Virus record (IMG/VR): IMGVR_UViG_3300026088_000016
Span: 8,251 to 72,250 of that record
DNA length: 64,000 bases
Origin: a virus
Lineage: Duplodnaviria; Caudoviricetes
Reading direction: 5' to 3' (one strand)
This document shows positions 1 through 64,000 of the stretch, piece after piece. The number at the start of each line of letters is the position of its first letter. Within the stretch, counting starts at the first letter, position 1. Made by a program: the position numbers and the translations under genes. Below the pieces are notes generated by a model, which made no database searches, was not told where the DNA came from, and saw only the letters and a list, made by a program, of their open reading frames with translations.

Positions 1-2
1 TT

Positions 3-128
3 GCGCACGAACTCGCGCACCTGCGGCACCAGAAGCACGACTCTGCTTGGCTGAAACTTTACGCGAACATTCTGGCGGGGCTGTCGAGCACCAAGGTTCT
101 CCAGAAAATAAAACGATTACGGAAATGA
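3..128 (+). CDS. C-terminal fragment of HExxH zinc metallopeptidase (5' end outside window)
   Basis: Frame 3 from the edge reads AHELAHLRHQKHDSAW...RLRK*. Stop overlaps next ATG (ATGA 125-128). Not in ORF track. Confidence 0.7.
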   Translation, partial: AHELAHLRHQKHDSAWLKLYANILAGLSSTKVLQKIKRLRK

Positions 129-343
129 GCCGGAGAGACAAGCTTTTTCTGGTGGGGTGGATGTCCGCCCGGCTCGGGGAATTAACGGTTGAATCCCGCG
201 AGGACTGGTCAGACGTATCGTTGGACGCGATAGCCCGGGCTCATCTTCGGCTGTCATACTTCCGGGAAATTTATCGGTTGAATCGTGAACTGGTGGAGGA
301 AGTTGACATCCCCGCCCCCGCGTGCTACTTTCAGGGACGATGA
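125..343 (+). CDS. hypothetical protein
   Basis: ATGA overlaps at both ends; start moved from 47 to ATG 125. Confidence 0.6.
   Translation: MSRRDKLFLVGWMSARLGELTVESREDWSDVSLDAIARAHLRLSYFREIYRLNRELVEEVDIPAPACYFQGR
303..331 (+). promoter_or_regulatory. sigma70-type promoter for recombinase
   Basis: TTGACA(303-308)-17-TACTTT(326-331) with TGn extension; ATG at 340. Confidence 0.55.
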
Positions 344-1089
344 ATGTTTTTGGTTACCTCCGTGTTTCGGGCAAAGGCCAGCTTGAAGGCGACGGCTTCG
401 ACCGTCAGCGCGACTCCATCCAGAAGTTCTGCGACTTCAAAGGCTGGCGCGTGATTCGCTGGTTCGAGGAGAAGGGAATCTCCGGCACCTACGAAATGGA
501 CGACCGGCCGGCGCTGACCGAGCTGGTCTCCCTGCTCGGCCCGGGGACCACAGACACTTTTGTCGTTGAGAATGCCGACCGGCTCGCGCGAGACCTGATG
601 GTCTCCGAGCTCATACTCGCTGATGTGAGGAAACTCAACGCCAAAGTTTTCGCCGCGGAATCGCAAATGGAGATGACCACCTGCGGAGACCCGACGCGGG
701 TGCTCATCCGACAGGTGCTCGGCGCGGTCTCCCAGTGGGACAAGTCGATGCTCGTGAAGAAACTCCGAGCGGCCCGGGACCGGAAGTCTGCCGCGGGGGG
801 CCGGCGCATTGAGGGCCCCAAGCCGTATGAGCTGCGGAGCCCGGAGGCCAAGGACGTGGCCCAGTCGATTTACGAGATGCGTGAGCGCGGGCTCACCTTT
901 TTGGAGATTGCGAATTTTCTGACGAAGAAATCAATCCCGACTCCGGAAGGAAAATCCTACTGGCTGCGGTCATCCGTCCACTCAATCTATGAACGCCATT
1001 CCCGTCGTTTTCGACGCGCCGAACCTGTCCGAGTCAATCCGGAGATGGTTGACCAAATCGGACACGTCCTGCCCCAACCCGCGGTGTAA
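340..1089 (+). CDS. small serine recombinase (resolvase/invertase family) with short C-terminal DNA-binding domain
   Basis: GYLRVS catalytic Ser motif, VENADRLARD motif, C-terminal GLTFLEIANFL...W...SV helix-turn-helix. Confidence 0.9.
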   Translation: MNVFGYLRVSGKGQLEGDGFDRQRDSIQKFCDFKGWRVIRWFEEKGISGTYEMDDRPALTELVSLLGPGTTDTFVVENADRLARDLMVSELILADVRKLNAKVFAAESQMEMTTCGDPTRVLIRQVLGAVSQWDKSMLVKKLRAARDRKSAAGGRRIEGPKPYELRSPEAKDVAQSIYEMRERGLTFLEIANFLTKKSIPTPEGKSYWLRSSVHSIYERHSRRFRRAEPVRVNPEMVDQIGHVLPQPAV

Positions 1090-1094
1090 AGATT

Positions 1095-1427
1095 ATGCCA
1101 AGCCAAAAAGACATGGAGACTTCAGCCTTACCCAAGGCTCCGGAGTCTGTGAAACCTGCAACCCCCGCCACGCCAACTGCACCTGTGCAACCTGCGGCGC
1201 CAGCTACTACGTCGAGTGTTGCCCCGTCGGCGGACAAGTTCCGCGATGACTGCATCGTTCTCATTCTGAGCCCCAAGGGCACGGTTCACCCGATGGTGAA
1301 CAAGCCCGGCGGAGCTCCCGGCGCGCGTATCTTCGAGAACTCGGACGCGGCGGTCTCGGAGGTGCTGTCAAACAAAATCGCATCCACGAACCCATTCGCC
1401 ATCATCCCGCTCAAGGGCCTGTTCTGA
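1095..1427 (+). CDS. hypothetical protein, Pro/Ala-rich N-terminus
   Basis: ORF in operon context. Confidence 0.6.
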   Translation: MPSQKDMETSALPKAPESVKPATPATPTAPVQPAAPATTSSVAPSADKFRDDCIVLILSPKGTVHPMVNKPGGAPGARIFENSDAAVSEVLSNKIASTNPFAIIPLKGLF

Positions 1428-1519
1428 TGTCGATTGGTGCCATGTTGACTCTCGCTTTAATTCTCCTCTGCGTTGCCGTGCTGTTGATGAACAGCGACCG
1501 GGGGAATTCGGATGAGTAA
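1427..1519 (+). CDS. 30-aa single-TM peptide
   Basis: MSIGAMLTLALILLCVAVLLMNSDRGNSDE*; TGATG overlap; below ORF-track cutoff. Confidence 0.5.
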   Translation: MSIGAMLTLALILLCVAVLLMNSDRGNSDE

Positions 1520-1739
1520 GGTAATCTACGGGACGACCGAGCTCGCCACACCGCGGGCGGTCGCCGACCGGTTGGAGGAGATGAATCTCAGCGCTAAAGG
1601 CAAGAAGGATGCGTGGAGTGCTTTTCTTGCCGGGCAGGTTTTCGCGGTGGTGAATAAACCCAGCGGTCGGTATTACTCCGGATTCACGAAGAGCTCGGCT
1701 GTTGGCAGGACTTTACAGAAGCTCTGCCGCCCGAGTTGA
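1512..1739 (+). CDS. hypothetical protein
   Basis: ORF in operon context. Confidence 0.55.
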   Translation: MSKVIYGTTELATPRAVADRLEEMNLSAKGKKDAWSAFLAGQVFAVVNKPSGRYYSGFTKSSAVGRTLQKLCRPS

Positions 1740-1763
1740 CATCGGCTCCTCGGCCGGCATATT
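1736..1763 (+). promoter_or_regulatory. promoter
   Basis: TTGACA-16-CATATT, ATG at 1773. Confidence 0.55.
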
Positions 1764-1772
1764 GTCGTTGAA

Positions 1773-2051
1773 ATGTCTGTTACAATCAACCTTAGCTGGC
1801 CGGCTAACCCCGGGTCCGAGTTCGTCAACAAGTATGAAGTCCGCGAGTCGAGAGACGGCGGAGCATTCAACCTCATCGCCAACGTGACTACCCCCGCACA
1901 TCAGATTCTCAATCCTCTGCCCGGCGCCTACCGCTGGAAGGTGCGTGCTGTGAATTTCGTGGGCACTGGTCCTGACGGCAACGTCGCTGATGGTCCGAGC
2001 CAAGTTCCGACGGCGCCCGGGGACATCACCATCGAAATCATTGTCGCGTAA
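1773..2051 (+). CDS. fibronectin type III domain protein (possible virion decoration)
   Basis: LSWPA...YEVRES...YRWKVRAVNFVGTGP Fn3 pattern. Confidence 0.75.
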   Translation: MSVTINLSWPANPGSEFVNKYEVRESRDGGAFNLIANVTTPAHQILNPLPGAYRWKVRAVNFVGTGPDGNVADGPSQVPTAPGDITIEIIVA

Positions 2052-2515
2052 TGAATTCTTTTCTTCGAGCAATTGGCGGGTTCGGTCTGGCTCTCGTGAT
2101 GCTGGTCGGTTGCGTGACCAACCGCACTCCGCTTACGCCGGAGCAAAAGATTGACCGTCTCGCTGCGACGCTGCGGATTGCCGTCAGCTCCGCCGTGACG
2201 GTCGCCACGGAAGACCGGAAGCCCGAGACGCGCGAGAAAATCGCGCTGGCCCGGAGTCTGGTCAACGGGGTCCTCACGTCTGGCGACTTGTCGCCGGAGA
2301 AGATTGTCGAGTCTCTTACGCCGCTTCTTCGCGACGCGAAACCGGAAGTCCGGCTCGCTGCGACGACTGCGTTGAGCTTGATGGAAGTTTACTTCATGGA
2401 TTACGTGGTTCCCCTGCCGGAAGGTGAGGGCGCCGTGAACGCCAAGAAGTTTTTGAGCGCGGTGGTTGCCGGCATTGACGAAGGTCTAAAGTTGGCGCCC
2501 CCGGTAGTTCAGTGA
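2051..2515 (+). CDS. lipoprotein of unknown function
   Basis: Hydrophobic signal ending in lipobox LVGC. Confidence 0.7.
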   Translation: MNSFLRAIGGFGLALVMLVGCVTNRTPLTPEQKIDRLAATLRIAVSSAVTVATEDRKPETREKIALARSLVNGVLTSGDLSPEKIVESLTPLLRDAKPEVRLAATTALSLMEVYFMDYVVPLPEGEGAVNAKKFLSAVVAGIDEGLKLAPPVVQ

Positions 2516-2582
2516 TACGTTAGTTTAGCTCACCCGCCATGTGCGGGAAGAGATACCGGAGTCGCTCGCGACTCCAGTCAAT

Positions 2583-2660
2583 TGCGGGGTGGCGCAGTCT
2601 GGTTAGCGCGTCAGCCTCATAAGCTGAAGGTCGCCGGTTCAAATCCGGCTCCCGCACCCA
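2583..2660 (+). tRNA. tRNA anticodon CAT (elongator Met or Ile2)
   Basis: Full cloverleaf: TGCGGGG/TCCCGCA acceptor, GCGC/GCGC D stem, TCAGC-CTCATAA-GCTGA, GCCGG-TTCAAAT-CCGGC, encoded CCA. Confidence 0.95.
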
Positions 2661-2774
2661 ACTTCTCGTTCCCCTAAAGGGGCGATAGGGTTCATGTGAG
2701 TCGAACACGAATTCACGTCACCCTCCGGTGTCCAGCCCGGCGAATTGGCCCCGATAGCGGCCTGTCCAATTTGT

Positions 2775-2844
2775 GGGCTCGTAGTTTAACGGAAAACACC
2801 CGGCTTTGACTCCGGGGACAGCGGTTAGAACCCGTTCCAGCCCG
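2775..2844 (+). tRNA. atypical tRNA-Gln(TTG)
   Basis: GGGCTCG/CCAGCCC acceptor (one C-C mismatch), GTTT/AAAC D stem, CTTTGAC loop, T arm AGCGG-TTAGAAC-CCGTT; followed by CC but no CCA. Confidence 0.75.
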
Positions 2845-2850
2845 CCTTGT

Positions 2851-2923
2851 GCCACTGTGATGCTTGGAGCCGACTGGAACTCCAAATCCCGGTGACAGGG
2901 TTCAATTCCCTGCGGTGGTGCCA
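2851..2923 (+). tRNA. atypical tRNA-Trp(CCA) with degenerate D arm
   Basis: GCCACTG/CGGTGGT acceptor, CTCCAAA loop, CAGGG-TTCAATT-CCCTG T arm, G73 and encoded CCA. Confidence 0.7.
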
Positions 2924-2927
2924 TTTT

Positions 2928-3080
2928 GCGGTAACTCAGACTCAAGGCCGACGATGCTTCTCCTCTGCGGAGGATGAATACCCGGCGAAGCGGAGTAGTT
3001 ATTGAGACCGTGACCGGGTAGTGGGCGGGCCACTCGCGAAACCTGCGATAGTGCGTTCAAAGAAACTCCGCTTCTCTTTT
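2928..3080 (+). ncRNA. candidate structured ncRNA downstream of tRNA cluster
   Basis: Several long-range helices including a 10-bp GAAGCGGAGT/ACTCCGCTTC followed by a T-rich tract; no credible ORF. Confidence 0.45.
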
Positions 3081-3210
3081 AGCACGGAAACTCTGTATGA
3101 CGGAGGCGTGGCAGTGCGCAAGCCACGGCAGGTTGAAAACCGCTCTTGCAAGGACGGTGAGTATCGAAGAATCCTATGCTGGCTAATACCCAGCTCCATG
3201 CACCCTTTCG

Positions 3211-4068
3211 ATGTCCAAGTCAGCTCTGCTTTGGGTCACTTACAAAAAGGACCTGCCGTTCTTCGAGGCCAGCCTACGCTCCTACCAAAAGTTTGCGTCA
3301 GGCTTTGCCTACGCAAAAGTCATCGTCCCCCTTGATGACGTCCCGGACTTCCAGAAAATCTGTGACCCCGCGGGCGTAATCGTCGCTGGAATCGGCGAAC
3401 CGCCGGGCAAGGGAATGCTCATGCACATGGCGATGCAGATGCTCGGGGAGACTCATTTTCCAGCCGACGCCGGCTTCATTTTTCATATCGACGCGGACTG
3501 TGTTTTCAATCAGCCCACAACCCCGCAGGATTATCTCCCCGGAGACAAACCCATCATCTCTTTCCGAAACTGGGACAAGCTCCTGTCCCGGCCGGTGGAG
3601 CAGGATGAAGTGCAGACGTTCATGGGATTCACCGGGCGCACCATCGACTTCAACCGCGGCGCGTATCTCTGGAAGTTTGCGGCCGACTTCGCACTCGGAT
3701 TCGCGTCGCAGCGGCAGACCATGACCCAGATGCCCATCGTGCATCGGCGGGAGACCTACGCGCGGGCGCGGGCAATTATCCAGCGCCGGTTCAACACCGA
3801 CATCATCTCGCACGTTCTCCAAGGGCGGAACGAGTGGCCGCAGACGTTCTGCGAGTTCGAGACGCTCGGCACGGTGGCCCATCGTTATTTTCAGGACCGC
3901 TATCACTGGCATGAGCTCGACGTGCAGGGAACTTACCCGGTGCGGAACGTGACGCAGACGTGGTCGCACGGCGGACTCGACGCGACGGTCGAGCATGGCC
4001 GGCCACAAATCATTGCGGGGGTTCATCGTTCTCCGCGGGAATACTTCACCTCGCTGGGACTCCTATGA
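3211..4068 (+). CDS. GT-A-fold glycosyltransferase-like protein (paralog 1)
   Basis: FHIDADCVF DxD motif; N-terminal beta-alpha LLWVTY..DL; shares WSHGGLD with 4571-5398. Confidence 0.7.
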   Translation: MSKSALLWVTYKKDLPFFEASLRSYQKFASGFAYAKVIVPLDDVPDFQKICDPAGVIVAGIGEPPGKGMLMHMAMQMLGETHFPADAGFIFHIDADCVFNQPTTPQDYLPGDKPIISFRNWDKLLSRPVEQDEVQTFMGFTGRTIDFNRGAYLWKFAADFALGFASQRQTMTQMPIVHRRETYARARAIIQRRFNTDIISHVLQGRNEWPQTFCEFETLGTVAHRYFQDRYHWHELDVQGTYPVRNVTQTWSHGGLDATVEHGRPQIIAGVHRSPREYFTSLGLL

Positions 4069-4574
4069 ATGTGGTCCATAGCGTAAGCTTCCCTCGAAGC
4101 GGACACAGGTTCACCACGGAACTTTTGCAGGCTTACTTCGGGCCAGCGCTGGTGTATTCGGGAGAGCCCGCCCCGCCGGAGGCAAATTTCATCAAGCATC
4201 ACGACCAAGATGGCGCTCTGGAGGTTGACCCGAACGGACACTATCTGGTTCAGGTTCGCGACCCGTTCGACGCGGTCTGGTCGTGGTATAAGATGACGGT
4301 GGACCTCGACGGGATTCCGGACACCATTCAATCCTACCGCGGAATTTTCTTGGAGAAGCTGGACTATTGGACGGGGTTCATGCGGAAGTGGGTTCTCTCG
4401 GACCTTCCGAATCGGGTCATCGTGAAGTATTATGACCTTGTCACCCATCCGGCCAAATCCCTTCGTCGCGTCCTCCCGCTGTTCGGGGAATACCCGGACC
4501 GGGCCCGTGTAGAGAAGGCGGTGCGGGAAGTAGCGGTGATTGAACGTCGCACTCCAAATTTTTATTTGCAATGA
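4065..4574 (+). CDS. PAPS-dependent sulfotransferase
   Basis: 5'-PSB loop SFPRSG and 3'-PB motif VRDPFDAVWSW; ATGA overlap fixes start at 4065. Confidence 0.8.
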   Translation: MNVVHSVSFPRSGHRFTTELLQAYFGPALVYSGEPAPPEANFIKHHDQDGALEVDPNGHYLVQVRDPFDAVWSWYKMTVDLDGIPDTIQSYRGIFLEKLDYWTGFMRKWVLSDLPNRVIVKYYDLVTHPAKSLRRVLPLFGEYPDRARVEKAVREVAVIERRTPNFYLQ

Positions 4575-5398
4575 GCTCACACCAAATCCTTATCGCATCC
4601 TACGCGCGCGACTTCATCTGGCTCGAACCAAACCTGAAGTCGCTGCAAAAATTCTGCGTCGGCTTTCTCCCGCCGGTTATCTCGGTCGATGGTCAGGATT
4701 TCTTCGCCGCGAAGAAAATGGTGGACCGACTTTATCCGGGCGCGACGGTGGTCCAGAAGGACGGGCGCCGCGGGCAGGGATTCATGCGGGCGCAAATCTC
4801 CATGATGCAGGGCGACCTGCTTTGTCCGAACGCGGACTTCGTCTATCTCGTCGGCTCCGACTGCATCGCGTGGACCCGGTTCGCGCCGGAGACGTATCAA
4901 TACAACGGGAAGCCGGTGATGCTCTACAACTCCCGGAAGTATTTTGAGGACGCGCACGCGGGGCACCCGATTCAGTGGATGGACAGCACCGCGCAGATTC
5001 TCAAGTTCCCGGTCAACGGGGAATACATGCGCCGGCTCCCCATCGTTTACCCGAAGGAGCTTTTCAAGCCGGTCCGCGACCACGTCGCCGCGGTGAACGG
5101 GATGGGCTTCGAGGACTACATCTACAAGCGGAACTCGGAGGGCGGGCCCGTCTCGGAGAGCAACATTCTCGGAGCCTTTGCTTGGGAGAAGATGCGGAAC
5201 CTCTATCACTGGATGCACGCTGATGGGAACGAAGAGTATGCGAATTATCGCCGGGACTTTCCAGACCCGCTCATTCAGTTCTGGAGCCACGGCGGACTCG
5301 ACCGGCCGGCCGAGGCGTGCATGAACTACTCCCACGGAAACACGCACGGGAAATCCCCGCGGCAGGTGATGAAGGACATCCTCGGAAACGACTTGTAA
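4571..5398 (+). CDS. GT-A-fold glycosyltransferase-like protein (paralog 2)
   Basis: LVGSDCI at DxD position; colinear similarity to 3211-4068. Confidence 0.65.
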   Translation: MSSHQILIASYARDFIWLEPNLKSLQKFCVGFLPPVISVDGQDFFAAKKMVDRLYPGATVVQKDGRRGQGFMRAQISMMQGDLLCPNADFVYLVGSDCIAWTRFAPETYQYNGKPVMLYNSRKYFEDAHAGHPIQWMDSTAQILKFPVNGEYMRRLPIVYPKELFKPVRDHVAAVNGMGFEDYIYKRNSEGGPVSESNILGAFAWEKMRNLYHWMHADGNEEYANYRRDFPDPLIQFWSHGGLDRPAEACMNYSHGNTHGKSPRQVMKDILGNDL

Positions 5399-7308
5399 TG
5401 GCGCTCCCAAAAAATTCAGCGCAGCGACTTCTCGTCAACCGGGTCTCAGAACGGTTGCACTCCGATGACTACTTCGGGGCGGCGAAGATTTACGCGGAGT
5501 TCGTCCGCCAGTCCACGACGATTCTTCCGCCGGTAGAGACCAAGGAGCAGGCGACCATGATGCTCTCGACGCTCCTGCATTGGTGTCTTGAAAACAACGG
5601 ATACGAAGAAGCGGCGCAGCTACTCTGGGGCCCGACTCAATTTGACCCGCGGTCCGACGCGACTCAGCGGGTGTGGAAAGCGTTTGAAGAGTCCGACCTG
5701 TTCATGCTGATGGGCGCGGGCTCAATGTCGAAATCCTACTCGATGGGCGTGCGTCTTTTTCTGGAATGGATAAGAGACCCCGAGCACACGCACATCAAAG
5801 TCGGCGGTCCGAGTGAGAACCATCTCAAGGAAAATTTGTTCAACCATCTGGTTGCGCTCCATCGCCAGTCCACCATCCCGCTCCCGGGCAAAGCACAGGA
5901 CCTGTTCATCGGGCTCGACTCCAAGGCCCGTAAGGGTGCAATCTCCGGGGTAGTGATTCCGCTCGGGCAGAGTGGCGCCGGCCGGTTGCAGGGTGTGAAG
6001 CGCGTGAATCGGAAGAAGCCGCACCCCGTCTTCGGGAAGATGACGCGGCTGTTCATTTTTCTGGACGAAATCATCAACATCCCCGACGGCATCTGGCAGG
6101 ACTTGGACAACGCGATGTCCCAGATTGACGGCACGCACACCGCGAAGATTGGTGGCGCGTTCAACCCGACCGACCAGTCGAGTGAAGCGGCCAAACGCTG
6201 TGAGCCCGTCGAGGGCTGGGGCAACTTCGACCCCGAGACGCATTTCGATTGGATTTCTAAACGCGGATGGCGGGTGTGCCGGCTGGACGCAGCGCGTTGT
6301 GAGAATGTGCTCCAGAAGAAACAAATCTTCTCGGGGTTGCAGACGTTCGAGGGTTTGCAGGCGCTCATCCTGAACTCTGGCGGCACGGACTCGGCCGGCT
6401 ACTGGGTGATGGGCCGCGGATGTTTCCCGCCCTCTGGAACGTCGATGTCGATTATCCCGCAGGGGATGCTCAACGCCTTCAAAGCGGAAATCATCTGGTA
6501 TGATGAACCGTCCCCGGTCGGCTCGGTTGACTTGGCACTCGAAGGCTCTGACACCGCCATCTTCTACAAGGGCCGGTTTGGTCTGGCCACTGGTGTAATC
6601 TTCCCGCCGTCGCTCCAGTTCCCGAACGGGCAGACGGTCATGTTCAAGGACCATAAAGGAAACAAGCGGCCCCGGCCGGTGCTCCTCGCCGAGACAAAGC
6701 TGAAGCTTCCGCGCGGGGACACGGTGGACATGAAGAACGAGATTCGCCGGGTGGCCAATACTTTTTCCATCCGCCCCGACCGGCTCGCGGTGGACCGCAC
6801 CGGTAACGGCCAAGGCGTTTACGATTTGCTTCGGTTCGAGTGGGGCGAAGTGATTGGCGTGAACTACTCGGAGTCAGCCGGCGAGACGCGCATCATGGTG
6901 GAGGACCACGATACTCCAAAAGAATTGTATCTTCGTGTGGACAGCGAGCTCTGGTTCGCGACCAGAAAATTTCTGGAGTTCGGATACGTTTACGGCGCGG
7001 CCGGGCTTCCGACCGAGGAGTTGTTCCCGCAGCTCACCGGGCGCCAGTTCCGGATGCAGGGCAAGCGGGCGCGCGTGGAAAGTAAGCCAGACTACAAGTC
7101 CCGCAACGGTGGAAAATCTCCCGACGACGCGGACGGCTTCACGCTTTTGATTCACGCGGTCCGGAAGGCGTTTGGATTCATCCCCGGGATGTCGCCGGAG
7201 AACTCGACCGAGTCGAATCCAAACTTCGATGAGGACTACGGGGCCGACGTCCGAATCTCCGTGGACAACCGGTTTGAGGATTTGGATGGGCCGGACCCCA
7301 ACATGTAA
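5398..7308 (+). CDS. terL: terminase large subunit
   Basis: Deviant Walker A GAGSMSKS, Walker B FIFLDE, motif C AFNP, RNase H-like nuclease acidic motifs VDLALEGSD, VDRTG, SPDDAD. Confidence 0.88.
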   Translation: MALPKNSAQRLLVNRVSERLHSDDYFGAAKIYAEFVRQSTTILPPVETKEQATMMLSTLLHWCLENNGYEEAAQLLWGPTQFDPRSDATQRVWKAFEESDLFMLMGAGSMSKSYSMGVRLFLEWIRDPEHTHIKVGGPSENHLKENLFNHLVALHRQSTIPLPGKAQDLFIGLDSKARKGAISGVVIPLGQSGAGRLQGVKRVNRKKPHPVFGKMTRLFIFLDEIINIPDGIWQDLDNAMSQIDGTHTAKIGGAFNPTDQSSEAAKRCEPVEGWGNFDPETHFDWISKRGWRVCRLDAARCENVLQKKQIFSGLQTFEGLQALILNSGGTDSAGYWVMGRGCFPPSGTSMSIIPQGMLNAFKAEIIWYDEPSPVGSVDLALEGSDTAIFYKGRFGLATGVIFPPSLQFPNGQTVMFKDHKGNKRPRPVLLAETKLKLPRGDTVDMKNEIRRVANTFSIRPDRLAVDRTGNGQGVYDLLRFEWGEVIGVNYSESAGETRIMVEDHDTPKELYLRVDSELWFATRKFLEFGYVYGAAGLPTEELFPQLTGRQFRMQGKRARVESKPDYKSRNGGKSPDDADGFTLLIHAVRKAFGFIPGMSPENSTESNPNFDEDYGADVRISVDNRFEDLDGPDPNM

Positions 7309-7316
7309 GTCGTGCC

Positions 7317-7345
7317 TTGACCGGCCCGGTCCCAAATCGCATCTT
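7317..7345 (+). promoter_or_regulatory. promoter, leaderless geometry
   Basis: TTGACC-17-CATCTT, GTG at 7352. Confidence 0.5.
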
Positions 7346-7351
7346 GTTCTC

Positions 7352-7930
7352 GTGAGCGTTCGACCCAACCCAAATCTCTATCCCGACGGCGGCTACATTT
7401 TCATCGAGGGCGATGGGACCCGCTTCCGGGGTGACAGTTGGAAGAACCTGACTTCCAAAGTGGCCGACTACCGCGCGCGGAACAATCGCCCCGCGGGTGA
7501 CCCGGAGTCAGAAATTTTCACGCAGTATTGTGTCCGGATGCCGAGTCATTGCAAGAACATGACGGCCGGCCCGGTGAAGGTAATCGACGGACATCACTCG
7601 CTCTCCCTGAACCAGAGGGTGATGCAGTTCATCTCGAACCTGCTTGAGTGGAAACGGAAGGCCGCGATTCCCCGGGTGCCCGACTCGGTTGCAGCCGAGC
7701 GCGCGGCGGTGTGTGCGTCCTGCCCGAAGCATAAACCGTTGGTGCAGACCTGCCAACAGTGCTTGAACACGGTCGCGCATGGCCGGAAGGTGATTTTGGA
7801 CGGCGCCGCGAGTCACCATCAGGGACTCCTTGCGTGTGAGGCACTTGGGGAAGATTTGCCGCTCACGGTTCACATCGAGCAGCCGGCGGTTCCGGCCGAC
7901 CGGGTCCCGTCTCATTGTTGGCGTAAGTGA
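7352..7930 (+). CDS. Cys-rich hypothetical protein
   Basis: CASCP, CQQC, C..., HCW motifs; GTG start inferred from promoter geometry. Confidence 0.6.
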   Translation: MSVRPNPNLYPDGGYIFIEGDGTRFRGDSWKNLTSKVADYRARNNRPAGDPESEIFTQYCVRMPSHCKNMTAGPVKVIDGHHSLSLNQRVMQFISNLLEWKRKAAIPRVPDSVAAERAAVCASCPKHKPLVQTCQQCLNTVAHGRKVILDGAASHHQGLLACEALGEDLPLTVHIEQPAVPADRVPSHCWRK

Positions 7931-8238
7931 TTGTCCCAAATCCATTTAGGTTCGCATTGGCGATGATTCGTGCCACTTTGGCGCTGTTTCGTGGTCCAGT
8001 CATGGTGGACGAGCCGACGCTTACCACGCGCCGGGAGTCTTGCGGCGCCTGCCCGCGGAACGAGAACGGCTGGTGTGCGGAATGCACCTGCCTGATTTCT
8101 CTCAAGACACAATTTTCAACTGAGGAGTGCCCGCTCGGTATCTGGCGAAAGAGGTTGACACCTTGGGGCTTCCTCGCAACTTGGATTACACATGCTAGAC
8201 GATTCAAAGTCCGGTTACAACACCTCCGAATCCGTTAA
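7927..8238 (+). CDS. small Cys-rich (metal-binding) protein
   Basis: CGACP...CAECTC...K...CPLGIW. Confidence 0.65.
   Translation: MIVPNPFRFALAMIRATLALFRGPVMVDEPTLTTRRESCGACPRNENGWCAECTCLISLKTQFSTEECPLGIWRKRLTPWGFLATWITHARRFKVRLQHLRIR
8155..8182 (+). promoter_or_regulatory. promoter for portal operon
   Basis: TTGACA-16-CAACTT, ATG at 8192. Confidence 0.45.
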
Positions 8239-10312
8239 TACCACTGGGGGTATTAACGCTCCGGACTTGTCGCCGGCCGGCAAGCCGCAGCGCCGCGCTC
8301 TTTCGAGCATCTCGCAGATGCGGAATCTGATTTCTTCCCTGAAGACTGCCGCTCGCGAGCGCAACACTCGCAACGCGCGCATCGCGGCGAAATACAACTC
8401 GGAGAAACCGCATCGTCAGGAATCTCTCGAAGCGGATGGTCTCGGTTGGAAAAGCAATTTCACCACGAAGCCGCTGCCGATGCTGATTAACAAAGTCAGC
8501 CCGCGCTTGAAGAAGGCGCTCGACGCGGTCAAGTATCTCACCAACTCCAAACTTCCTGACGAAGTTCCGGGCGCCGCGGAGAAGACCGAAGCCTTCCGCC
8601 GGGAAATTACGACGCTCATTCGCTCACGCCCCGGGTGGAGCGACTTCCTCACCGAAATCAGCATGGAAGACGTGCTGTATGGTTTCGCGGCCGTCGCGTG
8701 GCTTGATGAATTCGGTTGGATGCCCAAATTTTTCCGACAAGACCAGTTCTACGTTCCTACCGGCAACAAGCAGGAAGCAGCCAAGACACAGCTCACCATC
8801 CTGAAGGACAAATATCTCATCCACGAATTGTTCTCGATGGTTGAAGACCGGGAAGCGGCCAAGGCCGCGGGATGGAAAGTCGAGAACACAATTGACGCCA
8901 TCAACAAGGCGATGCCCGACTACCGCCGGAACAAGTCTGATGGTTGGGAACGGGTTTACGAAGACCTGCAACGCGAAGCGAACGTCGGCCTGTCTCACGA
9001 AAACGGCGCGATGGTGATTTGTGTCTGGCACCTCTTCGCTCAAGAAGTGGACGGGAAAGTTTCGCACTACATCCTGACGGATGAGGGCGCTGGCAAGGAC
9101 TCGAAGGAGCTCCTGTTTGAGCGCGAAGACCAGTTTGAATCCATGCCCGACGCGCTGGCCCTTTTCGCGTTCGAGTATGGCAACGGCACGCTCCACGGTT
9201 CCAAGGGAATCGGCCGCGAAGTTTACGCGATGGCGGCGATGCTCGACCGCGCGCGTAACGAAGTTGTGGACCGGATGAATCTTGCCGGCAAGATTATCAT
9301 TCAAGGCGACGACAAAGCGCTTCGCCGGTTCAAGATGTCGATTGTCGGTAACGCCATTCTCATCGGACAGGGCTATCAGGTGACGGAGCGGAAAATCAAT
9401 CCGGACATCGAGTCCTACCTTCAGCTCGACCAATTTCTCACCTCTCTTCTCGACCAGATGGCAGGCGCGGTAACGCCAAAGGCGTTGGAAGGGGAGCGCG
9501 TCACAGCAGCGGCAGTAAATCTCCTCGCGAGTCGGGAAGAAGAGTCCCGGGATACCGTCACAGGCCGGTTTCTCACGCAGTTTGCCACAGCCCAGTCCAC
9601 GATTCAGAAGCGCATCTGCGACCCCAACGTGTCCGATGAGGACGCGAAGGCGTTTCAGAAGAAGATGCTCAACATCATGTCGCGCGAGGAGCTCACGCAG
9701 ATTGCCGGGATGCCGGTTGCGGAGACCGTCGCGGACTACACCACGATTGAGCGCCAGCAGATTGTTGCCATCGCCGCGGAGAACAAGGGCGACCCGCTTT
9801 TCAATCAGAAGGAGCTTCGCCGCCGCTCGATGTCGGCCCAGATTGACGACGAATTCGCGAACTCGGTTCTTCTTCCGGATGAAGACCCAACGATTGTCTC
9901 CGAGCAGACCCGGCTCCAGCAGATGGAAATGCTTTTGATTGCCGGACAGGGAACACAGGTTCCAGTTTCTCCGCGCGACAACCACGTCGTCCATCTTGGA
10001 ATTCTCATGCCGGCGCTCGAACAGGCCGCGCAAGTCACCGCGCAGCAGCCAGACGGTCTCCCGGTTTTGGAAGCCATCCTCGCGCACGCGCAGGCGCACC
10101 TTCAGGGCGCGGAGCAATCCGGCGTTCCCAAGGACCAACTCGCCCCCATCGCCAAAATCATCAACTCACTCGCTCAAGAGCTCCCGAAGTTGAAACAGAT
10201 TGCGGACGCTGAACAGGCCGCGCAACAGGCGCAGCAGCAGGTCCAGCTTGAAGACGCCGCCCATCAGGCCGGCGCCGCCGATGCCGCAGCCGGCAAGCCT
10301 CCACAGATTTAA
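8192..10312 (+). CDS. portal protein
   Basis: 706 aa, mostly helical, Q/A-rich coiled-coil C-terminus as in podovirus portals; lies between terL and scaffold. Confidence 0.72.
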   Translation: MLDDSKSGYNTSESVNTTGGINAPDLSPAGKPQRRALSSISQMRNLISSLKTAARERNTRNARIAAKYNSEKPHRQESLEADGLGWKSNFTTKPLPMLINKVSPRLKKALDAVKYLTNSKLPDEVPGAAEKTEAFRREITTLIRSRPGWSDFLTEISMEDVLYGFAAVAWLDEFGWMPKFFRQDQFYVPTGNKQEAAKTQLTILKDKYLIHELFSMVEDREAAKAAGWKVENTIDAINKAMPDYRRNKSDGWERVYEDLQREANVGLSHENGAMVICVWHLFAQEVDGKVSHYILTDEGAGKDSKELLFEREDQFESMPDALALFAFEYGNGTLHGSKGIGREVYAMAAMLDRARNEVVDRMNLAGKIIIQGDDKALRRFKMSIVGNAILIGQGYQVTERKINPDIESYLQLDQFLTSLLDQMAGAVTPKALEGERVTAAAVNLLASREEESRDTVTGRFLTQFATAQSTIQKRICDPNVSDEDAKAFQKKMLNIMSREELTQIAGMPVAETVADYTTIERQQIVAIAAENKGDPLFNQKELRRRSMSAQIDDEFANSVLLPDEDPTIVSEQTRLQQMEMLLIAGQGTQVPVSPRDNHVVHLGILMPALEQAAQVTAQQPDGLPVLEAILAHAQAHLQGAEQSGVPKDQLAPIAKIINSLAQELPKLKQIADAEQAAQQAQQQVQLEDAAHQAGAADAAAGKPPQI

Positions 10313-10314
10313 TT

Positions 10315-10662
10315 ATGTCCGAACCTACGACCCCCTCTGCACCCAAGGCCGCGCCCTCGAAGCCCCATCCTCACTGGGACTCCGACGACTCGCGTGTCCT
10401 CCGTCTTTTTCTGGAATCCGACTCGGGTAAGCGCGCTCTCGCGTGGCTGAAATACTGGAGGCCGGAACTTCTCGACGGGAGTCATCAGATTAAGACGCTC
10501 GTGCGAAGCGGGCAGGTGAAGGGTTACGACGACGCAGTGGATAATCTCAATTCGCTTGTCCGTGAAAACCCGATTCCGGATGATGGGACCCCTCAGTCAA
10601 TCGAATACCCCAGTCTCGACGACGATTCCAAGTGGACGGACTCCGAGAACGAAAGAAAATAA
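10315..10662 (+). CDS. hypothetical head-module protein
   Basis: Small gene between portal and scaffold. Confidence 0.6.
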   Translation: MSEPTTPSAPKAAPSKPHPHWDSDDSRVLRLFLESDSGKRALAWLKYWRPELLDGSHQIKTLVRSGQVKGYDDAVDNLNSLVRENPIPDDGTPQSIEYPSLDDDSKWTDSENERK

Positions 10663-10665
10663 TTT

Positions 10666-12003
10666 ATGGCAGAAGCTACCACCACCACTGATAATCCTGT
10701 TGCCGATTTGGAAATAAACGGCGAAGGCGAACCGAAGACCGTGAGCAACCCCGATACGGAGTCTGCTCTCAATGACGCTCTACGCGCTGAAGGGTTCAAC
10801 CCCGACGGCTCCCCGTATGAAGCAAAACCGGCGGACATCACTCCGAAGGACAAGAAGGACGAGCCGGTTGTTCCCCCCGCGGCGACGGGCCCCACGGGTC
10901 CGACTGGAGTTTCCGCTGGAATCTCCGCAGGCGCGACTGGTGCCACTGGCGCCCCCGCGGCGACGGGTGCTCCGGCTGACGAATTCGACGCCATCCAGCT
11001 CCCTCCGCACACCAAGCCGAAGACCGATGAGTCCTTCACGAAAGTCAAGACTCTCGCCCGTCAGCGGATTGCTGAGATTGAAAAAGAGCGCGAAGCGCTC
11101 AAGACCAAGCTGGCCGAAGCTGAGAAGCTGGCCAAAGATGGTCTCCCGGTTGAAGCCAAGAAGGAACTCGAAGAGCTGCGGACCTTCCGCAAGCAGATGG
11201 ACGTGGAGGCGGACCCCGAGTTCAAGAAGTTTGACGCGACGGTTTCCTCGAACATTGAGGCGCTGTATTCCAAGCTCGCCGTGAGCGGATTCGAGAAGGC
11301 CACCATTGAGGAAATCAAGAAGATGGGCGGTCCCGCGGAAGTGAACTGGGACAAGCTCCTCGCCGACGGAAAGATTTCGTCCGGCCTGAAGCGCTTCATC
11401 GACGGCAAGCTTTTCGAGAACGATGACCTCGTCGAAAAGAAAAAGCAGGCGATTGATACCGCCAAGAAGAACGCCACGGAGTTTCTCCAAAAGCGCGAAG
11501 CCGAGGTAGCGAAGAGCGCTGACGCTTCTGCCACTGAAGTCCACGAGACGTGGACCAAGGAAATCATCCCCAAGATGGACTGGCTTCGCACGGAGAAAAT
11601 CGACGAGAAGATGACTCCGGAGAAGAAGGAAATCGCGGAGGCGCACAACAAGCTGGTGGCCGACATCGAGTCGGAAATCAAGGAAGCGCTTTCGGACAAC
11701 AGCCCGCGCATGAAGGCGATGTTGACCGCCGGCTACGCGCAGAGCCGAAAACTCCGCTGGGAATTCGACCGGTTGAAATCCGGTTCGGATGCGAAGATTG
11801 CCGCGCTGACCAAGGAGCGTGATGAAGCGAAGTCGCTTATCGAACGCATCAAGAAGGCGTCTCCCGGACGGGTGACAACTTCCGCGCCGCAGAACACGCC
11901 CGCGAAGAAAATCACGGCCTCGTCGCATCTCGCAGTTTCGACGGACCAGCACCTTGATAACCTCTTGGCCGAAGTCGAAGCCGAGAAGGCCGCGAGGGGC
12001 TAA
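10666..12003 (+). CDS. probable scaffolding protein
   Basis: Acidic disordered N-terminus, long K/E coiled coils, upstream of capsid gene. Confidence 0.65.
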   Translation: MAEATTTTDNPVADLEINGEGEPKTVSNPDTESALNDALRAEGFNPDGSPYEAKPADITPKDKKDEPVVPPAATGPTGPTGVSAGISAGATGATGAPAATGAPADEFDAIQLPPHTKPKTDESFTKVKTLARQRIAEIEKEREALKTKLAEAEKLAKDGLPVEAKKELEELRTFRKQMDVEADPEFKKFDATVSSNIEALYSKLAVSGFEKATIEEIKKMGGPAEVNWDKLLADGKISSGLKRFIDGKLFENDDLVEKKKQAIDTAKKNATEFLQKREAEVAKSADASATEVHETWTKEIIPKMDWLRTEKIDEKMTPEKKEIAEAHNKLVADIESEIKEALSDNSPRMKAMLTAGYAQSRKLRWEFDRLKSGSDAKIAALTKERDEAKSLIERIKKASPGRVTTSAPQNTPAKKITASSHLAVSTDQHLDNLLAEVEAEKAARG

Positions 12004-12821
12004 TGGAAATTCCCCCGGAGACCCTCCGGGAGGGCCGAAATGTTTTCGTTGCCCTCCCGTGGTATAAGTCTGCCTCGCCGCTGACGACCTTTTCTCTTCT
12101 GGCGATGGCAGACCGGACCCGCATGGCGTTCGGTCTTGGCTTCGGGGATGCGTTCATCGCGCACTCCCGGAACAAGCTGGCCACTCAATTCGTCAACTCC
12201 ACCTTGGAGTGGATGCTGATGGTGGACGACGACATGGTGTTGCCCTTCGGCGATGCCAACTGGTTCAACGGGACAACTCAGTTCAAGCTCGACGACAAGT
12301 TCGCCGGGCTGCACACCCTCAATCGACTCCTATCTCATGGAAAAACTCTGGTTGGCGCGCTGTATTTTGGTCGTTGGAAGGCGGGCCATCCAGTCTTTGC
12401 CGAGGGCAAGCACATGGAGAAACTACTCCGCTCAGGCGGTCCACGCGATGAAGTTCGCCCTACCCGGTGGGTTGGAACTGGCACTTGCCTTTTCCACCGC
12501 TCGGTTTTTCTGGACGTGGAGCGCGAGTTTCCTCAACTTAGCCGTGAGCAAAATTCGGGAACTGGTCAATGGTTCACCTCCTCCGAGCACGACCTCGACA
12601 AAGCCGTAGCGACCATCATTGAGCGCGGCGAGATTCAGGACATCAAGCAACTCCTGAAGGAACTCGAAGAGGCCCGGCGCCGTTCCGCGGTGAACTCGGT
12701 TCACGGAATCGGCGAGGACGTTCAGTTCTGCACCCGCGCAGTTCAGGCCGGGCACCAGCCGCACGTTGACCTTGGCCTTTGGTGTGGTCACGCCGGCAAC
12801 TGTATCTTCCCACTTCGATGA
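12003..12821 (+). CDS. GT2-like glycosyltransferase
   Basis: IAHSRNKL, LMVDDDMV (DxD), GTGTCLF, GEDVQFC, D...CGH. Confidence 0.8.
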   Translation: MEIPPETLREGRNVFVALPWYKSASPLTTFSLLAMADRTRMAFGLGFGDAFIAHSRNKLATQFVNSTLEWMLMVDDDMVLPFGDANWFNGTTQFKLDDKFAGLHTLNRLLSHGKTLVGALYFGRWKAGHPVFAEGKHMEKLLRSGGPRDEVRPTRWVGTGTCLFHRSVFLDVEREFPQLSREQNSGTGQWFTSSEHDLDKAVATIIERGEIQDIKQLLKELEEARRRSAVNSVHGIGEDVQFCTRAVQAGHQPHVDLGLWCGHAGNCIFPLR

Positions 12822-13555
12822 AAGCCGACCACCGAAAAATTCTGTTGGCTCTTCAGTTCTGGGACGGTGACAAGGCGCAGGCCATGCGCGTGGCCCGGCT
12901 CATCGCGGATTTGGAAACGCGCATGAGCGACCGCGCGGACTTTCTCTTCGTCTCCCGGTTCGACTGCCCGCATGACTTGGATACGATTGGTTACGTCGCG
13001 CGCAAGTTCAAAGTCCGGCACCATGTTTCGCGGAGGCGCGCGACCGGCTGGCCGTTTGGACCGAATGAACTTTGGTTCGAGACGATGCAGTATGCCTACG
13101 AGCACACCATCGACGACAAGCGTATTCCAGAATACAAAGCGGTGCTGACGTTCGAGGCGGACGCGCTCCCGCTCTGTCCAAACTGGATTCCAATGCTCTC
13201 GGATGCGTTCGACCAGAGTCAGCCGGCGTGCATCGTCGGCGCGCTCCTGAAGTATCCCGGGCTTCACGTCAACGGCAACGCTCTCTTTTCCTGCGAGCAG
13301 AATTTTTCTCACTGGATTTCCCGTCAGGTGACGGGCTGCACTCCACACGGCGGATGGGATTACGTGCTGGCGCCGCGGTTCAAAGAGTGGGGCTGGAAAG
13401 ACTGCGCGCTCATGCGCTCGTGGTGGAAAACCCCCACGCTCCAGCGGGAACAATTCGAGCAGCTCCAAGCCCAAGGCGTCGCATTTCTCCACGGCATCAA
13501 GGACGGCTCCGCGCTGGACATGGTCCGGGAGAAGTATCGGTTGACTTCCGTCTGA
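12818..13555 (+). CDS. GT-A-like glycosyltransferase candidate
   Basis: LTFEADALP (ExD at DxD position), HVNGNALF, GGWDY; ATGA-coupled to GT2. Confidence 0.55.
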   Translation: MKADHRKILLALQFWDGDKAQAMRVARLIADLETRMSDRADFLFVSRFDCPHDLDTIGYVARKFKVRHHVSRRRATGWPFGPNELWFETMQYAYEHTIDDKRIPEYKAVLTFEADALPLCPNWIPMLSDAFDQSQPACIVGALLKYPGLHVNGNALFSCEQNFSHWISRQVTGCTPHGGWDYVLAPRFKEWGWKDCALMRSWWKTPTLQREQFEQLQAQGVAFLHGIKDGSALDMVREKYRLTSV

Positions 13556-13717
13556 GGAAGTGGGAGACTGCTTTAGCGGGAAGGTTGGATAGACTACCTT
13601 CATCAGCGACGTGGATTAGTCTCCACTGAGCACCCGGCCACCGGGGATGAAATGGGCCGACCTCCGCTCGGTCGCGGTAGGAGCCCAATAAGCACCGAGC
13701 CGCGGCCACCAATTTAT

Positions 13718-13863
13718 GGCTGACGGGGAGGAAACGCGGTCCCTACTTCGCGAGCGGGGGCACGGATTTCTCGCCCGACGCTCCAAAGGCGAACGCTCTC
13801 TGCGACGGTGGAGAGAACGCTTAGGACTTCGGGAGAAGTGGGTTCGACTCCCACCGCCGGCCA
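13718..13863 (+). ncRNA. tRNA-like structured RNA with expanded body
   Basis: GGCTGACG/CGCCGGCC terminal stem, perfect T arm GTGGG-TTCGACT-CCCAC, internal helices, no canonical anticodon arm. Confidence 0.6.
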
Positions 13864-13876
13864 TTCTCTTTTCTTC

Positions 13877-13904
13877 TTGACGTTCGGTTTCTCCCCCGCA
13901 TATT
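13877..13904 (+). promoter_or_regulatory. promoter for major capsid gene
   Basis: TTGACG-16-CATATT; SD-like GAAAGG before ATG 14082. Confidence 0.55.
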
Positions 13905-14081
13905 GAAGGTGAGACTATTCCCACTGTCTCATGGGACGTTGGAGCCTAAAATCCCTCGGAGGCTCGCGAGGGTGCGGTAAGCCATAAGTGGCTTGTGTAA
14001 CGCCCGTTACACTTAAAACCGGGCATCAACGAAACCCCGAATTCGGCATCTTCGCCGGATTCCAATTAGAAAGGCCATCTT

Positions 14082-15353
14082 ATGGCTGAATGTGTAGCTC
14101 CCGATACGCTGAGTGATATCAGCAAGAAAGACACGAGCCGCCTCGTCGGTTCTGTCGCCAAGGCCCTCGCGGCCAACTCTCCATTTCTGAACATCCTCGA
14201 AGGCGGAACTTTTCCGTCTGGAGTGTCAGATGAAATCCGCAGTTCTGTCCAGATGCAGGCCGCGCCCGGCGATTCTCTCGCCCTGCCGACCTTCGTTTGC
14301 GATACGGACCTCTGCGGCACCGCTGGTCTTCAGGACCTGACGGATTCCGTGGACTTCACGGCCCGCCTCGAATCGAAGCGCGGCAAGGGTCCCCGGATTT
14401 GTATGAAGAAAGGATTTTCTTCCTACAAGACCGCCTACACCGCGGCCGAGGATTCCCTCAAGAAGCTCGTGACCCAATACATCAACGCGGACATCCGCGC
14501 TCAGTTGTATCTGCGTTCCGCTTCCAAGTTCAACGCTGTCGCCAACTACGACTTCGACTCGCTGTTTACCGGCGGCTCTGAGACGGACATCGGCGTCAAG
14601 TTCGCCCCCATCCTCCCCACGGGCGCCGTCAGCTTCAAGGCGATTCATCGCATTGCCCGGCACCTGAAGGAGAATCTGTTCGCCGATATGTTCGACGCGA
14701 ACGGCGAAGGCCAGATGCACTTCCGGTTCATTGGCTCCAGCGACATCATCGAGTCCCTCCGCAATGAGGCCGATGTCAAAGACGTGCTGCTTTCCTTCGT
14801 GAACGGCAGCTACAAGTTCGGCGAAGAGTCCCTCCGGGGCTACTCGTGGGAAACGGCCGGCGCCTACCGCGGTATCGCGTTCGGTGTTGACCAGCGCCCG
14901 CTTCGCGCGACCGGCTTCAACGGCTCCGGCCTGTTGAGCCTCGTGGACCCGCTGACCATCGTCAGCAACGTGAGCAAGAACACGGCGTATGCCAAGCTGA
15001 ACCCCTCGTGGGCCGCGGCTGACTACGAAGTGGCCTTCCTGTTCGCGCAGGGTTCCTTCAAGCGCCTCGTTCCTGAGCGCTATGTTGGTGAAGGCAGCTT
15101 CAAATTCGCGCCCCAGCTTCACATGGGTGAACTGGACTGGCACTACCAGATGGACAACGACTGTAACCAGTGGGGTGACTTCGGCTGGCACAAGTATCAG
15201 ATTACTCGTGCTTACCAGCCGTTCCGTCCTCAGTTCGTCGTTCCCATCCTCTACAAACGCTGCCGCGCCGACCTCGGCCTGAGCGCTTGCACGCCTGACA
15301 GCTCTTCGAGCTACACGGGCAACGACACCTTCACGACTGTCGGAGTGTGCTAA
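14082..15353 (+). CDS. major capsid protein
   Basis: 423 aa, follows scaffold, has own promoter, SD and downstream terminator; strongly C-ending codon bias. Confidence 0.8.
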   Translation: MAECVAPDTLSDISKKDTSRLVGSVAKALAANSPFLNILEGGTFPSGVSDEIRSSVQMQAAPGDSLALPTFVCDTDLCGTAGLQDLTDSVDFTARLESKRGKGPRICMKKGFSSYKTAYTAAEDSLKKLVTQYINADIRAQLYLRSASKFNAVANYDFDSLFTGGSETDIGVKFAPILPTGAVSFKAIHRIARHLKENLFADMFDANGEGQMHFRFIGSSDIIESLRNEADVKDVLLSFVNGSYKFGEESLRGYSWETAGAYRGIAFGVDQRPLRATGFNGSGLLSLVDPLTIVSNVSKNTAYAKLNPSWAAADYEVAFLFAQGSFKRLVPERYVGEGSFKFAPQLHMGELDWHYQMDNDCNQWGDFGWHKYQITRAYQPFRPQFVVPILYKRCRADLGLSACTPDSSSSYTGNDTFTTVGVC

Positions 15354-15379
15354 CCCACACTACCGGTTCGTAGGTAGCG

Positions 15380-15416
15380 GGCCGGGTTCCGTTGCAGAGC
15401 GGGACCCGGCCTTTTT
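15380..15416 (+). terminator. intrinsic terminator after capsid gene
   Basis: GGCCGGGTTCCG-8nt-CGGGACCCGGCC then TTTTT. Confidence 0.85.
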
Positions 15417-15452
15417 GGTTCTCTGCGGTGACGGTCTCTTCTTTTTTCGGAA

Positions 15453-15665
15453 ATGCGCGTTGACTTGAAAGTTTACTCGGCCTCCCTTGTCGGGACCGGA
15501 GCTCCAGTCGTGAATTTGATTTTCGACAATCTCGAACCACTCTTGAAGGCGCTTGTTCTCATGGGACAAGCGGGTGTGGCTTTCGTCACCATCCTTTACA
15601 TTTACTCGAAGTGGAAAAACTCTCGGAAGGGACCGCCGAAAGACAACGACGAGGAGTCTGAATAA
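15453..15665 (+). CDS. small membrane protein, possible holin
   Basis: One hydrophobic helix then highly charged C-terminus. Confidence 0.4.
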
Positions 15666-16789
15666 TGTCCTGTTCCACTTGCAGCGGGGATTGCACCTGC
15701 AACCAGAGTATCGACGCCACCAACGGGTGCGCGCCGTGCGGCCAATGTCCCACAAACTCGGCCGATTGCGAAACGCTCCCCAGCGCTCTCCAGAATTTTA
15801 TTGACGCCTTCTTCGGCTCTGTCACCAAGACCGAAATCAATGGCGAAGTCGTCTGGACTCTTCCCTGCTCGCTCGACGTCGGGCTCGAAAACAATCCCCG
15901 CGGCGCCAACGAAGGGCTCGCGTGCTATTTTCTTCGGCTGTTCTCTGACGGCCTGCTTGGGCTCACCGGCCCCAAAGGGGAAACCGGCGACAACGGCGCG
16001 AACGGACGCAACGCCTACACGATTACGACCCAGTCGTTCGTGACTCCCACGGTTTCTTCTCCGAACACGCAGTTCAACGTCATCCCGAATCCGATTCTCG
16101 GTGTCGGGCTCGAAATCTTCATCGAAGGTTGCGGATGGCTGGAAATCACGAGCATTTTTCAGGACCAGACGATTTTTGCGACCCTCATTGCTGCGGTTCC
16201 GGTGCAGGAAGTGACGATTCCCGCGGGACGAGTGGTTCTTCCTACAGGTCCGCGCGGCGCAGGTCTCACGGGCGCGACCGGTCCAACAGGTCCGAAGGGC
16301 GACCAAGGTCTTCAGGGCGTCAAGGGTGACGCAGGCGCATCTGGCGCGACGGGCCCGACTGGTCCATCTGGCGCGACTGCGACCAGCTCGAATTCTGTCG
16401 TCTCTGTCACGGGCGGGTCTGACTACACGATGACGGCATCCTACGCGAAGCTCGACTTCGGTGTGGTGGACTTGGAAATCACTTTGCCGGCTATCGGGGA
16501 ATATCTTGTTTTGATTTCTCTGGAGATGCTGAACAACTCGGGCGCGCACCGTCAGTGGACTTTCAAGCTTTTCAACTTCACGACGACTGCGGACGTTGCG
16601 GAGAGCGAGACCCAGCACTGTCTTCTCGACGCGACCGGGACCGTTATCGAACAGCGCACCATCTGGGCGCGCGTGGTGACGACCACGGTAAACAACGTCA
16701 TTCAAGTTTACACCAAATCTTCTGCGGCGACGGCGACCCAGACGATTTACCAACTCAATTCTCGAATTGCTTACATCCGGCTTTCGTGA
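15665..16789 (+). CDS. collagen-like fibre protein with Cys-rich N-terminus
   Basis: Two G-X-Y tracts, beta-rich C-terminal head. Confidence 0.7.
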
Positions 16790-17013
16790 ACCATACTCTC
16801 CCAAAAATCCGTGACACCGCTGGTGATTTTGCTTCTCCTTGCTGTCCTCGACCTGAAGGGACGAAAGAGCTCCACAAATACCCGCGCACATTGCCCGCGC
16901 GACCCTTCGACCAAGACACGGTTGACGTGCTTCTTGACGAAGACGGAGTCCCAATCCTCGACGAGCAAACCGGCACAACGATAATCGACGACCTCAGGTT
17001 CATCAATGGCTAA
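16786..17013 (+). CDS. small fibre-associated protein
   Basis: GTGA overlap start; C-terminal [12 protein letters not shown] motif. Confidence 0.45.
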
Positions 17014-18208
17014 AGTATCTCAATACGACGAAGAGTTGTCAGTAAACCCGTCCGGGTTTCTTTTCATGGCGGTGGATACCGGCCTGACTGATTCCAACGG
17101 GGACATCATTTACAAGACCAAGAAAATCACCAAGGACAAGGTGGGCGCACAGGGACCGATTGGTCCTCAGGGCGCGGATGGTCCGACGGGTCCCACCGGT
17201 CCCACTGGTGCAGGTTCTGCCGGACCGACTGGGCCGACAGGTCCGACGGGTGCGGCCGGGGCCACGGGTCCGACAGGTCCAACGGGGACTACGGGTCCGA
17301 CTGGTCCGACGGGTGCGGCGGGCCCAACCGGCCCCACTGGAGCTTCTGGTCCAACGGGACCTGCGATTACCGAGTTGGCGTCTCCAAAAGGGACGGCAAT
17401 GGAGTATTTTGACGATTACGCAGCCGGCTCTATTTCCACCTTCAATCTTGGCTGGGGGTGGGCGAATGATGGGGTCGGGACAGGATGCACAATTGGAACA
17501 CAGACCCATATCGACGGACGCTCAGAACAACGTCTTCAAATCAACAACGGACAATACGGCCGTCGTATGCCGTGGGGAGACAAATGGAACCGGGTTCGTA
17601 TTGTTCTGCTTTGGCGCGTGAATGCGGTCGCCTCCATCAGCAACGTAAACGGATACGTGGGGATTTGTAGCGGAACGACCAACATGGTGGCGAGCAGCTC
17701 CACCGATAACTTCATCGGGCTGCGATGGGGCGACGGTGCCAGCACCCTGACGTTCTCGAACGGAACGGTGATGGACAAGTTCAACATGGGAACTTCCTTC
17801 CGGTTTTATTCTCGGCGGGCAACGACTTCAACTCTTATTGCCGCGGGTGGGTCGGGTCACTTTGTTTCCTCGACAGAGGGATTTCTTTCCGGGATTGCGT
17901 ATGAAGTCTCCCGTCCTGTTTTCGCGACTAACGGGACGAGTGTGACTTATGCCCATAAGGAGGTTTCTACGGATACGGCCGCGGTTGAGTTTTCTCGCTC
18001 TAAGGATGCCATGAACCAGCTCATTTGGGATGACTCTACGTCTTCGACCACTGTTACCACCGCGGAGACCGCGATTCTCGGCGGTATCGCGGGGACTACT
18101 TCCGCCGCGTTTGACCAGAGCACCGGAATTCTTGACACCCTCAATTTCAGTTGGGCAATGACAGACGGTCTTCAAATTGCAGCCGTCGGAGTTCGGAAAG
18201 TTTATTAA
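17006..18208 (+). CDS. collagen-like (GPT) tail/head fibre
   Basis: About 13 GPT triplets then beta-rich receptor-binding-like domain. Confidence 0.75.
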
Positions 18209-18211
18209 CCT

Positions 18212-18571
18212 ATGAAGTATCCAATCGACCTCGGTCGCAGCATGAAGGACTCGATGCCAGAAATGGCAATGTCCCCGAGCAAAGACAAACATTATCCATC
18301 GCTTTATCTCGACTGGGATTCTGACTACGAATTGCCGGAGTCCGGCACGATGGTCATCAAGTTCGAGAAGGTCTCTGAGAGCAACAGCAAGGGCAAGAAC
18401 AGCAAGCCCCACCAGTCGGTCACTCTCGAAATCAAATCCATCGAGAGCGTGAAGGGTGGGAAATCCAAGTCCGACTCGAAAGAGGAAGAGACCGGCGACG
18501 TTCTCGACCGTCTGAAGAAGGAAGTGGAATCGGACAAGGAAGAGTCCGACGAAAACTACAAAGAGGAATAA
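18212..18571 (+). CDS. charged hypothetical protein
   Basis: ORF in tail operon. Confidence 0.6.
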   Translation: MKYPIDLGRSMKDSMPEMAMSPSKDKHYPSLYLDWDSDYELPESGTMVIKFEKVSESNSKGKNSKPHQSVTLEIKSIESVKGGKSKSDSKEEETGDVLDRLKKEVESDKEESDENYKEE

Positions 18572-18574
18572 CTG

Positions 18575-19522
18575 ATGCTCCTTGTCAGCGACATCTGGGA
18601 TGAGTCCAAGGTAATTTTTGGACACTGCAACGAGACGCGCCTGTTCCGGCAAATCTCGGACTCAATTCAGCTCTTGGCCAACAAGGGCGAGGTTGACCCG
18701 CTGGTCGGTTACGTGGACATCTGCGTGACCGCGCGCTGCGTTACGCTGCCCCGCGAAGTCGAGACGGTGCTCGCCGTGAACATCGGCGGTCATCCGGCGC
18801 TGGGCCATGACGAGCTCTTCAGCTTCCATCTTAACGGCCCCGGAGATTTCCGGGAATCGTGCAACTTCGACTGGTTCAACACCGGAAACTTTCCGACGTA
18901 TCGGGACCTGCCCTGCCCGGCCCGGCTCATCGCATTTCTCAGCTCCGCGGAGGACGAAGGGAAACAGATTCGGGTTTTTGGTTTCGACGACCAGAACCAG
19001 CCGCTCCGCACGCAGATTAACGGCGAGTGGATTGACGGGCTCTTGGTCCCCACGATTTTTGGTTACGCAGTTCCTTCCAGCAATGACCCGAAGGTTTCCC
19101 GCATCACGGGAATTGTGAAGGACCGTATGGTCGCGAACGTGCGGCTCAGTTCTTTCGACAGCTCCTCTTCTTCGGGAACTCTTCTCGGAATTTTCGAGCC
19201 CGACGAGACCCGCCCGAGCTATCGTCGGATTCGCGTCGGCCCCGGTTGTGATTGGGTCCGCATCTGCTATCGCAAGAAGACGTCGGATGTCCGGAGTGTT
19301 TACGACCGCATCCTGCTTCACAGCCGGATGGCTCTTCTCCTCGCCATGCGCGCGGTGAAGAAATACGAAGAGAACGACCTCGGGGTTGCGATGCAATTTG
19401 AAGCGCAGGCGTCACGCATCCTCACCGAGAAAGAATCCATTTTGACCAGCCCGGTGGGCAGTCCGATTCAGGTGGAAGACCGGAACGGCATGAAGCTCTC
19501 CGGCTGGGATGATGTTGACTGA
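18575..19522 (+). CDS. probable head-tail adaptor/gatekeeper
   Basis: Size and position directly before nozzle-like gene. Confidence 0.5.
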   Translation: MLLVSDIWDESKVIFGHCNETRLFRQISDSIQLLANKGEVDPLVGYVDICVTARCVTLPREVETVLAVNIGGHPALGHDELFSFHLNGPGDFRESCNFDWFNTGNFPTYRDLPCPARLIAFLSSAEDEGKQIRVFGFDDQNQPLRTQINGEWIDGLLVPTIFGYAVPSSNDPKVSRITGIVKDRMVANVRLSSFDSSSSSGTLLGIFEPDETRPSYRRIRVGPGCDWVRICYRKKTSDVRSVYDRILLHSRMALLLAMRAVKKYEENDLGVAMQFEAQASRILTEKESILTSPVGSPIQVEDRNGMKLSGWDDVD

Positions 19523-21501
19523 TGGCCCTGAACAAAGGACAAGAGGGGGACGGCGTATTTACAGGCGGGACAAATTCCGACCTGCATCCAGTCTATCTCC
19601 CGCCCGCGAGCTACGCGCGCGGAATGAACCTCGTGAACCGCGGCGGGCGCCTCCAGTGCCGTCCCGGCTACCGCTGTCTTGCGGCTTGGCCTGAAGGCCG
19701 GCTCCAAGGCTTCTTCATTTTTCGTCCCCGCATCGGGGAGCCGATTCTCGTCTTCGCCGTTGCCGGCCGAATCTACACGAGCTTGTATCCGTTCAAGGAA
19801 TACCGACAACTGGAGGACCTGCAATTCTCGGACACGTCCCGCCAGCTCTTCTTCGCGCAGACGACTCAGGCGCTGGAACGGAATGATGACGGGAGTCTGA
19901 CGCTCATCGAGCCGCGGAATCTTCTCATCATTCAGGACGGTGGATTCACCAGCCCGGGTGTCTTCGATGGCACGACGGCTTTTCACTCCCGCGGATTTGG
20001 TGCGATTCCGATTGGCGGTCCGATGGCGTGGTCCGGAGACCGACTCTGGGTGGCCCGGAACAATCAGGTGTTCGCTGGAGACTTGGCGAATCCGCTCTCG
20101 TTCACGGAAGCGCTCTACATCACCACGACGGCTTCGTTCCTGTTCAAGGGAGAGGTCACAGCTTTTTATACCATCAACAGCGGAGCCTCTGTTCCGCAGC
20201 TCTTGGTTTTCACCCGGGACAACACCGAGGTTCTTCAATCGGGAGTCCGACTGCGCGAGCAGTGGATTTCAATCGCGGACTTCCAGCGGGAAGTTCTCCC
20301 GAACATCGGCTGCGTCTCCGAACGCTCGGTGGTTGCGCATGGCGGTTATCTGTGGTGGTTCAGCCGCTACGGGCTCGTTTCTTTTGACAGCGCCTCTCAG
20401 GCATTCGTGACGTCGTCTCTTCCGTATCTGGACCAAGAGATGTCAGACAGCAAGACCTACCTGTCTCCAGATTTGTCAGGAGTCGCCGCGGGAGTCCACG
20501 AAAACTATCTGATGGTCAGCGTTCCGTATGCGGAGGAATTCAACAAGCATACGTGGGTGCTGGACAACTCTCCCATCCCGACGAAAAAGCAGGTGGTGCC
20601 AGCGTGGAATTCTTTCTGGACGGGCACCCGGCCGGCGCAGTGGTTCAGCGGAGTCATCATGGGCCGGGAGCGGGTGCTCTACATCAGCCCGGACCACGAC
20701 GGAGTAAATCGTCTGTGGGAGGCTTTCACTCCTGACCGACGGGACGACGGATGCCACATTACTTGGTGGGCCGAGTTGCGCGCGTATGCGGACAATTCGC
20801 CCGCGAAGAACAAGGAATTTCGATACGCGGACCTTTGGTTCTCGGAGTTGAGCGGCGTGGTGGACCTTGCGGTCTTCTGGGCCGGCGCCAACCGCGGGAA
20901 ATACAAACGGGTTTTGACGAAGCGGATTCGTGCCGCTCGCGGGATGCTGCGGATTGACCGAATCATCAACATGGCGACTCGGATTTTCTCGCTGAAGAAG
21001 CAGAGCCGGTATCTGCGGACGGCGGATGCGCGGCAGCAGTCTCCTGAAGAGGACCTGTCGAGTTGCGGAATTGAGTCGCCTTACATGGAGTTCAAGGACG
21101 ATTCCATCCAGCTTTTGATTGTCGGCTCCGGTCCCGCGGCGCTCTCTAGCGTCCTGCTTTACTTTTCTGACGGTGACAAGCTCGACGACTCCGGTAAGTG
21201 CGAAGAGGATGAGACTCAGGAGAGCTTTGTCCGGTTCGACGGCGCGGCCGTGAAGTCTGACGACATCGAGACGGCGCAAGCCGAGTTTGAAGCGGGGAGC
21301 CGCTCCGAGCCCGAGCTGTTTTTCGCCGCCCGGGCCGAGACGGTCACCGCCGAAGGCTTTACCGAAGTCGGAGTGGGCGAACACACGACTCCAATCTCCC
21401 AGCAGTGCGCGGATAAAGTGGCTTCGACCATCGCGCGGCGCATGGCGTCGGCTCGACTGGAGGAACTTCTCCCGCTTCGGGTCAGTCAGGCAATCGAATG
21501 A
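19522..21501 (+). CDS. tail nozzle / P22 gp10-like stabilization protein
   Basis: N-terminal GGTNSDLHP...N...GRLQCRPGY pattern, beta-propeller-like composition. Confidence 0.7.
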   Translation: MALNKGQEGDGVFTGGTNSDLHPVYLPPASYARGMNLVNRGGRLQCRPGYRCLAAWPEGRLQGFFIFRPRIGEPILVFAVAGRIYTSLYPFKEYRQLEDLQFSDTSRQLFFAQTTQALERNDDGSLTLIEPRNLLIIQDGGFTSPGVFDGTTAFHSRGFGAIPIGGPMAWSGDRLWVARNNQVFAGDLANPLSFTEALYITTTASFLFKGEVTAFYTINSGASVPQLLVFTRDNTEVLQSGVRLREQWISIADFQREVLPNIGCVSERSVVAHGGYLWWFSRYGLVSFDSASQAFVTSSLPYLDQEMSDSKTYLSPDLSGVAAGVHENYLMVSVPYAEEFNKHTWVLDNSPIPTKKQVVPAWNSFWTGTRPAQWFSGVIMGRERVLYISPDHDGVNRLWEAFTPDRRDDGCHITWWAELRAYADNSPAKNKEFRYADLWFSELSGVVDLAVFWAGANRGKYKRVLTKRIRAARGMLRIDRIINMATRIFSLKKQSRYLRTADARQQSPEEDLSSCGIESPYMEFKDDSIQLLIVGSGPAALSSVLLYFSDGDKLDDSGKCEEDETQESFVRFDGAAVKSDDIETAQAEFEAGSRSEPELFFAARAETVTAEGFTEVGVGEHTTPISQQCADKVASTIARRMASARLEELLPLRVSQAIE

Positions 21502-21911
21502 ACACCTTCGCGGCGCTAAATCCAGCTTCCCGGCGGGCGATTCGGATTCCCTACGAATCCCCGCTCATCTGCCAGCTCGCCTCAGAGGCGTCCGGGTCGG
21601 CCGGAACCTCGTTGAATGTGCTTGACATCCTCCCGACGGAACAAGTGGCCGGCCCGACTCTCTCGGTGCTGCTTCTGGAGGACAATTCAGTGCAGCTTTC
21701 GTGGACCAACACGGTCCCAGACGCTTACGCATACATCATTTACCGCGCGACCGTCGCGGAAGGCCCCTATTCGGTCCAAGCCTCGGGGATTTTCGACCGG
21801 ATTTTCGTTGACAATCCCCCGTCTGGCAACTACTTCTATAAGGTAACAGCGCTTGAGCCCAATTTCGGCGAGACGACTGCTTCCAACGTGGTTTCAATCA
21901 CCGTTCCATGA
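21498..21911 (+). CDS. Fn3/Ig-like structural protein
   Basis: VQLSWTN...YIIYRAT...YFYKVTA. Confidence 0.7.
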   Translation: MNTFAALNPASRRAIRIPYESPLICQLASEASGSAGTSLNVLDILPTEQVAGPTLSVLLLEDNSVQLSWTNTVPDAYAYIIYRATVAEGPYSVQASGIFDRIFVDNPPSGNYFYKVTALEPNFGETTASNVVSITVP

Positions 21912-22975
21912 GTGACCTGTTCAAAACTAATTTCGTAATCGTCGCGGCGCCGCTTCCTCCAGACCTCGAAGGGGATTTGCAGGAGATTTTCGACGCCTAC
22001 ACCGCGCGGTTGCAGATTCAGTCCCCACAGGGGCAGAATTTTTTCGTGACCGGTGACGTGGAGCCCTCAACCAACTCCGGACCGTGGCTGAAAAACGGAG
22101 ACCGGTGGTATGTGTTCGACACGGCCTTGGGCCGATACGTTCCCATCAACATCGAAGACAGCGTGACTCAGGTTTACGTGGTCTCGGACGTCGAGCCGGA
22201 TGCTCCGACGAACGACGACCCGGTGATTTGGTTGCGCACCGCGAACTCGCGCGTGATTGGCTGGTATTTCTGGGATGGAGCTATCTGGCGACCCGGTGGG
22301 AATGTGCCCCCGAGTGGTCCGACGGCTTCCCGTCCGACTACTCCAAAAGATTTGGAGCAGTTCTTTGACACGGACATCGCTTGTCTTCTTCACTGGGAGC
22401 GCGGCGCGTGGCGGACGGTCTCGGGAACTCCCGGGGACATCAAGTTTGTCACCACGGCGACGCTGACCGCGGCTATCACGGCGAATCCCGGATGGATTTA
22501 CGTCGGTGAGAGCACTCTCGACTGGCGCGGACGTGTTTTGGGCATTGCGACCAAGGACCCGGGGGCAACTCCGGAGACGGCGTATCCGACGAGCGCTGGA
22601 ATTTCTTCCCGCGCGCAGGCGGACGTCGCAGGCGCGGAGACGGTGACGCTGACTTCGGTCCAAGTCGAGCAACACTCACACGTTGTTGGCTCGGCGACAT
22701 TGCTGAACAGCGACAACAACGCATACTTCCAGCGCGTGGACGATGCGGAGGCCCCGGCGATTCCCGGGCCCAAGCCGCCGAATTATTTTCAGGTGAATGG
22801 TGACGGTTCCACGAATGGAACGCACAACGGCGTGATGCCGGACCCCGCGAACGGGACGATGTTCATCACTTCCCGCCAGTTCAGTCTGGCGGATGTGCCG
22901 AACTACACGGGCGCGGCTGAATCGCACGAGAATATGCAGCCGACGCTGTTCCTGTGGGCCTTGGTGAAGACGTAA
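21908..22975 (+). CDS. tail collar-domain fibre/needle protein
   Basis: PGDIKF...GW...DWRGRV...GAETVTLT...HSH...HENMQP tail-collar pattern. Confidence 0.7.
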   Translation: MSDLFKTNFVIVAAPLPPDLEGDLQEIFDAYTARLQIQSPQGQNFFVTGDVEPSTNSGPWLKNGDRWYVFDTALGRYVPINIEDSVTQVYVVSDVEPDAPTNDDPVIWLRTANSRVIGWYFWDGAIWRPGGNVPPSGPTASRPTTPKDLEQFFDTDIACLLHWERGAWRTVSGTPGDIKFVTTATLTAAITANPGWIYVGESTLDWRGRVLGIATKDPGATPETAYPTSAGISSRAQADVAGAETVTLTSVQVEQHSHVVGSATLLNSDNNAYFQRVDDAEAPAIPGPKPPNYFQVNGDGSTNGTHNGVMPDPANGTMFITSRQFSLADVPNYTGAAESHENMQPTLFLWALVKT

Positions 22976-23394
22976 TGGAGATTTCTCCCGTCAATCTCGA
23001 AGAGTTGCACGAAATAGAGCCGATGGCTCGCGAGTGCTTCCGGGATTTCAAGTATCCGGGGACGTTCGACTGGAAAACTTTCTCGGGACTGTGGAAGATG
23101 CACATTGAGACCGGAATTGGTCTCATTCTGCGCGCGGGGAACGCCGGGCTCCTCGGAATGGTGATTGGTCCAGACCAGTTCAACGGCTGGCGCACCGCGA
23201 TGGTCAATTTTTGGTTTGTGATGCCGGCCGAACGCCGTCATGGGCATGGTCGGGACCTTATTCTCGCCGCGGAGGTGGTCGCCGCGGAGGAAAAGTGTCG
23301 TCGGATTCTCATGGGGCATCCGATTGGTTACGTGAAGTTTTTTCAGCGAATGGGATTCACGCCTGTAGAGGTGGGCTTCCAAAAGTTACTGTAA
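22975..23394 (+). CDS. GNAT acetyltransferase
   Basis: FWFVMPAERRHGHG acetyl-CoA motif A; FFQRMGF; typical position before ejection genes. Confidence 0.8.
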   Translation: MEISPVNLEELHEIEPMARECFRDFKYPGTFDWKTFSGLWKMHIETGIGLILRAGNAGLLGMVIGPDQFNGWRTAMVNFWFVMPAERRHGHGRDLILAAEVVAAEEKCRRILMGHPIGYVKFFQRMGFTPVEVGFQKLL

Positions 23395-23395
23395 T

Positions 23396-24727
23396 ATGGG
23401 TCAAGTTCTATCATCGGGCACGTCAATCATCTCCGGGGTGCTGGAGAAGCGCGCCGCCGACAAAGCGTATAACACGCAGAAACACGGCGTCATCAAGCAA
23501 CAGAAGTTGCTGGCGGATGAATACAACCCGGACCGCGTAAATACGCTGGTCAACAAGTATGACAAGGGCTTCCTCCAGAAGCGGCTCGATTTGCAGAAGG
23601 AGTTCGACCCGGAACTCTTCGCACTCCGCGAGCAGGGCAAGAAAAATCTCCTGACGGAGCTTGGCCGCGATAACGCGACCCGCATGTCGCAGAAAGTCGC
23701 GACGAAGCTGTTCGACGAGAACATCAACCCGAACGAAAGCTCGGAGAAGCTCAAGGACAAACTTTTCAATGAGGCCAACTCGGCTCTGGAGCAGGGTGCG
23801 TCTCTCCCGCCGGAATTTCAGGCGGAACTGGTCCGCTCAGGTCTCTCTGGTGCGGCCGGCAGCGGATTTACCCTCGACAAGAAGTCGATTGGCGGTCCTG
23901 TGGCGCACGCGCTCGGTTCGGAGGCCATCAAGCTCCAGCAGATGCGCCAGCAGCAGGCAATCCAGCTCGGGCAGGCCGGGCAGCAGCTCACTGACGCGCG
24001 CACTCGCATCCTGAGCAACATTTTTCCGACGATTCAGAATTCGGAGCAGACGGCCGAGGGTCGGAGCGCCGCGGCGTTCGCCATCGGCAACGAGAATCTC
24101 CCGAGTGGCGGTCTCACCGGCAAGGAAGCTCTGAGCTACGACATTGCCGGCAAGGAAGGCAATCGTCAGCTCACCGGTCAGAAGTATGACATGCGGGCGA
24201 ACAAGACCCTGCGTAACGCGGCCTTCACGAACAATCTCATCGGTCAGTTGGGGTCCGCAGGCGGACTCCTCTATACTCCGCAGCAATACGACACGGGCCA
24301 AGGCCCGGGAGTCGGTGGTCCAGTTGCAGCCCCGGCCGGAGGCGGCGGTGGCGGTGGAGACATGCTCGGTGGTTTGCTGGGCGGAGGCGGCGGTGGCGGT
24401 GGTGGCGGAGGCGGCGGTGGAATGAATATCAGTTCCATCATCGGACTCGCGGCCATGTTCTGCGACGCAACCATGAAGGAAGTGACCGGTCAGGTTTACC
24501 CGTCGGACATTCTCGCGAAAGTTCGTGAGCTCCCGATGAGCCGCTGGAAATACATCAACCCGGTTCTCGGCGAAGGAGAACACATCGGCACGATGGCTCA
24601 AGATTTTAACCGACTCTTTCCGAATGAAGGGGGCGACAAGGTGATTCCAATGGTGGACATCATCGGAGTATTGCTCGCCTCGGTTCAGGCCCTCGCGAAA
24701 AAAGTCGAACAGTTGGAGAAACGATAA
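23396..24727 (+). CDS. ejection/pilot protein with C-terminal S74-type intramolecular chaperone
   Basis: Q/A-rich helices, poly-Gly linker, CDATMK...WKY...HIGTMAQD...coiled coil. Confidence 0.75.
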   Translation: MGQVLSSGTSIISGVLEKRAADKAYNTQKHGVIKQQKLLADEYNPDRVNTLVNKYDKGFLQKRLDLQKEFDPELFALREQGKKNLLTELGRDNATRMSQKVATKLFDENINPNESSEKLKDKLFNEANSALEQGASLPPEFQAELVRSGLSGAAGSGFTLDKKSIGGPVAHALGSEAIKLQQMRQQQAIQLGQAGQQLTDARTRILSNIFPTIQNSEQTAEGRSAAAFAIGNENLPSGGLTGKEALSYDIAGKEGNRQLTGQKYDMRANKTLRNAAFTNNLIGQLGSAGGLLYTPQQYDTGQGPGVGGPVAAPAGGGGGGGDMLGGLLGGGGGGGGGGGGGGMNISSIIGLAAMFCDATMKEVTGQVYPSDILAKVRELPMSRWKYINPVLGEGEHIGTMAQDFNRLFPNEGGDKVIPMVDIIGVLLASVQALAKKVEQLEKR

Positions 24728-25251
24728 TGCCACTTACAGTCCCCACATCTGGAGCGATGGCTCCATCGCCCGCACTGGTTCAGCCGGCCGATTTGCAACC
24801 CGCCCTCGACCGCCTTCATCAGGCTTACAAGGAAGGCTTCATCACTCAGCAGGACATCCAGAAGCGCACCGCAGTCGGAATCTCCGACGCGCAGGCGCAG
24901 CGCAAGCAGAACGAAGCCGCCGGGGCGAAAGCCGAGCAGGACCGCAAGGACCAGCAAGGTGGCAAGGGCTACAGCAAGCCCGGCACTTTTGCGCGCCTCA
25001 CTGGAATCGGCACCGCGCCGAAGCCGGCGATTCCGACGCCAGCATCTCTTCCGGCATCCCCGGTGAACCCGAATGCGGGAGCCACGGAAGGTGGTCTGGA
25101 GCCAGCCGTGATTCCGACCCCGGCCGCAGCGGCACCGCCCGCTCCCAGTCCCTATTTGCAAGCAGCCTCGGCCGACGATTTCAATCCGGTTCACGAATCG
25201 ACGGACGACCTTTTGAAACTTGTTCAAGAGGGCGGCTACATGTTCCCGTAA
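24727..25251 (+). CDS. probable ejection/internal virion protein
   Basis: Low-complexity Q/A/P protein in ejection cluster. Confidence 0.55.
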   Translation: MPLTVPTSGAMAPSPALVQPADLQPALDRLHQAYKEGFITQQDIQKRTAVGISDAQAQRKQNEAAGAKAEQDRKDQQGGKGYSKPGTFARLTGIGTAPKPAIPTPASLPASPVNPNAGATEGGLEPAVIPTPAAAAPPAPSPYLQAASADDFNPVHESTDDLLKLVQEGGYMFP

Positions 25252-25255
25252 TCTC

Positions 25256-26476
25256 ATGCCTCTTCAGGACCCGAAAATTCAATCAGCGCTTGCCGAGTTG
25301 CGGCGTCGTGGAGTCATTCCGTCAGACGAACAACTCTCGCCATCTCCCGGGGCGCCACAGGATGAAGTTCCTTCGCTCCGAGAACCAGCTCCTTCGGCTC
25401 CGGCCCCGGTGACTTTGCAGGACATCTCACCGATGCGGTCCACTGGTGCGATGCCCGCGGAAGATTTGTCCAGTCCTCGTGATGTCGAGCGTCAGCTCAA
25501 GCTGAAGACCATGAAGGGCCAGCTCGCGATTCAGGACGCAGTGAACGAACTCAATCGGCGCGGAGTCAACCTCAAGTTGAAGACCCAGCCGGCGGAAGAG
25601 GAAATCGTCACCCGGCAGGCCGGCGAAGCGGTGGAGAATTCCCGCGGTCAGGGAGACCCGGAAGCCTTCAAAGGTGCGTGGCGTCAACTTTTTCCCGGGA
25701 AGCCCCTTCCCCGGAAGAACGGTCAGATTGATTACGATTCTGGTCAGGACGACATTGACGTCGAGCTCGACCGTCGCAAGAAACTCGAAGCGGCCAAGGT
25801 TGGGGCGCACAATGTCGTCGAGACAAAGGTCAAACGCATCAACCCCCAGACCAAAAAGGAAGAGGAGGTTCTGGTGCGGACGGACAAGATGACTGGACAG
25901 AATTTGGGTGAGACCGTTCTGAATTCTCAGGCCCCGACCCTTAACGAGCAGGAAGGGCAGGCTGCGCGGTATTCCGCGCGCATGAACTACAATCAAAAGA
26001 TTCTGACGGATACTGAAAAGGCCGGGTTCAATCCGACGGCCATCAGCACCACTCTTCAGGGCTTTCTTCCAAACCGTTTTCAGCCGGAGCAACGACAGAT
26101 TTACAATTCGGCGAAGCAGAACTGGATTGCGGCTGTTCTCCGTAAGGAATCTGGTGCTGCAATTGCGGCCAAGGAATACAAGGATGCCGACCGCCAGTAT
26201 TTTCCGCAAGACGGGGACGCTCCGTCAGTGGTGAAACAGAAACAGGCGCTTCGAGAGCTTGCTGAAGAGGAAATGACGAAGTCCATTGGACCGTCGGCTC
26301 CCGACCGGGCTCACCCTGCGGCTCCCGGCGCAGCTCCCGCGGCGCCCGCCAATACTTCCACTGAGACTCCGGTCTCGGTGAACACTCCCGCCGAAGCTCC
26401 TGCGACGGCAAAATTCATCAAGTCCCCCGACGGCCGCGTATTCCGGAATCCGAAATACACGGGAGTCGTTCAATAA
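25256..26476 (+). CDS. DNA transfer/ejection protein
   Basis: VLRKESGAAI...EY...YFPQDGD...KQK motif common in podovirus ejection proteins. Confidence 0.7.
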   Translation: MPLQDPKIQSALAELRRRGVIPSDEQLSPSPGAPQDEVPSLREPAPSAPAPVTLQDISPMRSTGAMPAEDLSSPRDVERQLKLKTMKGQLAIQDAVNELNRRGVNLKLKTQPAEEEIVTRQAGEAVENSRGQGDPEAFKGAWRQLFPGKPLPRKNGQIDYDSGQDDIDVELDRRKKLEAAKVGAHNVVETKVKRINPQTKKEEEVLVRTDKMTGQNLGETVLNSQAPTLNEQEGQAARYSARMNYNQKILTDTEKAGFNPTAISTTLQGFLPNRFQPEQRQIYNSAKQNWIAAVLRKESGAAIAAKEYKDADRQYFPQDGDAPSVVKQKQALRELAEEEMTKSIGPSAPDRAHPAAPGAAPAAPANTSTETPVSVNTPAEAPATAKFIKSPDGRVFRNPKYTGVVQ

Positions 26477-26479
26477 GAA

Positions 26480-29400
26480 ATGCCCAACTCTGCCACATCG
26501 ACAGACCCCTTTGCGGGTCTGGAGGAAGTCAAAGCTCCGTCTTCGGCCGCTCCGGACGCATTCGCCGGACTCGAAGAGGTGAAGGCCCCGGAGGCGGACG
26601 CCTTCTCTGGCCTGAAGCCGGCGGACAATCTTGACTTGCAGGATGAGTCTTCACTTGCAGGAGACGACGCTTTTCGTCCCGCGCAGTTCATCGCAGAAAA
26701 TCCGGGTGTCGTCAATGAGCCGGACCGTTTCAAAAAGCTCATCAACGTCTATCGCCAGAAGCGGGTGACCGGTCTCAGCGCCGGCAAGGTTGCCGCGGCG
26801 GCGGTTCACGAAGCTCCCGGCGTCATCGCGAAGACAGTCAAGGGCGCAGGCCAGCTCATCAAGCGCGCGGTGGACATCGGTGTCCAGCCGGCCGCGAACG
26901 AAGTTCTCGGACTCGTCACCGGCACCAATATGGCGCCGCTCCGCGAGGAGACCCGCAAGGGACAACTCAAGGCAGCGGGTGAAATTGCCGCGGGCACTGA
27001 GCAAGCCGTCACAGGTCTCGCACAGCTCGGCGGGCAGGCCGCTCGAAAGCTTTTTGGCACCGCGCCGGACAAGCTTACGGACTCCGAGCTCTACGACCAG
27101 CTTCTGGTCGATTCCGAATTTCATAAGCAGACCAATCAGATTGCGCAGGGTAACAGTGACCTGTCGAAGTCGATTGGTCTCGACTCAGAGTTCCTGTCCA
27201 AGAACGGAGTCCAATTGGACCCGAAGGCGATTGAGAATCTCTCGCTGGTGGACCCGCTGACTCTGGTGGCGACCGCAGGTGTTTTCAAGGTGGTGGGGGT
27301 TGGAGGAAAAGTGATTGCTACCGCAGCGACCAAGCTGGGTGGAGAAGCAGTCATCAACGGTCTCAAGACGATTGCTGGAAAAAGTTTGCAAGCTGCCGGT
27401 CAGGTGGCCGCAGCGACCGGCAAGGTGATTCAGAAAGCTCCGCTCCGCACTCCAAGTGTGGCAGCGATTGGCGGAAGTCTGGCGACGGGGAATGTTCCCC
27501 ATGCAATCGCGGCGTCGGTTGTCCCCGCGGCGGTCCGCTTGGGCGGTCGCGCGCTCGAAGCCGGCGGACGAGTCGCGGCCGAAGTCGGTCAGGCGGCAGT
27601 TCCCGGGTTCATTGGTCCTCCGACCGCAGCAGCGGCGCGTCTCGCGCAGATTGCTGCCTCTCCGGCCGCTCAGGTGGTCAAAGGGGTGGCCAAGGGTGGC
27701 GCGGCTGGTGCGGCCCTCGCGGCTCCGTTAGCTCTCGCGGCCGACGAGAACCAGACGGCCGGCGCAATCCTCGGTGGTGGCGCAGCGCTTGGTGCAGTGG
27801 CCGGCGCGGCTCACGTTGGCGGAAAGATTGCCGGCAACGCCGTGGCCAACGTCGTGGCGAAGAAGTTTTTCGACCCGCACTCGATTCCTTTCGAGCCGGT
27901 TCAGTCCCCCGGCTACGGAGTGGACAAAGCATTGGATGCAACGCACGATGCGGCGATGCAGACCCTCTCAGCACCCGAGCAGAATGCTATCAATAATTTC
28001 CGGGAGGCTCTCCGCGCGCAAGGCGGCGAGATTTATGTGCAGGACCCGCAGGCTTATGCCGACCGGATTCGCCAAAGTCTTCAGGCTGAGAACGGCGGCG
28101 GTCCGCTGACCCCGGAGCAGGAAGCGAAAGCGACGGCGTATGCCGACACGCACGCGGAGTTCGACGGGTTCATCACGGACTCGAACGGCCAGCCGCGGCG
28201 AGTGGTCTTCCTCAACGGCGGCGCCAAGGGTCTCCCCCATGACGCGGGGCATCTTTTTCAGTCGCTGTTGGACCCACAGAAGCAGACGCAGCTTCGGGAT
28301 TCAGTTTTCCAGTCATACACGCCGGAGCAACTGAATGAGTTCGGCAAAGCCTACACGGACCGTCTCGGGGACCCGGAGTATTTCAACAAGCTCGGGGAAG
28401 AGGCCGGACGCAATAAGATTGCGGACGAAATCATCGCCGAGAACTTCAGCCAGTTGTTCGGGAATACCCCGCTCTCGGAGCTCAAGGGGCCCAAGTCATT
28501 CTTGGAGACCCTCGGACGCACTGCGGCGGAAGCCGGAGAATCCCTCGGTCTTGACCTGACTGGTGGTCGGACGACCCCAGACCTTCAGGCGACTCCTTCC
28601 ATCCGTCTCCAGAACGTGCTTCGGAATGCGTCCCGGGAAGTCCTGAACGCGCCGGCCACAAAGGAGAAGCTCACACTGACCAAGGCGACCGCGCCGGAGA
28701 AAGTTCCGACGGCCGCAGAGATTCCGGCAGTGTCCGCTAAACCAGACGCTATTCAACCGCCAGTGTCTGCTAAACCAGACGTTGCCGCAGAACGCGCGAA
28801 GGTCACGGGCATTGCTGAAGCCCGCGAGCTCACCAAGGATAACCCGGAGGCTTCGGCCACGGTGGATACCATTTCCAAGTCGATGGAGGCTGGGAATCCC
28901 GCGCTCAAGATTGAGCATCGGGGGATTACTTCCCAAGCCCCCGTCGGCCCACGCGGAGAAGCTCGTGGTCCTCGCCGCGGCACGCAGGAAGCCGGCTATG
29001 CCGAGTTGGAGCGGCTCCAGATTGAGAATCGTGCGAACGCGCCGGAGTCGGTCGTCTCGGTCCATGAGAAAACTTTTGTGCCGGTGCGTTGGGTGAATCA
29101 AGGTGGCAAGGCCACGCTCATCGCGATGTCGATGGACAAGATTCTCGGCAACATCCGGAAGATTACCGAAGAGGCCGCAGCGAAGAAGGCCGACAAACTC
29201 ATCCCCTACGAAAGCGTTGGTGGAGAACTCACGGAGAAGGGTTGGAATGAAGCTCTCGCCGATGTTAAGACGTATGCGGAAAATCAGTCTAATGGGTATC
29301 GTGGTGATGGGGCTCGTCTTGTCCGACCTAGCGATGAGGCCGGTGTCAGCATCCCGGCGGAGAATCCGAACTACACTCCGAAAACTCTCGGGGAAGCTCA

Positions 29401-32400
29401 GGCGAATTTCGCGAATCTCGTCCAAGGAATCGCACCGCCACAGACCGCGCGAATGGTCAAAGGACAAGTTCCCGGCAACGTCAAGGCGCAGCTCGTCGCA
29501 GAGGTAAACCAACGGGTCCCGCAGCCGGTCGCGAAGATTTCCCCCAAGGACATCACCAAGCAGACTTTTGGAAAGCCGTTCGAGGGACGCACCGTCAAAG
29601 AGACGAACCCCCTCCGCAATGAACTTTCGAGCAAGGGCGTCAACGTCCGGGCGCTGACCGAAGCGACGGAACGATTCGCCGCGCAAGACATCGCAAGTGT
29701 TGGCGAGGCCGCGCCAGAAGCGCAGATGAAGGCGCCCGTGACTGATGTCATCCGCGGGGGATTCCTCCCGGCCGGAAAGACGGTGGAACAGTTTGGGAAA
29801 GAAATTATCAGCCAGAGCGGAGATGACTGGCTGAAGACGGCGCAAAGTTTCAAAGGTGGGCTCACTCCAGAGGCGTATCGCCTTGGGCTCGGTCTCACTG
29901 ATGTCGCGGACGTGAAACGTCTGACGGACCTTCGAGATGAAGCGTTGGCGAAATATCGGGAAGAGATTACGGCGGGACGCGCGGAGGAGGCTTATCCGTG
30001 GACCACCAAGGCTCAATTTTTCTCGGAGGCCCTCGGAGCGGCAACAGATACTGGTAGCGCGGCCAATCCTCGGGTTGGATGGCGTCGAGTCATGCCAGAT
30101 GCGAAGGCCCCATTCCCGCAAGGGAAGGCCGAGCCCCGGCTCGAACAACTCCGCCCGGAACGTCTTTTCCTCCCCGCGGCGGACATTGAGAAAAGTTTGG
30201 ACCCAATCAAGCGCGCGGCGATTCGGACCCGTAGTGGAAAGATTTACGAGGGCTCGTGGCACGGTGAAGCCTACACCGAGTTTGCCGACGCGATTGCGCG
30301 CGGTGAAGCGAACGAGAAGCTCCCGCCGGGATTCTCCAGTCTGACTGACTTGCTGGACTCCGTCATGTCCGGCGACCTTGCTGCCGAAGGCGTGAAAGAT
30401 TTTGTCGAGGACGGTTTCGTGACCGAGAAGGGAAAGTTCCTGAATCGGGCGCAGGCGCTCGACCACGCGGAGAAGATTGGACAGTTGAAGGCTGGAGCTC
30501 CAGCAGAGAAGAACTCTGCGCGTGGCGAAGGCGTTCTGGAGTCGGCTGAGTTTGAGAACGAGCGGTCATTTCTCCCCAAGGGTGACAAGCCGATTCGTGA
30601 CCTTGCGTCCGAATACGCGAAGACTGCAAAGATTCCCTACACCCCGCACGAGACCTACACTCCGCTGAATCCCAAGCTCGGGGAGAAGCTGGCGGATTTC
30701 TACGACTCGGCGAAGTCAGACCCGACTGACCCGGCGGTCCAGAAGTCGTATCGCGCGCTGGCTGACGAGACCCTCGCACAATACAAGGCGATGACGGACG
30801 CGGGCTACACCATCGAACCGTTCAAGGGCGAAGGCGAGCCTTACAAGAACAGCGATGAGGCGATTGCGGACATCCGGGACAACAAGCACCTCTATTTTCT
30901 CCAGACCGAGAAGACGTATGGGGCGGAAGGCGAGGCGAAGACCTCGGCTAATCCCATGCTCGCGGACTCTGGAATCAAGATTGATGGACAGAAGCTTTTG
31001 GTGAACGACGTGTTCCGCGCCGTCCACGACTTTTTTGGTCACGGTAAAGAGGGCTATCAGTTTGGCCCCCGCGGCGAGTTCAACGCTTGGCGCGCTCACT
31101 CCGAGATGTTCTCTCCTGAAGCGCAGGGCGCGCTTGCCGCAGAGACGCTGGCCCAGAACTCATGGGTGAACTTCGGTAAGCAGGTCCGCGGAAAAGAACT
31201 CGCACTTAAGGACCGCCCGTTCGCAGAGCAGAAGGCCATCATCGTCCCGGATGAACTCATTCAGGAAGCGAAGAACCGGAATGCGGGGGAGATGAAGTTT
31301 CTCCCCTCGAAGGAGCCCCGGGCGATTAAGGACGCCGCGGTCCAAGACCCGGAGACGGGGAAGATTTACACAGGCCGGTATCACCTCGCGGCGTTCGATG
31401 AAGCCTCGAAAGCCGGGTTGCCGGAGAAGACACTCGAAAGGCTGGTTGATGGATTCGTCACTAATGAGGGGGAATTTCTAAATCGGGAGGATTCTTTTTC
31501 CCGGGCGGTGGAGTTGAAGCAAATTACCCCGGATGATTACCGGGAGCAGATTCAGGCATACAAGGACGAAGGAGTGCCAGTGGCGGACGTGCCGTCATCC
31601 TTGGAGAACACTCTCTTCAACGATGTCCGTTCTGACCAACGAAAAGCGTTCTTGCCCCGCAAGAAAGCCGGCGGCAAGGTGAATCCCGAAGACCTCACCA
31701 AGCGTGATGAGCAAGGTCGCCCGCTCACGCGCGGTGGACTCGTGGATTACACGAAGCTCTACGCGGAGAAGTCGAAGAAGGCCAAGGAGCAGGAAGCGGC
31801 CGACCTAGCGTCGATTCCGAAGAAATACTCGGTGTCGGAGAAGATGGAACCGCCCAAGGGTTCTCTCACCGGATGGGTGTTGCCGAATGATGAGTTCGTT
31901 CCACTTGATACTGCATATCACGAAGATTTTCTCGCTAAGAACTCGGAGCAGTTGAACAAGGAGTTCGGAACGAATCTGTCTTCAAAAGCGAACCCGGAGG
32001 AACGTCTGGGTGCGCTCCAAAAAGGTTTCGTCCGCGTGCGTTACACGCCAAATGACGGAACCGTCCGCATTGAAGCTGCCGCGAACAACTGGACTCCCAA
32101 AGTCCAGAAATCAATTCTCGACAAGCTGGAAGAGCATGAGAATTCTATCGCCCGCGTTTATGCGGCCGTGATGGATTCCAAGGGCAATGTTGTGGACTCG
32201 GTCTCAGAACGGGTGGCAGAGCTGGACGGGCCTGAACGAATCGCGGCGATGAAAGACGCGCTGTCGCAGCTCAAAGGCGCAACGACGGAACGCCCGAAAG
32301 GTGTTGGTCCGACCGACATCCAGCGCGCACGCGCGATGGGCCAGACCCGGGAGCCACAGTTTCTTCCGAAGCCCGGCACCAAAGAGTTCAACGACTACGT

Positions 32401-33754
32401 GGACGCGCGCATCAAGGACAGCAAGAAGTTTCCGGAAGCGCTCCCACTCGAATTTCGCAAGGACGAGTCCGGGGATTACCGCACCGGATTCAATGGCGAC
32501 GTTCTGCCCGTCTCCAAGGACTACGACCTCGCTGGCACTCCGCTCGCGAAGAAGTCCAAAGGCAAGACGCCAGAGCAGACCGAAGACAATTTCACCAGCG
32601 CACTCGCCAAGGGGCTGGAGAAGGAATACACGGAGGCCAAGAAGAACCCGTCCATCAAAGCTGGAGAGACGTGGTATAGCGTCTGCCGTGAGAAACTTCA
32701 GGCCCTTCTCGGTGAGGACACCAAGATGTTCGCGGAGCTTCTCGGCGCAACGTCGCCGCAGACCAACGTCGATGCCAACTTCGCCTTCGCACTCGACGCC
32801 TACAATCAATTCAAGCGGGGCGCCTACGACAAGATGCTGGAGAAGTATCGCGAGGGCAAAACCAAATTCAAGACGGGTGACTTGGATGAGTTCATTTCTG
32901 AGACCGGCAAGAAAGGCGCAAAAGCGACCTACGACGCCTTCATGTATTGGTGGGCCGAGAAGAACAATCTCGTTCCCACTCAGAGCAACGGGAAACGATT
33001 CGGGATGAACTCCCGCGCGGTCCTTCGTGTGCTCGACGGCTCATGGCTGGAGAACGTGAAAGGTCCCAAGACCCCGAACTTCACCGGCAACCTGACGGGC
33101 TCATCCTTCGAGGCGACAATCGACGTCTGGGCCATGCGGACCCTGCACCGGCTGGCGAATGAGGGCAACCCCAAACGCTGGCGGATTCAATCCGGCAACG
33201 AGACCGGGGTGACGGACTCCGACTTTTTCACCGGGCAGAAAGCTTTTCGTAAGGCGGCGGAAAAACTGGGTCTCCAGCCGGATGCGCTTCAGGCGATTCT
33301 CTGGTTCAACGAGAAGGACCTTTGGGAGAAGAACGGCTGGACGTCATCGGTCGGAAAGAAGAAATCCGACTACAACGTGTTGCTCCAAGCGACCGAGAAG
33401 ACGCCTGAGGGGTTGCTGAAGAAAGTTGACAAACAGCTCTCTTTCGACGACCGTTCTTTCTTGCCTATGAAAAAGAAAGACTACAAAACTGCGGTGGAGA
33501 AGGCCGGATTTGAATTTCGAGACTGGCTCGACATCCTGCCTAACGGACATGTTCTGTCGAACCCAGTTCCTCTGGTTCAGGTCCCCCGGGATGCCAAACC
33601 CCCGCCGGGATTCACTTTTCAGTGGTCCACGATTTTCTACGTCGAGGGTCACGACCATCCTAAAGGGACAAAGATTGTCGCAATGGTTGCGGCGCCGGCA
33701 GAGAAGTCGGTTGACAAGTCGGTGTCTCCCGGCGATATTGAAGGGAAAAAGTAA
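26480..33754 (+). CDS. giant modular ejection / polyvalent protein (2424 aa)
   Basis: N-terminal FAGLEE repeats, Ala/Gly-rich segment, HDAGH...EIIAE peptidase-like region, seven FLP-delimited C-terminal modules. Confidence 0.8.
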   Translation: MPNSATSTDPFAGLEEVKAPSSAAPDAFAGLEEVKAPEADAFSGLKPADNLDLQDESSLAGDDAFRPAQFIAENPGVVNEPDRFKKLINVYRQKRVTGLSAGKVAAAAVHEAPGVIAKTVKGAGQLIKRAVDIGVQPAANEVLGLVTGTNMAPLREETRKGQLKAAGEIAAGTEQAVTGLAQLGGQAARKLFGTAPDKLTDSELYDQLLVDSEFHKQTNQIAQGNSDLSKSIGLDSEFLSKNGVQLDPKAIENLSLVDPLTLVATAGVFKVVGVGGKVIATAATKLGGEAVINGLKTIAGKSLQAAGQVAAATGKVIQKAPLRTPSVAAIGGSLATGNVPHAIAASVVPAAVRLGGRALEAGGRVAAEVGQAAVPGFIGPPTAAAARLAQIAASPAAQVVKGVAKGGAAGAALAAPLALAADENQTAGAILGGGAALGAVAGAAHVGGKIAGNAVANVVAKKFFDPHSIPFEPVQSPGYGVDKALDATHDAAMQTLSAPEQNAINNFREALRAQGGEIYVQDPQAYADRIRQSLQAENGGGPLTPEQEAKATAYADTHAEFDGFITDSNGQPRRVVFLNGGAKGLPHDAGHLFQSLLDPQKQTQLRDSVFQSYTPEQLNEFGKAYTDRLGDPEYFNKLGEEAGRNKIADEIIAENFSQLFGNTPLSELKGPKSFLETLGRTAAEAGESLGLDLTGGRTTPDLQATPSIRLQNVLRNASREVLNAPATKEKLTLTKATAPEKVPTAAEIPAVSAKPDAIQPPVSAKPDVAAERAKVTGIAEARELTKDNPEASATVDTISKSMEAGNPALKIEHRGITSQAPVGPRGEARGPRRGTQEAGYAELERLQIENRANAPESVVSVHEKTFVPVRWVNQGGKATLIAMSMDKILGNIRKITEEAAAKKADKLIPYESVGGELTEKGWNEALADVKTYAENQSNGYRGDGARLVRPSDEAGVSIPAENPNYTPKTLGEAQANFANLVQGIAPPQTARMVKGQVPGNVKAQLVAEVNQRVPQPVAKISPKDITKQTFGKPFEGRTVKETNPLRNELSSKGVNVRALTEATERFAAQDIASVGEAAPEAQMKAPVTDVIRGGFLPAGKTVEQFGKEIISQSGDDWLKTAQSFKGGLTPEAYRLGLGLTDVADVKRLTDLRDEALAKYREEITAGRAEEAYPWTTKAQFFSEALGAATDTGSAANPRVGWRRVMPDAKAPFPQGKAEPRLEQLRPERLFLPAADIEKSLDPIKRAAIRTRSGKIYEGSWHGEAYTEFADAIARGEANEKLPPGFSSLTDLLDSVMSGDLAAEGVKDFVEDGFVTEKGKFLNRAQALDHAEKIGQLKAGAPAEKNSARGEGVLESAEFENERSFLPKGDKPIRDLASEYAKTAKIPYTPHETYTPLNPKLGEKLADFYDSAKSDPTDPAVQKSYRALADETLAQYKAMTDAGYTIEPFKGEGEPYKNSDEAIADIRDNKHLYFLQTEKTYGAEGEAKTSANPMLADSGIKIDGQKLLVNDVFRAVHDFFGHGKEGYQFGPRGEFNAWRAHSEMFSPEAQGALAAETLAQNSWVNFGKQVRGKELALKDRPFAEQKAIIVPDELIQEAKNRNAGEMKFLPSKEPRAIKDAAVQDPETGKIYTGRYHLAAFDEASKAGLPEKTLERLVDGFVTNEGEFLNREDSFSRAVELKQITPDDYREQIQAYKDEGVPVADVPSSLENTLFNDVRSDQRKAFLPRKKAGGKVNPEDLTKRDEQGRPLTRGGLVDYTKLYAEKSKKAKEQEAADLASIPKKYSVSEKMEPPKGSLTGWVLPNDEFVPLDTAYHEDFLAKNSEQLNKEFGTNLSSKANPEERLGALQKGFVRVRYTPNDGTVRIEAAANNWTPKVQKSILDKLEEHENSIARVYAAVMDSKGNVVDSVSERVAELDGPERIAAMKDALSQLKGATTERPKGVGPTDIQRARAMGQTREPQFLPKPGTKEFNDYVDARIKDSKKFPEALPLEFRKDESGDYRTGFNGDVLPVSKDYDLAGTPLAKKSKGKTPEQTEDNFTSALAKGLEKEYTEAKKNPSIKAGETWYSVCREKLQALLGEDTKMFAELLGATSPQTNVDANFAFALDAYNQFKRGAYDKMLEKYREGKTKFKTGDLDEFISETGKKGAKATYDAFMYWWAEKNNLVPTQSNGKRFGMNSRAVLRVLDGSWLENVKGPKTPNFTGNLTGSSFEATIDVWAMRTLHRLANEGNPKRWRIQSGNETGVTDSDFFTGQKAFRKAAEKLGLQPDALQAILWFNEKDLWEKNGWTSSVGKKKSDYNVLLQATEKTPEGLLKKVDKQLSFDDRSFLPMKKKDYKTAVEKAGFEFRDWLDILPNGHVLSNPVPLVQVPRDAKPPPGFTFQWSTIFYVEGHDHPKGTKIVAMVAAPAEKSVDKSVSPGDIEGKK
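33711..33739 (+). promoter_or_regulatory. promoter inside 3' end of giant gene
   Basis: TTGACA-17-GATATT upstream of ATG 33758. Confidence 0.5.
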
Positions 33755-33757
33755 CCT

Positions 33758-33931
33758 ATGAACAAGAACTTCAAGCCCCTCAAAATCGAAGATTTCAAGC
33801 TCACTCCTGAGCAAAAGAAGACCCTCGTGTCCGGCTCGCAGACGTTTCTGCCCCCGGCGGACGAGGACGGTGAACCACTGGCCACCGAGCCGGATACGCA
33901 AAACCAATCTCATGCCCCAAGTAAGCCCTGA
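33758..33931 (+). CDS. 57-aa hypothetical protein containing QTFLPP
   Basis: MNKNFKPLKIEDFKLTPEQKKTLVSGSQTFLPPADE...SKP*; below ORF-track cutoff. Confidence 0.55.
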   Translation: MNKNFKPLKIEDFKLTPEQKKTLVSGSQTFLPPADEDGEPLATEPDTQNQSHAPSKP

Positions 33932-34526
33932 AGACCTCGTCCCCGCTGCGGCGGGTGAAACACCGTCCCCCGAGCCCGCCGCGGCTCCTGCACCAGAAGC
34001 GGCACCCAAGGAATCCCCCGCCAGTGATGAGTTGCCAGATGAGCTCTTGAAAGAGGCTCCGGCACTCCAATTGCTTCTCCAAGGCGCCCCTCCGGCCACC
34101 ATCGCCCCCAAGGATGCCGAATACCCTGAGCTGAAGGTTGTTGCGAAGCATCTCAAGGACCTCGGCAAGGCCGGCTTCGGCGTCTATCCGACGGCCGACG
34201 GAGCTAACATCGTCTTCTTCAACGGGTTGTATGTGACCCCCGAGGACGTTGCTGCGGCCGACAAGGCCGGCACGCTCGACCAGATTGCCGTTCCCTACGA
34301 CGAGCTACGTGGCGCGCTGGGCGCACAGGATGGCACCGCCAGCGCGTCGGGAGCAGCTTCCGCGCCGGTTACACCCCCGCAGGCCGCGGGCGCTCCTCCG
34401 AACGCCTCCACGGAGAACAAACTCGCTTCTGCGCGCATCAAGAACACCTCCGTCGGTGCGCCGACATCCGGGCCAGTCCCGGGCCAAGGCCGAATCCTCA
34501 ACAACATCCTCAAACCGGTCGTGTAG
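33912..34526 (+). CDS. hypothetical Pro/Ala-rich virion-associated protein
   Basis: ORF; start at MPQVSPED. Confidence 0.6.
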   Translation: MPQVSPEDLVPAAAGETPSPEPAAAPAPEAAPKESPASDELPDELLKEAPALQLLLQGAPPATIAPKDAEYPELKVVAKHLKDLGKAGFGVYPTADGANIVFFNGLYVTPEDVAAADKAGTLDQIAVPYDELRGALGAQDGTASASGAASAPVTPPQAAGAPPNASTENKLASARIKNTSVGAPTSGPVPGQGRILNNILKPVV

Positions 34527-34538
34527 TTCAAGCCATGC

Positions 34539-34750
34539 TTGAACTACGGCGACGGAACTAATCAAATGCCACTCAATGACCCCTCCGACCCGATGCCCGG
34601 CGGACAGCAAGATTACAGCCCCGAGTTCGACGAAGAAAATCGTCGCCGGCAGCAGATGGAAAACCAGCCGACTCCGCACAACGGCCACGATGAAGAGGCC
34701 GACCGAATCCGCCGACTCAACGGCGGCAGTGGAATCGGAGGCGAAATCTA

Positions 34751-34751
<1 letters not shown>
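34539..34751 (+). CDS. hypothetical protein
   Basis: ORF with TAATG coupling to fibre gene. Confidence 0.5.
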
Positions 34752-36448
<1,697 letters not shown>

Positions 36449-37703
36449 GCTCTTACTGGACCAGCCGTCTCCCCAGAGGAGCGCGAGCCGGTCGAAGTAA
36501 GCCTGATACTGGTGCTTCACGGTCCTAATCGAATACTTCTCAACAGCTCGACTCCTGATGTAAAAGGGGTCGAGCTTTTTTACGTCCTCGATGGCTTGCA
36601 TGAACTCACCAAGGTAGTGACAACGAAAACCCGTGCGGCCTTGCTCCACCGTCTCGGTGAAACCGCCCCACGGCGTTGAGATGACGGGTGTGCCGCAAAG
36701 CTGGGCTTCGACCGCAACTTGGTTGAACGGTTCGATGTAAACCGTCGGAGTCAGGACCGCCCGGGCGCGCGACATCCAGTCGTTGCGCGTCTTCATGTCG
36801 AGCGCGCCGAGATACTCGGCCCCGTGAGTCACCAAAGACTTGTCACCGTGCCCGATGATTTTCAACGGAACCCCCGCGGCATCCGCAGCCCGGCAGGCAA
36901 TCTCCAGACCTTTTCTGGGCGTGAGCCGGCCAACGTAGAGCAAAAAATCTCCCCGCTCATTCCAGTGCCGAAAAGGAAACTCAAATTCGTCGTAGAAGCA
37001 GGGGATGACGGTGTCGAAGAATCGTCCGTTCGGGATTTGCTGTGCGCCGTAGCAGACGTGCTTCCACGCTTCGCTCTCGAACACCCGGTAGGGACCAAAA
37101 GAGCCGTTGTAGCCGATGGAATACTCGACGAACATCAAGTCCGGATGCGCGTCAGCGACGGGCTTCTGGGAGGAGCCTCCGATGCTGCAAATGAAGTCCC
37201 GCGGCTGCTTGCGCTTGGCGATTTCCTTGGCCATGCGCGCGTTGGCGAGCTGCCACAACGGGGACCACTCTTCCACGTAGGCATATTGGTAGGGCGTCGG
37301 CTCCGGCTCACCCTTCGCATTTTTTGTGCTGTTGAGCAGGGTCTCCTGTTCTTCCTTTCGGACGACTGTCACCAGCTCATCGCAGGGCGCCTCATTCTGT
37401 TCGGAGGCATAGAGGATGACTTCGTGGCCGAGCTGCTTCAGCAACTCGGCAAAGCGGATGGTGGCGACGCAGAACCCGCAGAGCGAATACGCGCGGGTGG
37501 TCTGGACGTTAGGAAGGGCCAGCAGGTGGATTCGATATTTGTTCATTGGAGTCCAATCGCGAGCCCGAAGACCCGGATTCCGTATTGCCAGTGGAAGAAG
37601 GCCCAGCTTCCGGGACCGACATGACGGGGGCAGCAATAGGCGATTTCAATCCAGCCGATGTGGATGGTCCAGACCGGACCATATTTCTGGTTCAATCGAA
37701 GTT

Positions 37704-37940
37704 TCACGAGCGCACCCCCAAGTCTCGAAGGTCCTCGGCCGAATAGACCCCCGTCAAGGTGTTGGGTGCGTCGTATTCGGTCTCGAAGTCCACGGCGACG
37801 GTCCGGGGCTTCTTCACCCTCCGGCCTTTCTCCGCGTCCTTGGCGTGACCGGTTGGATTGTTGAGTTGCTTGGCGAGACGGCGGGCTTTGGCCACTTCCA
37901 TCACGCTGTTCATTCGCTGGATTGTTGCTAAGTTAAACAT
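37704..37940 (-). CDS. hypothetical protein
   Basis: ORF preceded by TTGCAA-16-GATAGT-5nt-ATG. Confidence 0.55.
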   Translation of the reverse strand: MFNLATIQRMNSVMEVAKARRLAKQLNNPTGHAKDAEKGRRVKKPRTVAVDFETEYDAPNTLTGVYSAEDLRDLGVRS

Positions 37941-38259
37941 AGCTCACTATCGCACGGTCCGCGTGGATTGCAACCCTCTTTCGACGAATTTTTTCAAACC
38001 GGGAGATGAGCCCGGGGTCTTGGGATTCCGTTACGGACTCCCACAGTTCCTCGAACTGAAAACCCTCTTTGTCAGAGAGTTCCGTGCGGAGCAGAACGCA
38101 GTCCAAGCAGGTCTTGAACCTCATCGGCTCGCCGTCCCAGACTCCAGAGATGCGCTCATACTTTTCCCCGGGACGAATCTCTCCGCGGCACTCGCAACAA
38201 CGGTGCCGCTTCCGGGCGACCGGCGTCACGGTGCTACAACATTCAGGTCCGTCAATCAT
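37933..38259 (-). CDS. phage Zn-finger protein
   Basis: [17 protein letters not shown]...CLDC. Confidence 0.7.
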
Positions 38260-39233
38260 GGGGCGTGTCTCTGTTCGTGATACGCCAGTTCAAAATCAGC
38301 CTTCACCATCATGTTCACCAGCTCGGGGAAGCTCACCGACGGCTTCCATTTCAGAATCCGCTTGGCGCGTGTCGGGTCTCCGAGCAGCAGGTCAACCTCC
38401 GTTGGACGGAGCAGGCGCTGGTCGAATTCCACAAACTCTTTCCAGTTCATGTCCATCGCCGAAAAGGCCAGCGACAGAAACTCCCGGACAGTGTGAGTCT
38501 CACCTGTGGCAATCACGTAGTCACCCGGCTTTTCCTGTTGCAGCATCAGGTGCATCGCCTTGACGTAGTCGCCGGCAAAGCCCCAGTCACGCTTCGCGTC
38601 CAGATTGCCGAGCACGAGCTTGTGCTGGAGCCCATACCAGATTCGGCCGACGGCGCGGGTGATTTTCCGCGTCACGAAGGTCTCTCCTCGGCGGGGAGAC
38701 TCGTGGTTGAAAAGAACCCCGTTGCTCGCGTGGAGCCCGTAGGCTTCGCGGTAGTTGACGGTGGAGTGATGGGCCAGCACCTTGGCGCACCCATACGGAC
38801 TGCGCGGGTAGAAGGGCGTCGTGATTTTCTGCGGCGTCTCCACCACCTTGCCGAACATCTCGGACGAGCCGGCCTGATAGTAGCGCGCGTCCGGGCAACA
38901 GGTCCGGACCAGCTCCAGCAACCGGACGGCGCCAAGCCCGGTGGCGTCGGACGTGTAAACCGGCTGGTCGAAGCTCACCCGGACGTGTGACTGCGCGGCG
39001 AGGTTGTAAATCTCGTGTGGCTTCACCTTCAGTAGCACTTGCGCCATCGCGGTGACGTCGAGCAGGTCGCAGTAGTGAAGAACGACTCGTTTGAAAATGT
39101 GGTCGATTCGCGACGTGTTGAAAGATGACGAGCGCCGGATGGTGCCGTGGACCTGATAGCCGAGTTTGAGCAGGTGCTCGGCGAGGTAAGAGCCGTCTTG
39201 GCCCGTGATTCCAGTGATGAGCGCTTTTTTCAT
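38256..39233 (-). CDS. gmd: GDP-mannose 4,6-dehydratase
   Basis: [51 protein letters not shown]. Confidence 0.97.
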
Positions 39234-39679
39234 GTAATTTTTTCAAACTCTGAAATTGGGATGTCGAGAAGTTCTTCGATGTCAGTTGAGATGTTCCGGT
39301 CCAGACGGTCAAACCTCCCGCCCACCTTCCGGGGGAGGCTCTTGAACATCTCGGGGGTAATGGCGGTCACGTAAATCCCGTTATCGCACTTGATGGCGAA
39401 GACAAACTGGGCCCCCGCGGATTCTGCGGCGTGCAGACAATACCGGACTTTGTTCAGACTGAGGTGAATGGTCGCGTAATCCCCAAAAACCATTCGCCGG
39501 GTCTTCACCTCCACGACTGCCTCCACCTTCGGGGGCTCTCCGGGCCGGACAAGTGTGAAGTCGTAGGCACAATCCGGTCCGGCAAGGATAAATCCCAGCC
39601 CGTAGTGAACCGAGAGAGTCTGGGCCACGTCCTTTTCGTTCTCCCGGTCTCTCGGCCGGCACATTCTTGGGTCTCTCAT
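39230..39679 (-). CDS. PD-(D/E)xK nuclease-like protein
   Basis: YDF...VVEVKTR motif. Confidence 0.6.
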
Positions 39680-41145
39680 ACGAAATGGCCGGGGATGTTG
39701 TAGGGGCGGTCAGCGACGACTTTGGCGAACTTCAATTCGATGTCATACGTTGCCGTCTTCCCGTAGCGCGGGTGAACGAGAAAGAAAACTTGCTTGGGGT
39801 CCACGGGAGAGAAACCGTTGGCCAGCCCGTAGCCGTCCACACCGGGAAAACCTCCATTAACGATAACCGCCCCGCGCGCATGGGGGAGAACAATCCCTCG
39901 GTGAAGATGCCCAACAAGATAGTAGTGTGGGCTCGAATCACCATCCTTGCCATATAGCTGGGAGTTGGCGGAGACCATTCGGCCAACAGCATGATTCGGA
40001 ATTCCCAACGCTCGGTCGCCTCCTCGAAGCTGGTCGCCGTGGCTGAGATGGAATTTGAACCCCTGAACCGAGAAGAGCGAGAAGGGTTGCTCGTCAAGAT
40101 TCCAGTGGACGGTTTGGATGTCGCGCGTGAGAGCTTGGGTGTAGGCATAGACGAAGGAGTCGAGGTTCGAGTAGCGATTGTCCGTCGGCATCTTGTGCTG
40201 GTTCATCCAGCGGGTGTGATTTCCAACGGTGCATTGAACGCGGATGGACGGCACCAACGGCGCCAGATTCCGGATGAACTGCGCGAACGCATGGCCGGCG
40301 CCGAACCATTGTTGGAAAAGAGTCGATTGCTGGCCGGCCTCGGTCGCGTGATTCAGCGCGCCGTGCAACATGTCGCCGCCCATCGCGATGACGAGCTCTG
40401 TGACTTCGGTGGTCGTGTGGTCACGCAGGATGCTCGTGACGGCCTCTTCGTAGAACTTCAGGCGTGCGAGGAATGTCTCGAAGTTGTATTCACCGAAGCC
40501 CATCGTCTGAGCCGGCAGAATCTCCTGCCCGACGTGCGTGTCCGAGAGAAAAAGGACAGCCGATTGTGACTTGCCCCGTCCGGGCGAGACCTTGACGACC
40601 GGCGGCAGCGCAGAATAGCTTTTCGGCGCGAGTTCCCGGGCGAGTTCAACCAGACGGTCAACAGCGGCTTGCTCTTTCAGCGCGCGTTCGTATTTCTTGT
40701 TCAGCGAGGTGAACTGGGCCTTCCAGAAGTCAGAGCCAACGCGCGCCTTGTCATCTTCGTAGGCCGGCGGAGGAGTGGAGCCGATAGGATAGACCGGCTT
40801 TCCGTTTATGTAGGTTACGAGTGACGCACCAGTAACGGACGAGATGCAGTCTCCAGCCCCCACCGGAAATGTCTTGCCCGGCTGGAAGGTCGCCGCGGCG
40901 GAGAGTTGGCCTCCAGCGGTAAACGGAGAAACCATTTCTCCCGGGGCTCCCGGAGGACCTTGGGGACCCGGTGGTCCCATGACCGGCTTGTTGACGACGA
41001 GACCCGCGATGGCAGCGGCGAGACGCTGGCGCTTTCCGCGGATAGCCGCTTCACTGCGGCCCGTCCGGATTGCGACTTCTTTATTCGAGAGACCGGGAGT
41101 TGCGAGGAGCGTCAACTCGGCGACTGTCCAAGGATTAGGGTTCAT
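39676..41145 (-). CDS. calcineurin-like metallophosphoesterase with N-terminal HTH
   Basis: SDTHVG, GGDMLHG, GNH, SHGD, GHLH motifs. Confidence 0.85.
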   Translation of the reverse strand: MNPNPWTVAELTLLATPGLSNKEVAIRTGRSEAAIRGKRQRLAAAIAGLVVNKPVMGPPGPQGPPGAPGEMVSPFTAGGQLSAAATFQPGKTFPVGAGDCISSVTGASLVTYINGKPVYPIGSTPPPAYEDDKARVGSDFWKAQFTSLNKKYERALKEQAAVDRLVELARELAPKSYSALPPVVKVSPGRGKSQSAVLFLSDTHVGQEILPAQTMGFGEYNFETFLARLKFYEEAVTSILRDHTTTEVTELVIAMGGDMLHGALNHATEAGQQSTLFQQWFGAGHAFAQFIRNLAPLVPSIRVQCTVGNHTRWMNQHKMPTDNRYSNLDSFVYAYTQALTRDIQTVHWNLDEQPFSLFSVQGFKFHLSHGDQLRGGDRALGIPNHAVGRMVSANSQLYGKDGDSSPHYYLVGHLHRGIVLPHARGAVIVNGGFPGVDGYGLANGFSPVDPKQVFFLVHPRYGKTATYDIELKFAKVVADRPYNIPGHFV

Positions 41146-41779
41146 TTTCTGGTGGGTTTTGTTTTTTGAAATCTTCGGGCGTCTCCGCGGGGTTCTCCGG
41201 CTCCGGGCGGTCCACAAAGTCTGCGATGATTCGGAACTGGTGCGCGGGGACGCGATGAAAAGCTGCGTCGAAATCGGCAAGCGCTGCGGCGGGTGTCCGG
41301 CCGCGGCCGACAATGTGCATCCCGGGCTCTTCCAGCTTGCCCCAGAAGGCGATGAAATACTGGTCCGCGTAGGTCGCGATAGTCGGCTTCAGGATGATAG
41401 ACGGCCGCTTGTGCATCTCCACCAATTCGAGATTCGCTTGGAGAAGCTGTTCCTGCTTCTTGTGTGCAGCCAGCATCGCCTTGTGGATGTCGCCTTGCTG
41501 GCTGAGAGACCAGCGAGGCACGTCCTCGACAATTGATTCCAGCCTCTCGCACGCCTTCATCAACGTGGTCTCAGCGGCGATTTCGTATTCTGGCTTCTGA
41601 GGGACCGAACCTTCCTCCGGGACTCGTTGGGTCACGATTCCGCGCATCGAGTTCACGATATGCAGCAGGATTCCGACTTGGTATGACGTGAGTTCCTCCC
41701 GGGTTGGAACGGAGAAGACGGGCTGCGGCGACGCACTCTCTAATCCCCCGCCGACGTTGTCTGAAGGTCTTCGATTCAT
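41135..41779 (-). CDS. hypothetical protein
   Basis: ORF in operon context. Confidence 0.55.
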   Translation of the reverse strand: MNRRPSDNVGGGLESASPQPVFSVPTREELTSYQVGILLHIVNSMRGIVTQRVPEEGSVPQKPEYEIAAETTLMKACERLESIVEDVPRWSLSQQGDIHKAMLAAHKKQEQLLQANLELVEMHKRPSIILKPTIATYADQYFIAFWGKLEEPGMHIVGRGRTPAAALADFDAAFHRVPAHQFRIIADFVDRPEPENPAETPEDFKKQNPPENEP

Positions 41780-42303
41780 TTTCTCAGCGTATGCTTCATC
41801 CAGTTCAACAAGTGTAACGCATCGACTGCGTTGTCGTCCAACTTTAGACCGGTGTTCTGGTCCACCACGAATCCCTTGCCCAGAGTGAACTGTGGATTCT
41901 TGCAGAGATAACGGGCCATGTCATCCTTTTCAGCGCGGCCCGAGCCGGTGGCGAATTTCTTCAGCGTTCCGACGGGACAGCATTCAACCTGACACTGAAA
42001 CTCATCACTCACGAGCCAGACCACCGCGCGCCACGTCGCCCACAGATGGGCTTGCTTGGAGGTGGACGCGAACTGCACGTCTTCAAAAACAATCCATTCG
42101 GGGGCGGAGTGACGACAAAGAAGTCGGACCCAGCGCAACATCCGCATGAACCGCATGTCGCAACGGCGGTCCATCCGCAGCTTGGCTTGATGCTTGATTT
42201 CCTTCGGAGTCGCCAGCAAAATGCTACCACACGAAAGCGGATAGCTGTCAACCTCCAGCGCGTAGCCGGTGGTCGTTCCAAGGTCAAGCGCGAGGATTCT
42301 CAT
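41776..42303 (-). CDS. RuvC-like Holliday junction resolvase
   Basis: LALDLGTTTG, VFEDV, KKFATGSGRAEK, DNAVDA. Confidence 0.88.
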   Translation of the reverse strand: MRILALDLGTTTGYALEVDSYPLSCGSILLATPKEIKHQAKLRMDRRCDMRFMRMLRWVRLLCRHSAPEWIVFEDVQFASTSKQAHLWATWRAVVWLVSDEFQCQVECCPVGTLKKFATGSGRAEKDDMARYLCKNPQFTLGKGFVVDQNTGLKLDDNAVDALHLLNWMKHTLRK

Positions 42304-42400
42304 TTGTCTCGATTGCAGTAGGCGTGCCAGATAACAGCCCGGATTGTTGCAAGGTCGCCGCCGATTCGGTTTGCGGCTTCGATAACCCAGTCAGGATAGT

Positions 42401-43042
42401 TCATCGTCGGTCCACTCCCTTTTTGTGAAGCGCTTTGCGGAGCTTGCCCAGCACCTCTTCGTGAATCTGGCGGACCCGTTCGCGCGTCATCTTCAGCCGG
42501 CGCCCGACTTCGGCCATGTTCAACCCCTCCTCATACATGAGGGACAGCACGAGTTGCTCGCGCTCTGAGAGCCCGGCCTTTCCGGATTCCAGAAGCCCGT
42601 GGATGTAGTCGGCGAAGTCAGTTTCCTCGGTCGGATGCTCCACACTGGTCTCAACCCCCGGGGAGGCGATGGAGATGAGCGGCATTTCTGGTGTCTCCGG
42701 GAGCGGCACAAAGCGGGCGGAGTCGCGCCACATCTTCGAGATGGCGCCGCGGATGAAGGGCCGCAGGTAGCTCGTGAACCGGTTGCCGCGCGTAGCATCG
42801 AATTGCTTGCGGTCCACGGCCTGAATCAGCGCCTCGTTGGCGGCGGAGACAACCTCGTCGTCGGGAAAACGGCCCCCGGCGCACTTCCGGGCCACGATGG
42901 CAACGAAAAGCAGGTGATGCTTGATGATGGTGTCGCGCGCGGCTTCGTCGCCGGCCTGCATTTTTCGGAAGAGTTCCTGTTCTTCCTCCCGCGTCGATTT
43001 AACGAATCGCAGGTTGGTGTTCACTGAGTAGTAGTTGCTCAT
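42401..43042 (-). CDS. sigma70-family RNA polymerase sigma factor
   Basis: Region 2 ALIQAV..FD.TRGNRFTSY..PFIRGAI; region 4 LSEREQ...MTRERVRQI. Confidence 0.9.
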   Translation of the reverse strand: MSNYYSVNTNLRFVKSTREEEQELFRKMQAGDEAARDTIIKHHLLFVAIVARKCAGGRFPDDEVVSAANEALIQAVDRKQFDATRGNRFTSYLRPFIRGAISKMWRDSARFVPLPETPEMPLISIASPGVETSVEHPTEETDFADYIHGLLESGKAGLSEREQLVLSLMYEEGLNMAEVGRRLKMTRERVRQIHEEVLGKLRKALHKKGVDRR

Positions 43043-43158
43043 TTCAATCGTTTCCTTCGTTCTTCAAGTTCTTTCCAACGGCGGTCTAGGTCCCGTTGCC
43101 ACGGCTCGAATACTACCCACCAAAGAAAGCCGAAGGACACCACAAACCAGAGAATCAT
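43039..43158 (-). CDS. 39-aa single-TM peptide
   Basis: MILWFVVSFGFLWWVVFEPWQRDLDRRW...; ATGA-coupled to sigma gene. Confidence 0.5.
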   Translation of the reverse strand: MILWFVVSFGFLWWVVFEPWQRDLDRRWKELEERRKRLK

Positions 43159-43175
43159 CAGAAAGAATAGCGTAT

Positions 43176-45434
43176 TCATTTCTGTTCAAAGTTTGCGTTG
43201 CCCTGCGGCGGGGGATTCCGGCGCTTGAAGTGGTGGTCCCGCTCGATAATCCAGATGCGCTCGAAGTCAGAGTCGTCGATAGTCACCTTCAGCATCCCTT
43301 TAGCCTGAATCTGGGCGAGGAACCGGCCAAATTGCTCCTGACGGTAGCCGCGGAGCAGCTCCGCGAAGCTCGGGTCTTTCGACATCGCGATGCGCAAGTC
43401 TGTGCTCGTGCCTTGCCACGTCTTGGCGGTCGCGTTCGATGTGAAGAAATCCTCCCGGAGCCATTTCACCAGCAGCTCGAAAAATCCGTTCACCGGAGTC
43501 GATTGGTTCGCCGCGCGGAGCAGGGTCGGTTCGCAGTAGGAGTTCATGCCCCAGCGGGCGACTGAGCCCTTGGTGACAGATTCCGGCGGGACAAATTCGA
43601 GCAGCCACGCGAGGAGATACGGCATCTCGCGCTCCACGATGAGAGTCATCTCGTTTTTCGGCGCGAACACAAACGGGCTGTCCGGGTTCATCCGGAAGAT
43701 GAGCAGCTTGTCCCGGCTGTTCATGTCCAGATTCGGGATGTTGCGCAGGCTCTCGGGGTCGTCGTTACAAGTGAGAATGATTTGATGCTCCCACGGGACC
43801 ATGCCGGCCTTGCGGAACTTCTCGTTGACACGGTGCTCCGGGTTCGCGAGAGACTGCTTGAGTTTCTCCGAGAAAATCCGGTGGACCATGTCAGAGGAAA
43901 GGCTCGTCCCGTCGTCCACGCACCAGACCGCCACTTGAAAGAGCTCCGAGTTGAATCCGTCGGAGCCGGAGAAATAAGCTCCGGCCTCGGCGAATCCCCC
44001 AAGGGCATATCCCACGACCGCGCGGGACAAGAATGTTTTCCCCTTCCCGGCGGGACCGCAGAAGATGACGCCGAGCCCTTGCTCAGGCTTCCGATTCAGG
44101 CAACCGCGGTAAGCCCGCTGAAAGCGAGTGAGAAAGAGCGGGAGCTGTTCCGCATTGGTGAACGCCGAGTCGAGGAAAGACGAGAGGACCGGGAATTTTC
44201 CGTTCGGGCCCCACTCGGATTTTTCCGTCGCCGGCTTGATGGCATCCCGGGAGTGAAGATTCAGGATGAGCTCGCCCTGATACTGAATGAGCCCCTTGGG
44301 GTAGAACGCGCAGCTCTGCGCACACTGCACGCGATTGTTCATCGCGATGAAATTGAGCGCGCGGTCCACTTCCGACGGCTCGGCGCCCTTGGTCTTGGTC
44401 GAAAGACCGTGGCTGACGTTCAGGAAACGGCGAATGTGGTCCTGCACGGCGTCCTGCCACTTCCCGGTAAGGTCCTTGTAGAAGTAGCGCTGGCCGTCGT
44501 AGAAAATCTCCTTTACGGCGTCGCCGAGCCGGGTGTTCTCGACTTGCTCGACGAACTCCGCGCCGACGATTTCTGCCCACGAGAAAAAGCTCTTGGAAGC
44601 GTGCGCGGCGAAGGTGTGCATTCCGGTCTCGCGCACAATGGCCGACTTGGGAGACTCAGAGCCCGGGACCCAGAATGAGGGCCCTTGAGCGGACACCGAG
44701 AACTCGCCTTCCCAGCCGGAGAACCGCGGGTAGCGCTTGACGCACTCCTCGCGAATCTTGTTCATGTCCGCGGCCTTGCCGAGCTCCTTGCGGGCCCAGT
44801 TATACCTTTCGGAGAACTTCATCACGAACCCAGTCATCTCAGACTCGGGGATGACGTAGTCGGAGAGCTTGGTCCACCGCGCGCCGTTGGTGTAGCAGCG
44901 GCTGATGGTGGTGAGGGCGCCCTTGTCGATGCCGGGGAGCATGTTCAGGGGCAGGAAATCAAACCATTTTTCTTGAAGCTGTTTGCAGAAGTGCGCGCAG
45001 GGAAATTTGATGGGCGTCTGGAGCATCCAGAGGAACCGGCCGTTGCCCGAGAGAGTTTGCTCGAACCACATCGGCTTCCGGTCGCCCATGTAGGTCACGT
45101 ATTTCTTCGCTTCGTCGAGCGACATCGACACGTCGCAGTCGATGGGAATCGTCCACTGGCTGTGCGGGGGATTCGCGTCTTCTCCGTCGCCGCAGGAAAT
45201 TCTCAGTCTAGGATTTATTCCCTCAAAAGGGGAATAGACGTGATACTTGGTGTCGGGGAGGTTAATCCACGCATCCCGGGCCGCTTTATCGGTAAAACAC
45301 TTCTGAGGGACCAGAACCAGTTTGTCTTCATTCCACTCCCACGGAAGACAACCCTCCACCAGTTCAGTCGTGGAGAGGCGTTGAAGGTGCAGAAACATCG
45401 GAGTAAAGATGTAGGAGTCAGTCGGTTTTGTCAA
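43176..45434 (-). CDS. primase-helicase (N-terminal primase-like, C-terminal SF3/D5-like ATPase)
   Basis: IDCD and QTLSGNG primase-like motifs; Walker A GPAGKGKT; Walker B CVDD; motif C LTCN. Confidence 0.82.
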   Translation of the reverse strand: MTKPTDSYIFTPMFLHLQRLSTTELVEGCLPWEWNEDKLVLVPQKCFTDKAARDAWINLPDTKYHVYSPFEGINPRLRISCGDGEDANPPHSQWTIPIDCDVSMSLDEAKKYVTYMGDRKPMWFEQTLSGNGRFLWMLQTPIKFPCAHFCKQLQEKWFDFLPLNMLPGIDKGALTTISRCYTNGARWTKLSDYVIPESEMTGFVMKFSERYNWARKELGKAADMNKIREECVKRYPRFSGWEGEFSVSAQGPSFWVPGSESPKSAIVRETGMHTFAAHASKSFFSWAEIVGAEFVEQVENTRLGDAVKEIFYDGQRYFYKDLTGKWQDAVQDHIRRFLNVSHGLSTKTKGAEPSEVDRALNFIAMNNRVQCAQSCAFYPKGLIQYQGELILNLHSRDAIKPATEKSEWGPNGKFPVLSSFLDSAFTNAEQLPLFLTRFQRAYRGCLNRKPEQGLGVIFCGPAGKGKTFLSRAVVGYALGGFAEAGAYFSGSDGFNSELFQVAVWCVDDGTSLSSDMVHRIFSEKLKQSLANPEHRVNEKFRKAGMVPWEHQIILTCNDDPESLRNIPNLDMNSRDKLLIFRMNPDSPFVFAPKNEMTLIVEREMPYLLAWLLEFVPPESVTKGSVARWGMNSYCEPTLLRAANQSTPVNGFFELLVKWLREDFFTSNATAKTWQGTSTDLRIAMSKDPSFAELLRGYRQEQFGRFLAQIQAKGMLKVTIDDSDFERIWIIERDHHFKRRNPPPQGNANFEQK

Positions 45435-45717
45435 CCGATGGTTTGGGGATGAGCGCTCTCAACCGGGCGTTTCTCTCGCTCACCCGCCGATTGCACTCAT
45501 CGTCTCGCTCCTTCGGGCCCGAGGTGTATCCGGTATCAAAGGTGCAACCTCCGTTCCCACACTGGGGGCAATGGGCAAAAAAGATTGACCCTCCTCCGTT
45601 ATTAGAGCACCGTTGAGCCTCGTGCTCGCCGAAGGTGAACACGCATTCACAATTGGGGCACTCAGAAATCATCTCCTCCTTGTCCGGGGTCTTCAGTCCT
45701 ACTCGAATGATTTTCAT
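45418..45717 (-). CDS. small CxxC protein
   Basis: CPNC...CPQC. Confidence 0.55.
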   Translation of the reverse strand: MKIIRVGLKTPDKEEMISECPNCECVFTFGEHEAQRCSNNGGGSIFFAHCPQCGNGGCTFDTGYTSGPKERDDECNRRVSERNARLRALIPKPSVDKTD

Positions 45718-47762
45718 TTTCGGTAATGGGGGACTACGTTCGCTTCCGCGTCCACTGGGAGCCCGGGCATATACTCGGGCGTCTGGCTCATCACATGGCG
45801 GACGTCTTCCGCGGTGACGGACAGGTCGGCCTCGTTGACGGCTTCGTCGTGGACGTTCCAGAGCGGGTCAATTCCTTGGTCGTCGAGCGCGAGCAACTGG
45901 TCAGCGAAGATGTCGCGCGCCGTGGCCTGCACAAGATTTTCCGTGAGCTTCCCGCCGTAGAGATTTTCCCGGATGACTGCATTCTTCTTCGGGTTGAAAA
46001 CGTCCGCGGTGTAGCAGCGCTTGAAAATGTATCGAGCCGGATTATCGGGGTCAACGGTGGCCTTGCGCTCGCAGCGGACGTTCGGGTATCGGAGCTCCCG
46101 GCCGGAAGGCAGAGTGATGGTAAAGTCCCCGCCCTCGCTGTCCCGGAATGCTTGGTCCAGCCGGCGCCAGATGCCCGGGCTGTCCGGGTCGTTGCTCGCG
46201 ATGAGGGGATTCTGTTCGCGATACTCCTTCACGATTCGCTTGGAGTTGGAACCGTATCCCGGGAGCATCTTCGGGGACCCGTCGGTGTTGTAGCAGAGAT
46301 TCCCGTCTTGATTGGTGGCGTGAATCTCTTCGGGGTCATCGACCGTGATGTCGATGCCGGCCATGTCGTAGGCGACGGTGATGAACTTTTCCCAGCCGCA
46401 GCCGTAGCCCAGCCCGAGAACGCGCGCCTTGGCCAGCGCATACAGGTCCTTGTTCTCCTTCTTCAGCATTCCGCCGGTCCAGCCCATCGTCGCCCGGGCG
46501 TGAGCTTCGTAGGGTGACTGGCCGCGGGACATCATCTCCAGCATCGCCTTATCCTTGACCAGCCACGCGAGGACGCGCGGCTCAATCTGCGACAAGTCCG
46601 AGATAATCATCTGCCGGCCGGGCCGCGCAGTGAAAAGGGCCCGGATGTCGAGCGAGCACTGGACCCAGTCAGGAGCGACGCCAAATCGTTCCAGCCCCTT
46701 GTTGATGTCAATCAACCTCACCGGGTCAGTCACGAGCCATCCGTCGTTGTCACAATAGAGCGGCTCCTTGCGCATGTTCTGCATGTTGAACCCACCGGAG
46801 CCGGACCAGCGTCCGGTGTGCGCGCCGAAGTAAAGCAAATCGAACGGGAAGCAGCCGTCCTCATAGAGCCGGGCCCGGAGTGTTTCCAGTGTCGTGATGA
46901 ACTTGTTAATGACCCGGTAGTCGGTGTAGGCTTTCACCCACTGATGCTTGGGCGCGTATTCAGCCGCCCACAGGTCATACGCTTCCTCACCGTCGCGTGT
47001 CTTGACCGGCGGCGGGGGAATGTTCACCATCCGGCACTGCGCGGCCACGGCAATCGGGCTCGTCGGCTTCTTGCCCTCTTTCATCCACGGGAGAACGGAC
47101 TCAGCCTGCACAAGCATCTTGCAGGCGACGGAGTAGAACTGTTCCAGCTTGACGGTGTCAATCTGCGCGCCGCGTCGGCACTGCCGGATGGTCAGCTCGG
47201 AGATGCGCCGCTCCCGCGTCGGCCAGAGATGCGAAAACTCGTTCCAGATTCTCCAGCAGTAAATGGCGTCCTGCTTGGCGTATTCGGTCATCGACTTCCC
47301 GCCGTCTTCGGCCGAGAGCATCTCCCACGTTTTGCCGTCGGCGTCGCCGCGGACCGACTTGTCGAGCTTGACACCGAAAAGGAACTCCGCGGCCCGGCCC
47401 AAGTCGCGCCGGCTGCAAACGTAGGTTGAGAGGTTCGCCGTGCAGTGCCACTCGGGAATCTTCAGGCGAGGCGCCTGCCCACGCTTGACGAGCTCCTCGT
47501 AAACAGAACTATCGAATGCGGCGTTGTGCGAAAGAAGAACTTGGCCGTCGAGCGCGTCCCAGTTGAAACGGTTACGGTGCCCGGCCCATGCGGTTTCACC
47601 ATCGTAAACTGAGATGAAGTAGGCGTCGAAACGGGGGTCCCGGACGTAGCGCTGCATTCCTTGCTGCTTGATGCCGAGACCCTCTTTCTTGTTGTAGTAG
47701 GTTTCAAAGTCTAATGAAGTTGGCACCCGGGAGCATAACACCCCCGGGTGCCCGAAGTCCAC
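45714..47762 (-). CDS. polA: family A DNA polymerase with 3'-5' exonuclease
   Basis: DFET, HNAAFD, YAKQD exonuclease motifs; TGRWS, DLSQIE, KARVLGLGYG, VHDE. Confidence 0.95.
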   Translation of the reverse strand: MDFGHPGVLCSRVPTSLDFETYYNKKEGLGIKQQGMQRYVRDPRFDAYFISVYDGETAWAGHRNRFNWDALDGQVLLSHNAAFDSSVYEELVKRGQAPRLKIPEWHCTANLSTYVCSRRDLGRAAEFLFGVKLDKSVRGDADGKTWEMLSAEDGGKSMTEYAKQDAIYCWRIWNEFSHLWPTRERRISELTIRQCRRGAQIDTVKLEQFYSVACKMLVQAESVLPWMKEGKKPTSPIAVAAQCRMVNIPPPPVKTRDGEEAYDLWAAEYAPKHQWVKAYTDYRVINKFITTLETLRARLYEDGCFPFDLLYFGAHTGRWSGSGGFNMQNMRKEPLYCDNDGWLVTDPVRLIDINKGLERFGVAPDWVQCSLDIRALFTARPGRQMIISDLSQIEPRVLAWLVKDKAMLEMMSRGQSPYEAHARATMGWTGGMLKKENKDLYALAKARVLGLGYGCGWEKFITVAYDMAGIDITVDDPEEIHATNQDGNLCYNTDGSPKMLPGYGSNSKRIVKEYREQNPLIASNDPDSPGIWRRLDQAFRDSEGGDFTITLPSGRELRYPNVRCERKATVDPDNPARYIFKRCYTADVFNPKKNAVIRENLYGGKLTENLVQATARDIFADQLLALDDQGIDPLWNVHDEAVNEADLSVTAEDVRHVMSQTPEYMPGLPVDAEANVVPHYRK

Positions 47763-47764
47763 CG

Positions 47765-48097
47765 TTAGGTCTTGAGAGTGCAGCCGATGGACGGATGCCG
47801 CATGACTTTGGACTGAACGATGACGAGAGCTCGAAAAGCCAGCTTCTCTTTGAAGTGCTGGAGCGCGGTCCCGGTGATAAGAACGTCATGGTCAGGGTCC
47901 GGGATAACCACGTCCGAGGAAGGTCCCCCCGCAGTTTGGCGGATGACCGCCTCCACCTCGGCTTCGATTTGGTCAAGGAAATCTTCCCCGACGCGGGTGA
48001 ACTTGCCGGCGCGGCGTTCCTTGCTGACTTTCAGCGCGTAGGCTTTGACGGCGCTGCGGTTGATTACCGACTGGGTTCTGGTGATTGTGGTTTCCAT
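47765..48097 (-). CDS. possible histone-fold protein
   Basis: SAVKAYA...RVGEDFLDQIEAEVEAVIR...RHPSIGCTLK resembles prokaryotic histone pattern. Confidence 0.5.
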   Translation of the reverse strand: METTITRTQSVINRSAVKAYALKVSKERRAGKFTRVGEDFLDQIEAEVEAVIRQTAGGPSSDVVIPDPDHDVLITGTALQHFKEKLAFRALVIVQSKVMRHPSIGCTLKT

Positions 48098-48101
48098 TTT
48101 T

Positions 48102-48356
48102 TCAGAGTTCTCCCGTGGTTGAGGTTTGTTCGGCGACGAGCTCGTCAATCCGGCGCGAGGCGTGCCAGCCTTCCCGCCAGAGCGGACGGGACCGGGAGTG
48201 CAGGTCGCAGGATTCCACCGGGAGCCCGGCGTCGTGTGCGTTGAACCCCGTCTCCCAAGACTGATATTTCGAGAGCATGGAGGCGTCGAGGGGTATCGGG
48301 TCCGCAGGAAGTTTTCCTTCCCGGGCCCGCCGTAGTAGCATGTTCAGTATGTTCAT
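48102..48356 (-). CDS. small protein with RMF-like motif
   Basis: WETGFNAHDAG...C......WREGW. Confidence 0.45.
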   Translation of the reverse strand: MNILNMLLRRAREGKLPADPIPLDASMLSKYQSWETGFNAHDAGLPVESCDLHSRSRPLWREGWHASRRIDELVAEQTSTTGEL

Positions 48357-48580
48357 TTTTTGAGGTTTTCCGACAGTTGAGAAGCGAGGTTGATTGCCGC
48401 CAAGGATTCGTGGAAGCTCGACGACTGGAGCTGTCCCGGCTGAGTGGGGGACTGCGTCAGATAAAGAACCACGCAATGATTGTTCGATTTTTCGGGGCAA
48501 CAAGCGTTCCGGGACCGCATGGCGGCTTTCTTCAGCTTGTTGATTTCCGTTACACTGAGAACCAGATATTGTTTTGACAT
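48353..48580 (-). CDS. hypothetical protein
   Basis: ORF with leaderless promoter. Confidence 0.55.
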   Translation of the reverse strand: MSKQYLVLSVTEINKLKKAAMRSRNACCPEKSNNHCVVLYLTQSPTQPGQLQSSSFHESLAAINLASQLSENLKK

Positions 48581-48585
48581 ATCGG

Positions 48586-48614
48586 AAGGTCGCACCGGTC
48601 TGCCCGGCTGTCAA
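48586..48614 (-). promoter_or_regulatory. promoter, leaderless geometry
   Basis: TTGACA-17-GACCTT-5nt-ATG on minus strand. Confidence 0.55.
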
Positions 48615-48620
48615 AAAGAA

Positions 48621-48648
48621 AAAGCCCCTATCTCACGATAGGGGCTTT
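48621..48648 (-). terminator. intrinsic terminator
   Basis: AAAGCCCCTATC-GTGA-GATAGGGGCTTT followed by TTCTTT on minus strand. Confidence 0.85.
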
Positions 48649-48664
48649 ACGGTTCGAGGCAGAC

Positions 48665-48976
48665 TCAGTGAGTCAGCTTGGCCGCGCGCTTCGGCACCAA
48701 GCCGGCGCGTTGCAGACGGCCGCGGACTGCGGCCTTGGAGCGATGGGGAATCGCTTGATAGGCCGCGGCATGGCCGGCAGTCCGGAAGGACTGTTCGACC
48801 AATTGGAGTTCCTTGATGCTCCACTCCGCGCCCGCGGAACGGGCGAAGGGCGGCTTTGCGGGGTGCATCACCGGGAGGGAGTTCAGAGGAACCAACTGAG
48901 TCGTCGGAGCGACCGGCGCATTGACTGCGCGAGTCGGATTCTCGCCGCGGATTTCGATGGGGATGGCGTGGCTCAT
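48665..48976 (-). CDS. Myb/SANT-like HTH protein
   Basis: WSIKELQLV...PHRSKAAVRGRLQRAGL. Confidence 0.5.
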   Translation of the reverse strand: MSHAIPIEIRGENPTRAVNAPVAPTTQLVPLNSLPVMHPAKPPFARSAGAEWSIKELQLVEQSFRTAGHAAAYQAIPHRSKAAVRGRLQRAGLVPKRAAKLTH

Positions 48977-48978
48977 GG

Positions 48979-49878
48979 TTAGCAGCCTTTGATGGACGCA
49001 ATCAGCGCCTTCAGTCCATCGGTCACGGGACCGGCGGGACGGAAGTCAGGCACTGGCGACGTGTTGCCCGTCGGGAACTTCTTCATCTCGGAGCCGAGCG
49101 TGAAAAAGTTGTCCGAGTAAGACACGTTCGGATTGCCGAACGAGCGGGTCTTCCGGAACGTGAAGATGGTCTTCGCGCCGGAGTTGTAGTCGGAGCCCTT
49201 CATGGTCAGCATGACCATGACGTATTGCTTCCCGTCCGCGAGGTAGGGAAACACGGTCTGGTTCGGGTCCGGGAATGTCGCCGGCTTTTCCACCAGCAAC
49301 ATCGCGGTCGTCATGTAGTCGAACCGGCGCAGCGCTTTGACCGCGGGGTTCTCCTTGTTGGCCTTGACGGACTCGTTCCATTCCTTGTAGTCGAGCGTGC
49401 CGCCACACTTCACCACCTCTTCACGAGTGCGGCAATGGAGCCCGAGACCGCCGCCGTCCACCTTCTCGACGAAGCTGGTGCGCTTGAAGCCAATCACCAC
49501 CACGTTGAGCGGAGCGGGAGCGGCCGGCAACGGCTGGTTCGGCAGTGCCTTCGGCACGGAGAACAAGACGTGCGTCTGGTCCAGAACGATGTCGCAAGCG
49601 TTGAAGACCAGCGACAGGTCGCCGACCTTCTTCACGATGTTGATTTTCGGGATGATGATGTCTTCAAACCCGATGTTGTTGTCGTCGAAAATCGCGTGAG
49701 GCGATTCCGCCGGCACAGAGACCGCGCGTTCCGTCGGCACGGAGCCACCGGATTCGGGGCCCTGTTCCGCACAGCCGGCATCGGCTGGAGCGGGTTCACA
49801 GGCGGTCGTGGTCGTCTCAATGGTCACTCCCTCCACAGGAGTTTGAACGACGTTTTTCTCGAAGCTAACTTTGCTCAT
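48979..49878 (-). CDS. probable ssDNA-binding protein
   Basis: EDIIIPKINIVKK pattern; located in replication module. Confidence 0.45.
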   Translation of the reverse strand: MSKVSFEKNVVQTPVEGVTIETTTTACEPAPADAGCAEQGPESGGSVPTERAVSVPAESPHAIFDDNNIGFEDIIIPKINIVKKVGDLSLVFNACDIVLDQTHVLFSVPKALPNQPLPAAPAPLNVVVIGFKRTSFVEKVDGGGLGLHCRTREEVVKCGGTLDYKEWNESVKANKENPAVKALRRFDYMTTAMLLVEKPATFPDPNQTVFPYLADGKQYVMVMLTMKGSDYNSGAKTIFTFRKTRSFGNPNVSYSDNFFTLGSEMKKFPTGNTSPVPDFRPAGPVTDGLKALIASIKGC

Positions 49879-49919
49879 GGTTTCGTTTTTTGGTTTGGTT
49901 GTTGCAGAGATGGCGGCGA

Positions 49920-50963
49920 TTACAGTTTCACCACCAAAATGTCCTGATTGGGGACGACGTAGCGGTTGACGGACGTGCTCTCGACGAACACTTGGAAGTC
50001 CTTCAGCTCCGCGGGGCCGACCTTGATTTCTCCGACGACCGGGAGACCCAGCACATGGCGAATTTCGTCGTTGTTGCCCGAGTAGAGATGCCCGTCCGGC
50101 TTGGTGCGCAGACAGATTTTCTTGTGGGGCTGAATCGTTTCGGGCTTGACCAGCTCGTAGAACGCGGAGCCGATTACATACGGCTTGCTCGTCGCGCGCT
50201 CGACGAACGACGCGATGGATTCCCTGCCGCTGCCCGTCGCCTTGAACACCGTGTAGGCGTCCGTGACCGGCTTCAGCTTTTTCACAACGTCGGTGCGCTT
50301 GCCAACCGCGGGAGTGAAAAGGTTCTTGGAAGAGCGAACGCCACTGGCCCGAAGGGTCATGTAGTTCTGCGTCGCCGCCTTAACTGCGTTGCTCGCGTCG
50401 TTCAGGCCCGCCTCGGAGGTGCAATCCCATTGCTGGATGTTGCCGGTGGAAAAACCAAGCTCCCGGCATTGGCGATGGGCTCCGTCGGTGGGGACCAGCG
50501 CACAGACCGTCCAGTTCTCCTTCAGGTGCTCGAAGCGTTCCTGAAGCAGCCGGCGGTTCGAGTTGCCCGGGTAACGGTCAACCGTCTCCTCACCGTCGGT
50601 GATGACGTAAACGAGAAACGCATGGTCCGCGTGCAGTTCCGGCGTCTGGCCGAGTTCCGCGAGCGTCAGGAGGGTTGCCTGAATCAGCGGAGTGCCGCCG
50701 GTCGGGGAGTATTGACCCTTCAACGAAGGCAGACGCAGCACGTCGCAGTCATACGCGATGCAGCGGGTCTTCGTGCCGTTGAACAAATACAGCGAGACTC
50801 GCGTCTCCTGTTCCTGTTTCACCGATTGCTCGGCGAGCGTTTTGATTTGGTCGTCGAAAACTCGAACGACTGCCGCCTGATGGCGGCTCATTGAGCCGCT
50901 CTCGTCAATGACGAAGGCGACGTGGTTAATCGGCCGGAGCCGGATGGTGTTGGTGGTGTTCAT
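49920..50963 (-). CDS. von Willebrand factor A domain protein
   Basis: MIDAS DESGS, TPL..A, ITDGEE. Confidence 0.85.
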   Translation of the reverse strand: MNTTNTIRLRPINHVAFVIDESGSMSRHQAAVVRVFDDQIKTLAEQSVKQEQETRVSLYLFNGTKTRCIAYDCDVLRLPSLKGQYSPTGGTPLIQATLLTLAELGQTPELHADHAFLVYVITDGEETVDRYPGNSNRRLLQERFEHLKENWTVCALVPTDGAHRQCRELGFSTGNIQQWDCTSEAGLNDASNAVKAATQNYMTLRASGVRSSKNLFTPAVGKRTDVVKKLKPVTDAYTVFKATGSGRESIASFVERATSKPYVIGSAFYELVKPETIQPHKKICLRTKPDGHLYSGNNDEIRHVLGLPVVGEIKVGPAELKDFQVFVESTSVNRYVVPNQDILVVKL

Positions 50964-50985
50964 AAAAATCAAAGTAGCACTCGTG

Positions 50986-52158
50986 TCAATCTTTGGCGAC
51001 CTTCTTGTCGTCCTGCACCCGGCTCTGGCGGAGGAACGAGAACGGCTTGCCGAGCTCGATAGCGCCGCCGGCTATCGCCGCCTTGCCGAAGTCTTCCACC
51101 GTCTTCTCCTTGGCGCCGCGGAGGGCCCAAGTGGAGACCAATTTTTCGAGCTCCCCGATGGGAACATCGAACAGTTCATCCACGAGATGCTGGTGCTCCG
51201 CCGGGATGTAGTTCTTGGCAATCTCGCCAAGCTGGCGGGCTTTCACGACGGCACGACGTTGCGATTCAACAAGGGTGTAGCCCTCGGGGATGAAGTCCGG
51301 GTCCTCGACAGTGCGAGCGGTGGCTTGGCGTCGGAACGCCTCGGCCCACGTCGCCACGATGGCAGCGAGCTTGATGCCGAGAGCTGCATCCTTGGAATTG
51401 GAAACCATCGACGGCGTGACCGTCTCCGGGATTTCGAGGGGGCGATACTTCTTCCCGAGCTTGAGCGCGACTTCCGCAACCTTCGGACACTTGCCGATGA
51501 GACCGCAGAAAAGGCAGCTCGACGTGTTGGGCGTCGCCATCGAAAAATCTTCGGGGTCCTTGCGGGCTTCAATCGCGCGCATCACCACAGTCCGAACCCG
51601 GACCAACATGGTGTCGAAGTCGGCCGCGATGAAGGTGTGCTCGGTGGTGTAGTCGAGGTGCGGCATGATGAACCGGACGATGACTTTCTTCACCTTGGGG
51701 AACGCCTTGATGACACCAAGCGCGTAGGCGATGCCCTGAAGGTTGTTCTTGGCCTCTTCGACCGCGTTGTTGCCGAATTTCCAGTCGATTACCTCGGCCT
51801 CAATCTGGTCGGCCGACACAAGAACCACGTCCGCGTAGCCGGCGGTGGTGCCTTGGAACGAGCCGATTTTCTGGTCGTCCACCGGGAGATATTGCTCCTT
51901 GAGCATGGTTCCGCCGGGATACATCTTGAAGCGTTCCTCGGCGAACTCGATGCAGTTAATCACGGCCGCGGCGCGGTAGTCGGGGAGCTTCGGGTCGTCA
52001 ATTTTGGAATCGACGGCGTCGTGCTGGCGAGTGCCGACCTTGGCCATTTCATGGACTTCGCCTTCACGCTGCTCGAACTTGGGACACCCCTCGCGCATCT
52101 GGAGGGAACTGGGGGAATAGGGGTGATGGACGCGGGACTCGGAGGTTTCAGGTTTCAT
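50986..52158 (-). CDS. Cas4-like PD-(D/E)xK exonuclease
   Basis: SPSS...CP, GT..H, GYADVV, IDWKFG, Q..AYALG, CLFC...CP. Confidence 0.8.
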   Translation of the reverse strand: MKPETSESRVHHPYSPSSLQMREGCPKFEQREGEVHEMAKVGTRQHDAVDSKIDDPKLPDYRAAAVINCIEFAEERFKMYPGGTMLKEQYLPVDDQKIGSFQGTTAGYADVVLVSADQIEAEVIDWKFGNNAVEEAKNNLQGIAYALGVIKAFPKVKKVIVRFIMPHLDYTTEHTFIAADFDTMLVRVRTVVMRAIEARKDPEDFSMATPNTSSCLFCGLIGKCPKVAEVALKLGKKYRPLEIPETVTPSMVSNSKDAALGIKLAAIVATWAEAFRRQATARTVEDPDFIPEGYTLVESQRRAVVKARQLGEIAKNYIPAEHQHLVDELFDVPIGELEKLVSTWALRGAKEKTVEDFGKAAIAGGAIELGKPFSFLRQSRVQDDKKVAKD

Positions 52159-52179
52159 AGAATGCACAAACGCAAAACC

Positions 52180-52207
52180 AAGATGCGAATTCAACCCGGG
52201 ATGTCAA
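52180..52207 (-). promoter_or_regulatory. promoter
   Basis: TTGACA-16-CATCTT on minus strand. Confidence 0.55.
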
Positions 52208-52583
52208 CCCCGATATTGTTGATTTTCGACGAGAGCCAACTCGGATTGAGACGACGTTCGGATTTGAAGTCCACCGCTCCGGCGTAAACCGGAATCCCCA
52301 TGCGGAGGGCCTCCCGCACTTCCTCCCGGGCGCCACTGGACTTCATCCAGTCCGGCGTAAGCACGAGAGCCTCACAGCGACGGAGGATTTCCAAGTCACC
52401 CTCAAGCCAGACCGAATCTGGCGCGGCACCCTGAAAAAATCTCGTATTGGTGTGCGGACAGATGGCGCACCAACCCGGCGTGCGCCAGATTTCGAGCGAA
52501 AGCGCTTCGGCCCGACGGATGTTCTGCTCAATCTCCCACGCATTCTCCGCGCGAAAAGGCCCGGCGACGTATGCGATTTTCAT
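52191..52583 (-). CDS. nucleoside deoxyribosyltransferase-fold protein (DUF4406-like)
   Basis: YVAGPF, CPH, LRRCE...DW..SSGAREE...GIPV. Confidence 0.75.
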   Translation of the reverse strand: MKIAYVAGPFRAENAWEIEQNIRRAEALSLEIWRTPGWCAICPHTNTRFFQGAAPDSVWLEGDLEILRRCEALVLTPDWMKSSGAREEVREALRMGIPVYAGAVDFKSERRLNPSWLSSKINNIGVDIPG

Positions 52584-52698
52584 TGGCAGTGACAGGTGCA
52601 GGGATGGTTCGCGGCCCGGAAAATCTTGGCCCACTGTCTCCCGCCCCAAATCATCAGGGCGAGACAAACCATTCCGGTGATAACCCACTGATACGGTC

Positions 52699-52956
52699 TC
52701 ATACCACCAGACCCTGTTCCTTCGCGCGCTGGCGGGCCGCGGCCCACTTATCCTGCGTGCGCTTGCTCTCTGCCTGCTTCGGCGCGGCCGAAGTGGGTGT
52801 TACCACTTCGACCACACGAAGCGAGGCGATTTTGCCGCGGCGCAGCCGGGTCTGTTGCTCGGCGCAGAGTTCTGCGTAAGCGTTGGTCTCGGGACGGCCC
52901 CGGGTTCCCCACAGGGTCTGCATGATTTGTTTTGCACTGCGCGCTACTTTTCCCAT
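52699..52956 (-). CDS. basic hypothetical protein
   Basis: ORF. Confidence 0.45.
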   Translation of the reverse strand: MGKVARSAKQIMQTLWGTRGRPETNAYAELCAEQQTRLRRGKIASLRVVEVVTPTSAAPKQAESKRTQDKWAAARQRAKEQGLVV

Positions 52957-52957
52957 A

Positions 52958-53122
52958 TCACTTCTTTCGGTTGCGTGGCTTGAAGCCGGGCGTGTGTTCG
53001 ATTGCGTGAAGCAACCGAATCTGAGCGTCCGCATTTTTCTTCGTGCAGTTCTTGCACTTGACTCCATGCGGGCTCGTCACTCGGACCCCACCACTTTTGG
53101 TTTTGGTTTCTTTGTATGGCAT
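52958..53122 (-). CDS. 54-aa basic phage protein
   Basis: MPYKETKTKSGGVRVTSPHGVKCKNCTKKNADAQIRLLHAIEH...; below ORF-track cutoff. Confidence 0.55.
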   Translation of the reverse strand: MPYKETKTKSGGVRVTSPHGVKCKNCTKKNADAQIRLLHAIEHTPGFKPRNRKK

Positions 53123-53138
53123 CTGTCTTCCCTCCTTT

Positions 53139-54656
53139 CTAACATACTTCTGGAAATTTCTCCAACTTTAGGTTCGGGATGGCGGCGCAAAGGTCGCCAT
53201 CGTTCAGCAGGTCAATGCGGTCCAGCTTGCCGGCGACAGCCTTGTGGACGCGCTCCTGCACCGTGCCAGCCGCGAGCACGAACCGAAAAAGGGCTTTCGA
53301 TTTCCCGAGTGCTCGACGCAGCCGGCCGACTACCTGACGGGTTTGCTTGGCGGAATATCCGAGCGAGCCCAGCCCCAGCCGCGGGAATTCGCCCCGGACG
53401 TCGTGAAGGTTAATCGACTCAGAGCCGGCGGCGTTGGTGCAGACGATGTAGGGTTCTTCGTCACGTTGAAAAGCATCCACGCAGGCCATGCGGCGGCGGG
53501 CTCCTGCGTCGCCAGTCTGGGAGCCGTCCACGCGACAAGTTGTGCCCAGCATCTTGCAGCATTCTTCGACGGTCTCGCGATAGTTGAAGAACAGCGCAAC
53601 GTGTCTGCCTTCAGCTTTCGCATCCTCGGCCAGCTCCACGAACACCGGGAGCATCAGCATCTCGATTTCTTGCTGGTCCCGGATGAGTTCCGTCAGCGCC
53701 GCCACGTCGCCAGCGCGTCTTGCATTGATTCGGTCAACGGCACACTGCATCCGGCCATAGAGAGAAGCGATGCGACCAGCAGCCTCGCAATTGTAGAGCT
53801 CCGCCGTGATTTGGATTTCTGGGAAGGCATCGCCAAGCGAATCAATACGCACCCGGGTTCCCCGCTCGGGGAAGAGTTCAGCGTGAAGAGCTTGAAGAAT
53901 TTCCCTTTTTCGAGCTGCTCCTGCCGTGAAGTGCAGCCCGAGCATAGGAAGCTTCTGACAACCATGTCGGAAGGCCCATTGATAGAAACCCCGGGGGCCC
54001 GCGCCGTCTCGTGCATCGACCAAGTTGTGCAGGCCCAGCAGGTATCCCAAGGCGCGAAAATGGAGTGGCGACTCTGCGACGGTGGCGGACAGCACGAGTG
54101 TTTTAATCCGCTGGCGTCTTGCTGCAATGAGCATATCAGCTTGGAGAGACTTGAGAGCCGAGCAACGGTGTGCTTCATCGAAGACAAGAGTCTGAATGGC
54201 GGAGTGCCAGTTAAACTTACCGTAGGCATGAGGCACTGGTTTAGAAACAAGTTCATGGGGCGAGTGGGGTTGAGGATATGGGCAAAGGTCGGTTGGGTCT
54301 TCCGGATGGACGATGCGCTGACATCGGGTGCAACGGTGAATTCTTTTTCGTTCGGCCGGCATCGGGTTGTCCCACCAGCCGAACGGAGTCTTGCCCAGCC
54401 GGAGCGCTTCGTAGTGGAGCGCGTCGAACTCGGTGTTGAGATGAGTTCCCATGCGCTGCCAGCCGGCGACAGAGACCCGCGGGCAGACAACCAGCGCTGC
54501 GTCGTTCAGCGCCCGCAGGACGGCGATGGCGTGCGCGGTCTTCCCGGTGCCCATCTCAGAGGCGTCGAGCGCAGCGCCGTGCTTGAGAAGAGCCCGAAGC
54601 AGTTGTCGCGCTGCTTCGGGCTGGTGCGGTAGCAATCCTGTCGGGTCAATTTCCAC
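53139..54656 (-). CDS. SF2 (SNF2-like) helicase with Zn-finger insertion
   Basis: SEMGTGKT, FDEAH, LSAT, Q..GR..R. Confidence 0.9.
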   Translation of the reverse strand: MEIDPTGLLPHQPEAARQLLRALLKHGAALDASEMGTGKTAHAIAVLRALNDAALVVCPRVSVAGWQRMGTHLNTEFDALHYEALRLGKTPFGWWDNPMPAERKRIHRCTRCQRIVHPEDPTDLCPYPQPHSPHELVSKPVPHAYGKFNWHSAIQTLVFDEAHRCSALKSLQADMLIAARRQRIKTLVLSATVAESPLHFRALGYLLGLHNLVDARDGAGPRGFYQWAFRHGCQKLPMLGLHFTAGAARKREILQALHAELFPERGTRVRIDSLGDAFPEIQITAELYNCEAAGRIASLYGRMQCAVDRINARRAGDVAALTELIRDQQEIEMLMLPVFVELAEDAKAEGRHVALFFNYRETVEECCKMLGTTCRVDGSQTGDAGARRRMACVDAFQRDEEPYIVCTNAAGSESINLHDVRGEFPRLGLGSLGYSAKQTRQVVGRLRRALGKSKALFRFVLAAGTVQERVHKAVAGKLDRIDLLNDGDLCAAIPNLKLEKFPEVC

Positions 54657-54840
54657 TTGCGTAATTGCACCACGAAGCGTGATTCCCTATTTTCCCACAG
54701 CATTCATAGACGGGAGCGTCGAACGGACTCACCACGCTCTCGGTCTTCTCGAAGACCTCGCATTCGCCTTTCGACAAATGGCTCTTCAGTCCGACGAGGT
54801 CGAAGTCGGGTTCAGCACAAAACGGACAACAGATAGTCAT
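54646..54840 (-). CDS. small Zn-finger protein
   Basis: CPFC...H...C. Confidence 0.5.
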   Translation of the reverse strand: MTICCPFCAEPDFDLVGLKSHLSKGECEVFEKTESVVSPFDAPVYECCGKIGNHASWCNYASGN

Positions 54841-55454
54841 AGGATGATTCGGACCACTTCGATTGCCCCTTCGTAAATGGAGCCGTCGATGGGCATCATC
54901 CTACCATTCTGCGGCTCAAAAAACAACCATTGGCCGTCGTCGCGCTGGATGACGTTAATCGCGTGATAGAAATCCCCCGTGAACGAGTGCGAGAACAGGT
55001 CGTAATATCCGTCAACGTGGATGAGGGCGATGCCGACGACGGGCGGGGGTGGAAGCATGTAGGACTCGGTCCTCATGTTCCAGCACTGCGCGAGGTAGAA
55101 AAACTCCAGAGCGAAGTTGTCGCAGTCCCACGCTTCGGACTCGTAGGGGAAAGGCTCCTTGCGCGCTTTCCAGAAGGCAATCAGGCTGTCAATCGACTCG
55201 GGCGAGAGCTGCCGATAGATTCCGTCCCACGGTCCGTCCTTCAGCTCCTCGTTGGCCTCGGGCCAGAGGAGGGACGACATGTCCGAGACCAATTCATCAC
55301 GACGAATAAACTTCGTCGGGTCCAGCCCGACAATCGTCCCGGACTCCTGCTCATCGACGACCGGCGTCGAGGTCGTCAATAACTTCATCCCGGAGGTCAA
55401 GCCCCCGCAACAAAGAGCGCACACGAGCGCGATACCAATCCAACCAAACTTCAT
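54837..55454 (-). CDS. exported papain/transglutaminase-like cysteine protease candidate
   Basis: Signal-like N-terminus; WDCDNFA, HAIN, FFEPQ putative Cys-His-Glu triad. Confidence 0.65.
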   Translation of the reverse strand: MKFGWIGIALVCALCCGGLTSGMKLLTTSTPVVDEQESGTIVGLDPTKFIRRDELVSDMSSLLWPEANEELKDGPWDGIYRQLSPESIDSLIAFWKARKEPFPYESEAWDCDNFALEFFYLAQCWNMRTESYMLPPPPVVGIALIHVDGYYDLFSHSFTGDFYHAINVIQRDDGQWLFFEPQNGRMMPIDGSIYEGAIEVVRIIL

Positions 55455-55932
55455 CTGCTACCTGTCCTATCTGCGGTTCGGCGTTTTTCTTGAACTCGTT
55501 CAACTCGCCTGCCAACCGCGCTCGGAGCAAGTAGAACCACGGCGGGTCAAACAGGACGCACGCCTTATCCGCCCAGCAGAGTAGGGATGGAGATTGATTT
55601 GTCTGGCGGGACAGTTCACGACTGTGACCGACCGCCAGAAGGTAGGTAGCAAAACCGTAGGAGCGAACCTGATTCTTGGGGACTCGGAAGAGCGGGCAGA
55701 GGAAATGCACCGCCCGGGCTGCGAGGCAAGCGCCCTTCACCGGATGCTTTCTCCCCTCCGGTCCGTCGAGGTTCGGCAGAGTGACGTAGCCGGCGTCGTG
55801 AAAAATGATGGCCATCAGCGTCCACCAGTTTGGATTGTAGCCGTAGAGCCAGCGCCACGCGCGCCAGACCGTGAACGGGTGCCAGATGAACTGGTGAACC
55901 CCGAACAGGACGGTGCGCGTTCCGATTTTCAT
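55351..55932 (-). CDS. HD-domain phosphohydrolase-like protein
   Basis: HQF..HP, IFHDAGY, H..KGA, GHS, WADK. Confidence 0.65.
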   Translation of the reverse strand: MKIGTRTVLFGVHQFIWHPFTVWRAWRWLYGYNPNWWTLMAIIFHDAGYVTLPNLDGPEGRKHPVKGACLAARAVHFLCPLFRVPKNQVRSYGFATYLLAVGHSRELSRQTNQSPSLLCWADKACVLFDPPWFYLLRARLAGELNEFKKNAEPQIGQVADEVWLDWYRARVRSLLRGLDLRDEVIDDLDAGRR

Positions 55933-56026
55933 TCCCAGCAAGAGATGGCCAACCGAACGAAAATCGACGCCGTGGCAAACAGTATCGACGCAATTACAAT
56001 CGCGAATGCGGTTGTGATGAGGGTCT

Positions 56027-56461
56027 TCACTCGTGGTCGAGGGTGTGCGGAACGGAGTTGTCGTCATTGTCGAGCGCGTGAATCGCCATCGGCACGAGCC
56101 AGCGAAGGTTCGGGATAACCTTCGGATGGTTGCGAACGTCGATGATGCTGAAGAGTCCGACTTGCTCCTCGGTCATTTGCGTCAGGTTGTCGCGGCCCTT
56201 GGGCAGACGAATCGCGAAGCAATGAACCCGAACCGAGGGAAAGGACATCTGCGTAAAGGGAAGCCACTCGGGCGTATGCGTCACAATTCCCGTCTCTTCC
56301 CGAAATTCTCGGGCCATCGCCTCAATTGGTGTCTCCCCCTCTTCAATCTTTCCGCCCACACCGTTTAGCAGGCCCTTCTGCCACGCTGGTTTGTTTTTGC
56401 GAATCAGCACCACGAAGTTGTCGTGGTCCGTGAACGCGAAGCCGAGGCAGTAACTGGTCAT
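56027..56461 (-). CDS. Nudix hydrolase
   Basis: Nudix box GGKIEEGETPIEAMAREFREETG. Confidence 0.92.
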   Translation of the reverse strand: MTSYCLGFAFTDHDNFVVLIRKNKPAWQKGLLNGVGGKIEEGETPIEAMAREFREETGIVTHTPEWLPFTQMSFPSVRVHCFAIRLPKGRDNLTQMTEEQVGLFSIIDVRNHPKVIPNLRWLVPMAIHALDNDDNSVPHTLDHE

Positions 56462-56940
56462 AGCATACCCCAACTCTTCGCCATCCCGCGAAGCTCGAAG
56501 TGAAAGTCCTCCAAAGAGCCGTGATTGGAAAGCTGGAAGTCTATCGCCGGATGGTCCCGGTCGTAGGTGACTGTCGGGTCCGCGGGAATTCCGGGACGGT
56601 CCACCCAGATGATTTTGTCGAACAGGTGCGCGGCAGCGACCGCTTCGAGCTCGACTTTGTCCCGGATTCCGGCCGTGATGTCGCCATTCGCCAGCACCAT
56701 GCGCGCGAGAATCGTCGGGTCTGTTGCCCGAAGGTCGTTGCAGTAGTCATACCACTGCTTCCGGTTCTGGTGACGGGTGTCCCACGCAACCTGCGGGTGC
56801 TGCCCGAGACGCGCGGCGACGTAGGGAAGTGCGGCCCACGAAAAGCTGCCAGCGTAACGGAGCCCGGTTATCTTGGCGAGATGCGCCGCGGCCTCATCCT
56901 TGCCAACGCGGCCCCAGCCCGCGAACAAAATTCTTTTCAT
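56458..56940 (-). CDS. deoxynucleoside monophosphate kinase
   Basis: P-loop GWGRVGKD, GIR...E, N.GSL.D; may start at in-frame ATG 57078. Confidence 0.78.
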   Translation of the reverse strand: MKRILFAGWGRVGKDEAAAHLAKITGLRYAGSFSWAALPYVAARLGQHPQVAWDTRHQNRKQWYDYCNDLRATDPTILARMVLANGDITAGIRDKVELEAVAAAHLFDKIIWVDRPGIPADPTVTYDRDHPAIDFQLSNHGSLEDFHFELRGMAKSWGML

Positions 56941-57074
56941 ACGGGTGCTGCTCGGCGTATTCCTGTTCGTCCGCAGGCACTTTTCCGTGGTAGCTCCGGC
57001 GGGCCAGCCGCTCCCAGTCGCGGAACCAATCGGAGTCCCACCAAACGGTTTGAAGTCGTAGCTGATGTTGTTGC

Positions 57075-57539
57075 TCATGCGCGGGGTTGGATTCGTCTGG
57101 ATGCTTCATGCTGAAGCGCGGTCAGATGTTTCTGTGCGTCCAGCAACGAGAGCTCGATTGCATTCTTGCGCTGGAGAAATCGGAAATCCTGTTTGCCTTC
57201 CAGCCGGGCCTTCTCCCGTTCAAGCGCGCGGATGCGGGCCGGCAACCGACGGAGACAGGCGCACAGTTGTTTTGCATTACGACTCTTGGCGAAGGCTTCC
57301 ACCTTGACCGCATACGGCTTCTGGTTCGCCACCGGTAAGATGATTATCCGGCCCCGCGAGCGGAGCATGGTCTTGCGGAAAGAAGCGCTCGACTTCCCCT
57401 TGGGGTTGGTCAGCATCTCGCTGCTCACTTCGAGCGGGATGTCCGGGTCCTGACGGGGATACTTGTCGGTCGGGCGCGGGACTCCCCGCTTCTGGAGAAG
57501 TTGTTTCGGTTCGATGTTGGTGCTGTTGGTCGTGTTCAT
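57075..57539 (-). CDS. hypothetical coiled-coil protein
   Basis: ORF. Confidence 0.5.
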   Translation of the reverse strand: MNTTNSTNIEPKQLLQKRGVPRPTDKYPRQDPDIPLEVSSEMLTNPKGKSSASFRKTMLRSRGRIIILPVANQKPYAVKVEAFAKSRNAKQLCACLRRLPARIRALEREKARLEGKQDFRFLQRKNAIELSLLDAQKHLTALQHEASRRIQPRA

Positions 57540-57738
57540 TTTTTGGTTGTTCACGTGTTATCGAAATTACGTTCGCACAGACTTCGCAGAATGTCCACCG
57601 ATTGCCCTGAGCGTCCTGCGCGTAGCGCCGGCTGACGGTGACTTCATTTCCATTCGCCTCCCGATACTTTGCCTGATTATCATTCGGCTTGCACAGGATG
57701 TGCAGCCGGCAGAGGTTATTGGCGCAGAAAAAGGTCAT
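57277..57738 (-). CDS. Zn-binding small protein (long overlap with next gene)
   Basis: C.N.LC..H and CEVC motifs in first 60 aa; ATGA-coupled to ligase. Confidence 0.45.
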   Translation of the reverse strand: MTFFCANNLCRLHILCKPNDNQAKYREANGNEVTVSRRYAQDAQGNRWTFCEVCANVISITREQPKNEHDQQHQHRTETTSPEAGSPAPDRQVSPSGPGHPARSEQRDADQPQGEVERFFPQDHAPLAGPDNHLTGGEPEAVCGQGGSLRQES

Positions 57739-58493
57739 GCCTCCGCGTAAGCTTCGGTGGCCCGGGCCGAGTCAAGAAGCTGCTTGAAGCCCTTCGGGGA
57801 CTCATCCCCCTCAATTGTTTTCTTGAAGCATTGGCCGGCGGCGATGTGGTAAATCACGATGCCTTCGGGCTTCCTAAACCCGGGCGCCGCAGAACTCCCC
57901 GCATCCCGGAGAAGCTCCATGCAGCCCTTTACAGCGAAGTGGTCAAACAGTCCGCGGTAGAGCAACGGGACAGTAGTGCAACACAGCGGCCCCGGTTTTG
58001 AGCCCAACAGCACATGCGTTTTCCCCGGCTCCTTGGAGTAAATCAACTCATTCACTCCCAGCTCAAACGCATGGTCATGCCGAATTGCCCAACGCGAGAC
58101 ATTGAACAGCGCGAACTTCCGGTCCTCCATCCCGTAGGCGCGATTGATACCGCGGCCGAACCATTCGCCGAAGTGGCGCCCGGGCCCGAGCTTGAAAAGC
58201 TCCGCGGCGTTCTCCTTGCACCAGTGGGCAAACCCATAGTTGTCTGGGTCGCCCTTCTCGCCGGGCTGCTTGGGGCGAATCCAGCGAGTGCGGGAACCGA
58301 CGAACATCGCGAAGGTGTCGTTGATAGCCGTCGCCTCTGGGACCGGACCGTCCAGTCCAATCTCCGAGCGGGGCACAATCGAAATCTGCGCGTTGGTGCC
58401 GTCAATCTTTTCCGTGATGATGCACTCCCGGGACAACCGGGGCATCTTCGGGAAGGGCGCGAATTCAGTTAGTGGAAGGTTCGGTGCGCTCAC
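57735..58493 (-). CDS. ATP-dependent RNA ligase (Rnl2-like nucleotidyltransferase domain)
   Basis: EKIDGTN, GSR, FGEW, FALFN, VP.LY.G, EGIV, FKK. Confidence 0.85.
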   Translation of the reverse strand: MSAPNLPLTEFAPFPKMPRLSRECIITEKIDGTNAQISIVPRSEIGLDGPVPEATAINDTFAMFVGSRTRWIRPKQPGEKGDPDNYGFAHWCKENAAELFKLGPGRHFGEWFGRGINRAYGMEDRKFALFNVSRWAIRHDHAFELGVNELIYSKEPGKTHVLLGSKPGPLCCTTVPLLYRGLFDHFAVKGCMELLRDAGSSAAPGFRKPEGIVIYHIAAGQCFKKTIEGDESPKGFKQLLDSARATEAYAEA

Positions 58494-58992
58494 GAATTTT
58501 CAGTTTCATTTCTCGCGCGTCGCCGCCGAAGACTTCCTTCAACAGCGAGGGAAGTTCCGAGAGCGAGCGTTGAGGGTTGAGTTGATTTGAAAATTTGATG
58601 TTGCCGGTGCTCGGCATCCGCGGCTCCAGCCGAACGAGAATGCAACCCTGCGCGCGAGCGTGAACGAGCACGATGTTGTAGGGCGCCCCCGAGAACCAGA
58701 CCTGCCCGACAGTGCGAAGCGGGTCCTCTTTGCCGTCTGGCGAGTCGAAGACATTCCGCAACACAGCGCCGGGAGTGACTTCGATAAACGCTGTCGAGGC
58801 GTCACGCTGTTCGATGCAGGTGTTCAGCGGCAGAACTTCCTTCGCATTCGGGAATGATTTCTTGATGTCGAGCCAGAGGCTTTCCTTGTCGCGCATTCCG
58901 TTTCCGGTGAGCTTGGTCTCGTTCGAGTGTTCGGTCCCATCCACTCGCCAGAAGCCGACGAGCACGGGGTAGGTAGGTGCAGTTTCAGTCAT
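58465..58992 (-). CDS. hypothetical protein
   Basis: ORF. Confidence 0.5.
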   Translation of the reverse strand: MTETAPTYPVLVGFWRVDGTEHSNETKLTGNGMRDKESLWLDIKKSFPNAKEVLPLNTCIEQRDASTAFIEVTPGAVLRNVFDSPDGKEDPLRTVGQVWFSGAPYNIVLVHARAQGCILVRLEPRMPSTGNIKFSNQLNPQRSLSELPSLLKEVFGGDAREMKLKIRERTEPSTN

Positions 58993-58997
58993 ACAAA

Positions 58998-59249
58998 TCA
59001 AGGTGTCCGGCGTTTCTTCCGTGTCAACGGATACTCTCGAACCGTCAGCCGAATCGTGAACCGGTCCAGAGCCGGGACGTTCTCCCGTATCCATAGCACG
59101 TCATCCGGGCTCGTGTCCACTGTTGAAAAGTGGAAGTAGCGCTTGTCCTGTTTGTGGATGAACGTATGGCCCCGAAGGGTGAGGAGAATGATGGCGTCGG
59201 CCAGTCTTTTCTGGCGCGCTTCGTAGAGTTGTTTGACGTCCGAACTCAT
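58998..59249 (-). CDS. hypothetical protein
   Basis: ORF, ATGA-coupled. Confidence 0.5.
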   Translation of the reverse strand: MSSDVKQLYEARQKRLADAIILLTLRGHTFIHKQDKRYFHFSTVDTSPDDVLWIRENVPALDRFTIRLTVREYPLTRKKRRTP

Positions 59250-59398
59250 TCGGTATCAAACAGTTCCAAGATGTCGCCCTCGGCCTTGCGCGCCTGCTCC
59301 CGATGGAACTCCCGCTGCTCGGCCGGCTGGTTCAGGTCCAGCCCGAGACCGGCGTGGAGCGCGTGCGCTTCGAGCGCGCGGTCAAGGGCTGCGTCCAT
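59246..59398 (-). CDS. 50-aa hypothetical protein
   Basis: MDAALDRALEAH...FDTE*; coupled at both ends. Confidence 0.5.
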   Translation of the reverse strand: MDAALDRALEAHALHAGLGLDLNQPAEQREFHREQARKAEGDILELFDTE

Positions 59399-59697
59399 CA
59401 GTGCTCCGAGGATGGAGTTCCGGAAAGAGAAGCACGCGCCGCGCGGACTGCGTTCATCAGTGGGGCCGGCGGGGGCGCCGGGACCACCTCTTCCGCGGGG
59501 GGTGCGGACTGTTCCTTCTCCGTCTTCCCGTAAGTTTTTCGGAAGCGGCCGTGAGCAACCTTTTCAAACCCGGTCTTGTCGTCCGGGTTGAATGGAATCG
59601 CCGCGAGATTTTCCTTGAAGGCATTCACGTCGCTTGTGCGGTCGTGGTCGCCCTTGCCGGGGCCGTGATGCAGATGGGTGTCTCGGCTGTTCATCAT
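59398..59697 (-). CDS. hypothetical protein
   Basis: ORF, coupled at both ends. Confidence 0.5.
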   Translation of the reverse strand: MMNSRDTHLHHGPGKGDHDRTSDVNAFKENLAAIPFNPDDKTGFEKVAHGRFRKTYGKTEKEQSAPPAEEVVPAPPPAPLMNAVRAARASLSGTPSSEH

Positions 59698-60164
59698 GGC
59701 GTCTGTTGGATGAGTTCACCTTTGTCGTCGGTGAGCGGCTTGAGCTCCGGCGATGCAATCGGCGTGAGCGGCTTCACTGGTTCGGCGCCAGTGTTGCCGG
59801 GCTCGGTAACGTCGGTCGCTGCCGTCAGCTCGTCCACCACCGCGGCCTGCTTGGCGCGTTCCTTATCCTGCTCGAAGAAAAAGAACGTGACCGATTTACA
59901 AATCAGGTCAGCGATGCCCGGGTGCAGTGCGATGGCGTAAGGCGTGCCAGTCGCGTCGTGAATGACGAACGTGCCGGCCTTGCGTGGATTCAGGGAGAAC
60001 CCAAACACCATCCCGTTGGGAAAGCGTTTGAAGGAAATGTTCTGCCCCTGTTCGGGTGCGGGTTGCTCTGGCAAGGGCGCAGAGGCTTTGGGTGGTTCGA
60101 TGTCGCCCGGGGACGGTTTGGTCCTCTCGGCGAATTTGATTTCTTTGATGTTGTTGTCGCTCAT
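59694..60164 (-). CDS. hypothetical protein
   Basis: ORF, ATGA-coupled. Confidence 0.5.
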   Translation of the reverse strand: MSDNNIKEIKFAERTKPSPGDIEPPKASAPLPEQPAPEQGQNISFKRFPNGMVFGFSLNPRKAGTFVIHDATGTPYAIALHPGIADLICKSVTFFFFEQDKERAKQAAVVDELTAATDVTEPGNTGAEPVKPLTPIASPELKPLTDDKGELIQQTP

Positions 60165-60487
60165 AAAAAGAATGGTCCGCAGTGCGCGAATGAAGTTGTC
60201 TGCATCACCAGCACCCCGTTCCAGAAAAAGCATTCGACTCCGGCGCGGGTCAGCTCCACCATCAGCGGCGCGTCAGCGGTCTTGTCCGAGTGCCTTGGGA
60301 TGAGTTCACCGCAGGACACAAGGATGGCGCGCTTCAACTCAAGGTAGTCGTCGAATCCGACAACCACCAGCTTGGGGCCCACGAGCCGGCGACGAGCCTC
60401 ACCTAAGAGGGCCTGATGCAGCTTGTGCCGCAGCAGGGACAGCCGGTTCTGTTCCTCATTAACTTCGCTTGCGGTTTTTTCGTTCAT
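60161..60487 (-). CDS. hypothetical protein
   Basis: ORF. Confidence 0.5.
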   Translation of the reverse strand: MNEKTASEVNEEQNRLSLLRHKLHQALLGEARRRLVGPKLVVVGFDDYLELKRAILVSCGELIPRHSDKTADAPLMVELTRAGVECFFWNGVLVMQTTSFAHCGPFFL

Positions 60488-60887
60488 GCGCCAGAATCTT
60501 GGTCAGGTAATGATTGTTCCGGGTCTCCAGCTCGTCAATCCGGTGCAGAGCCGCTTCCAAATCCTTCGCCAGATTGTCACGCTCGTTAGTGAGAGAACAG
60601 TTCTCGCGTTGCAGGCTCTCGCATGTCGCCCGGGCGGTCATCAGCTTTGCCCAAGCGCGCTCGAACCGGTCGCCGAGGTAGTTCATGTTCCGCTTGAGCC
60701 GGAGGTTGTCCTTCCCCAAGTCCGAGTGGTCCCGCCAGAGGCGGATGAAATCGTTCACCAGCGCATTGATTTGACGATTGTGCGGCGTCACGACGTTACG
60801 ATGATACAGCCAGCGAGCCAGCAGGCCCAGCAGGATGAAGCCGATGAGGAATAGAGACGAGTGAATCAGCAGAGTGGCGACGTTCAT
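60459..60887 (-). CDS. N-terminal TM plus coiled-coil protein
   Basis: LLIHSSLFLIGFILLGLLA then heptads. Confidence 0.55.
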   Translation of the reverse strand: MNVATLLIHSSLFLIGFILLGLLARWLYHRNVVTPHNRQINALVNDFIRLWRDHSDLGKDNLRLKRNMNYLGDRFERAWAKLMTARATCESLQRENCSLTNERDNLAKDLEAALHRIDELETRNNHYLTKILAHERKNRKRS

Positions 60888-60921
60888 AGGTTTGTCCAAG
60901 ATGTGGTTGTGTGGTGCGATG

Positions 60922-61200
60922 TCAAGACGAAGTGCCGGTGCGTTCCAACTGGATGGACAGGGGCAGCGGCCGGGGCTTCGCGACGATGGGTCCGAGTTCC
61001 ACCGGAAGAACCATGAAGTCGTTGCGGAACGAATGGAGCCGGCCGGTCTCAAGGTCCACCGCGGGCAGGTAATTCTCGTTGTCGGTCCGGCAGTTGGTCA
61101 GGATGTAAAAGCCGGTGGCGTCTTCTCGCATGAAGACTTCGCCCAGCTTGACCGAAGTGATGGGGACGGTTTGAATGGCTTGTTCGAGTGTGATTTTCAT
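60922..61200 (-). CDS. hypothetical protein
   Basis: ORF. Confidence 0.5.
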   Translation of the reverse strand: MKITLEQAIQTVPITSVKLGEVFMREDATGFYILTNCRTDNENYLPAVDLETGRLHSFRNDFMVLPVELGPIVAKPRPLPLSIQLERTGTSS

Positions 61201-61427
61201 TTTTTGGTCTGATGTTGTTCGAGAACTTTTCTTGCTGCGTCGTCGGCTCGGCCGAACGCAGACTTCAAACTGGCGAGAGTAAAGACCTGCTCCCCGAAGG
61301 TGTTCTGCCCGGTCTTCAGGCTCATAATCTCCCGGGCATACGCCTCACGAATTTCTCTCAGCGCCTGCTCGCCGAGATTGCGGCCCTTCAGGTCGTCAAG
61401 CTCTTCTTGTGTGAGGAGGTATTGCAC
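61197..61427 (-). CDS. hypothetical protein
   Basis: GTG start 6 nt after extended -10 TGcTACCTT. Confidence 0.5.
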   Translation of the reverse strand: MQYLLTQEELDDLKGRNLGEQALREIREAYAREIMSLKTGQNTFGEQVFTLASLKSAFGRADDAARKVLEQHQTKK

Positions 61428-61455
61428 GGGATTAAGGTAGCACGGCTGTCCACCG

Positions 61456-61713
61456 TTAGACGATTACGAGGTTCGACAAAAAGTCAATGATGATGGGGCC
61501 CGGGGCGTCGTTCAGATATGTGTGGGCGGCAGTCACCATACGGTTCACCGGGACCAGAGCCACCGAGGGCTCCGGGTCGTTATCTGAAATCCAGAGAGCT
61601 TCAATCCGAAAGATTGCCGTCGAGCGACCGCCCGTGATGCAGCGGTTGGCTTCGTCAATCTGTTTGGTGGTGACAATTCGACCGAGCAGCGTGGTCTGGA
61701 TTTGAGATTTCAT
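61456..61713 (-). CDS. hypothetical protein
   Basis: ORF. Confidence 0.45.
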   Translation of the reverse strand: MKSQIQTTLLGRIVTTKQIDEANRCITGGRSTAIFRIEALWISDNDPEPSVALVPVNRMVTAAHTYLNDAPGPIIIDFLSNLVIV

Positions 61714-61799
61714 TTTTTCAAGGGGAGTCGAAGTCCGCGGGTATCGGTAGCAGCCGTAGAGCCCGCGCGTTGTCTGCCAAGACTTCTGACTCTCGAAGG

Positions 61800-62348
61800 T
61801 TAGTAGTTGTGGGGGTTTCCGCCGTTGCCGTTGTTACCACCTTTGGTGGTATTGATGGTGGTAGTAGTGTTTCCAGAACCAATCACCCCGGACCATGAGT
61901 CCGACTGAGCATTGGCGCCGGACTGCGAGGACGAGCTAGACGTGGCACCAGCCGAGCCGTAGCCCTGCCCGGAACCGCCTGCGCCGCCCGCGCCACCGGT
62001 TGCACTCGTGTCGCCGGTCTGGCTGTTCGAGCCGCTGTTGTTGTTCACGCGAGTGGAAGCAGGACGCAAGCTCACGCCATTGACAGCCGCGGCGCCAGCG
62101 CCACCGACTGCGGAAACCAATGCCGGCCCGAGACCCGCGCCATTGGCGGACGTGATGAAGTTCACTTCATTGTTCTGCACGTTGCGAGTCGCCAGTGCCG
62201 TGATGTTCGGCGTGTCGAGCCCGCGAAGGCTCACCTTGTAGAGTTCCAAGTCTCCGATGCGGCCGACTTGTTTTGTGTGAGAGCATCCGATGCAGAGAGT
62301 AACCGCCGTCATCGTGACGAGCGCCAGCAGGTTTTTGATTTTGGTCAT
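61800..62348 (-). CDS. lipoprotein with Gly/Ser/Asn-rich tail
   Basis: Signal ending CIGC; low-complexity C-terminal half. Confidence 0.65.
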   Translation of the reverse strand: MTKIKNLLALVTMTAVTLCIGCSHTKQVGRIGDLELYKVSLRGLDTPNITALATRNVQNNEVNFITSANGAGLGPALVSAVGGAGAAAVNGVSLRPASTRVNNNSGSNSQTGDTSATGGAGGAGGSGQGYGSAGATSSSSSQSGANAQSDSWSGVIGSGNTTTTINTTKGGNNGNGGNPHNY

Positions 62349-62375
62349 AGAAATGTGGGGGCCCTTAGCGTCGTA

Positions 62376-62495
62376 TCAGCGCGTCGTCAGATTTGAAGTC
62401 CTAATCGCGGTGGTCGATTGGCCGGGGCCCAGAGTGTAGTGACGCGCGAGGAGCACGAAGCCCAACACCAGCGCGATTTTCAAAAGTTTGTTCAA
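62376..62495 (-). CDS. 39-aa TM peptide
   Basis: TTG start; LKIALVLGFVLLA hydrophobic helix. Confidence 0.35.
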   Translation of the reverse strand: MNKLLKIALVLGFVLLARHYTLGPGQSTTAIRTSNLTTR

Positions 62496-62535
62496 AGCAA
62501 AAGAATGTTGCACAGCGTCAGAAAAGTTGCCACCG

Positions 62536-62907
62536 TTAGACAATGTCGAAGTTGACCGGCGTGGTCACCAGCGCCACCGCTTCCTGTTCGAGCTGGTCCT
62601 TGATGTAACGAATCAGCCCGGAGATGGACGCCATCGAGTCGGGCGCCGGCACCGTCGCTCCGTCCGGCGTCACCCAGACCGCTGGCACATACACAATCAG
62701 GGTGCGTCCCTCTTCAGTGAAGAGAGTCCCCGCCGGGCTGGTCCAAGTTCCCATTGTGGGGACGATGGTGCAACCGCTGAAAAGGTTGGTTGCACGGGAC
62801 CGGATGTTGGCCAACTTTGCCTCCCGGGTGGAATACGGAATGTGATTCCCGTGCCGGTTCAGCCCGATGCCGAACCCGATTTCAATTTTGAAGTGTGAGT
62901 TTCTCAT
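62536..62907 (-). CDS. hypothetical protein (DUF3574-like pattern)
   Basis: FSGCTI...GTW......E....L. Confidence 0.5.
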   Translation of the reverse strand: MRNSHFKIEIGFGIGLNRHGNHIPYSTREAKLANIRSRATNLFSGCTIVPTMGTWTSPAGTLFTEEGRTLIVYVPAVWVTPDGATVPAPDSMASISGLIRYIKDQLEQEAVALVTTPVNFDIV

Positions 62908-62910
62908 GGT

Positions 62911-63288
62911 TCACTCGGTTGGGCGGACATAGGGATTCACCTTGCGCGGCTGGGGCAGCGCGCTCCACTTTTCGTAATGGGCGTCAGTGACCGGGTCAAT
63001 GTGGTCAGTCGCCTTGTCGTCCGCGGGGCAGGAGTAGTCCGCGACCAGCTCGCCGGGACTGTTGCCCAGCACCAGATAGAGCCATCGCTTGTTGCCACTC
63101 GGGTCCGTCACGTAGAGGCGGGACTCGTCGCAGGCGATGAGGTTCTCGATGAAGGAGTCGAGCTTGCCCTCCTCGAAGTTGAACTTGTCCTCGCCGTTAT
63201 CGCCCTTGCGGAGTGTGAAGCCGGCCGCGGTCAACGCAGTCAGCAGGTCTTTCACTTCGGGGGCCCAATCATTTATCATGTTATTCAT
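62911..63288 (-). CDS. hypothetical early protein
   Basis: ORF with TTGACG-17-TACTGT-6nt-ATG promoter (63295-63323). Confidence 0.6.
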   Translation of the reverse strand: MNNMINDWAPEVKDLLTALTAAGFTLRKGDNGEDKFNFEEGKLDSFIENLIACDESRLYVTDPSGNKRWLYLVLGNSPGELVADYSCPADDKATDHIDPVTDAHYEKWSALPQPRKVNPYVRPTE

Positions 63289-64000
63289 ACCGGAACAGTA
63301 GTCTCGGTCTGCTCGCTCGTCAATACGGTCTGTTTGCTACGTAATTCCCCGAGGGCTTTGACGTAGTCCCGCACCTTGGCCAGCGTCTCGTGCCAGTCAT
63401 AGGCGATGTGGTCTCCGTAATGCGGGTCCAACTCTTCCGAATCCAGACTCGGCGGAGGAAAAACCCAGTTCTCCCCGGGCAGGCTGCATGGCGTCGCTGA
63501 GTCGAGTTGAATCCCATACTGTGCCGCCAGCCGCTTGGCTTCCTCCCGCGCCGGCCGGGCGGTGTCCTTCGGCTTCACGGGTGCTGGCGGTATGTTCACC
63601 GCGGCATTCTCGATTGGTATCACGCGCCATGCCCCTTCGACGCGGCAGCGTCGGTGTGGCGCCTTCTTGAGCCGGACCGGCTGCTCGACGTGGTTGTCCA
63701 CAAAAGTATTTTTGTGGATGGTGACGTAATGGTGCGTCAGGTTCACGATGACCGGGAACGTCTGGAAGTAGGCCGAGAAATCCCGGGTGAATGCCGCCAG
63801 CGTTGGCTGCTTGCGGCGCTGCATACCGCCCTCCGGGCCCTCGAAATACAGATTCCAGATGCTCTCCAGCTTATACCCGAGCCGCTGGGCAGCGAGCCCG
63901 AGAGTGCTGGTCCGGACTCCCTTGACCGGGCGCGTTGACTTCCGAATGTCTTTGATGACCCGGACAATCTCCGACGTTGGCCGGCCAGTGACTTCCGAGA
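63285..64000 (-). CDS. hypothetical protein, 5' end outside window
   Basis: Frame stays open to the edge: SEVTGRPTSEIVRVIKDIRK...GVRTSTLGLAAQRLGY...MQRRKQ. Confidence 0.6.
   Translation of the reverse strand, partial: SEVTGRPTSEIVRVIKDIRKSTRPVKGVRTSTLGLAAQRLGYKLESIWNLYFEGPEGGMQRRKQPTLAAFTRDFSAYFQTFPVIVNLTHHYVTIHKNTFVDNHVEQPVRLKKAPHRRCRVEGAWRVIPIENAAVNIPPAPVKPKDTARPAREEAKRLAAQYGIQLDSATPCSLPGENWVFPPPSLDSEELDPHYGDHIAYDWHETLAKVRDYVKALGELRSKQTVLTSEQTETTVPV

Follow-up and report, generated by a model that had tools for sequence, protein, structure and literature searches.

Genome and gene content

What a tailed phage does with five glycosyltransferase-fold enzymes, a PAPS-type sulfotransferase and a GDP-sugar enzyme (gmd) in a single genome, and which molecule receives the sugars, is the question raised by this locus. 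The window, that is, the whole stretch of 64,000 nucleotides that was analysed, belongs to an uncultured phage whose genome is complete (72,250 bp, with a 150-bp terminal repeat). The genes lie at three separate places and on both strands. All seven enzymes are soluble without hydrophobic segments, and a hydropathy scan of all open reading frames of at least 60 aa across the whole genome detected no multi-pass membrane protein on a coding frame. The genome also encodes no Gtr-type or Wzx/Wzy-type flippase, polymerase, initiating transferase or exporter. The first-pass annotation had seen no base hydroxymethylase, and indeed no thymidylate-synthase-like hydroxymethylase (PF00303) was found in the complete genome scanned at E ≤ 0.1, nor any hydroxymethylase among 20 right-arm proteins scanned. 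A nucleoside-deoxyribosyltransferase-like gene was noted at 52191-52688.

The head module starts with the large terminase gene terL (5398..7308, + strand), weakly matched by phrog_5713 (E 4.7e-4) and conserved in 64 relatives. A scaffold-like coiled-coil protein, assigned from position and composition, is encoded further downstream (10666..12003, + strand) and is present in 75/80 loci. The earlier claim that glycosyltransferases are embedded in this head/morphogenesis operon was borne out by the gene junctions. The Stl cassette, comprising stlA at 3211, the sulfotransferase (ATGA overlaps with both neighbours) and stlB at 4571, runs into terL through a TAATG overlap, while the scaffold gene and the transferase genes GTC (12003) and GTD (12818) are translationally coupled by TAATG and ATGA overlaps.

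Core glycosyltransferase pair of the head module

GTC (12003..12821, + strand) and GTD (12818..13555, + strand) were traced in 80 IMG/VR loci of relatives, with presence counted where the contig allows. GTD was present in 80/80 loci and GTC in 78/80, both exceptions being contig ends, and their slot was constant, downstream of the scaffold-like gene and upstream of the putative capsid gene. Pfam and NCBIfam models including PF00535 gave no match to GTC at E ≤ 0.1, and its profile search of the PDB retrieved no glycosyltransferase. Its assignment as a GT2-like GT-A enzyme comes from the Atlas model, which matched a viral cluster annotated 100% as PF00535 (TM 0.69), and from the motifs D75xD77 and G237-E238-D239, which are invariant (24-63 homologues). 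The AF2 model of GTD (pLDDT 96) has a GT-A fold, and the catalytic-type residues E113xD115 and H150 are invariant among its homologues. By Foldseek and VIA it is nearest to GT31-type enzymes, with Z 14.8-16.7 to CHSY3/CHPF, B3GalT6, C1GalT1 and Fringe, and the scores fall off gradually to Z 13, where GT14, GT8 and other families stand; neighbours such as XylT1, C1GalT1, Fringe and COLGALT1 thus stand within a continuum of generic GT-A enzymes. Neither protein had a match in 50,697 cultured-phage records (tblastn). The placement of two such transferases as core genes between scaffold and capsid genes is new here, and as they occupy this slot in every relative examined, this phage probably surrounds its own particle with a charged layer of sugars.

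Stealth-like enzymes and the compact sulfotransferase

StlA (3211..4068, + strand) and its paralog StlB (4571..5398, + strand; 24% identity, E 3e-18 by BLASTP) had no Pfam, NCBIfam or PHROG match, and 82 homologues of StlA were found. The AF2 model of StlA (pLDDT 96) placed it in the GT-A superfamily and was Stealth-like in structure, as VIA-align superposed it on eight entries of GNPTAB and CpsY with Z 15.8-16.6 over 222-239 residues, whereas no other GT-A enzyme exceeded 11.7. Its HxDxD motif consists of H92, D94 and D96; R187 and D96 are invariant and H72, H92 and H253 near-invariant. In StlB the first Asp of the DxD is lost (GSD). The Pfam models for Stealth regions CR1-CR4 matched neither the window proteins (E ≤ 0.1) nor 39 family members (E ≤ 1), and 8/39 members of the StlA family matched DUF6492 weakly. 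The two enzymes may transfer sugar-1-phosphate (phospho-sugar) rather than sugar, as their nearest structures suggest. The first-pass annotation had listed five glycosyltransferase-like genes (3211, 4571, 12003, 12818 and 36380); the fold was recovered in all five, and the reservation applies to the activity of the first two.

The sulfotransferase between them is a compact protein of 169 aa (4065..4574, + strand) whose true start lies at 4065 (the ATGA overlap), not inside 3960. It scored 26 bits against PF00685 (cut-off 22), with matched profile positions 88-193 only, and no NCBIfam model matched it. The stretch FPRSGHRF (PRSGH) near the N-terminus and the stretch VRDPFDAVWS are the 5'-phosphosulfate-binding (5'-PSB) and 3'-phosphate-binding (3'-PB) motifs, and with both PAPS-binding motifs present and the Pfam score above cut-off the earlier sulfotransferase call held. 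In 13 relatives, homologues with 28-37% identity follow the GTD homologue or precede TerL. A lipoprotein-like gene lies shortly upstream of the cassette, as does a serine recombinase gene (PF00239, E 5e-26) at a distance of 2 kb.

gmd, GT4 and the variable island

The genes of the remaining two enzymes belong to the other strand, where they close the replication operon and lie outside the late operon. The gmd gene (38256..39233, - strand) is a clear equivalog of GDP-mannose 4,6-dehydratase, as had been proposed, with 490 bits against a cut-off of 415 for TIGR01472 over model positions 1-341 of 342, and E 3.5e-130 for PF16363. Solved GDP-mannose 4,6-dehydratases head its PDB matches (E 1e-107 to 1e-128; 1n7g, E 1.4e-128), and both the Rossmann GxxGxxG motif of the SDR family and the catalytic YxxxK (YGCAK) are present in the translation. 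It is the only SDR in the genome (a single PF01370 match). No Fcl, Rmd or aminotransferase was found in the window, and a deoxyhexose would hence require a host enzyme. The GT4 (GT-B) glycosyltransferase (36380..37546, - strand), located distally in the leftward operon, matched PF00534 (E 2.4e-13) and PF13692 (E 1.8e-14), with scores of 54.7 and 50.4 bits against cut-offs of 27 and 26.4, and phrog_3408 over the full length of that family (E 2.9e-62). It is 33% identical to a glycosyltransferase of Synechococcus myoviruses, and its nearest solved relatives include tetrahydrobiopterin glucosyltransferase, a small-molecule enzyme.

The accessory genes of this kind are mobile in the clade. The gap between GTD and the capsid gene, which in the window has an empty form (13556..14081) with a promoter-like site at 13877-13904 (promoter scan), varies from 169 to 4377 nt across relatives and is a hot spot whose contents include SDR sugar enzymes, sulfotransferases, Endo VII genes and families without assignment. 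Relatives carry in this island a gmd 55-66% identical to that of the window, a GDP-fucose synthase of Fcl-like type (E 5.8e-117) and a dehydratase resembling PseB. Sulfotransferases of two types also occur there, with homologues of the window's enzyme among them. Of 20 near-complete relatives, 16 encode one or more sugar-nucleotide SDRs, and the accessory sugar and sulfate genes shift among three islands in the genomes of the clade. Since relatives have counterparts of the window's sulfotransferase and gmd directly after their GTD homologue, the dispersed accessory genes of the window appear to belong functionally with the core pair.

The sulfated deoxyhexose glycan envisaged in the first-pass annotation gained some support from relatives that carry gmd together with an Fcl-like gene. 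An island sulfotransferase shared its island with an Fcl-like gene in 11/11 cases, against a base rate of 29/42, a count that is not independent of phylogeny, and one of the sulfotransferase types is similar to NoeE, a fucose sulfotransferase, with the island enzyme of one relative matching the NoeE model (E 1.2e-17; 64 bits against an equivalog cut-off of 500). Against it stands the lack of a second pathway enzyme in the window.

Candidate acceptors

The gene after the island (14082..15353, + strand) encodes a putative major capsid protein, assigned from its position, its conservation, the promoter-like site and a terminator with a 15-bp stem (15379-15412) that follows it. Within the module no gene is better conserved than this one (52-85% identity), and it had no sequence or fold match in Pfam, PHROG or PDB and no match among the 50,697 cultured-phage records. 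Its C-terminal tail is rich in Cys and Ser and conserved (SSS[YF][ST]G..VGVC); five relatives are missing the Ser-rich tail and keep both GT-A genes.

Three proteins with G-X-Y collagen tracts, two of them dominated by GPT, had been described, and the triplet counts agree, with Pfam Collagen matching two. Fibre protein 1 (15665..16789, + strand; 20 mixed triplets, Thr-rich at Y; Pfam Collagen E 1.4e-7; phrog tail-fibre families) is core, its gene directly following the capsid gene in 51/52 loci reaching that far. Fibre protein 2 (17006..18208, + strand) has 24 triplets, 13 of them GPT, and matches Pfam Collagen, and fibre protein 3 (34751..36448, + strand) has 28 GPT triplets and a Gly-rich C-terminal domain. 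The check for co-occurrence across relatives proposed earlier did find collagen gene 1, the capsid candidate and both GT-A genes together, but as all four are core it cannot discriminate between fibres and capsid, and the Ser-rich capsid tail is as good an acceptor candidate as the fibres. Among the fibre genes a GNAT acetyltransferase (22975..23394, + strand; PF00583, E 2e-6, above cut-off; phrog_1249), missing from the first-pass gene list, has a possible role in glycan or protein tailoring.

Proposed mechanism and alternative explanations

A phage-encoded glycan pathway acting on a cytoplasmic, late-stage target fits best, because the GT-A pair is scaffold-coupled and core, the accessory genes are mobile, and neither a hydroxymethylase nor membrane machinery is encoded. 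On balance we lean towards virion glycosylation as in mycobacteriophages, with tailoring by sulfated, possibly phosphodiester-linked 6-deoxyhexose. Such a soluble cytoplasmic system would decorate the phage's own virion proteins during head assembly. GTC, of inverting type, and the GT31-like GTD would be co-produced with the scaffold protein and together form the basal O-glycan of a head-associated protein, the acceptor being perhaps the Ser-rich tail of the capsid candidate or the adjoining collagen fibre. Lineage-specific accessory enzymes would then tailor this glycan. Here gmd would form GDP-4-keto-6-deoxymannose for a host enzyme to finish to fucose or rhamnose, GT4 and the PAPS-dependent sulfotransferase would act further, and the two Stealth-like enzymes might add sugar-1-phosphate through phosphodiester bonds. 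The outcome would be an anionic, variable glycan coat. The fuller proposal, that the clade of ~72-kb phages bears an anionic fucose/6-deoxyhexose head glycan sulfated by the compact PAPS sulfotransferase and phosphodiester-extended by small soluble Stealth-like enzymes, is speculative and, taken as a whole, rather unlikely. If true, these would be the first bacterial viruses with a sulfated or phospho-glycosylated virion, and the Stealth superfamily would gain a new, minimal lineage that acts on proteins.

The enzymes might instead remodel a host surface polysaccharide (capsule, EPS or O-antigen) by acting on the host's lipid-linked intermediates on the cytoplasmic side of the membrane, leading to lysogenic conversion, superinfection exclusion or progeny kept from sticking to cell debris. 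Bacterial capsule and O-antigen loci typically combine gmd and a sulfotransferase with GT2, GT4 and Stealth enzymes, and the present set matches that content. Stealth enzymes are capsule polymerases (PMC5974469, PMC10668966). The peripheral cytoplasmic glycosyltransferases of polysaccharide pathways are likewise soluble, the location of gmd and GT4 outside the late operon on the opposite strand speaks against a virion role, and the serine recombinase and lipoprotein-like gene upstream of the Stl cassette make a lysogenic-conversion role possible for that cassette. However, the core pair is scaffold-coupled inside the head operon in all relatives, which is unusual for conversion genes, the genome lacks Gtr-type, Wzx/Wzy-type, initiating transferase and exporter genes, and the accessory genes of relatives shuttle into the slot adjoining the capsid gene. 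We regard this explanation as unlikely. Auxiliary metabolic genes that form no common glycan system, each acting on its own small molecule or host protein, would account for the three sites on both strands, for the small-molecule relative of GT4 and for its phage homologues in unrelated cyanomyoviruses. That the same gene families enter and leave one slot beside the core pair argues instead for a shared function, which renders separate targets very unlikely.

Two further explanations concern the acceptor. O-glycosylation of Thr at the Y position of GPT collagen tracts, giving fibres that bear the sulfated deoxyhexose glycan, would be in line with the dominance of GPT in two fibres, the first collagen gene following the capsid gene in most relatives, and the protein/O-glycan transferases among the neighbours of GTD. 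The GPT collagen of Bacillus BclA is known to bear glycans linked to Thr, and in Riftia collagen the glycosylation of Thr makes the triple helix more stable. Yet fibres of GPT type are common in phages without any glycosyltransferase (many phrog tail-fibre families match), the structural neighbours of GTD are generic, co-occurrence does not separate fibres from capsid, and the window lacks the second deoxyhexose-pathway enzyme, and we consider the collagen tracts a quite unlikely acceptor. Glycosylation of phage DNA against restriction is highly improbable. Hypermodification of DNA by phage enzymes of the GT-A and GT-B folds is described as widespread (Pyle 2024, as cited in PMC12619734), and the nucleoside-deoxyribosyltransferase-like gene would suit such a role. 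The complete genome has no thymidylate-synthase-like hydroxymethylase, however, and the glycosyltransferases lie in the head module and not in a nucleotide-metabolism/replication module. Moreover, GDP-fucose-type donors and sulfation are not known for DNA.

Comparison with known systems

The system favoured here, glycosylation of the virion, shares parts with several known ones. Collagen is O-glycosylated on the exosporium of Bacillus (BclA), and Mimivirus collagen is glycosylated by L230; as in these, GPT-rich collagen-like filaments on the particle surface are encoded together with glycosylation genes, but neither a rhamnose/anthrose operon nor a lysyl hydroxylase/glycosyltransferase is present. 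Like the chlorovirus PBCV-1, in which virus-encoded GMD/GMER and cytoplasmic glycosyltransferases independent of the host secretory machinery place fucose/rhamnose glycans on the major capsid protein, this phage encodes gmd and cytoplasmic transferases. PBCV-1 is, in contrast, a giant virus of eukaryotes whose glycans are N-linked and whose glycosyltransferases are unrelated, and sulfation is not known for it; this phage is without the second pathway enzyme. The PAPS-dependent sulfation of a (fucosyl) sugar recalls the rhizobial NoeE/NodH-type sulfotransferases, and the NoeE-like enzyme of one relative lies beside Fcl-like genes, whereas that of the window is of the different, compact type.

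The Stealth family of hexose-1-phosphate transferases (GNPTAB, CpsY of M. tuberculosis and the Neisseria capsule polymerases) provides the best structural match of StlA. Catalysis in this family involves an Asp for Mg, a His as base, and an Arg and an Asn for the beta-phosphate. Its mechanism requires Asp408/His956/Arg986 (PMC9388126), and StlA has an Asp metal motif, an invariant Arg and near-invariant His residues, a likeness of residue types and not of superposed positions. Unlike these enzymes, StlA and StlB are much smaller, soluble and phage-encoded, with weak DUF6492 similarity only and no CR1-CR4 match.

The favoured explanation takes mycobacteriophages as its analogue. In Che8, Rita, Corndog and Myrna, soluble phage glycosyltransferases are thought to O-glycosylate capsid or tail subunits at C-terminal tails, forming a glycan shield (Freeman et al. 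2023, as cited in PMC12619734 and PMC11256854), and on capsid and tail-tube subunits the glycans are attached C-terminally (Freeman 2023, as cited in PMC12619734). The present pair likewise adjoins a capsid candidate with a Ser-rich C-terminal tail. GTC and GTD nevertheless have no sequence homology to the glycosyltransferases of Che8, Corndog or Myrna (tblastn, 50,697 phage records), they are core genes between scaffold and capsid, and in this phage they are accompanied by a sulfotransferase, GDP-sugar enzymes and Stealth-like enzymes.

Conserved glycosyltransferase pair in the head module

Four plus-strand genes called glycosyltransferase-like in the first-pass annotation (3211-4068, 4571-5398, 12003-12821 and 12818-13555) had no Pfam, NCBIfam or informative PHROG match and were therefore examined by structure. 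Profile searches against PDB sequences with alignments of these four families and of the putative major capsid protein (capsid candidate, 14082-15353, plus strand) gave nothing, or chance matches to porin and vimentin. For the core pair, GTC (12003-12821) and GTD (12818-13555), the glycosyltransferase call is borne out by structure: GTC matches viral GT2 clusters of the ESM Atlas (TM 0.69) and keeps a DxD and a G-E-D motif invariant across 63 homologues, and GTD gives an AF2 model of GT-A type with a pLDDT of 96. The structural neighbours of GTD are enriched in GT-A enzymes acting on O-glycans or proteins (GT31, XylT1, GlyE, COLGALT1) and grade without a clear break into other GT-A families.

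A scan of IMG/VR with the GTD family recovered at least 124 relatives, and 80 loci were examined. GTD was present in all 80 and GTC in 78, both exceptions being loci that start inside GTD at a contig end. Gene order is fixed as terminase, portal, small ORF, scaffold, GTC, GTD, a variable gap, capsid candidate and collagen protein 1, and many relatives are 70-76 kb long with terminal repeats. The pair thus belongs to the core head-module gene set of a clade seen in at least 124 IMG/VR contigs and represented by over 225 protein clusters. No homologue of GTC, GTD or the capsid candidate was found among 50,697 cultured-phage records; the clade is large, environmentally widespread and uncultured. 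In the host look-up, the only genome matches were short contigs of the clade (L082-L086) placed in MAGs of five unrelated phyla, labelled Peribacteraceae, Rhodoferax, Microbacteriaceae, Chthoniobacter and Nitrospirota. This placement is almost certainly binning noise, and the labels are therefore unfit as host calls.

Genome completeness and layout

The window covers bases 8251-72250 of an IMG/VR virus record of 72,250 bp. The first 150 bp of the record are present again at its end, so the record represents a complete phage genome, with a GC content of about 59%. Morphogenesis genes form one block on the plus strand, between about 3.2 and 36.4 kb: the terminase, a gene of portal size, a small ORF, a scaffold-like gene whose product is a coiled coil, the capsid candidate, the collagen-like fibres, fibre and spike proteins, and a protein of 2424 aa (26480-33754, plus strand) whose sole match is DUF7178 at residues 2039-2276. 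Amid the fibre genes sits a GNAT acetyltransferase (22975-23394, plus strand), followed by a gene (23396-24727, plus strand) whose product has a poly-Gly run and, at its C-terminus, the Peptidase_S74 intramolecular chaperone domain typical of tailspikes and fibres. The replication block, read from 64 down to 36.4 kb on the minus strand, has a family A polymerase, DUF5906 primase/helicase, DUF2800 nuclease, SNF2 helicase, sigma factor and ligase, and terminates in gmd and a GT4 gene. It also encodes a small protein (52191-52688, minus strand) matching DUF7768, DUF1937 and DUF4406, which have nucleoside 2-deoxyribosyltransferase-like folds.

At the left end, a short serine recombinase (322-1089, plus strand, 255 aa) combines a Resolvase domain with part of a Recombinase domain; its position directly upstream of the terminase is conserved in 19 of 31 relatives. 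Beside it lies a lipoprotein-like ORF (2051-2515, plus strand), whose product has a signal peptide and a Cys and weakly matches HEAT repeats. Between tRNA-Met (2583-2660) and tRNA-Trp (2851-2923) is a further tRNA gene (2775-2846, plus strand; Rfam tRNA 49.5 bits) to which ARAGORN gives no assignment: the anticodon it reports for the loop has four bases, 'ttga'. Possible identities are a suppressor-type tRNA, acting on frameshifts or stops, and a tRNA for Gln whose loop is unusual.

Stealth-like paralogs upstream of the terminase

The products of 3211-4068 and 4571-5398 are paralogous (E 3e-18). The AF2 model of the former, built with 39 homologues, has a pLDDT of 96 and a GT-A-superfamily fold, which upholds the broad label of the first-pass annotation. 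When the model was re-aligned to Foldseek's top 1000 PDB chains, eight Stealth-family entries ranked first (Z 15.8-16.6, 222-239 residues aligned), namely human, zebrafish and fly GlcNAc-1-phosphotransferase and M. tuberculosis CpsY, followed after a clear drop to Z 11.7 by ordinary GT-A enzymes (GT6, hyaluronan synthase). Stealth enzymes move sugar-1-phosphate rather than sugar, with an Asp that binds the metal, a His acting as base and an Arg that is strictly conserved (PMC9388126). In its alignment the 3211 family has invariant D96 (of HxDxD) and R187 and near-invariant His residues, which are candidate counterparts of these. No match to the Pfam Stealth models was obtained, and 8 of the 39 family members weakly match DUF6492. 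Judged from the model, the two proteins resemble Stealth enzymes at the level of fold, not as demonstrable family members, and may create phosphodiester-linked sugars.

Sugar-nucleotide and sulfate enzymes

The gmd, GT4 and sulfotransferase genes listed in the first-pass annotation are all present. The gene at 38256-39233 (minus strand) scores 490 bits against TIGR01472 (cut-off 415) and matches PDB GMDs at about E 1e-128, so that by sequence its predicted product is unambiguously a GDP-mannose 4,6-dehydratase. The gene at 36380-37546 (minus strand) encodes a GT4/GT-B enzyme by Pfam and PHROG, with relatives at 33% identity in Synechococcus myoviruses. The sulfotransferase (4065-4574, plus strand, 169 aa) starts at 4065 in an ATGA overlap with the upstream stop, lies above the PF00685 threshold and contains both PAPS-binding motifs. 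As no APS kinase was found in the genome, a phage-made PAPS supply was rejected and PAPS must be supplied by the host. Likewise, gmd is the only sugar-nucleotide SDR of the window and some relatives (among loci L015-L081) carry an Fcl-like GDP-fucose synthase in the GTD-to-capsid gap without gmd; a host enzyme must therefore complete the pathway, one half of which seems to be supplied per phage. The Gmd of PBCV-1, by comparison, also reduces the 4-keto intermediate.

Variable island between GTD and the capsid candidate

Across the relatives the GTD-to-capsid gap varies from 169 to 4377 nt. The sugar-nucleotide genes that it may contain are gmd (55-66% identical to that of the window), Fcl-like GDP-fucose synthases (E 5.8e-117) and further SDRs, one of them a PseB-like UDP-GlcNAc dehydratase. 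Two kinds of sulfotransferase also occur in it, a Sulfotransfer_3 enzyme similar to NoeE (E 1e-17), which sulfates fucose, and homologues of the window's compact enzyme. Three more families (249, 256 and 230 aa) are without assignment, and hhalign detected no relationship among these and the GT families. Endo VII homing-type nuclease genes occur in 13 islands, which points to a way for the island to be mobilised. The gap is empty in the window and its eight closest relatives, where Stealth-like genes, with or without the sulfotransferase, lie upstream of the terminase. Island sulfotransferases were co-located with an Fcl-like gene in 11 of 11 cases; as the base rate is 29/42 and the loci are related, this link is only suggestive. 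At least one sugar-nucleotide SDR was present in 16 of 20 near-complete genomes.

Capsid candidate and collagen fibres as acceptors

No gene of the module is more conserved than the capsid candidate. A promoter-like site precedes it (13877-13904, plus strand; TTGACG, 16 nt, CATATT) and a strong terminator with a 15-bp stem and a T-run directly follows it (15379-15412, plus strand), so it looks like a separately boosted transcription unit. Its family, which counts 257 representative clusters at E <= 0.001, shows conserved cysteines, among them an RC...C pair close to the C-terminus. Sequence searches linked the family to none of the capsid families in Pfam, PHROG or PDB. A PHROG scan of 35 diverse members gave no capsid label, and viral contigs scanned with four distant capsid proteins gave no match. 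In most relatives the protein ends in RC.ADLGL..C-(2-4 residues)-SSS[YF][ST]G.D.F..VGVC. This conserved tail makes it an acceptor candidate as good as the Thr-rich collagen tracts; the motif is missing from five divergent relatives, which keep the glycosyltransferases.

The three proteins with collagen tracts (15665-16789, 17006-18208 and 34751-36448, plus strand) proved real, two of them dominated by GPT (13 of 24 triplets in one; 28 triplets in the other), and collagen protein 1 (15665-16789) occurs in 51 of the 52 loci extending far enough. The fibres are a possible acceptor, as the first-pass annotation proposed, without specific support.

Target of the enzymes

Start and stop codons overlap by 1 or 4 nt at the junctions of 3211, sulfotransferase, 4571 and terminase, and at those of scaffold, GTC and GTD. 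Translation of the core pair is thus coupled to that of the scaffold gene, and the variable island borders directly on the capsid candidate. Together with the solubility of the enzymes, this fits a scheme in which they would modify a head-associated protein during assembly. The main alternative is that they remodel the host surface, for which the gene content resembles a capsule locus and the serine recombinase and lipoprotein-like gene lie just upstream of the cassette of Stealth-like and sulfotransferase genes; against it, the core pair sits in the head operon and a membrane component is lacking, the genome encoding no multi-pass membrane protein.

Two further readings are less likely. The accessory families shift among three islands round the invariant pair, which we took as evidence of one common system rather than of separate auxiliary functions unrelated to one another. 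Glycosylation of DNA was rejected, as PF00303 (thymidylate-synthase-like hydroxymethylase) is absent from the complete genome, in agreement with the missing base-hydroxymethylase of the first-pass annotation, and the genome offers no path to the glycosylation of DNA bases. Modification of a head protein also has a precedent in mycobacteriophage virions, which bear glycans on the C-termini of capsid and tail-tube subunits according to PMC12619734 (citing Freeman 2023) and PMC11256854. The proposed modification would be analogous.

Comparison with known systems

If the virion is the target, glycan coats would be a trait that phage particles share in general and diversify, bearing on adsorption, stability and defence evasion, and sulfation and phosphoglycosylation would join their known chemistry. 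The small soluble enzymes (protein O-glycosyltransferases, the 169-aa sulfotransferase and the 280-aa Stealth-like enzymes) would then be of biotechnological interest.

Phage self-glycosylation is a known kind of system; to our knowledge, virion glycosylation has been shown experimentally only in mycobacteriophages, where it alters antibody recognition. The glycosyltransferase pair of the present clade is non-homologous to the mycobacteriophage enzymes, and beside it lies an island that changes rapidly, with enzymes for sugar nucleotides, sulfate and possibly phospho-sugars. As predicted from sequences and models, what sets this putative system apart is the core pair between scaffold and capsid, the tailoring island, sulfation and the Stealth-like enzymes.

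Follow-up and report, generated by a model that had tools for sequence, protein, structure and literature searches.

Does a tripeptide that recurs along a giant phage protein mark the places where that protein is cut apart? The question is raised by a single gene in the window (the whole 64,000-nt stretch of viral DNA analysed here), which encodes a protein designated P0001 (Table 1). The original prediction counted seven FLP tripeptides in this protein and expected fewer than one by chance. All seven were found, in the contexts described and at the predicted spacings of 135, 134, 243, 117, 237 and 366 aa, the last one starting 97 aa from the protein end; they extend from nt 29762 to nt 33466. 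The composition of P0001 predicts 0.45 copies (Poisson P-value 5e–7, or ~4e–3 when corrected for 8000 tripeptides), the observed number was reached in 0 of 20,000 shuffles of the protein, and FLP is its most over-represented tripeptide. With seven copies against 0.45 expected and no matching shuffle, the recurrence is not due to chance. As also noted earlier, codons vary between the copies (TTC/TTT, CTC/TTG/CTT, CCG/CCC/CCT), hence there is no repeat at the DNA level. A DNA repeat or recombination joint at FLP was rejected on the grounds that the codons differ and only 9 nt are in common. The tripeptide YTP was also considered as a tag (5 occurrences versus 0.19 expected) but was discarded, as its contexts are unrelated and none of its copies lies at a module boundary.

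P0001 is encoded among phage late/virion genes, where polyvalent proteins are expected. Its neighbours are collagen-like tail-fibre genes, a gene for an S74-chaperone protein and a gene with a weak 'internal virion protein' match, and the local gene order is that of gp15–gp17 of Octadecabacter virus BD1. Many structural ORFs in the window have no family assignment. P0001 has 252 matches at E ≤ 1e–3, of which 120 are listed; these are mostly 2000–3300 aa long, and many come from ~70-kb contigs. Its ~200 metagenomic homologues of 2000–3600 aa are found mostly on phage contigs of ~70 kb. They share a layout in which the N-terminal ~1100 aa are conserved and are followed by cargo modules in shuffled order. 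The conserved part of P0001 consists of a Gly/Ala-rich region, a zincin-type metallopeptidase (MPTase) domain and a conserved core that ends directly at the first FLP.

Table 1. Features of the P0001 gene and protein, with nucleotide positions in the window
Feature	Position (nt)	Strand	Basis or remark
Gene for giant polyvalent, putative virion protein (P0001), 2424 aa	26480..33754 (stop codon included)	+	Uninterrupted open frame
Zincin-like MPTase domain, aa ~470-690, candidate processing protease	27887..28549	+	AF2 pLDDT ~88-97
H587-D-A-G-H591, HExxH-type zinc-binding motif	28238..28252	+	Alignment of 78 homologues
E650-I-I-A-E654 helix ('E..AE[NV]F')	28427..28441	+	Conserved helix
Highly conserved core, aa ~780-1094	28817..29761	+	Family consensus; '...APVTDVIRGG' directly precedes first FLP
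FLP site 1 (F1095)	29762..29770	+	Border of conserved N-terminal half and cargo array
Module m0, aa 1095-1229	29762..30166	+	In 78 of 120 listed homologues; position varies, class motif usually first
FLP site 2 (F1230, nt 30167-30175) and module m1, aa 1230-1363	30167..30568	+	In 43 homologues (120 listed)
FLP site 3 (F1364, nt 30569-30577) and module m2, aa 1364-1606	30569..31297	+	PHROG 3170; in 92 homologues (120 listed)
FLP site 4 (F1607, nt 31298-31306) and module m3, aa 1607-1723	31298..31648	+	AF2 model
FLP site 5 (F1724, nt 31649-31657) and module m4, aa 1724-1960	31649..32359	+	In 99 homologues (120 listed)
FLP site 6 (F1961, nt 32360-32368) and module m5, aa 1961-2326, DUF7178	32360..33457	+	In 114 of 120 listed homologues
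FLP site 7 (F2327, nt 33458-33466) and small C-terminal module m6, aa 2327-2424	33458..33751	+	In one other listed homologue only, P0013

Each interval between FLPs had been taken for a self-contained domain. An AF2 model of aa 1590–2424 contains four separate confident domains parted by low-confidence coil. The FLPs of sites 4, 5 and 7 lie within segments of pLDDT < 50 (model residues 11–24, 126–145 and 730–741, respectively) and that of site 6 comes directly after such a segment (model residues 364–371); the next element is a confident domain at site 4 and a beta-rich domain at site 7. All four modelled FLPs are thus in, or right after, inter-domain coil, and no predicted domain straddles a motif. 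The intervals also recur separately elsewhere in homologues. With four AF2 domains and seven independently recurring modules, P0001 comprises several independently folding domains, as a polyvalent protein should. Homologues were further expected to swap modules at FLP, and the boundaries of sequence similarity bear this out with the motif kept: out of 13,583 BLAST HSPs in the cargo region, 27% begin at positions –2 to +10 of the Phe, versus 5.8% for random positions, and 9.3% begin at the Phe exactly, versus 0.5% (~18-fold). Many of the m1 alignments begin at HMM position 1, which is this Phe, while the homologous starts in other lineages are FSP or FSV.

The modules themselves are diverse. 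Modules m1 and m3 are paralogous (29% identity, E 3e–8). Module m2 is also present in otherwise unrelated giant proteins of cyanophages and of BD1, as well as in the products of mycobacteriophage genes that carry the annotation 'hypothetical protein'; these matches begin at aa 1369–1376. Module m5 matches Pfam PF23802 (DUF7178) with 42.3 bits (cutoff 27), and in VIA-align its fold scores Z 9.0 to the 8-oxoguanine glycosylase Tm1821 (3n0u_A), ranks 1–22 being all HhH-GPD or DUF2419; m5 is accordingly assigned to DUF7178, and its modelled fold resembles that of HhH-GPD glycosylases. Comparison of the m2, m4 and m5 sequences with PDB chains gave no match, and an ESM Atlas feature search with m2 gave no usable one. 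Homologues of P0001 additionally carry GNAT, methyltransferase, ART-PolyVal and phosphatase domains.

A tag of this kind is a property of the family. Among the 197 members that are 1300 aa or longer, 89 have a significantly recurrent [F/Y]xP tripeptide, which is confined to the cargo half, with a median of 6 sites and a median spacing of 154 aa. By class, these are FLP (42 proteins), FMP (25), FQP (17) and FKP, FSP, YLP, YMP and FDP (one each). About half of the family proteins have no single significant tripeptide, and in some of these the first site still reads FQP, FSV or YLP; one clade uses FSV as its tag. The column of the first site, available for 110 homologues, reads FLP in 54, FQP in 23, FS(V/-) in 11, FMP in 5, FSP, YLP and LLP in 2 each and FKP in 1. 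The middle residue is the same within one protein and differs by lineage (FLP, FMP, FQP, FKP, FSP, YLP, YMP). Modules of P0031, P0032 and P0042 start with FKP, FSP or FQP where the homologous starts of the FLP class are FLP; site 1272 of P0031, for example, aligns to site 1364 of P0001 with 53% identity over 101 aa. Tag classes largely follow clades, and on a smaller tree (30 rows, seven classes) at least 6 changes of class are needed. P0042, the gene of which is cut by a contig end, has 8 FQP sites and is nested in the FLP clade, and a single origin of FQP cannot be rejected (AU test, p 0.2). In 49 FLP-class proteins no wrong-class tripeptide is enriched. Such a joint shift of the middle residue across every tag in a protein is explained by a recogniser acting in cis or in trans, and not by a passive linker or a DNA repeat. 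The sequences thus point to one recogniser common to all tags of a protein.

A candidate for such a recogniser lies within P0001. Both His residues of the HExxH-type motif in its MPTase domain are invariant in all 78 aligned homologues. Position 588 is Glu in 50 and Asp in 28 of them; P0001 belongs with 27 others to the HDxxH type, in which Asp replaces the catalytic Glu, and the HDAGH form is limited to part of the FLP class. From the substitution itself, Asp as the general base might weaken or abolish catalysis in the HDxxH copies. Position 650 is Glu in 66 of the 66 rows that reach this column, A653 and E654 are nearly invariant, and E650 presumably provides the third zinc ligand. The family consensus is HExxH...E..AE.F. 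A zincin-like domain of this kind is also frequent as the hub of polyvalent proteins. The MPTase domain is present in homologues long enough to reach that region, and among 1.8 billion representative proteins a domain of this type occurs only in the giant-protein family of P0001.

By its predicted fold, the domain may be related to M34-type zincins. The best VIA-align matches of its model are the N-domain of Certhrax (Z 8.2), the catalytic domain of anthrax lethal factor (LF; 7.8), PPEP-2 (7.8) and PPEP-3 (7.7). All top 7 matches are of the anthrax LF/PPEP type (Z 6.8–8.2) and the next, unrelated one scores 5.6; a Z of ~8 is middling by the standards of the tool. Anthrax LF and PPEP-1/2/3 are matched at Z 7.7–8.2 over 152–166 residues; they have an HExxH motif, as do 50 of the 78 aligned homologues of P0001, with a Glu on a later helix, as in the P0001 family. 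However, P0001 differs from them in having no sequence-level match, in the Asp that replaces the catalytic Glu and in the distance between the second His and the Glu (59 residues, versus ~39–45 in PPEP-1 and LF). A Foldseek search of the MPTase model against PDB returned nothing at E ≤ 0.001 (lethal factor was best, E 0.077), and Pfam gave no peptidase match in P0001. PPEPs cut before Pro and LF needs a hydrophobic P1' residue. By analogy, specificities of the PPEP and LF types could read F-x-P.

Taken together, we suggest polyprotein-style cleavage at F-x-P by the embedded LF/PPEP-like zincin as the best reading, and give it about an even chance. That some protease cuts at the tag is somewhat favoured by the evidence; if it does, the embedded zincin is probably the enzyme. 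P0001 is, in this view, a phage polyvalent protein in which an N-terminal half is followed by seven cargo modules on flexible linkers, and the F-L-P that ends each linker would mark it for recognition and cleavage. The metallopeptidase would bind each F-x-P and cut there or at an adjacent bond, acting in cis or on another copy, and the cargo array would be freed as separate proteins in the capsid or, likelier, after delivery to the host. The scissile bond may lie before Phe, given a thermolysin/LF-like hydrophobic S1', or before Pro, as for PPEPs. Pocket and tags would co-evolve, so that a lineage altering its pocket would alter all its tags at once, and a module acquired by recombination would have to bring or gain the resident tag. 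The original prediction had read FLP as a cleavage or recognition tag, and the domain boundaries and the module starts in homologues both support this; it is from recognition that we infer cleavage. Its other suggestion, that the tag serves cargo swapping, has no mechanistic support: with codons that vary and a shared stretch of 9 nt, the tag could not drive recombination, even though swaps do end there.

Recognition need not imply a cut. F-x-P could be a non-proteolytic docking motif, through which a common partner (the capsid interior, the portal/core, a chaperone or a host factor) organises or threads an uncut array, the zincin being inactive or having another role, for example at the cell envelope. 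Concerted variation requires one recogniser, not necessarily a protease, and HDxxH suits a role in binding only. The virion RNA polymerase of N4 has an MPTase domain and is nevertheless packaged unprocessed (PMC5512222). Tandem tags just 8–14 aa apart, seen in some homologues, resemble avidity more than the release of useful products. However, a tethered array has no obvious need for one site per module exactly at the boundary, and no candidate partner was identified. The distribution of the tag also fits protease-site avoidance better: in 49 full-length FLP-class proteins (which are related, so that the effective sample is smaller), FLP is present 280 times in the cargo versus 12.5 expected, and 0 times in the N-terminal halves versus 9.0 expected. 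We therefore regard docking as a minor possibility. The same short site at domain boundaries, in linkers, and its avoidance in the N-terminal halves of these proteins are what is expected of a polyprotein.

Cleavage could also be due to an enzyme other than the embedded zincin, namely a host protease or an unrecognised phage one such as a capsid-maturation protease. The boundary, avoidance and concerted-change data suit any dedicated protease, the P0001 copy is HDxxH, and the structural ORFs without family assignment leave room for another enzyme. The MPTase columns that track motif class are three, weak and inconsistent (479, 509, 512), and give no usable signal; as no column tracks the class consistently, co-evolution of the tag with this MPTase domain is not demonstrated. 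On the other hand, no further peptidase family was found in 30 further ORFs of the window, save a self-cleaving S74 chaperone domain, and the zincin co-occurs with the tagged array in sufficiently long homologues and nowhere else. Several tag variants among close phage relatives are also hard to square with a host protease. Overall, we consider a different protease unlikely. Less probable still is that F-x-P is passive (favoured as a linker end or domain cap, acting as a co-translational pause signal, or left over from recombination): hydrophilic linkers with Pro are common and swaps do end at the tag, but fixed Phe and Pro with a middle residue that shifts at all sites together would be unexpected, differing codons argue against a DNA-level repeat, and distant polyvalent proteins with m2 have no such motif, as neither FLP nor another strongly recurrent tripeptide was found in the giant proteins that share m2 in Planktothrix phage Pag-Yong1 and in BD1 (gp16). 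The Pag-Yong1 protein has a marginal match to the HExxH region only.

Processing by the embedded zincin has partial precedents. In T4 and in phiKZ-like/SPN3US jumbo phages, packaged head/ejection proteins share a short consensus site that is matched to a virus-encoded protease. There, a separate prohead serine protease acts on many different proteins, whereas P0001 unites its candidate metalloprotease and every site, one at each domain boundary, in a single polypeptide, much like the polyprotein of an RNA virus. MPTase domains were proposed to process polyvalent proteins into functional units by Iyer, Burroughs, Anand, de Souza and Aravind in 2017 (PMC5512222). That paper defines no cleavage site, the phrase being present only in its reference list. 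P0001 is like the proteins described there in being giant and multidomain, in its place among late/virion genes and in having a metallopeptidase followed by a variable array of effector type. Unlike them, its family has a specific boundary tag that changes in concert by lineage, as well as an MPTase variant limited to this family, HDxxH in P0001 itself. A further relative in kind is gp47 of the podophage phi24B, a polyvalent protein of 2811 aa that includes a metallopeptidase domain; proteomics found it in virions, and it was put forward as an ejection protein (bioRxiv 10.64898/2026.04.10.717836). Unlike P0001, gp47 has LPD1/5/38 and MuF-C, and neither a boundary tag nor processing is reported for it. 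From gene context and analogy with gp47, P0001 may be a packaged, host-delivered ejection protein.

The idea of self-processing by polyvalent proteins, put forward in 2017 with no site, thus gains specific candidate sites, one at each module boundary, that are simple to mutate. The natural 'allelic series' of FLP, FQP, FMP and others predicts that protease and site specificities can be swapped together. If the proposed cleavage is correct, a tailed DNA phage would use a polyprotein strategy with its own matched protease, and the free exchange of cargo would be explained, since any domain behind the tag gets released. Short orthogonal protease/site pairs could also serve as tools. More speculatively, and in our view rather improbably, the tags may constitute mutually orthogonal 'processing codes', so that each embedded protease cuts its own polyprotein only, with switches under pressure from anti-phage proteases or inhibitors of the host or from competition among co-infecting phages, and with effectors that are short-lived through an N-degron if the cut is before the first residue. 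In bacteria, the ClpS/ClpAP N-degron can be formed by Phe, Tyr or Leu, among other residues. A cut at that position would release effectors that begin with Phe, Tyr or Leu and would have a short lifetime built in.

An ORF antisense to the P0001 gene (28496–30466, 656 aa) was considered as a real gene and rejected as a shadow ORF, because GC across its codon positions is the mirror image of the pattern in the sense frame. The GC3 of the P0001 gene is 0.69, near the values of adjacent genes.

The 2424-aa giant phage protein P0001 is encoded by one uninterrupted frame and carries FLP at F1095, 1230, 1364, 1607, 1724, 1961 and 2327. A recount in the translation returned these seven residues, together with the flanks, spacings and varied codons, exactly as in the original prediction. 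Its estimate of under one chance copy per protein also held: composition gives 0.45 expected, and seven FLPs were reached in 0 of 20,000 shuffles of P0001. FLP exceeds all other tripeptides of the protein in over-representation (Poisson P-value 5e–7). The tag has hydrophilic flanks with weak patterning (small or Arg at –2, K/G/Q/S at –1, K/R/G/A at +3), and an acidic/basic stretch comes after it. YTP is present in 5 copies versus 0.19 expected, in unrelated contexts. An antisense ORF overlapping the gene has codon-position GC that mirrors the sense frame, as expected of a shadow frame.

The source is a phage, and the P0001 gene lies within its virion module. The neighbours of the gene code for collagen-like tail fibres and for a protein bearing an S74 intramolecular-chaperone domain, and a weak match to 'internal virion protein' also lies nearby. 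DNA polymerase A, a helicase, exonucleases and a sigma factor are encoded in the window's other half. Peptidase_S74 domains are typical of self-cleaving fibre or spike proteins. The glycosyltransferase and dehydratase genes adjoin the collagen-like fibre genes, and the serine recombinase suggests that the phage is possibly temperate. In Octadecabacter virus BD1 a giant gene lies between 'lysozyme' gp15 and tailspike gp17, and the P0001 gene occupies the matching position.

Coordinates of features in the window
Feature	Window position	Detail
Serine recombinase	322-1089	
Sulfotransferase-like protein	3960-4574	
Virion protein with C-terminal Peptidase_S74 domain	23396-24727	Pfam E 1.4e-7, aa 357-412
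P0001 gene	26480-33754	+ strand
Short N-terminal repeats of P0001	26480-26690	aa 1-70
HDxxH motif	28238-28252	
Antisense ORF	28496-30466	
Conserved stretch upstream of the first tag	28817-29761	aa 780-1094
Module m1	30167-30568	
Module m2	30569-31297	PHROG 3170
Module m3	31298-31648	
Module m5	32360-33457	aa 1961-2326, DUF7178
GT4 glycosyltransferase and GDP-mannose 4,6-dehydratase	36380-39233	
Sigma-70-type factor	42401-43042	

A search of 5.8 billion proteins returned 252 relatives of P0001, of which the 120 listed were used for counts by module. Those listed are mostly 2000-3300 aa long, many on ~70 kb contigs, and share the N-terminal ~1100 aa; their C-terminal sets differ and include GNAT acetyltransferases, methyltransferases, ART-PolyVal and a phosphatase. 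This is the architecture of the polyvalent proteins named by Iyer et al. 2017 (PMC5512222). Proteomics of phi24B virions has detected a comparable protein of 2811 aa (bioRxiv 10.64898/2026.04.10.717836). For P0001 itself, Pfam reports DUF7178 alone (aa 2039-2276), and PHROGs adds three more families, function unknown.

We cut P0001 at the seven FLPs into modules m0-m6 and used each module as a query against the 120 listed relatives. Independent recurrence was found for m0 in 78 proteins, m1 in 43, m2 in 92, m4 in 99, m5 in 114 and m6 in 2, with varying positions and orders, and many alignments start at position 1, the Phe. Homologues do swap modules at FLP, as had been proposed: 9.3% of cargo HSPs start exactly at Phe versus 0.5% at random positions, and 27% versus 5.8% start within –2 to +10 of it (BLASTP, 13,583 HSPs within cargo regions), while their ends cluster just past the next motif. 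The suggestion that the motifs separate domains agrees with an AlphaFold2 model of aa 1590-2424 (mean pLDDT 82.5), in which coil with pLDDT <50 lies between confident domains at model residues 11-24, 126-145, 364-371 and 730-741. Of the four FLPs modelled, three (model residues 18, 135 and 738) fall inside this coil and the fourth (372) directly after it. In 49 full-length FLP-class proteins, FLP is found 0 times in N-terminal halves (9.0 expected) and 280 times in cargo halves (12.5 expected), a statistic that overstates independence because the proteins are related. Neither class shows enrichment of the other's tripeptide (FQP in FLP-class cargo, 2 versus 5.9 expected; FLP in FQP-class cargo, 9 versus 4.2).

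The tag takes lineage-specific versions. Many relatives have 4-9 FLPs, all beyond about residue 1100 in full-length proteins. In FLP-less relatives the top over-represented tripeptide is FQP (up to 10), FMP (up to 7), FSP (7), FKP (5), YLP or FSV, likewise limited to the cargo half. Another 86 representatives came from an exhaustive HMMER search that used the peptidase domain as query; they include a large group of FMP proteins and a protein carrying six YMPs. Of the 197 family proteins with 1300 aa or more, 89 have a significant [F/Y]xP (FLP 42, FMP 25, FQP 17; FKP, FSP, YLP, YMP and FDP one each), with a median of six sites per significant protein and a median spacing of 154 aa, about the size of a domain. 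The junction '...APVTDxIRGG|FLP' that closes the N-terminal half is universally conserved, and the tripeptide aligned there is FLP in 54 proteins, FQP in 23, FS(V/-) in 11, FMP in 5, FSP, YLP and LLP in 2 each and FKP in 1. At homologous starts of modules, the tag version is that of the protein in which the module lies: FKP at 1272 of relative P0031 aligns with FLP at 1364 of P0001 (53% identity over 101 aa), and in P0032 four FSP sites, in P0042 three FQP sites, align with FLP sites of FLP-class relatives. Classes are strongly clustered on a tree of the conserved core, and a smaller tree (30 rows, seven classes) requires at least six class changes; independence of the P0042 switch is not secured by the AU test (p 0.2). 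One relative, P0116, mixes FLP and FMP. In eight relatives (P0005, P0007, P0008, P0012, P0014, P0028, P0036 and P0075) the cargo array starts with two tags separated by just 8-14 aa, in the pattern '...IRGGFLP...(about 10 aa)...R.GFLPD.KPS.P.PS'; cutting at both would release a tiny spacer peptide.

A metallopeptidase-like domain is embedded in the N-terminal half. All 78 aligned relatives keep both His of H587-D-A-G-H591; at position 588, 50 of them have Glu and 28 have Asp. In a downstream 'EIIAE' helix, E650, A653 and E654 are invariant or nearly so. A profile search recovered the motif pair in all relatives spanning the region bar the 3344-aa P0120. In an AlphaFold2 model of aa 440-760, the confident part spans about 470-690. 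Foldseek gave weak matches, the first being anthrax lethal factor (LF; E 0.077), and in VIA-align comparison against representatives the top seven chains were LF/PPEP-type (Certhrax N-domain, Z 8.2; LF catalytic domain, 7.8; PPEP-2, 7.8 over 152/185 residues; PPEP-3, 7.7), the next unrelated fold reaching 5.6. The modelled domain shows a middling match to the LF/PPEP fold. Among 1.8 billion representatives searched, this domain type is limited to the giant-protein family.

Phe (rarely Tyr or Leu) and Pro stay constant and the middle residue shifts at all sites jointly, which points to one recogniser reading many sites. Judged from the sequences, cleavage at the tags by some protease is moderately probable, and, given cleavage, the embedded zincin would quite probably be that protease. 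The combined statement, that the modules are set free when the embedded metallopeptidase cleaves the array at its tags, is the best-supported reading, with the case for it about evenly balanced. Release of separate effectors by cleavage at FLP had been put forward in the original prediction, and processing of this kind was foreseen in general terms by Iyer et al. The cut would fall before Phe if the S1' pocket is hydrophobic, of the thermolysin/LF kind, or before Pro if the enzyme is PPEP-like. Weak points of self-cleavage are the HDxxH in place of HExxH in P0001, a feature of an FLP-lineage subclade (28 of the 78 aligned relatives, P0001 included), the lack of any peptidase alignment column that tracks motif class, the middling fold match and the unsecured P0042 switch. 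A single recogniser might also bind the tag as a docking motif, non-proteolytically; we consider this unlikely, and the direction of the N-terminal absence is as predicted by a protease-site model. Cutting by another protease would sidestep the HDxxH and is a still slimmer prospect: in 30 further window ORFs no other peptidase family was found, apart from the S74 chaperone domain. Highly improbable, given the joint shifts of the middle residue, is a passive linker or junction.

Polyvalent proteins, MPTase domains and the self-processing idea have been published in general terms (Iyer et al. 2017, PMC5512222), where 'cleavage site' occurs in the reference list only, and we found no report of a boundary tag in the literature searched. 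New here are a defined tag at every module boundary, co-varying over a family of about 200 proteins, and a family-specific zincin.

Other N-terminal features were also noted. Three or four short D-[AP]-F-[AS]-G-L repeats (DPFAGLEEVKAP / DAFAGLEEVKAP / DAFSGLKP) open the protein and may represent a further linear motif involved in docking or packaging. Gly and Ala together make up 41-42% of residues ~300-500, where charged residues are scarce. In many relatives (e.g. P0021, P0025, P0028, P0034) the strongest tripeptide enrichment is that of TPE or SPE, with 6-9 copies that mostly fall in the N-terminal half and may be helix N-caps. The stretch directly upstream of the first tag, 'EIEHxG...HQKTFVPVRW...NQxNGxRGDG...NPLRNEL...', is the best conserved of the whole family and matches no known family.

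Module m2 is also present in otherwise unrelated giant proteins of cyanophages Pag-Yong1 and MinM2, of Octadecabacter virus BD1 (gp16) and of uncultured Caudoviricetes, and in ~200 mycobacteriophage genomes, where the gene is annotated as a hypothetical protein (e.g. Rizal gp102). Matches outside the family begin 5-12 residues past FLP, and the distant m2-bearing giant proteins have neither FLP nor another strongly recurrent tripeptide. Modules m1 and m3 are paralogous, with 29% identity over 144 columns (E 3e–8) and a common 'DGFVT.EG.FLNR' stretch, so one small domain is present twice in the array. Module m5 is the near-universal last large module; its predicted fold is HhH-GPD DNA-glycosylase-like (VIA-align Z 9.0 to Thermotoga 8-oxoguanine glycosylase), with ranks 1-22 held exclusively by HhH-GPD or DUF2419 chains.
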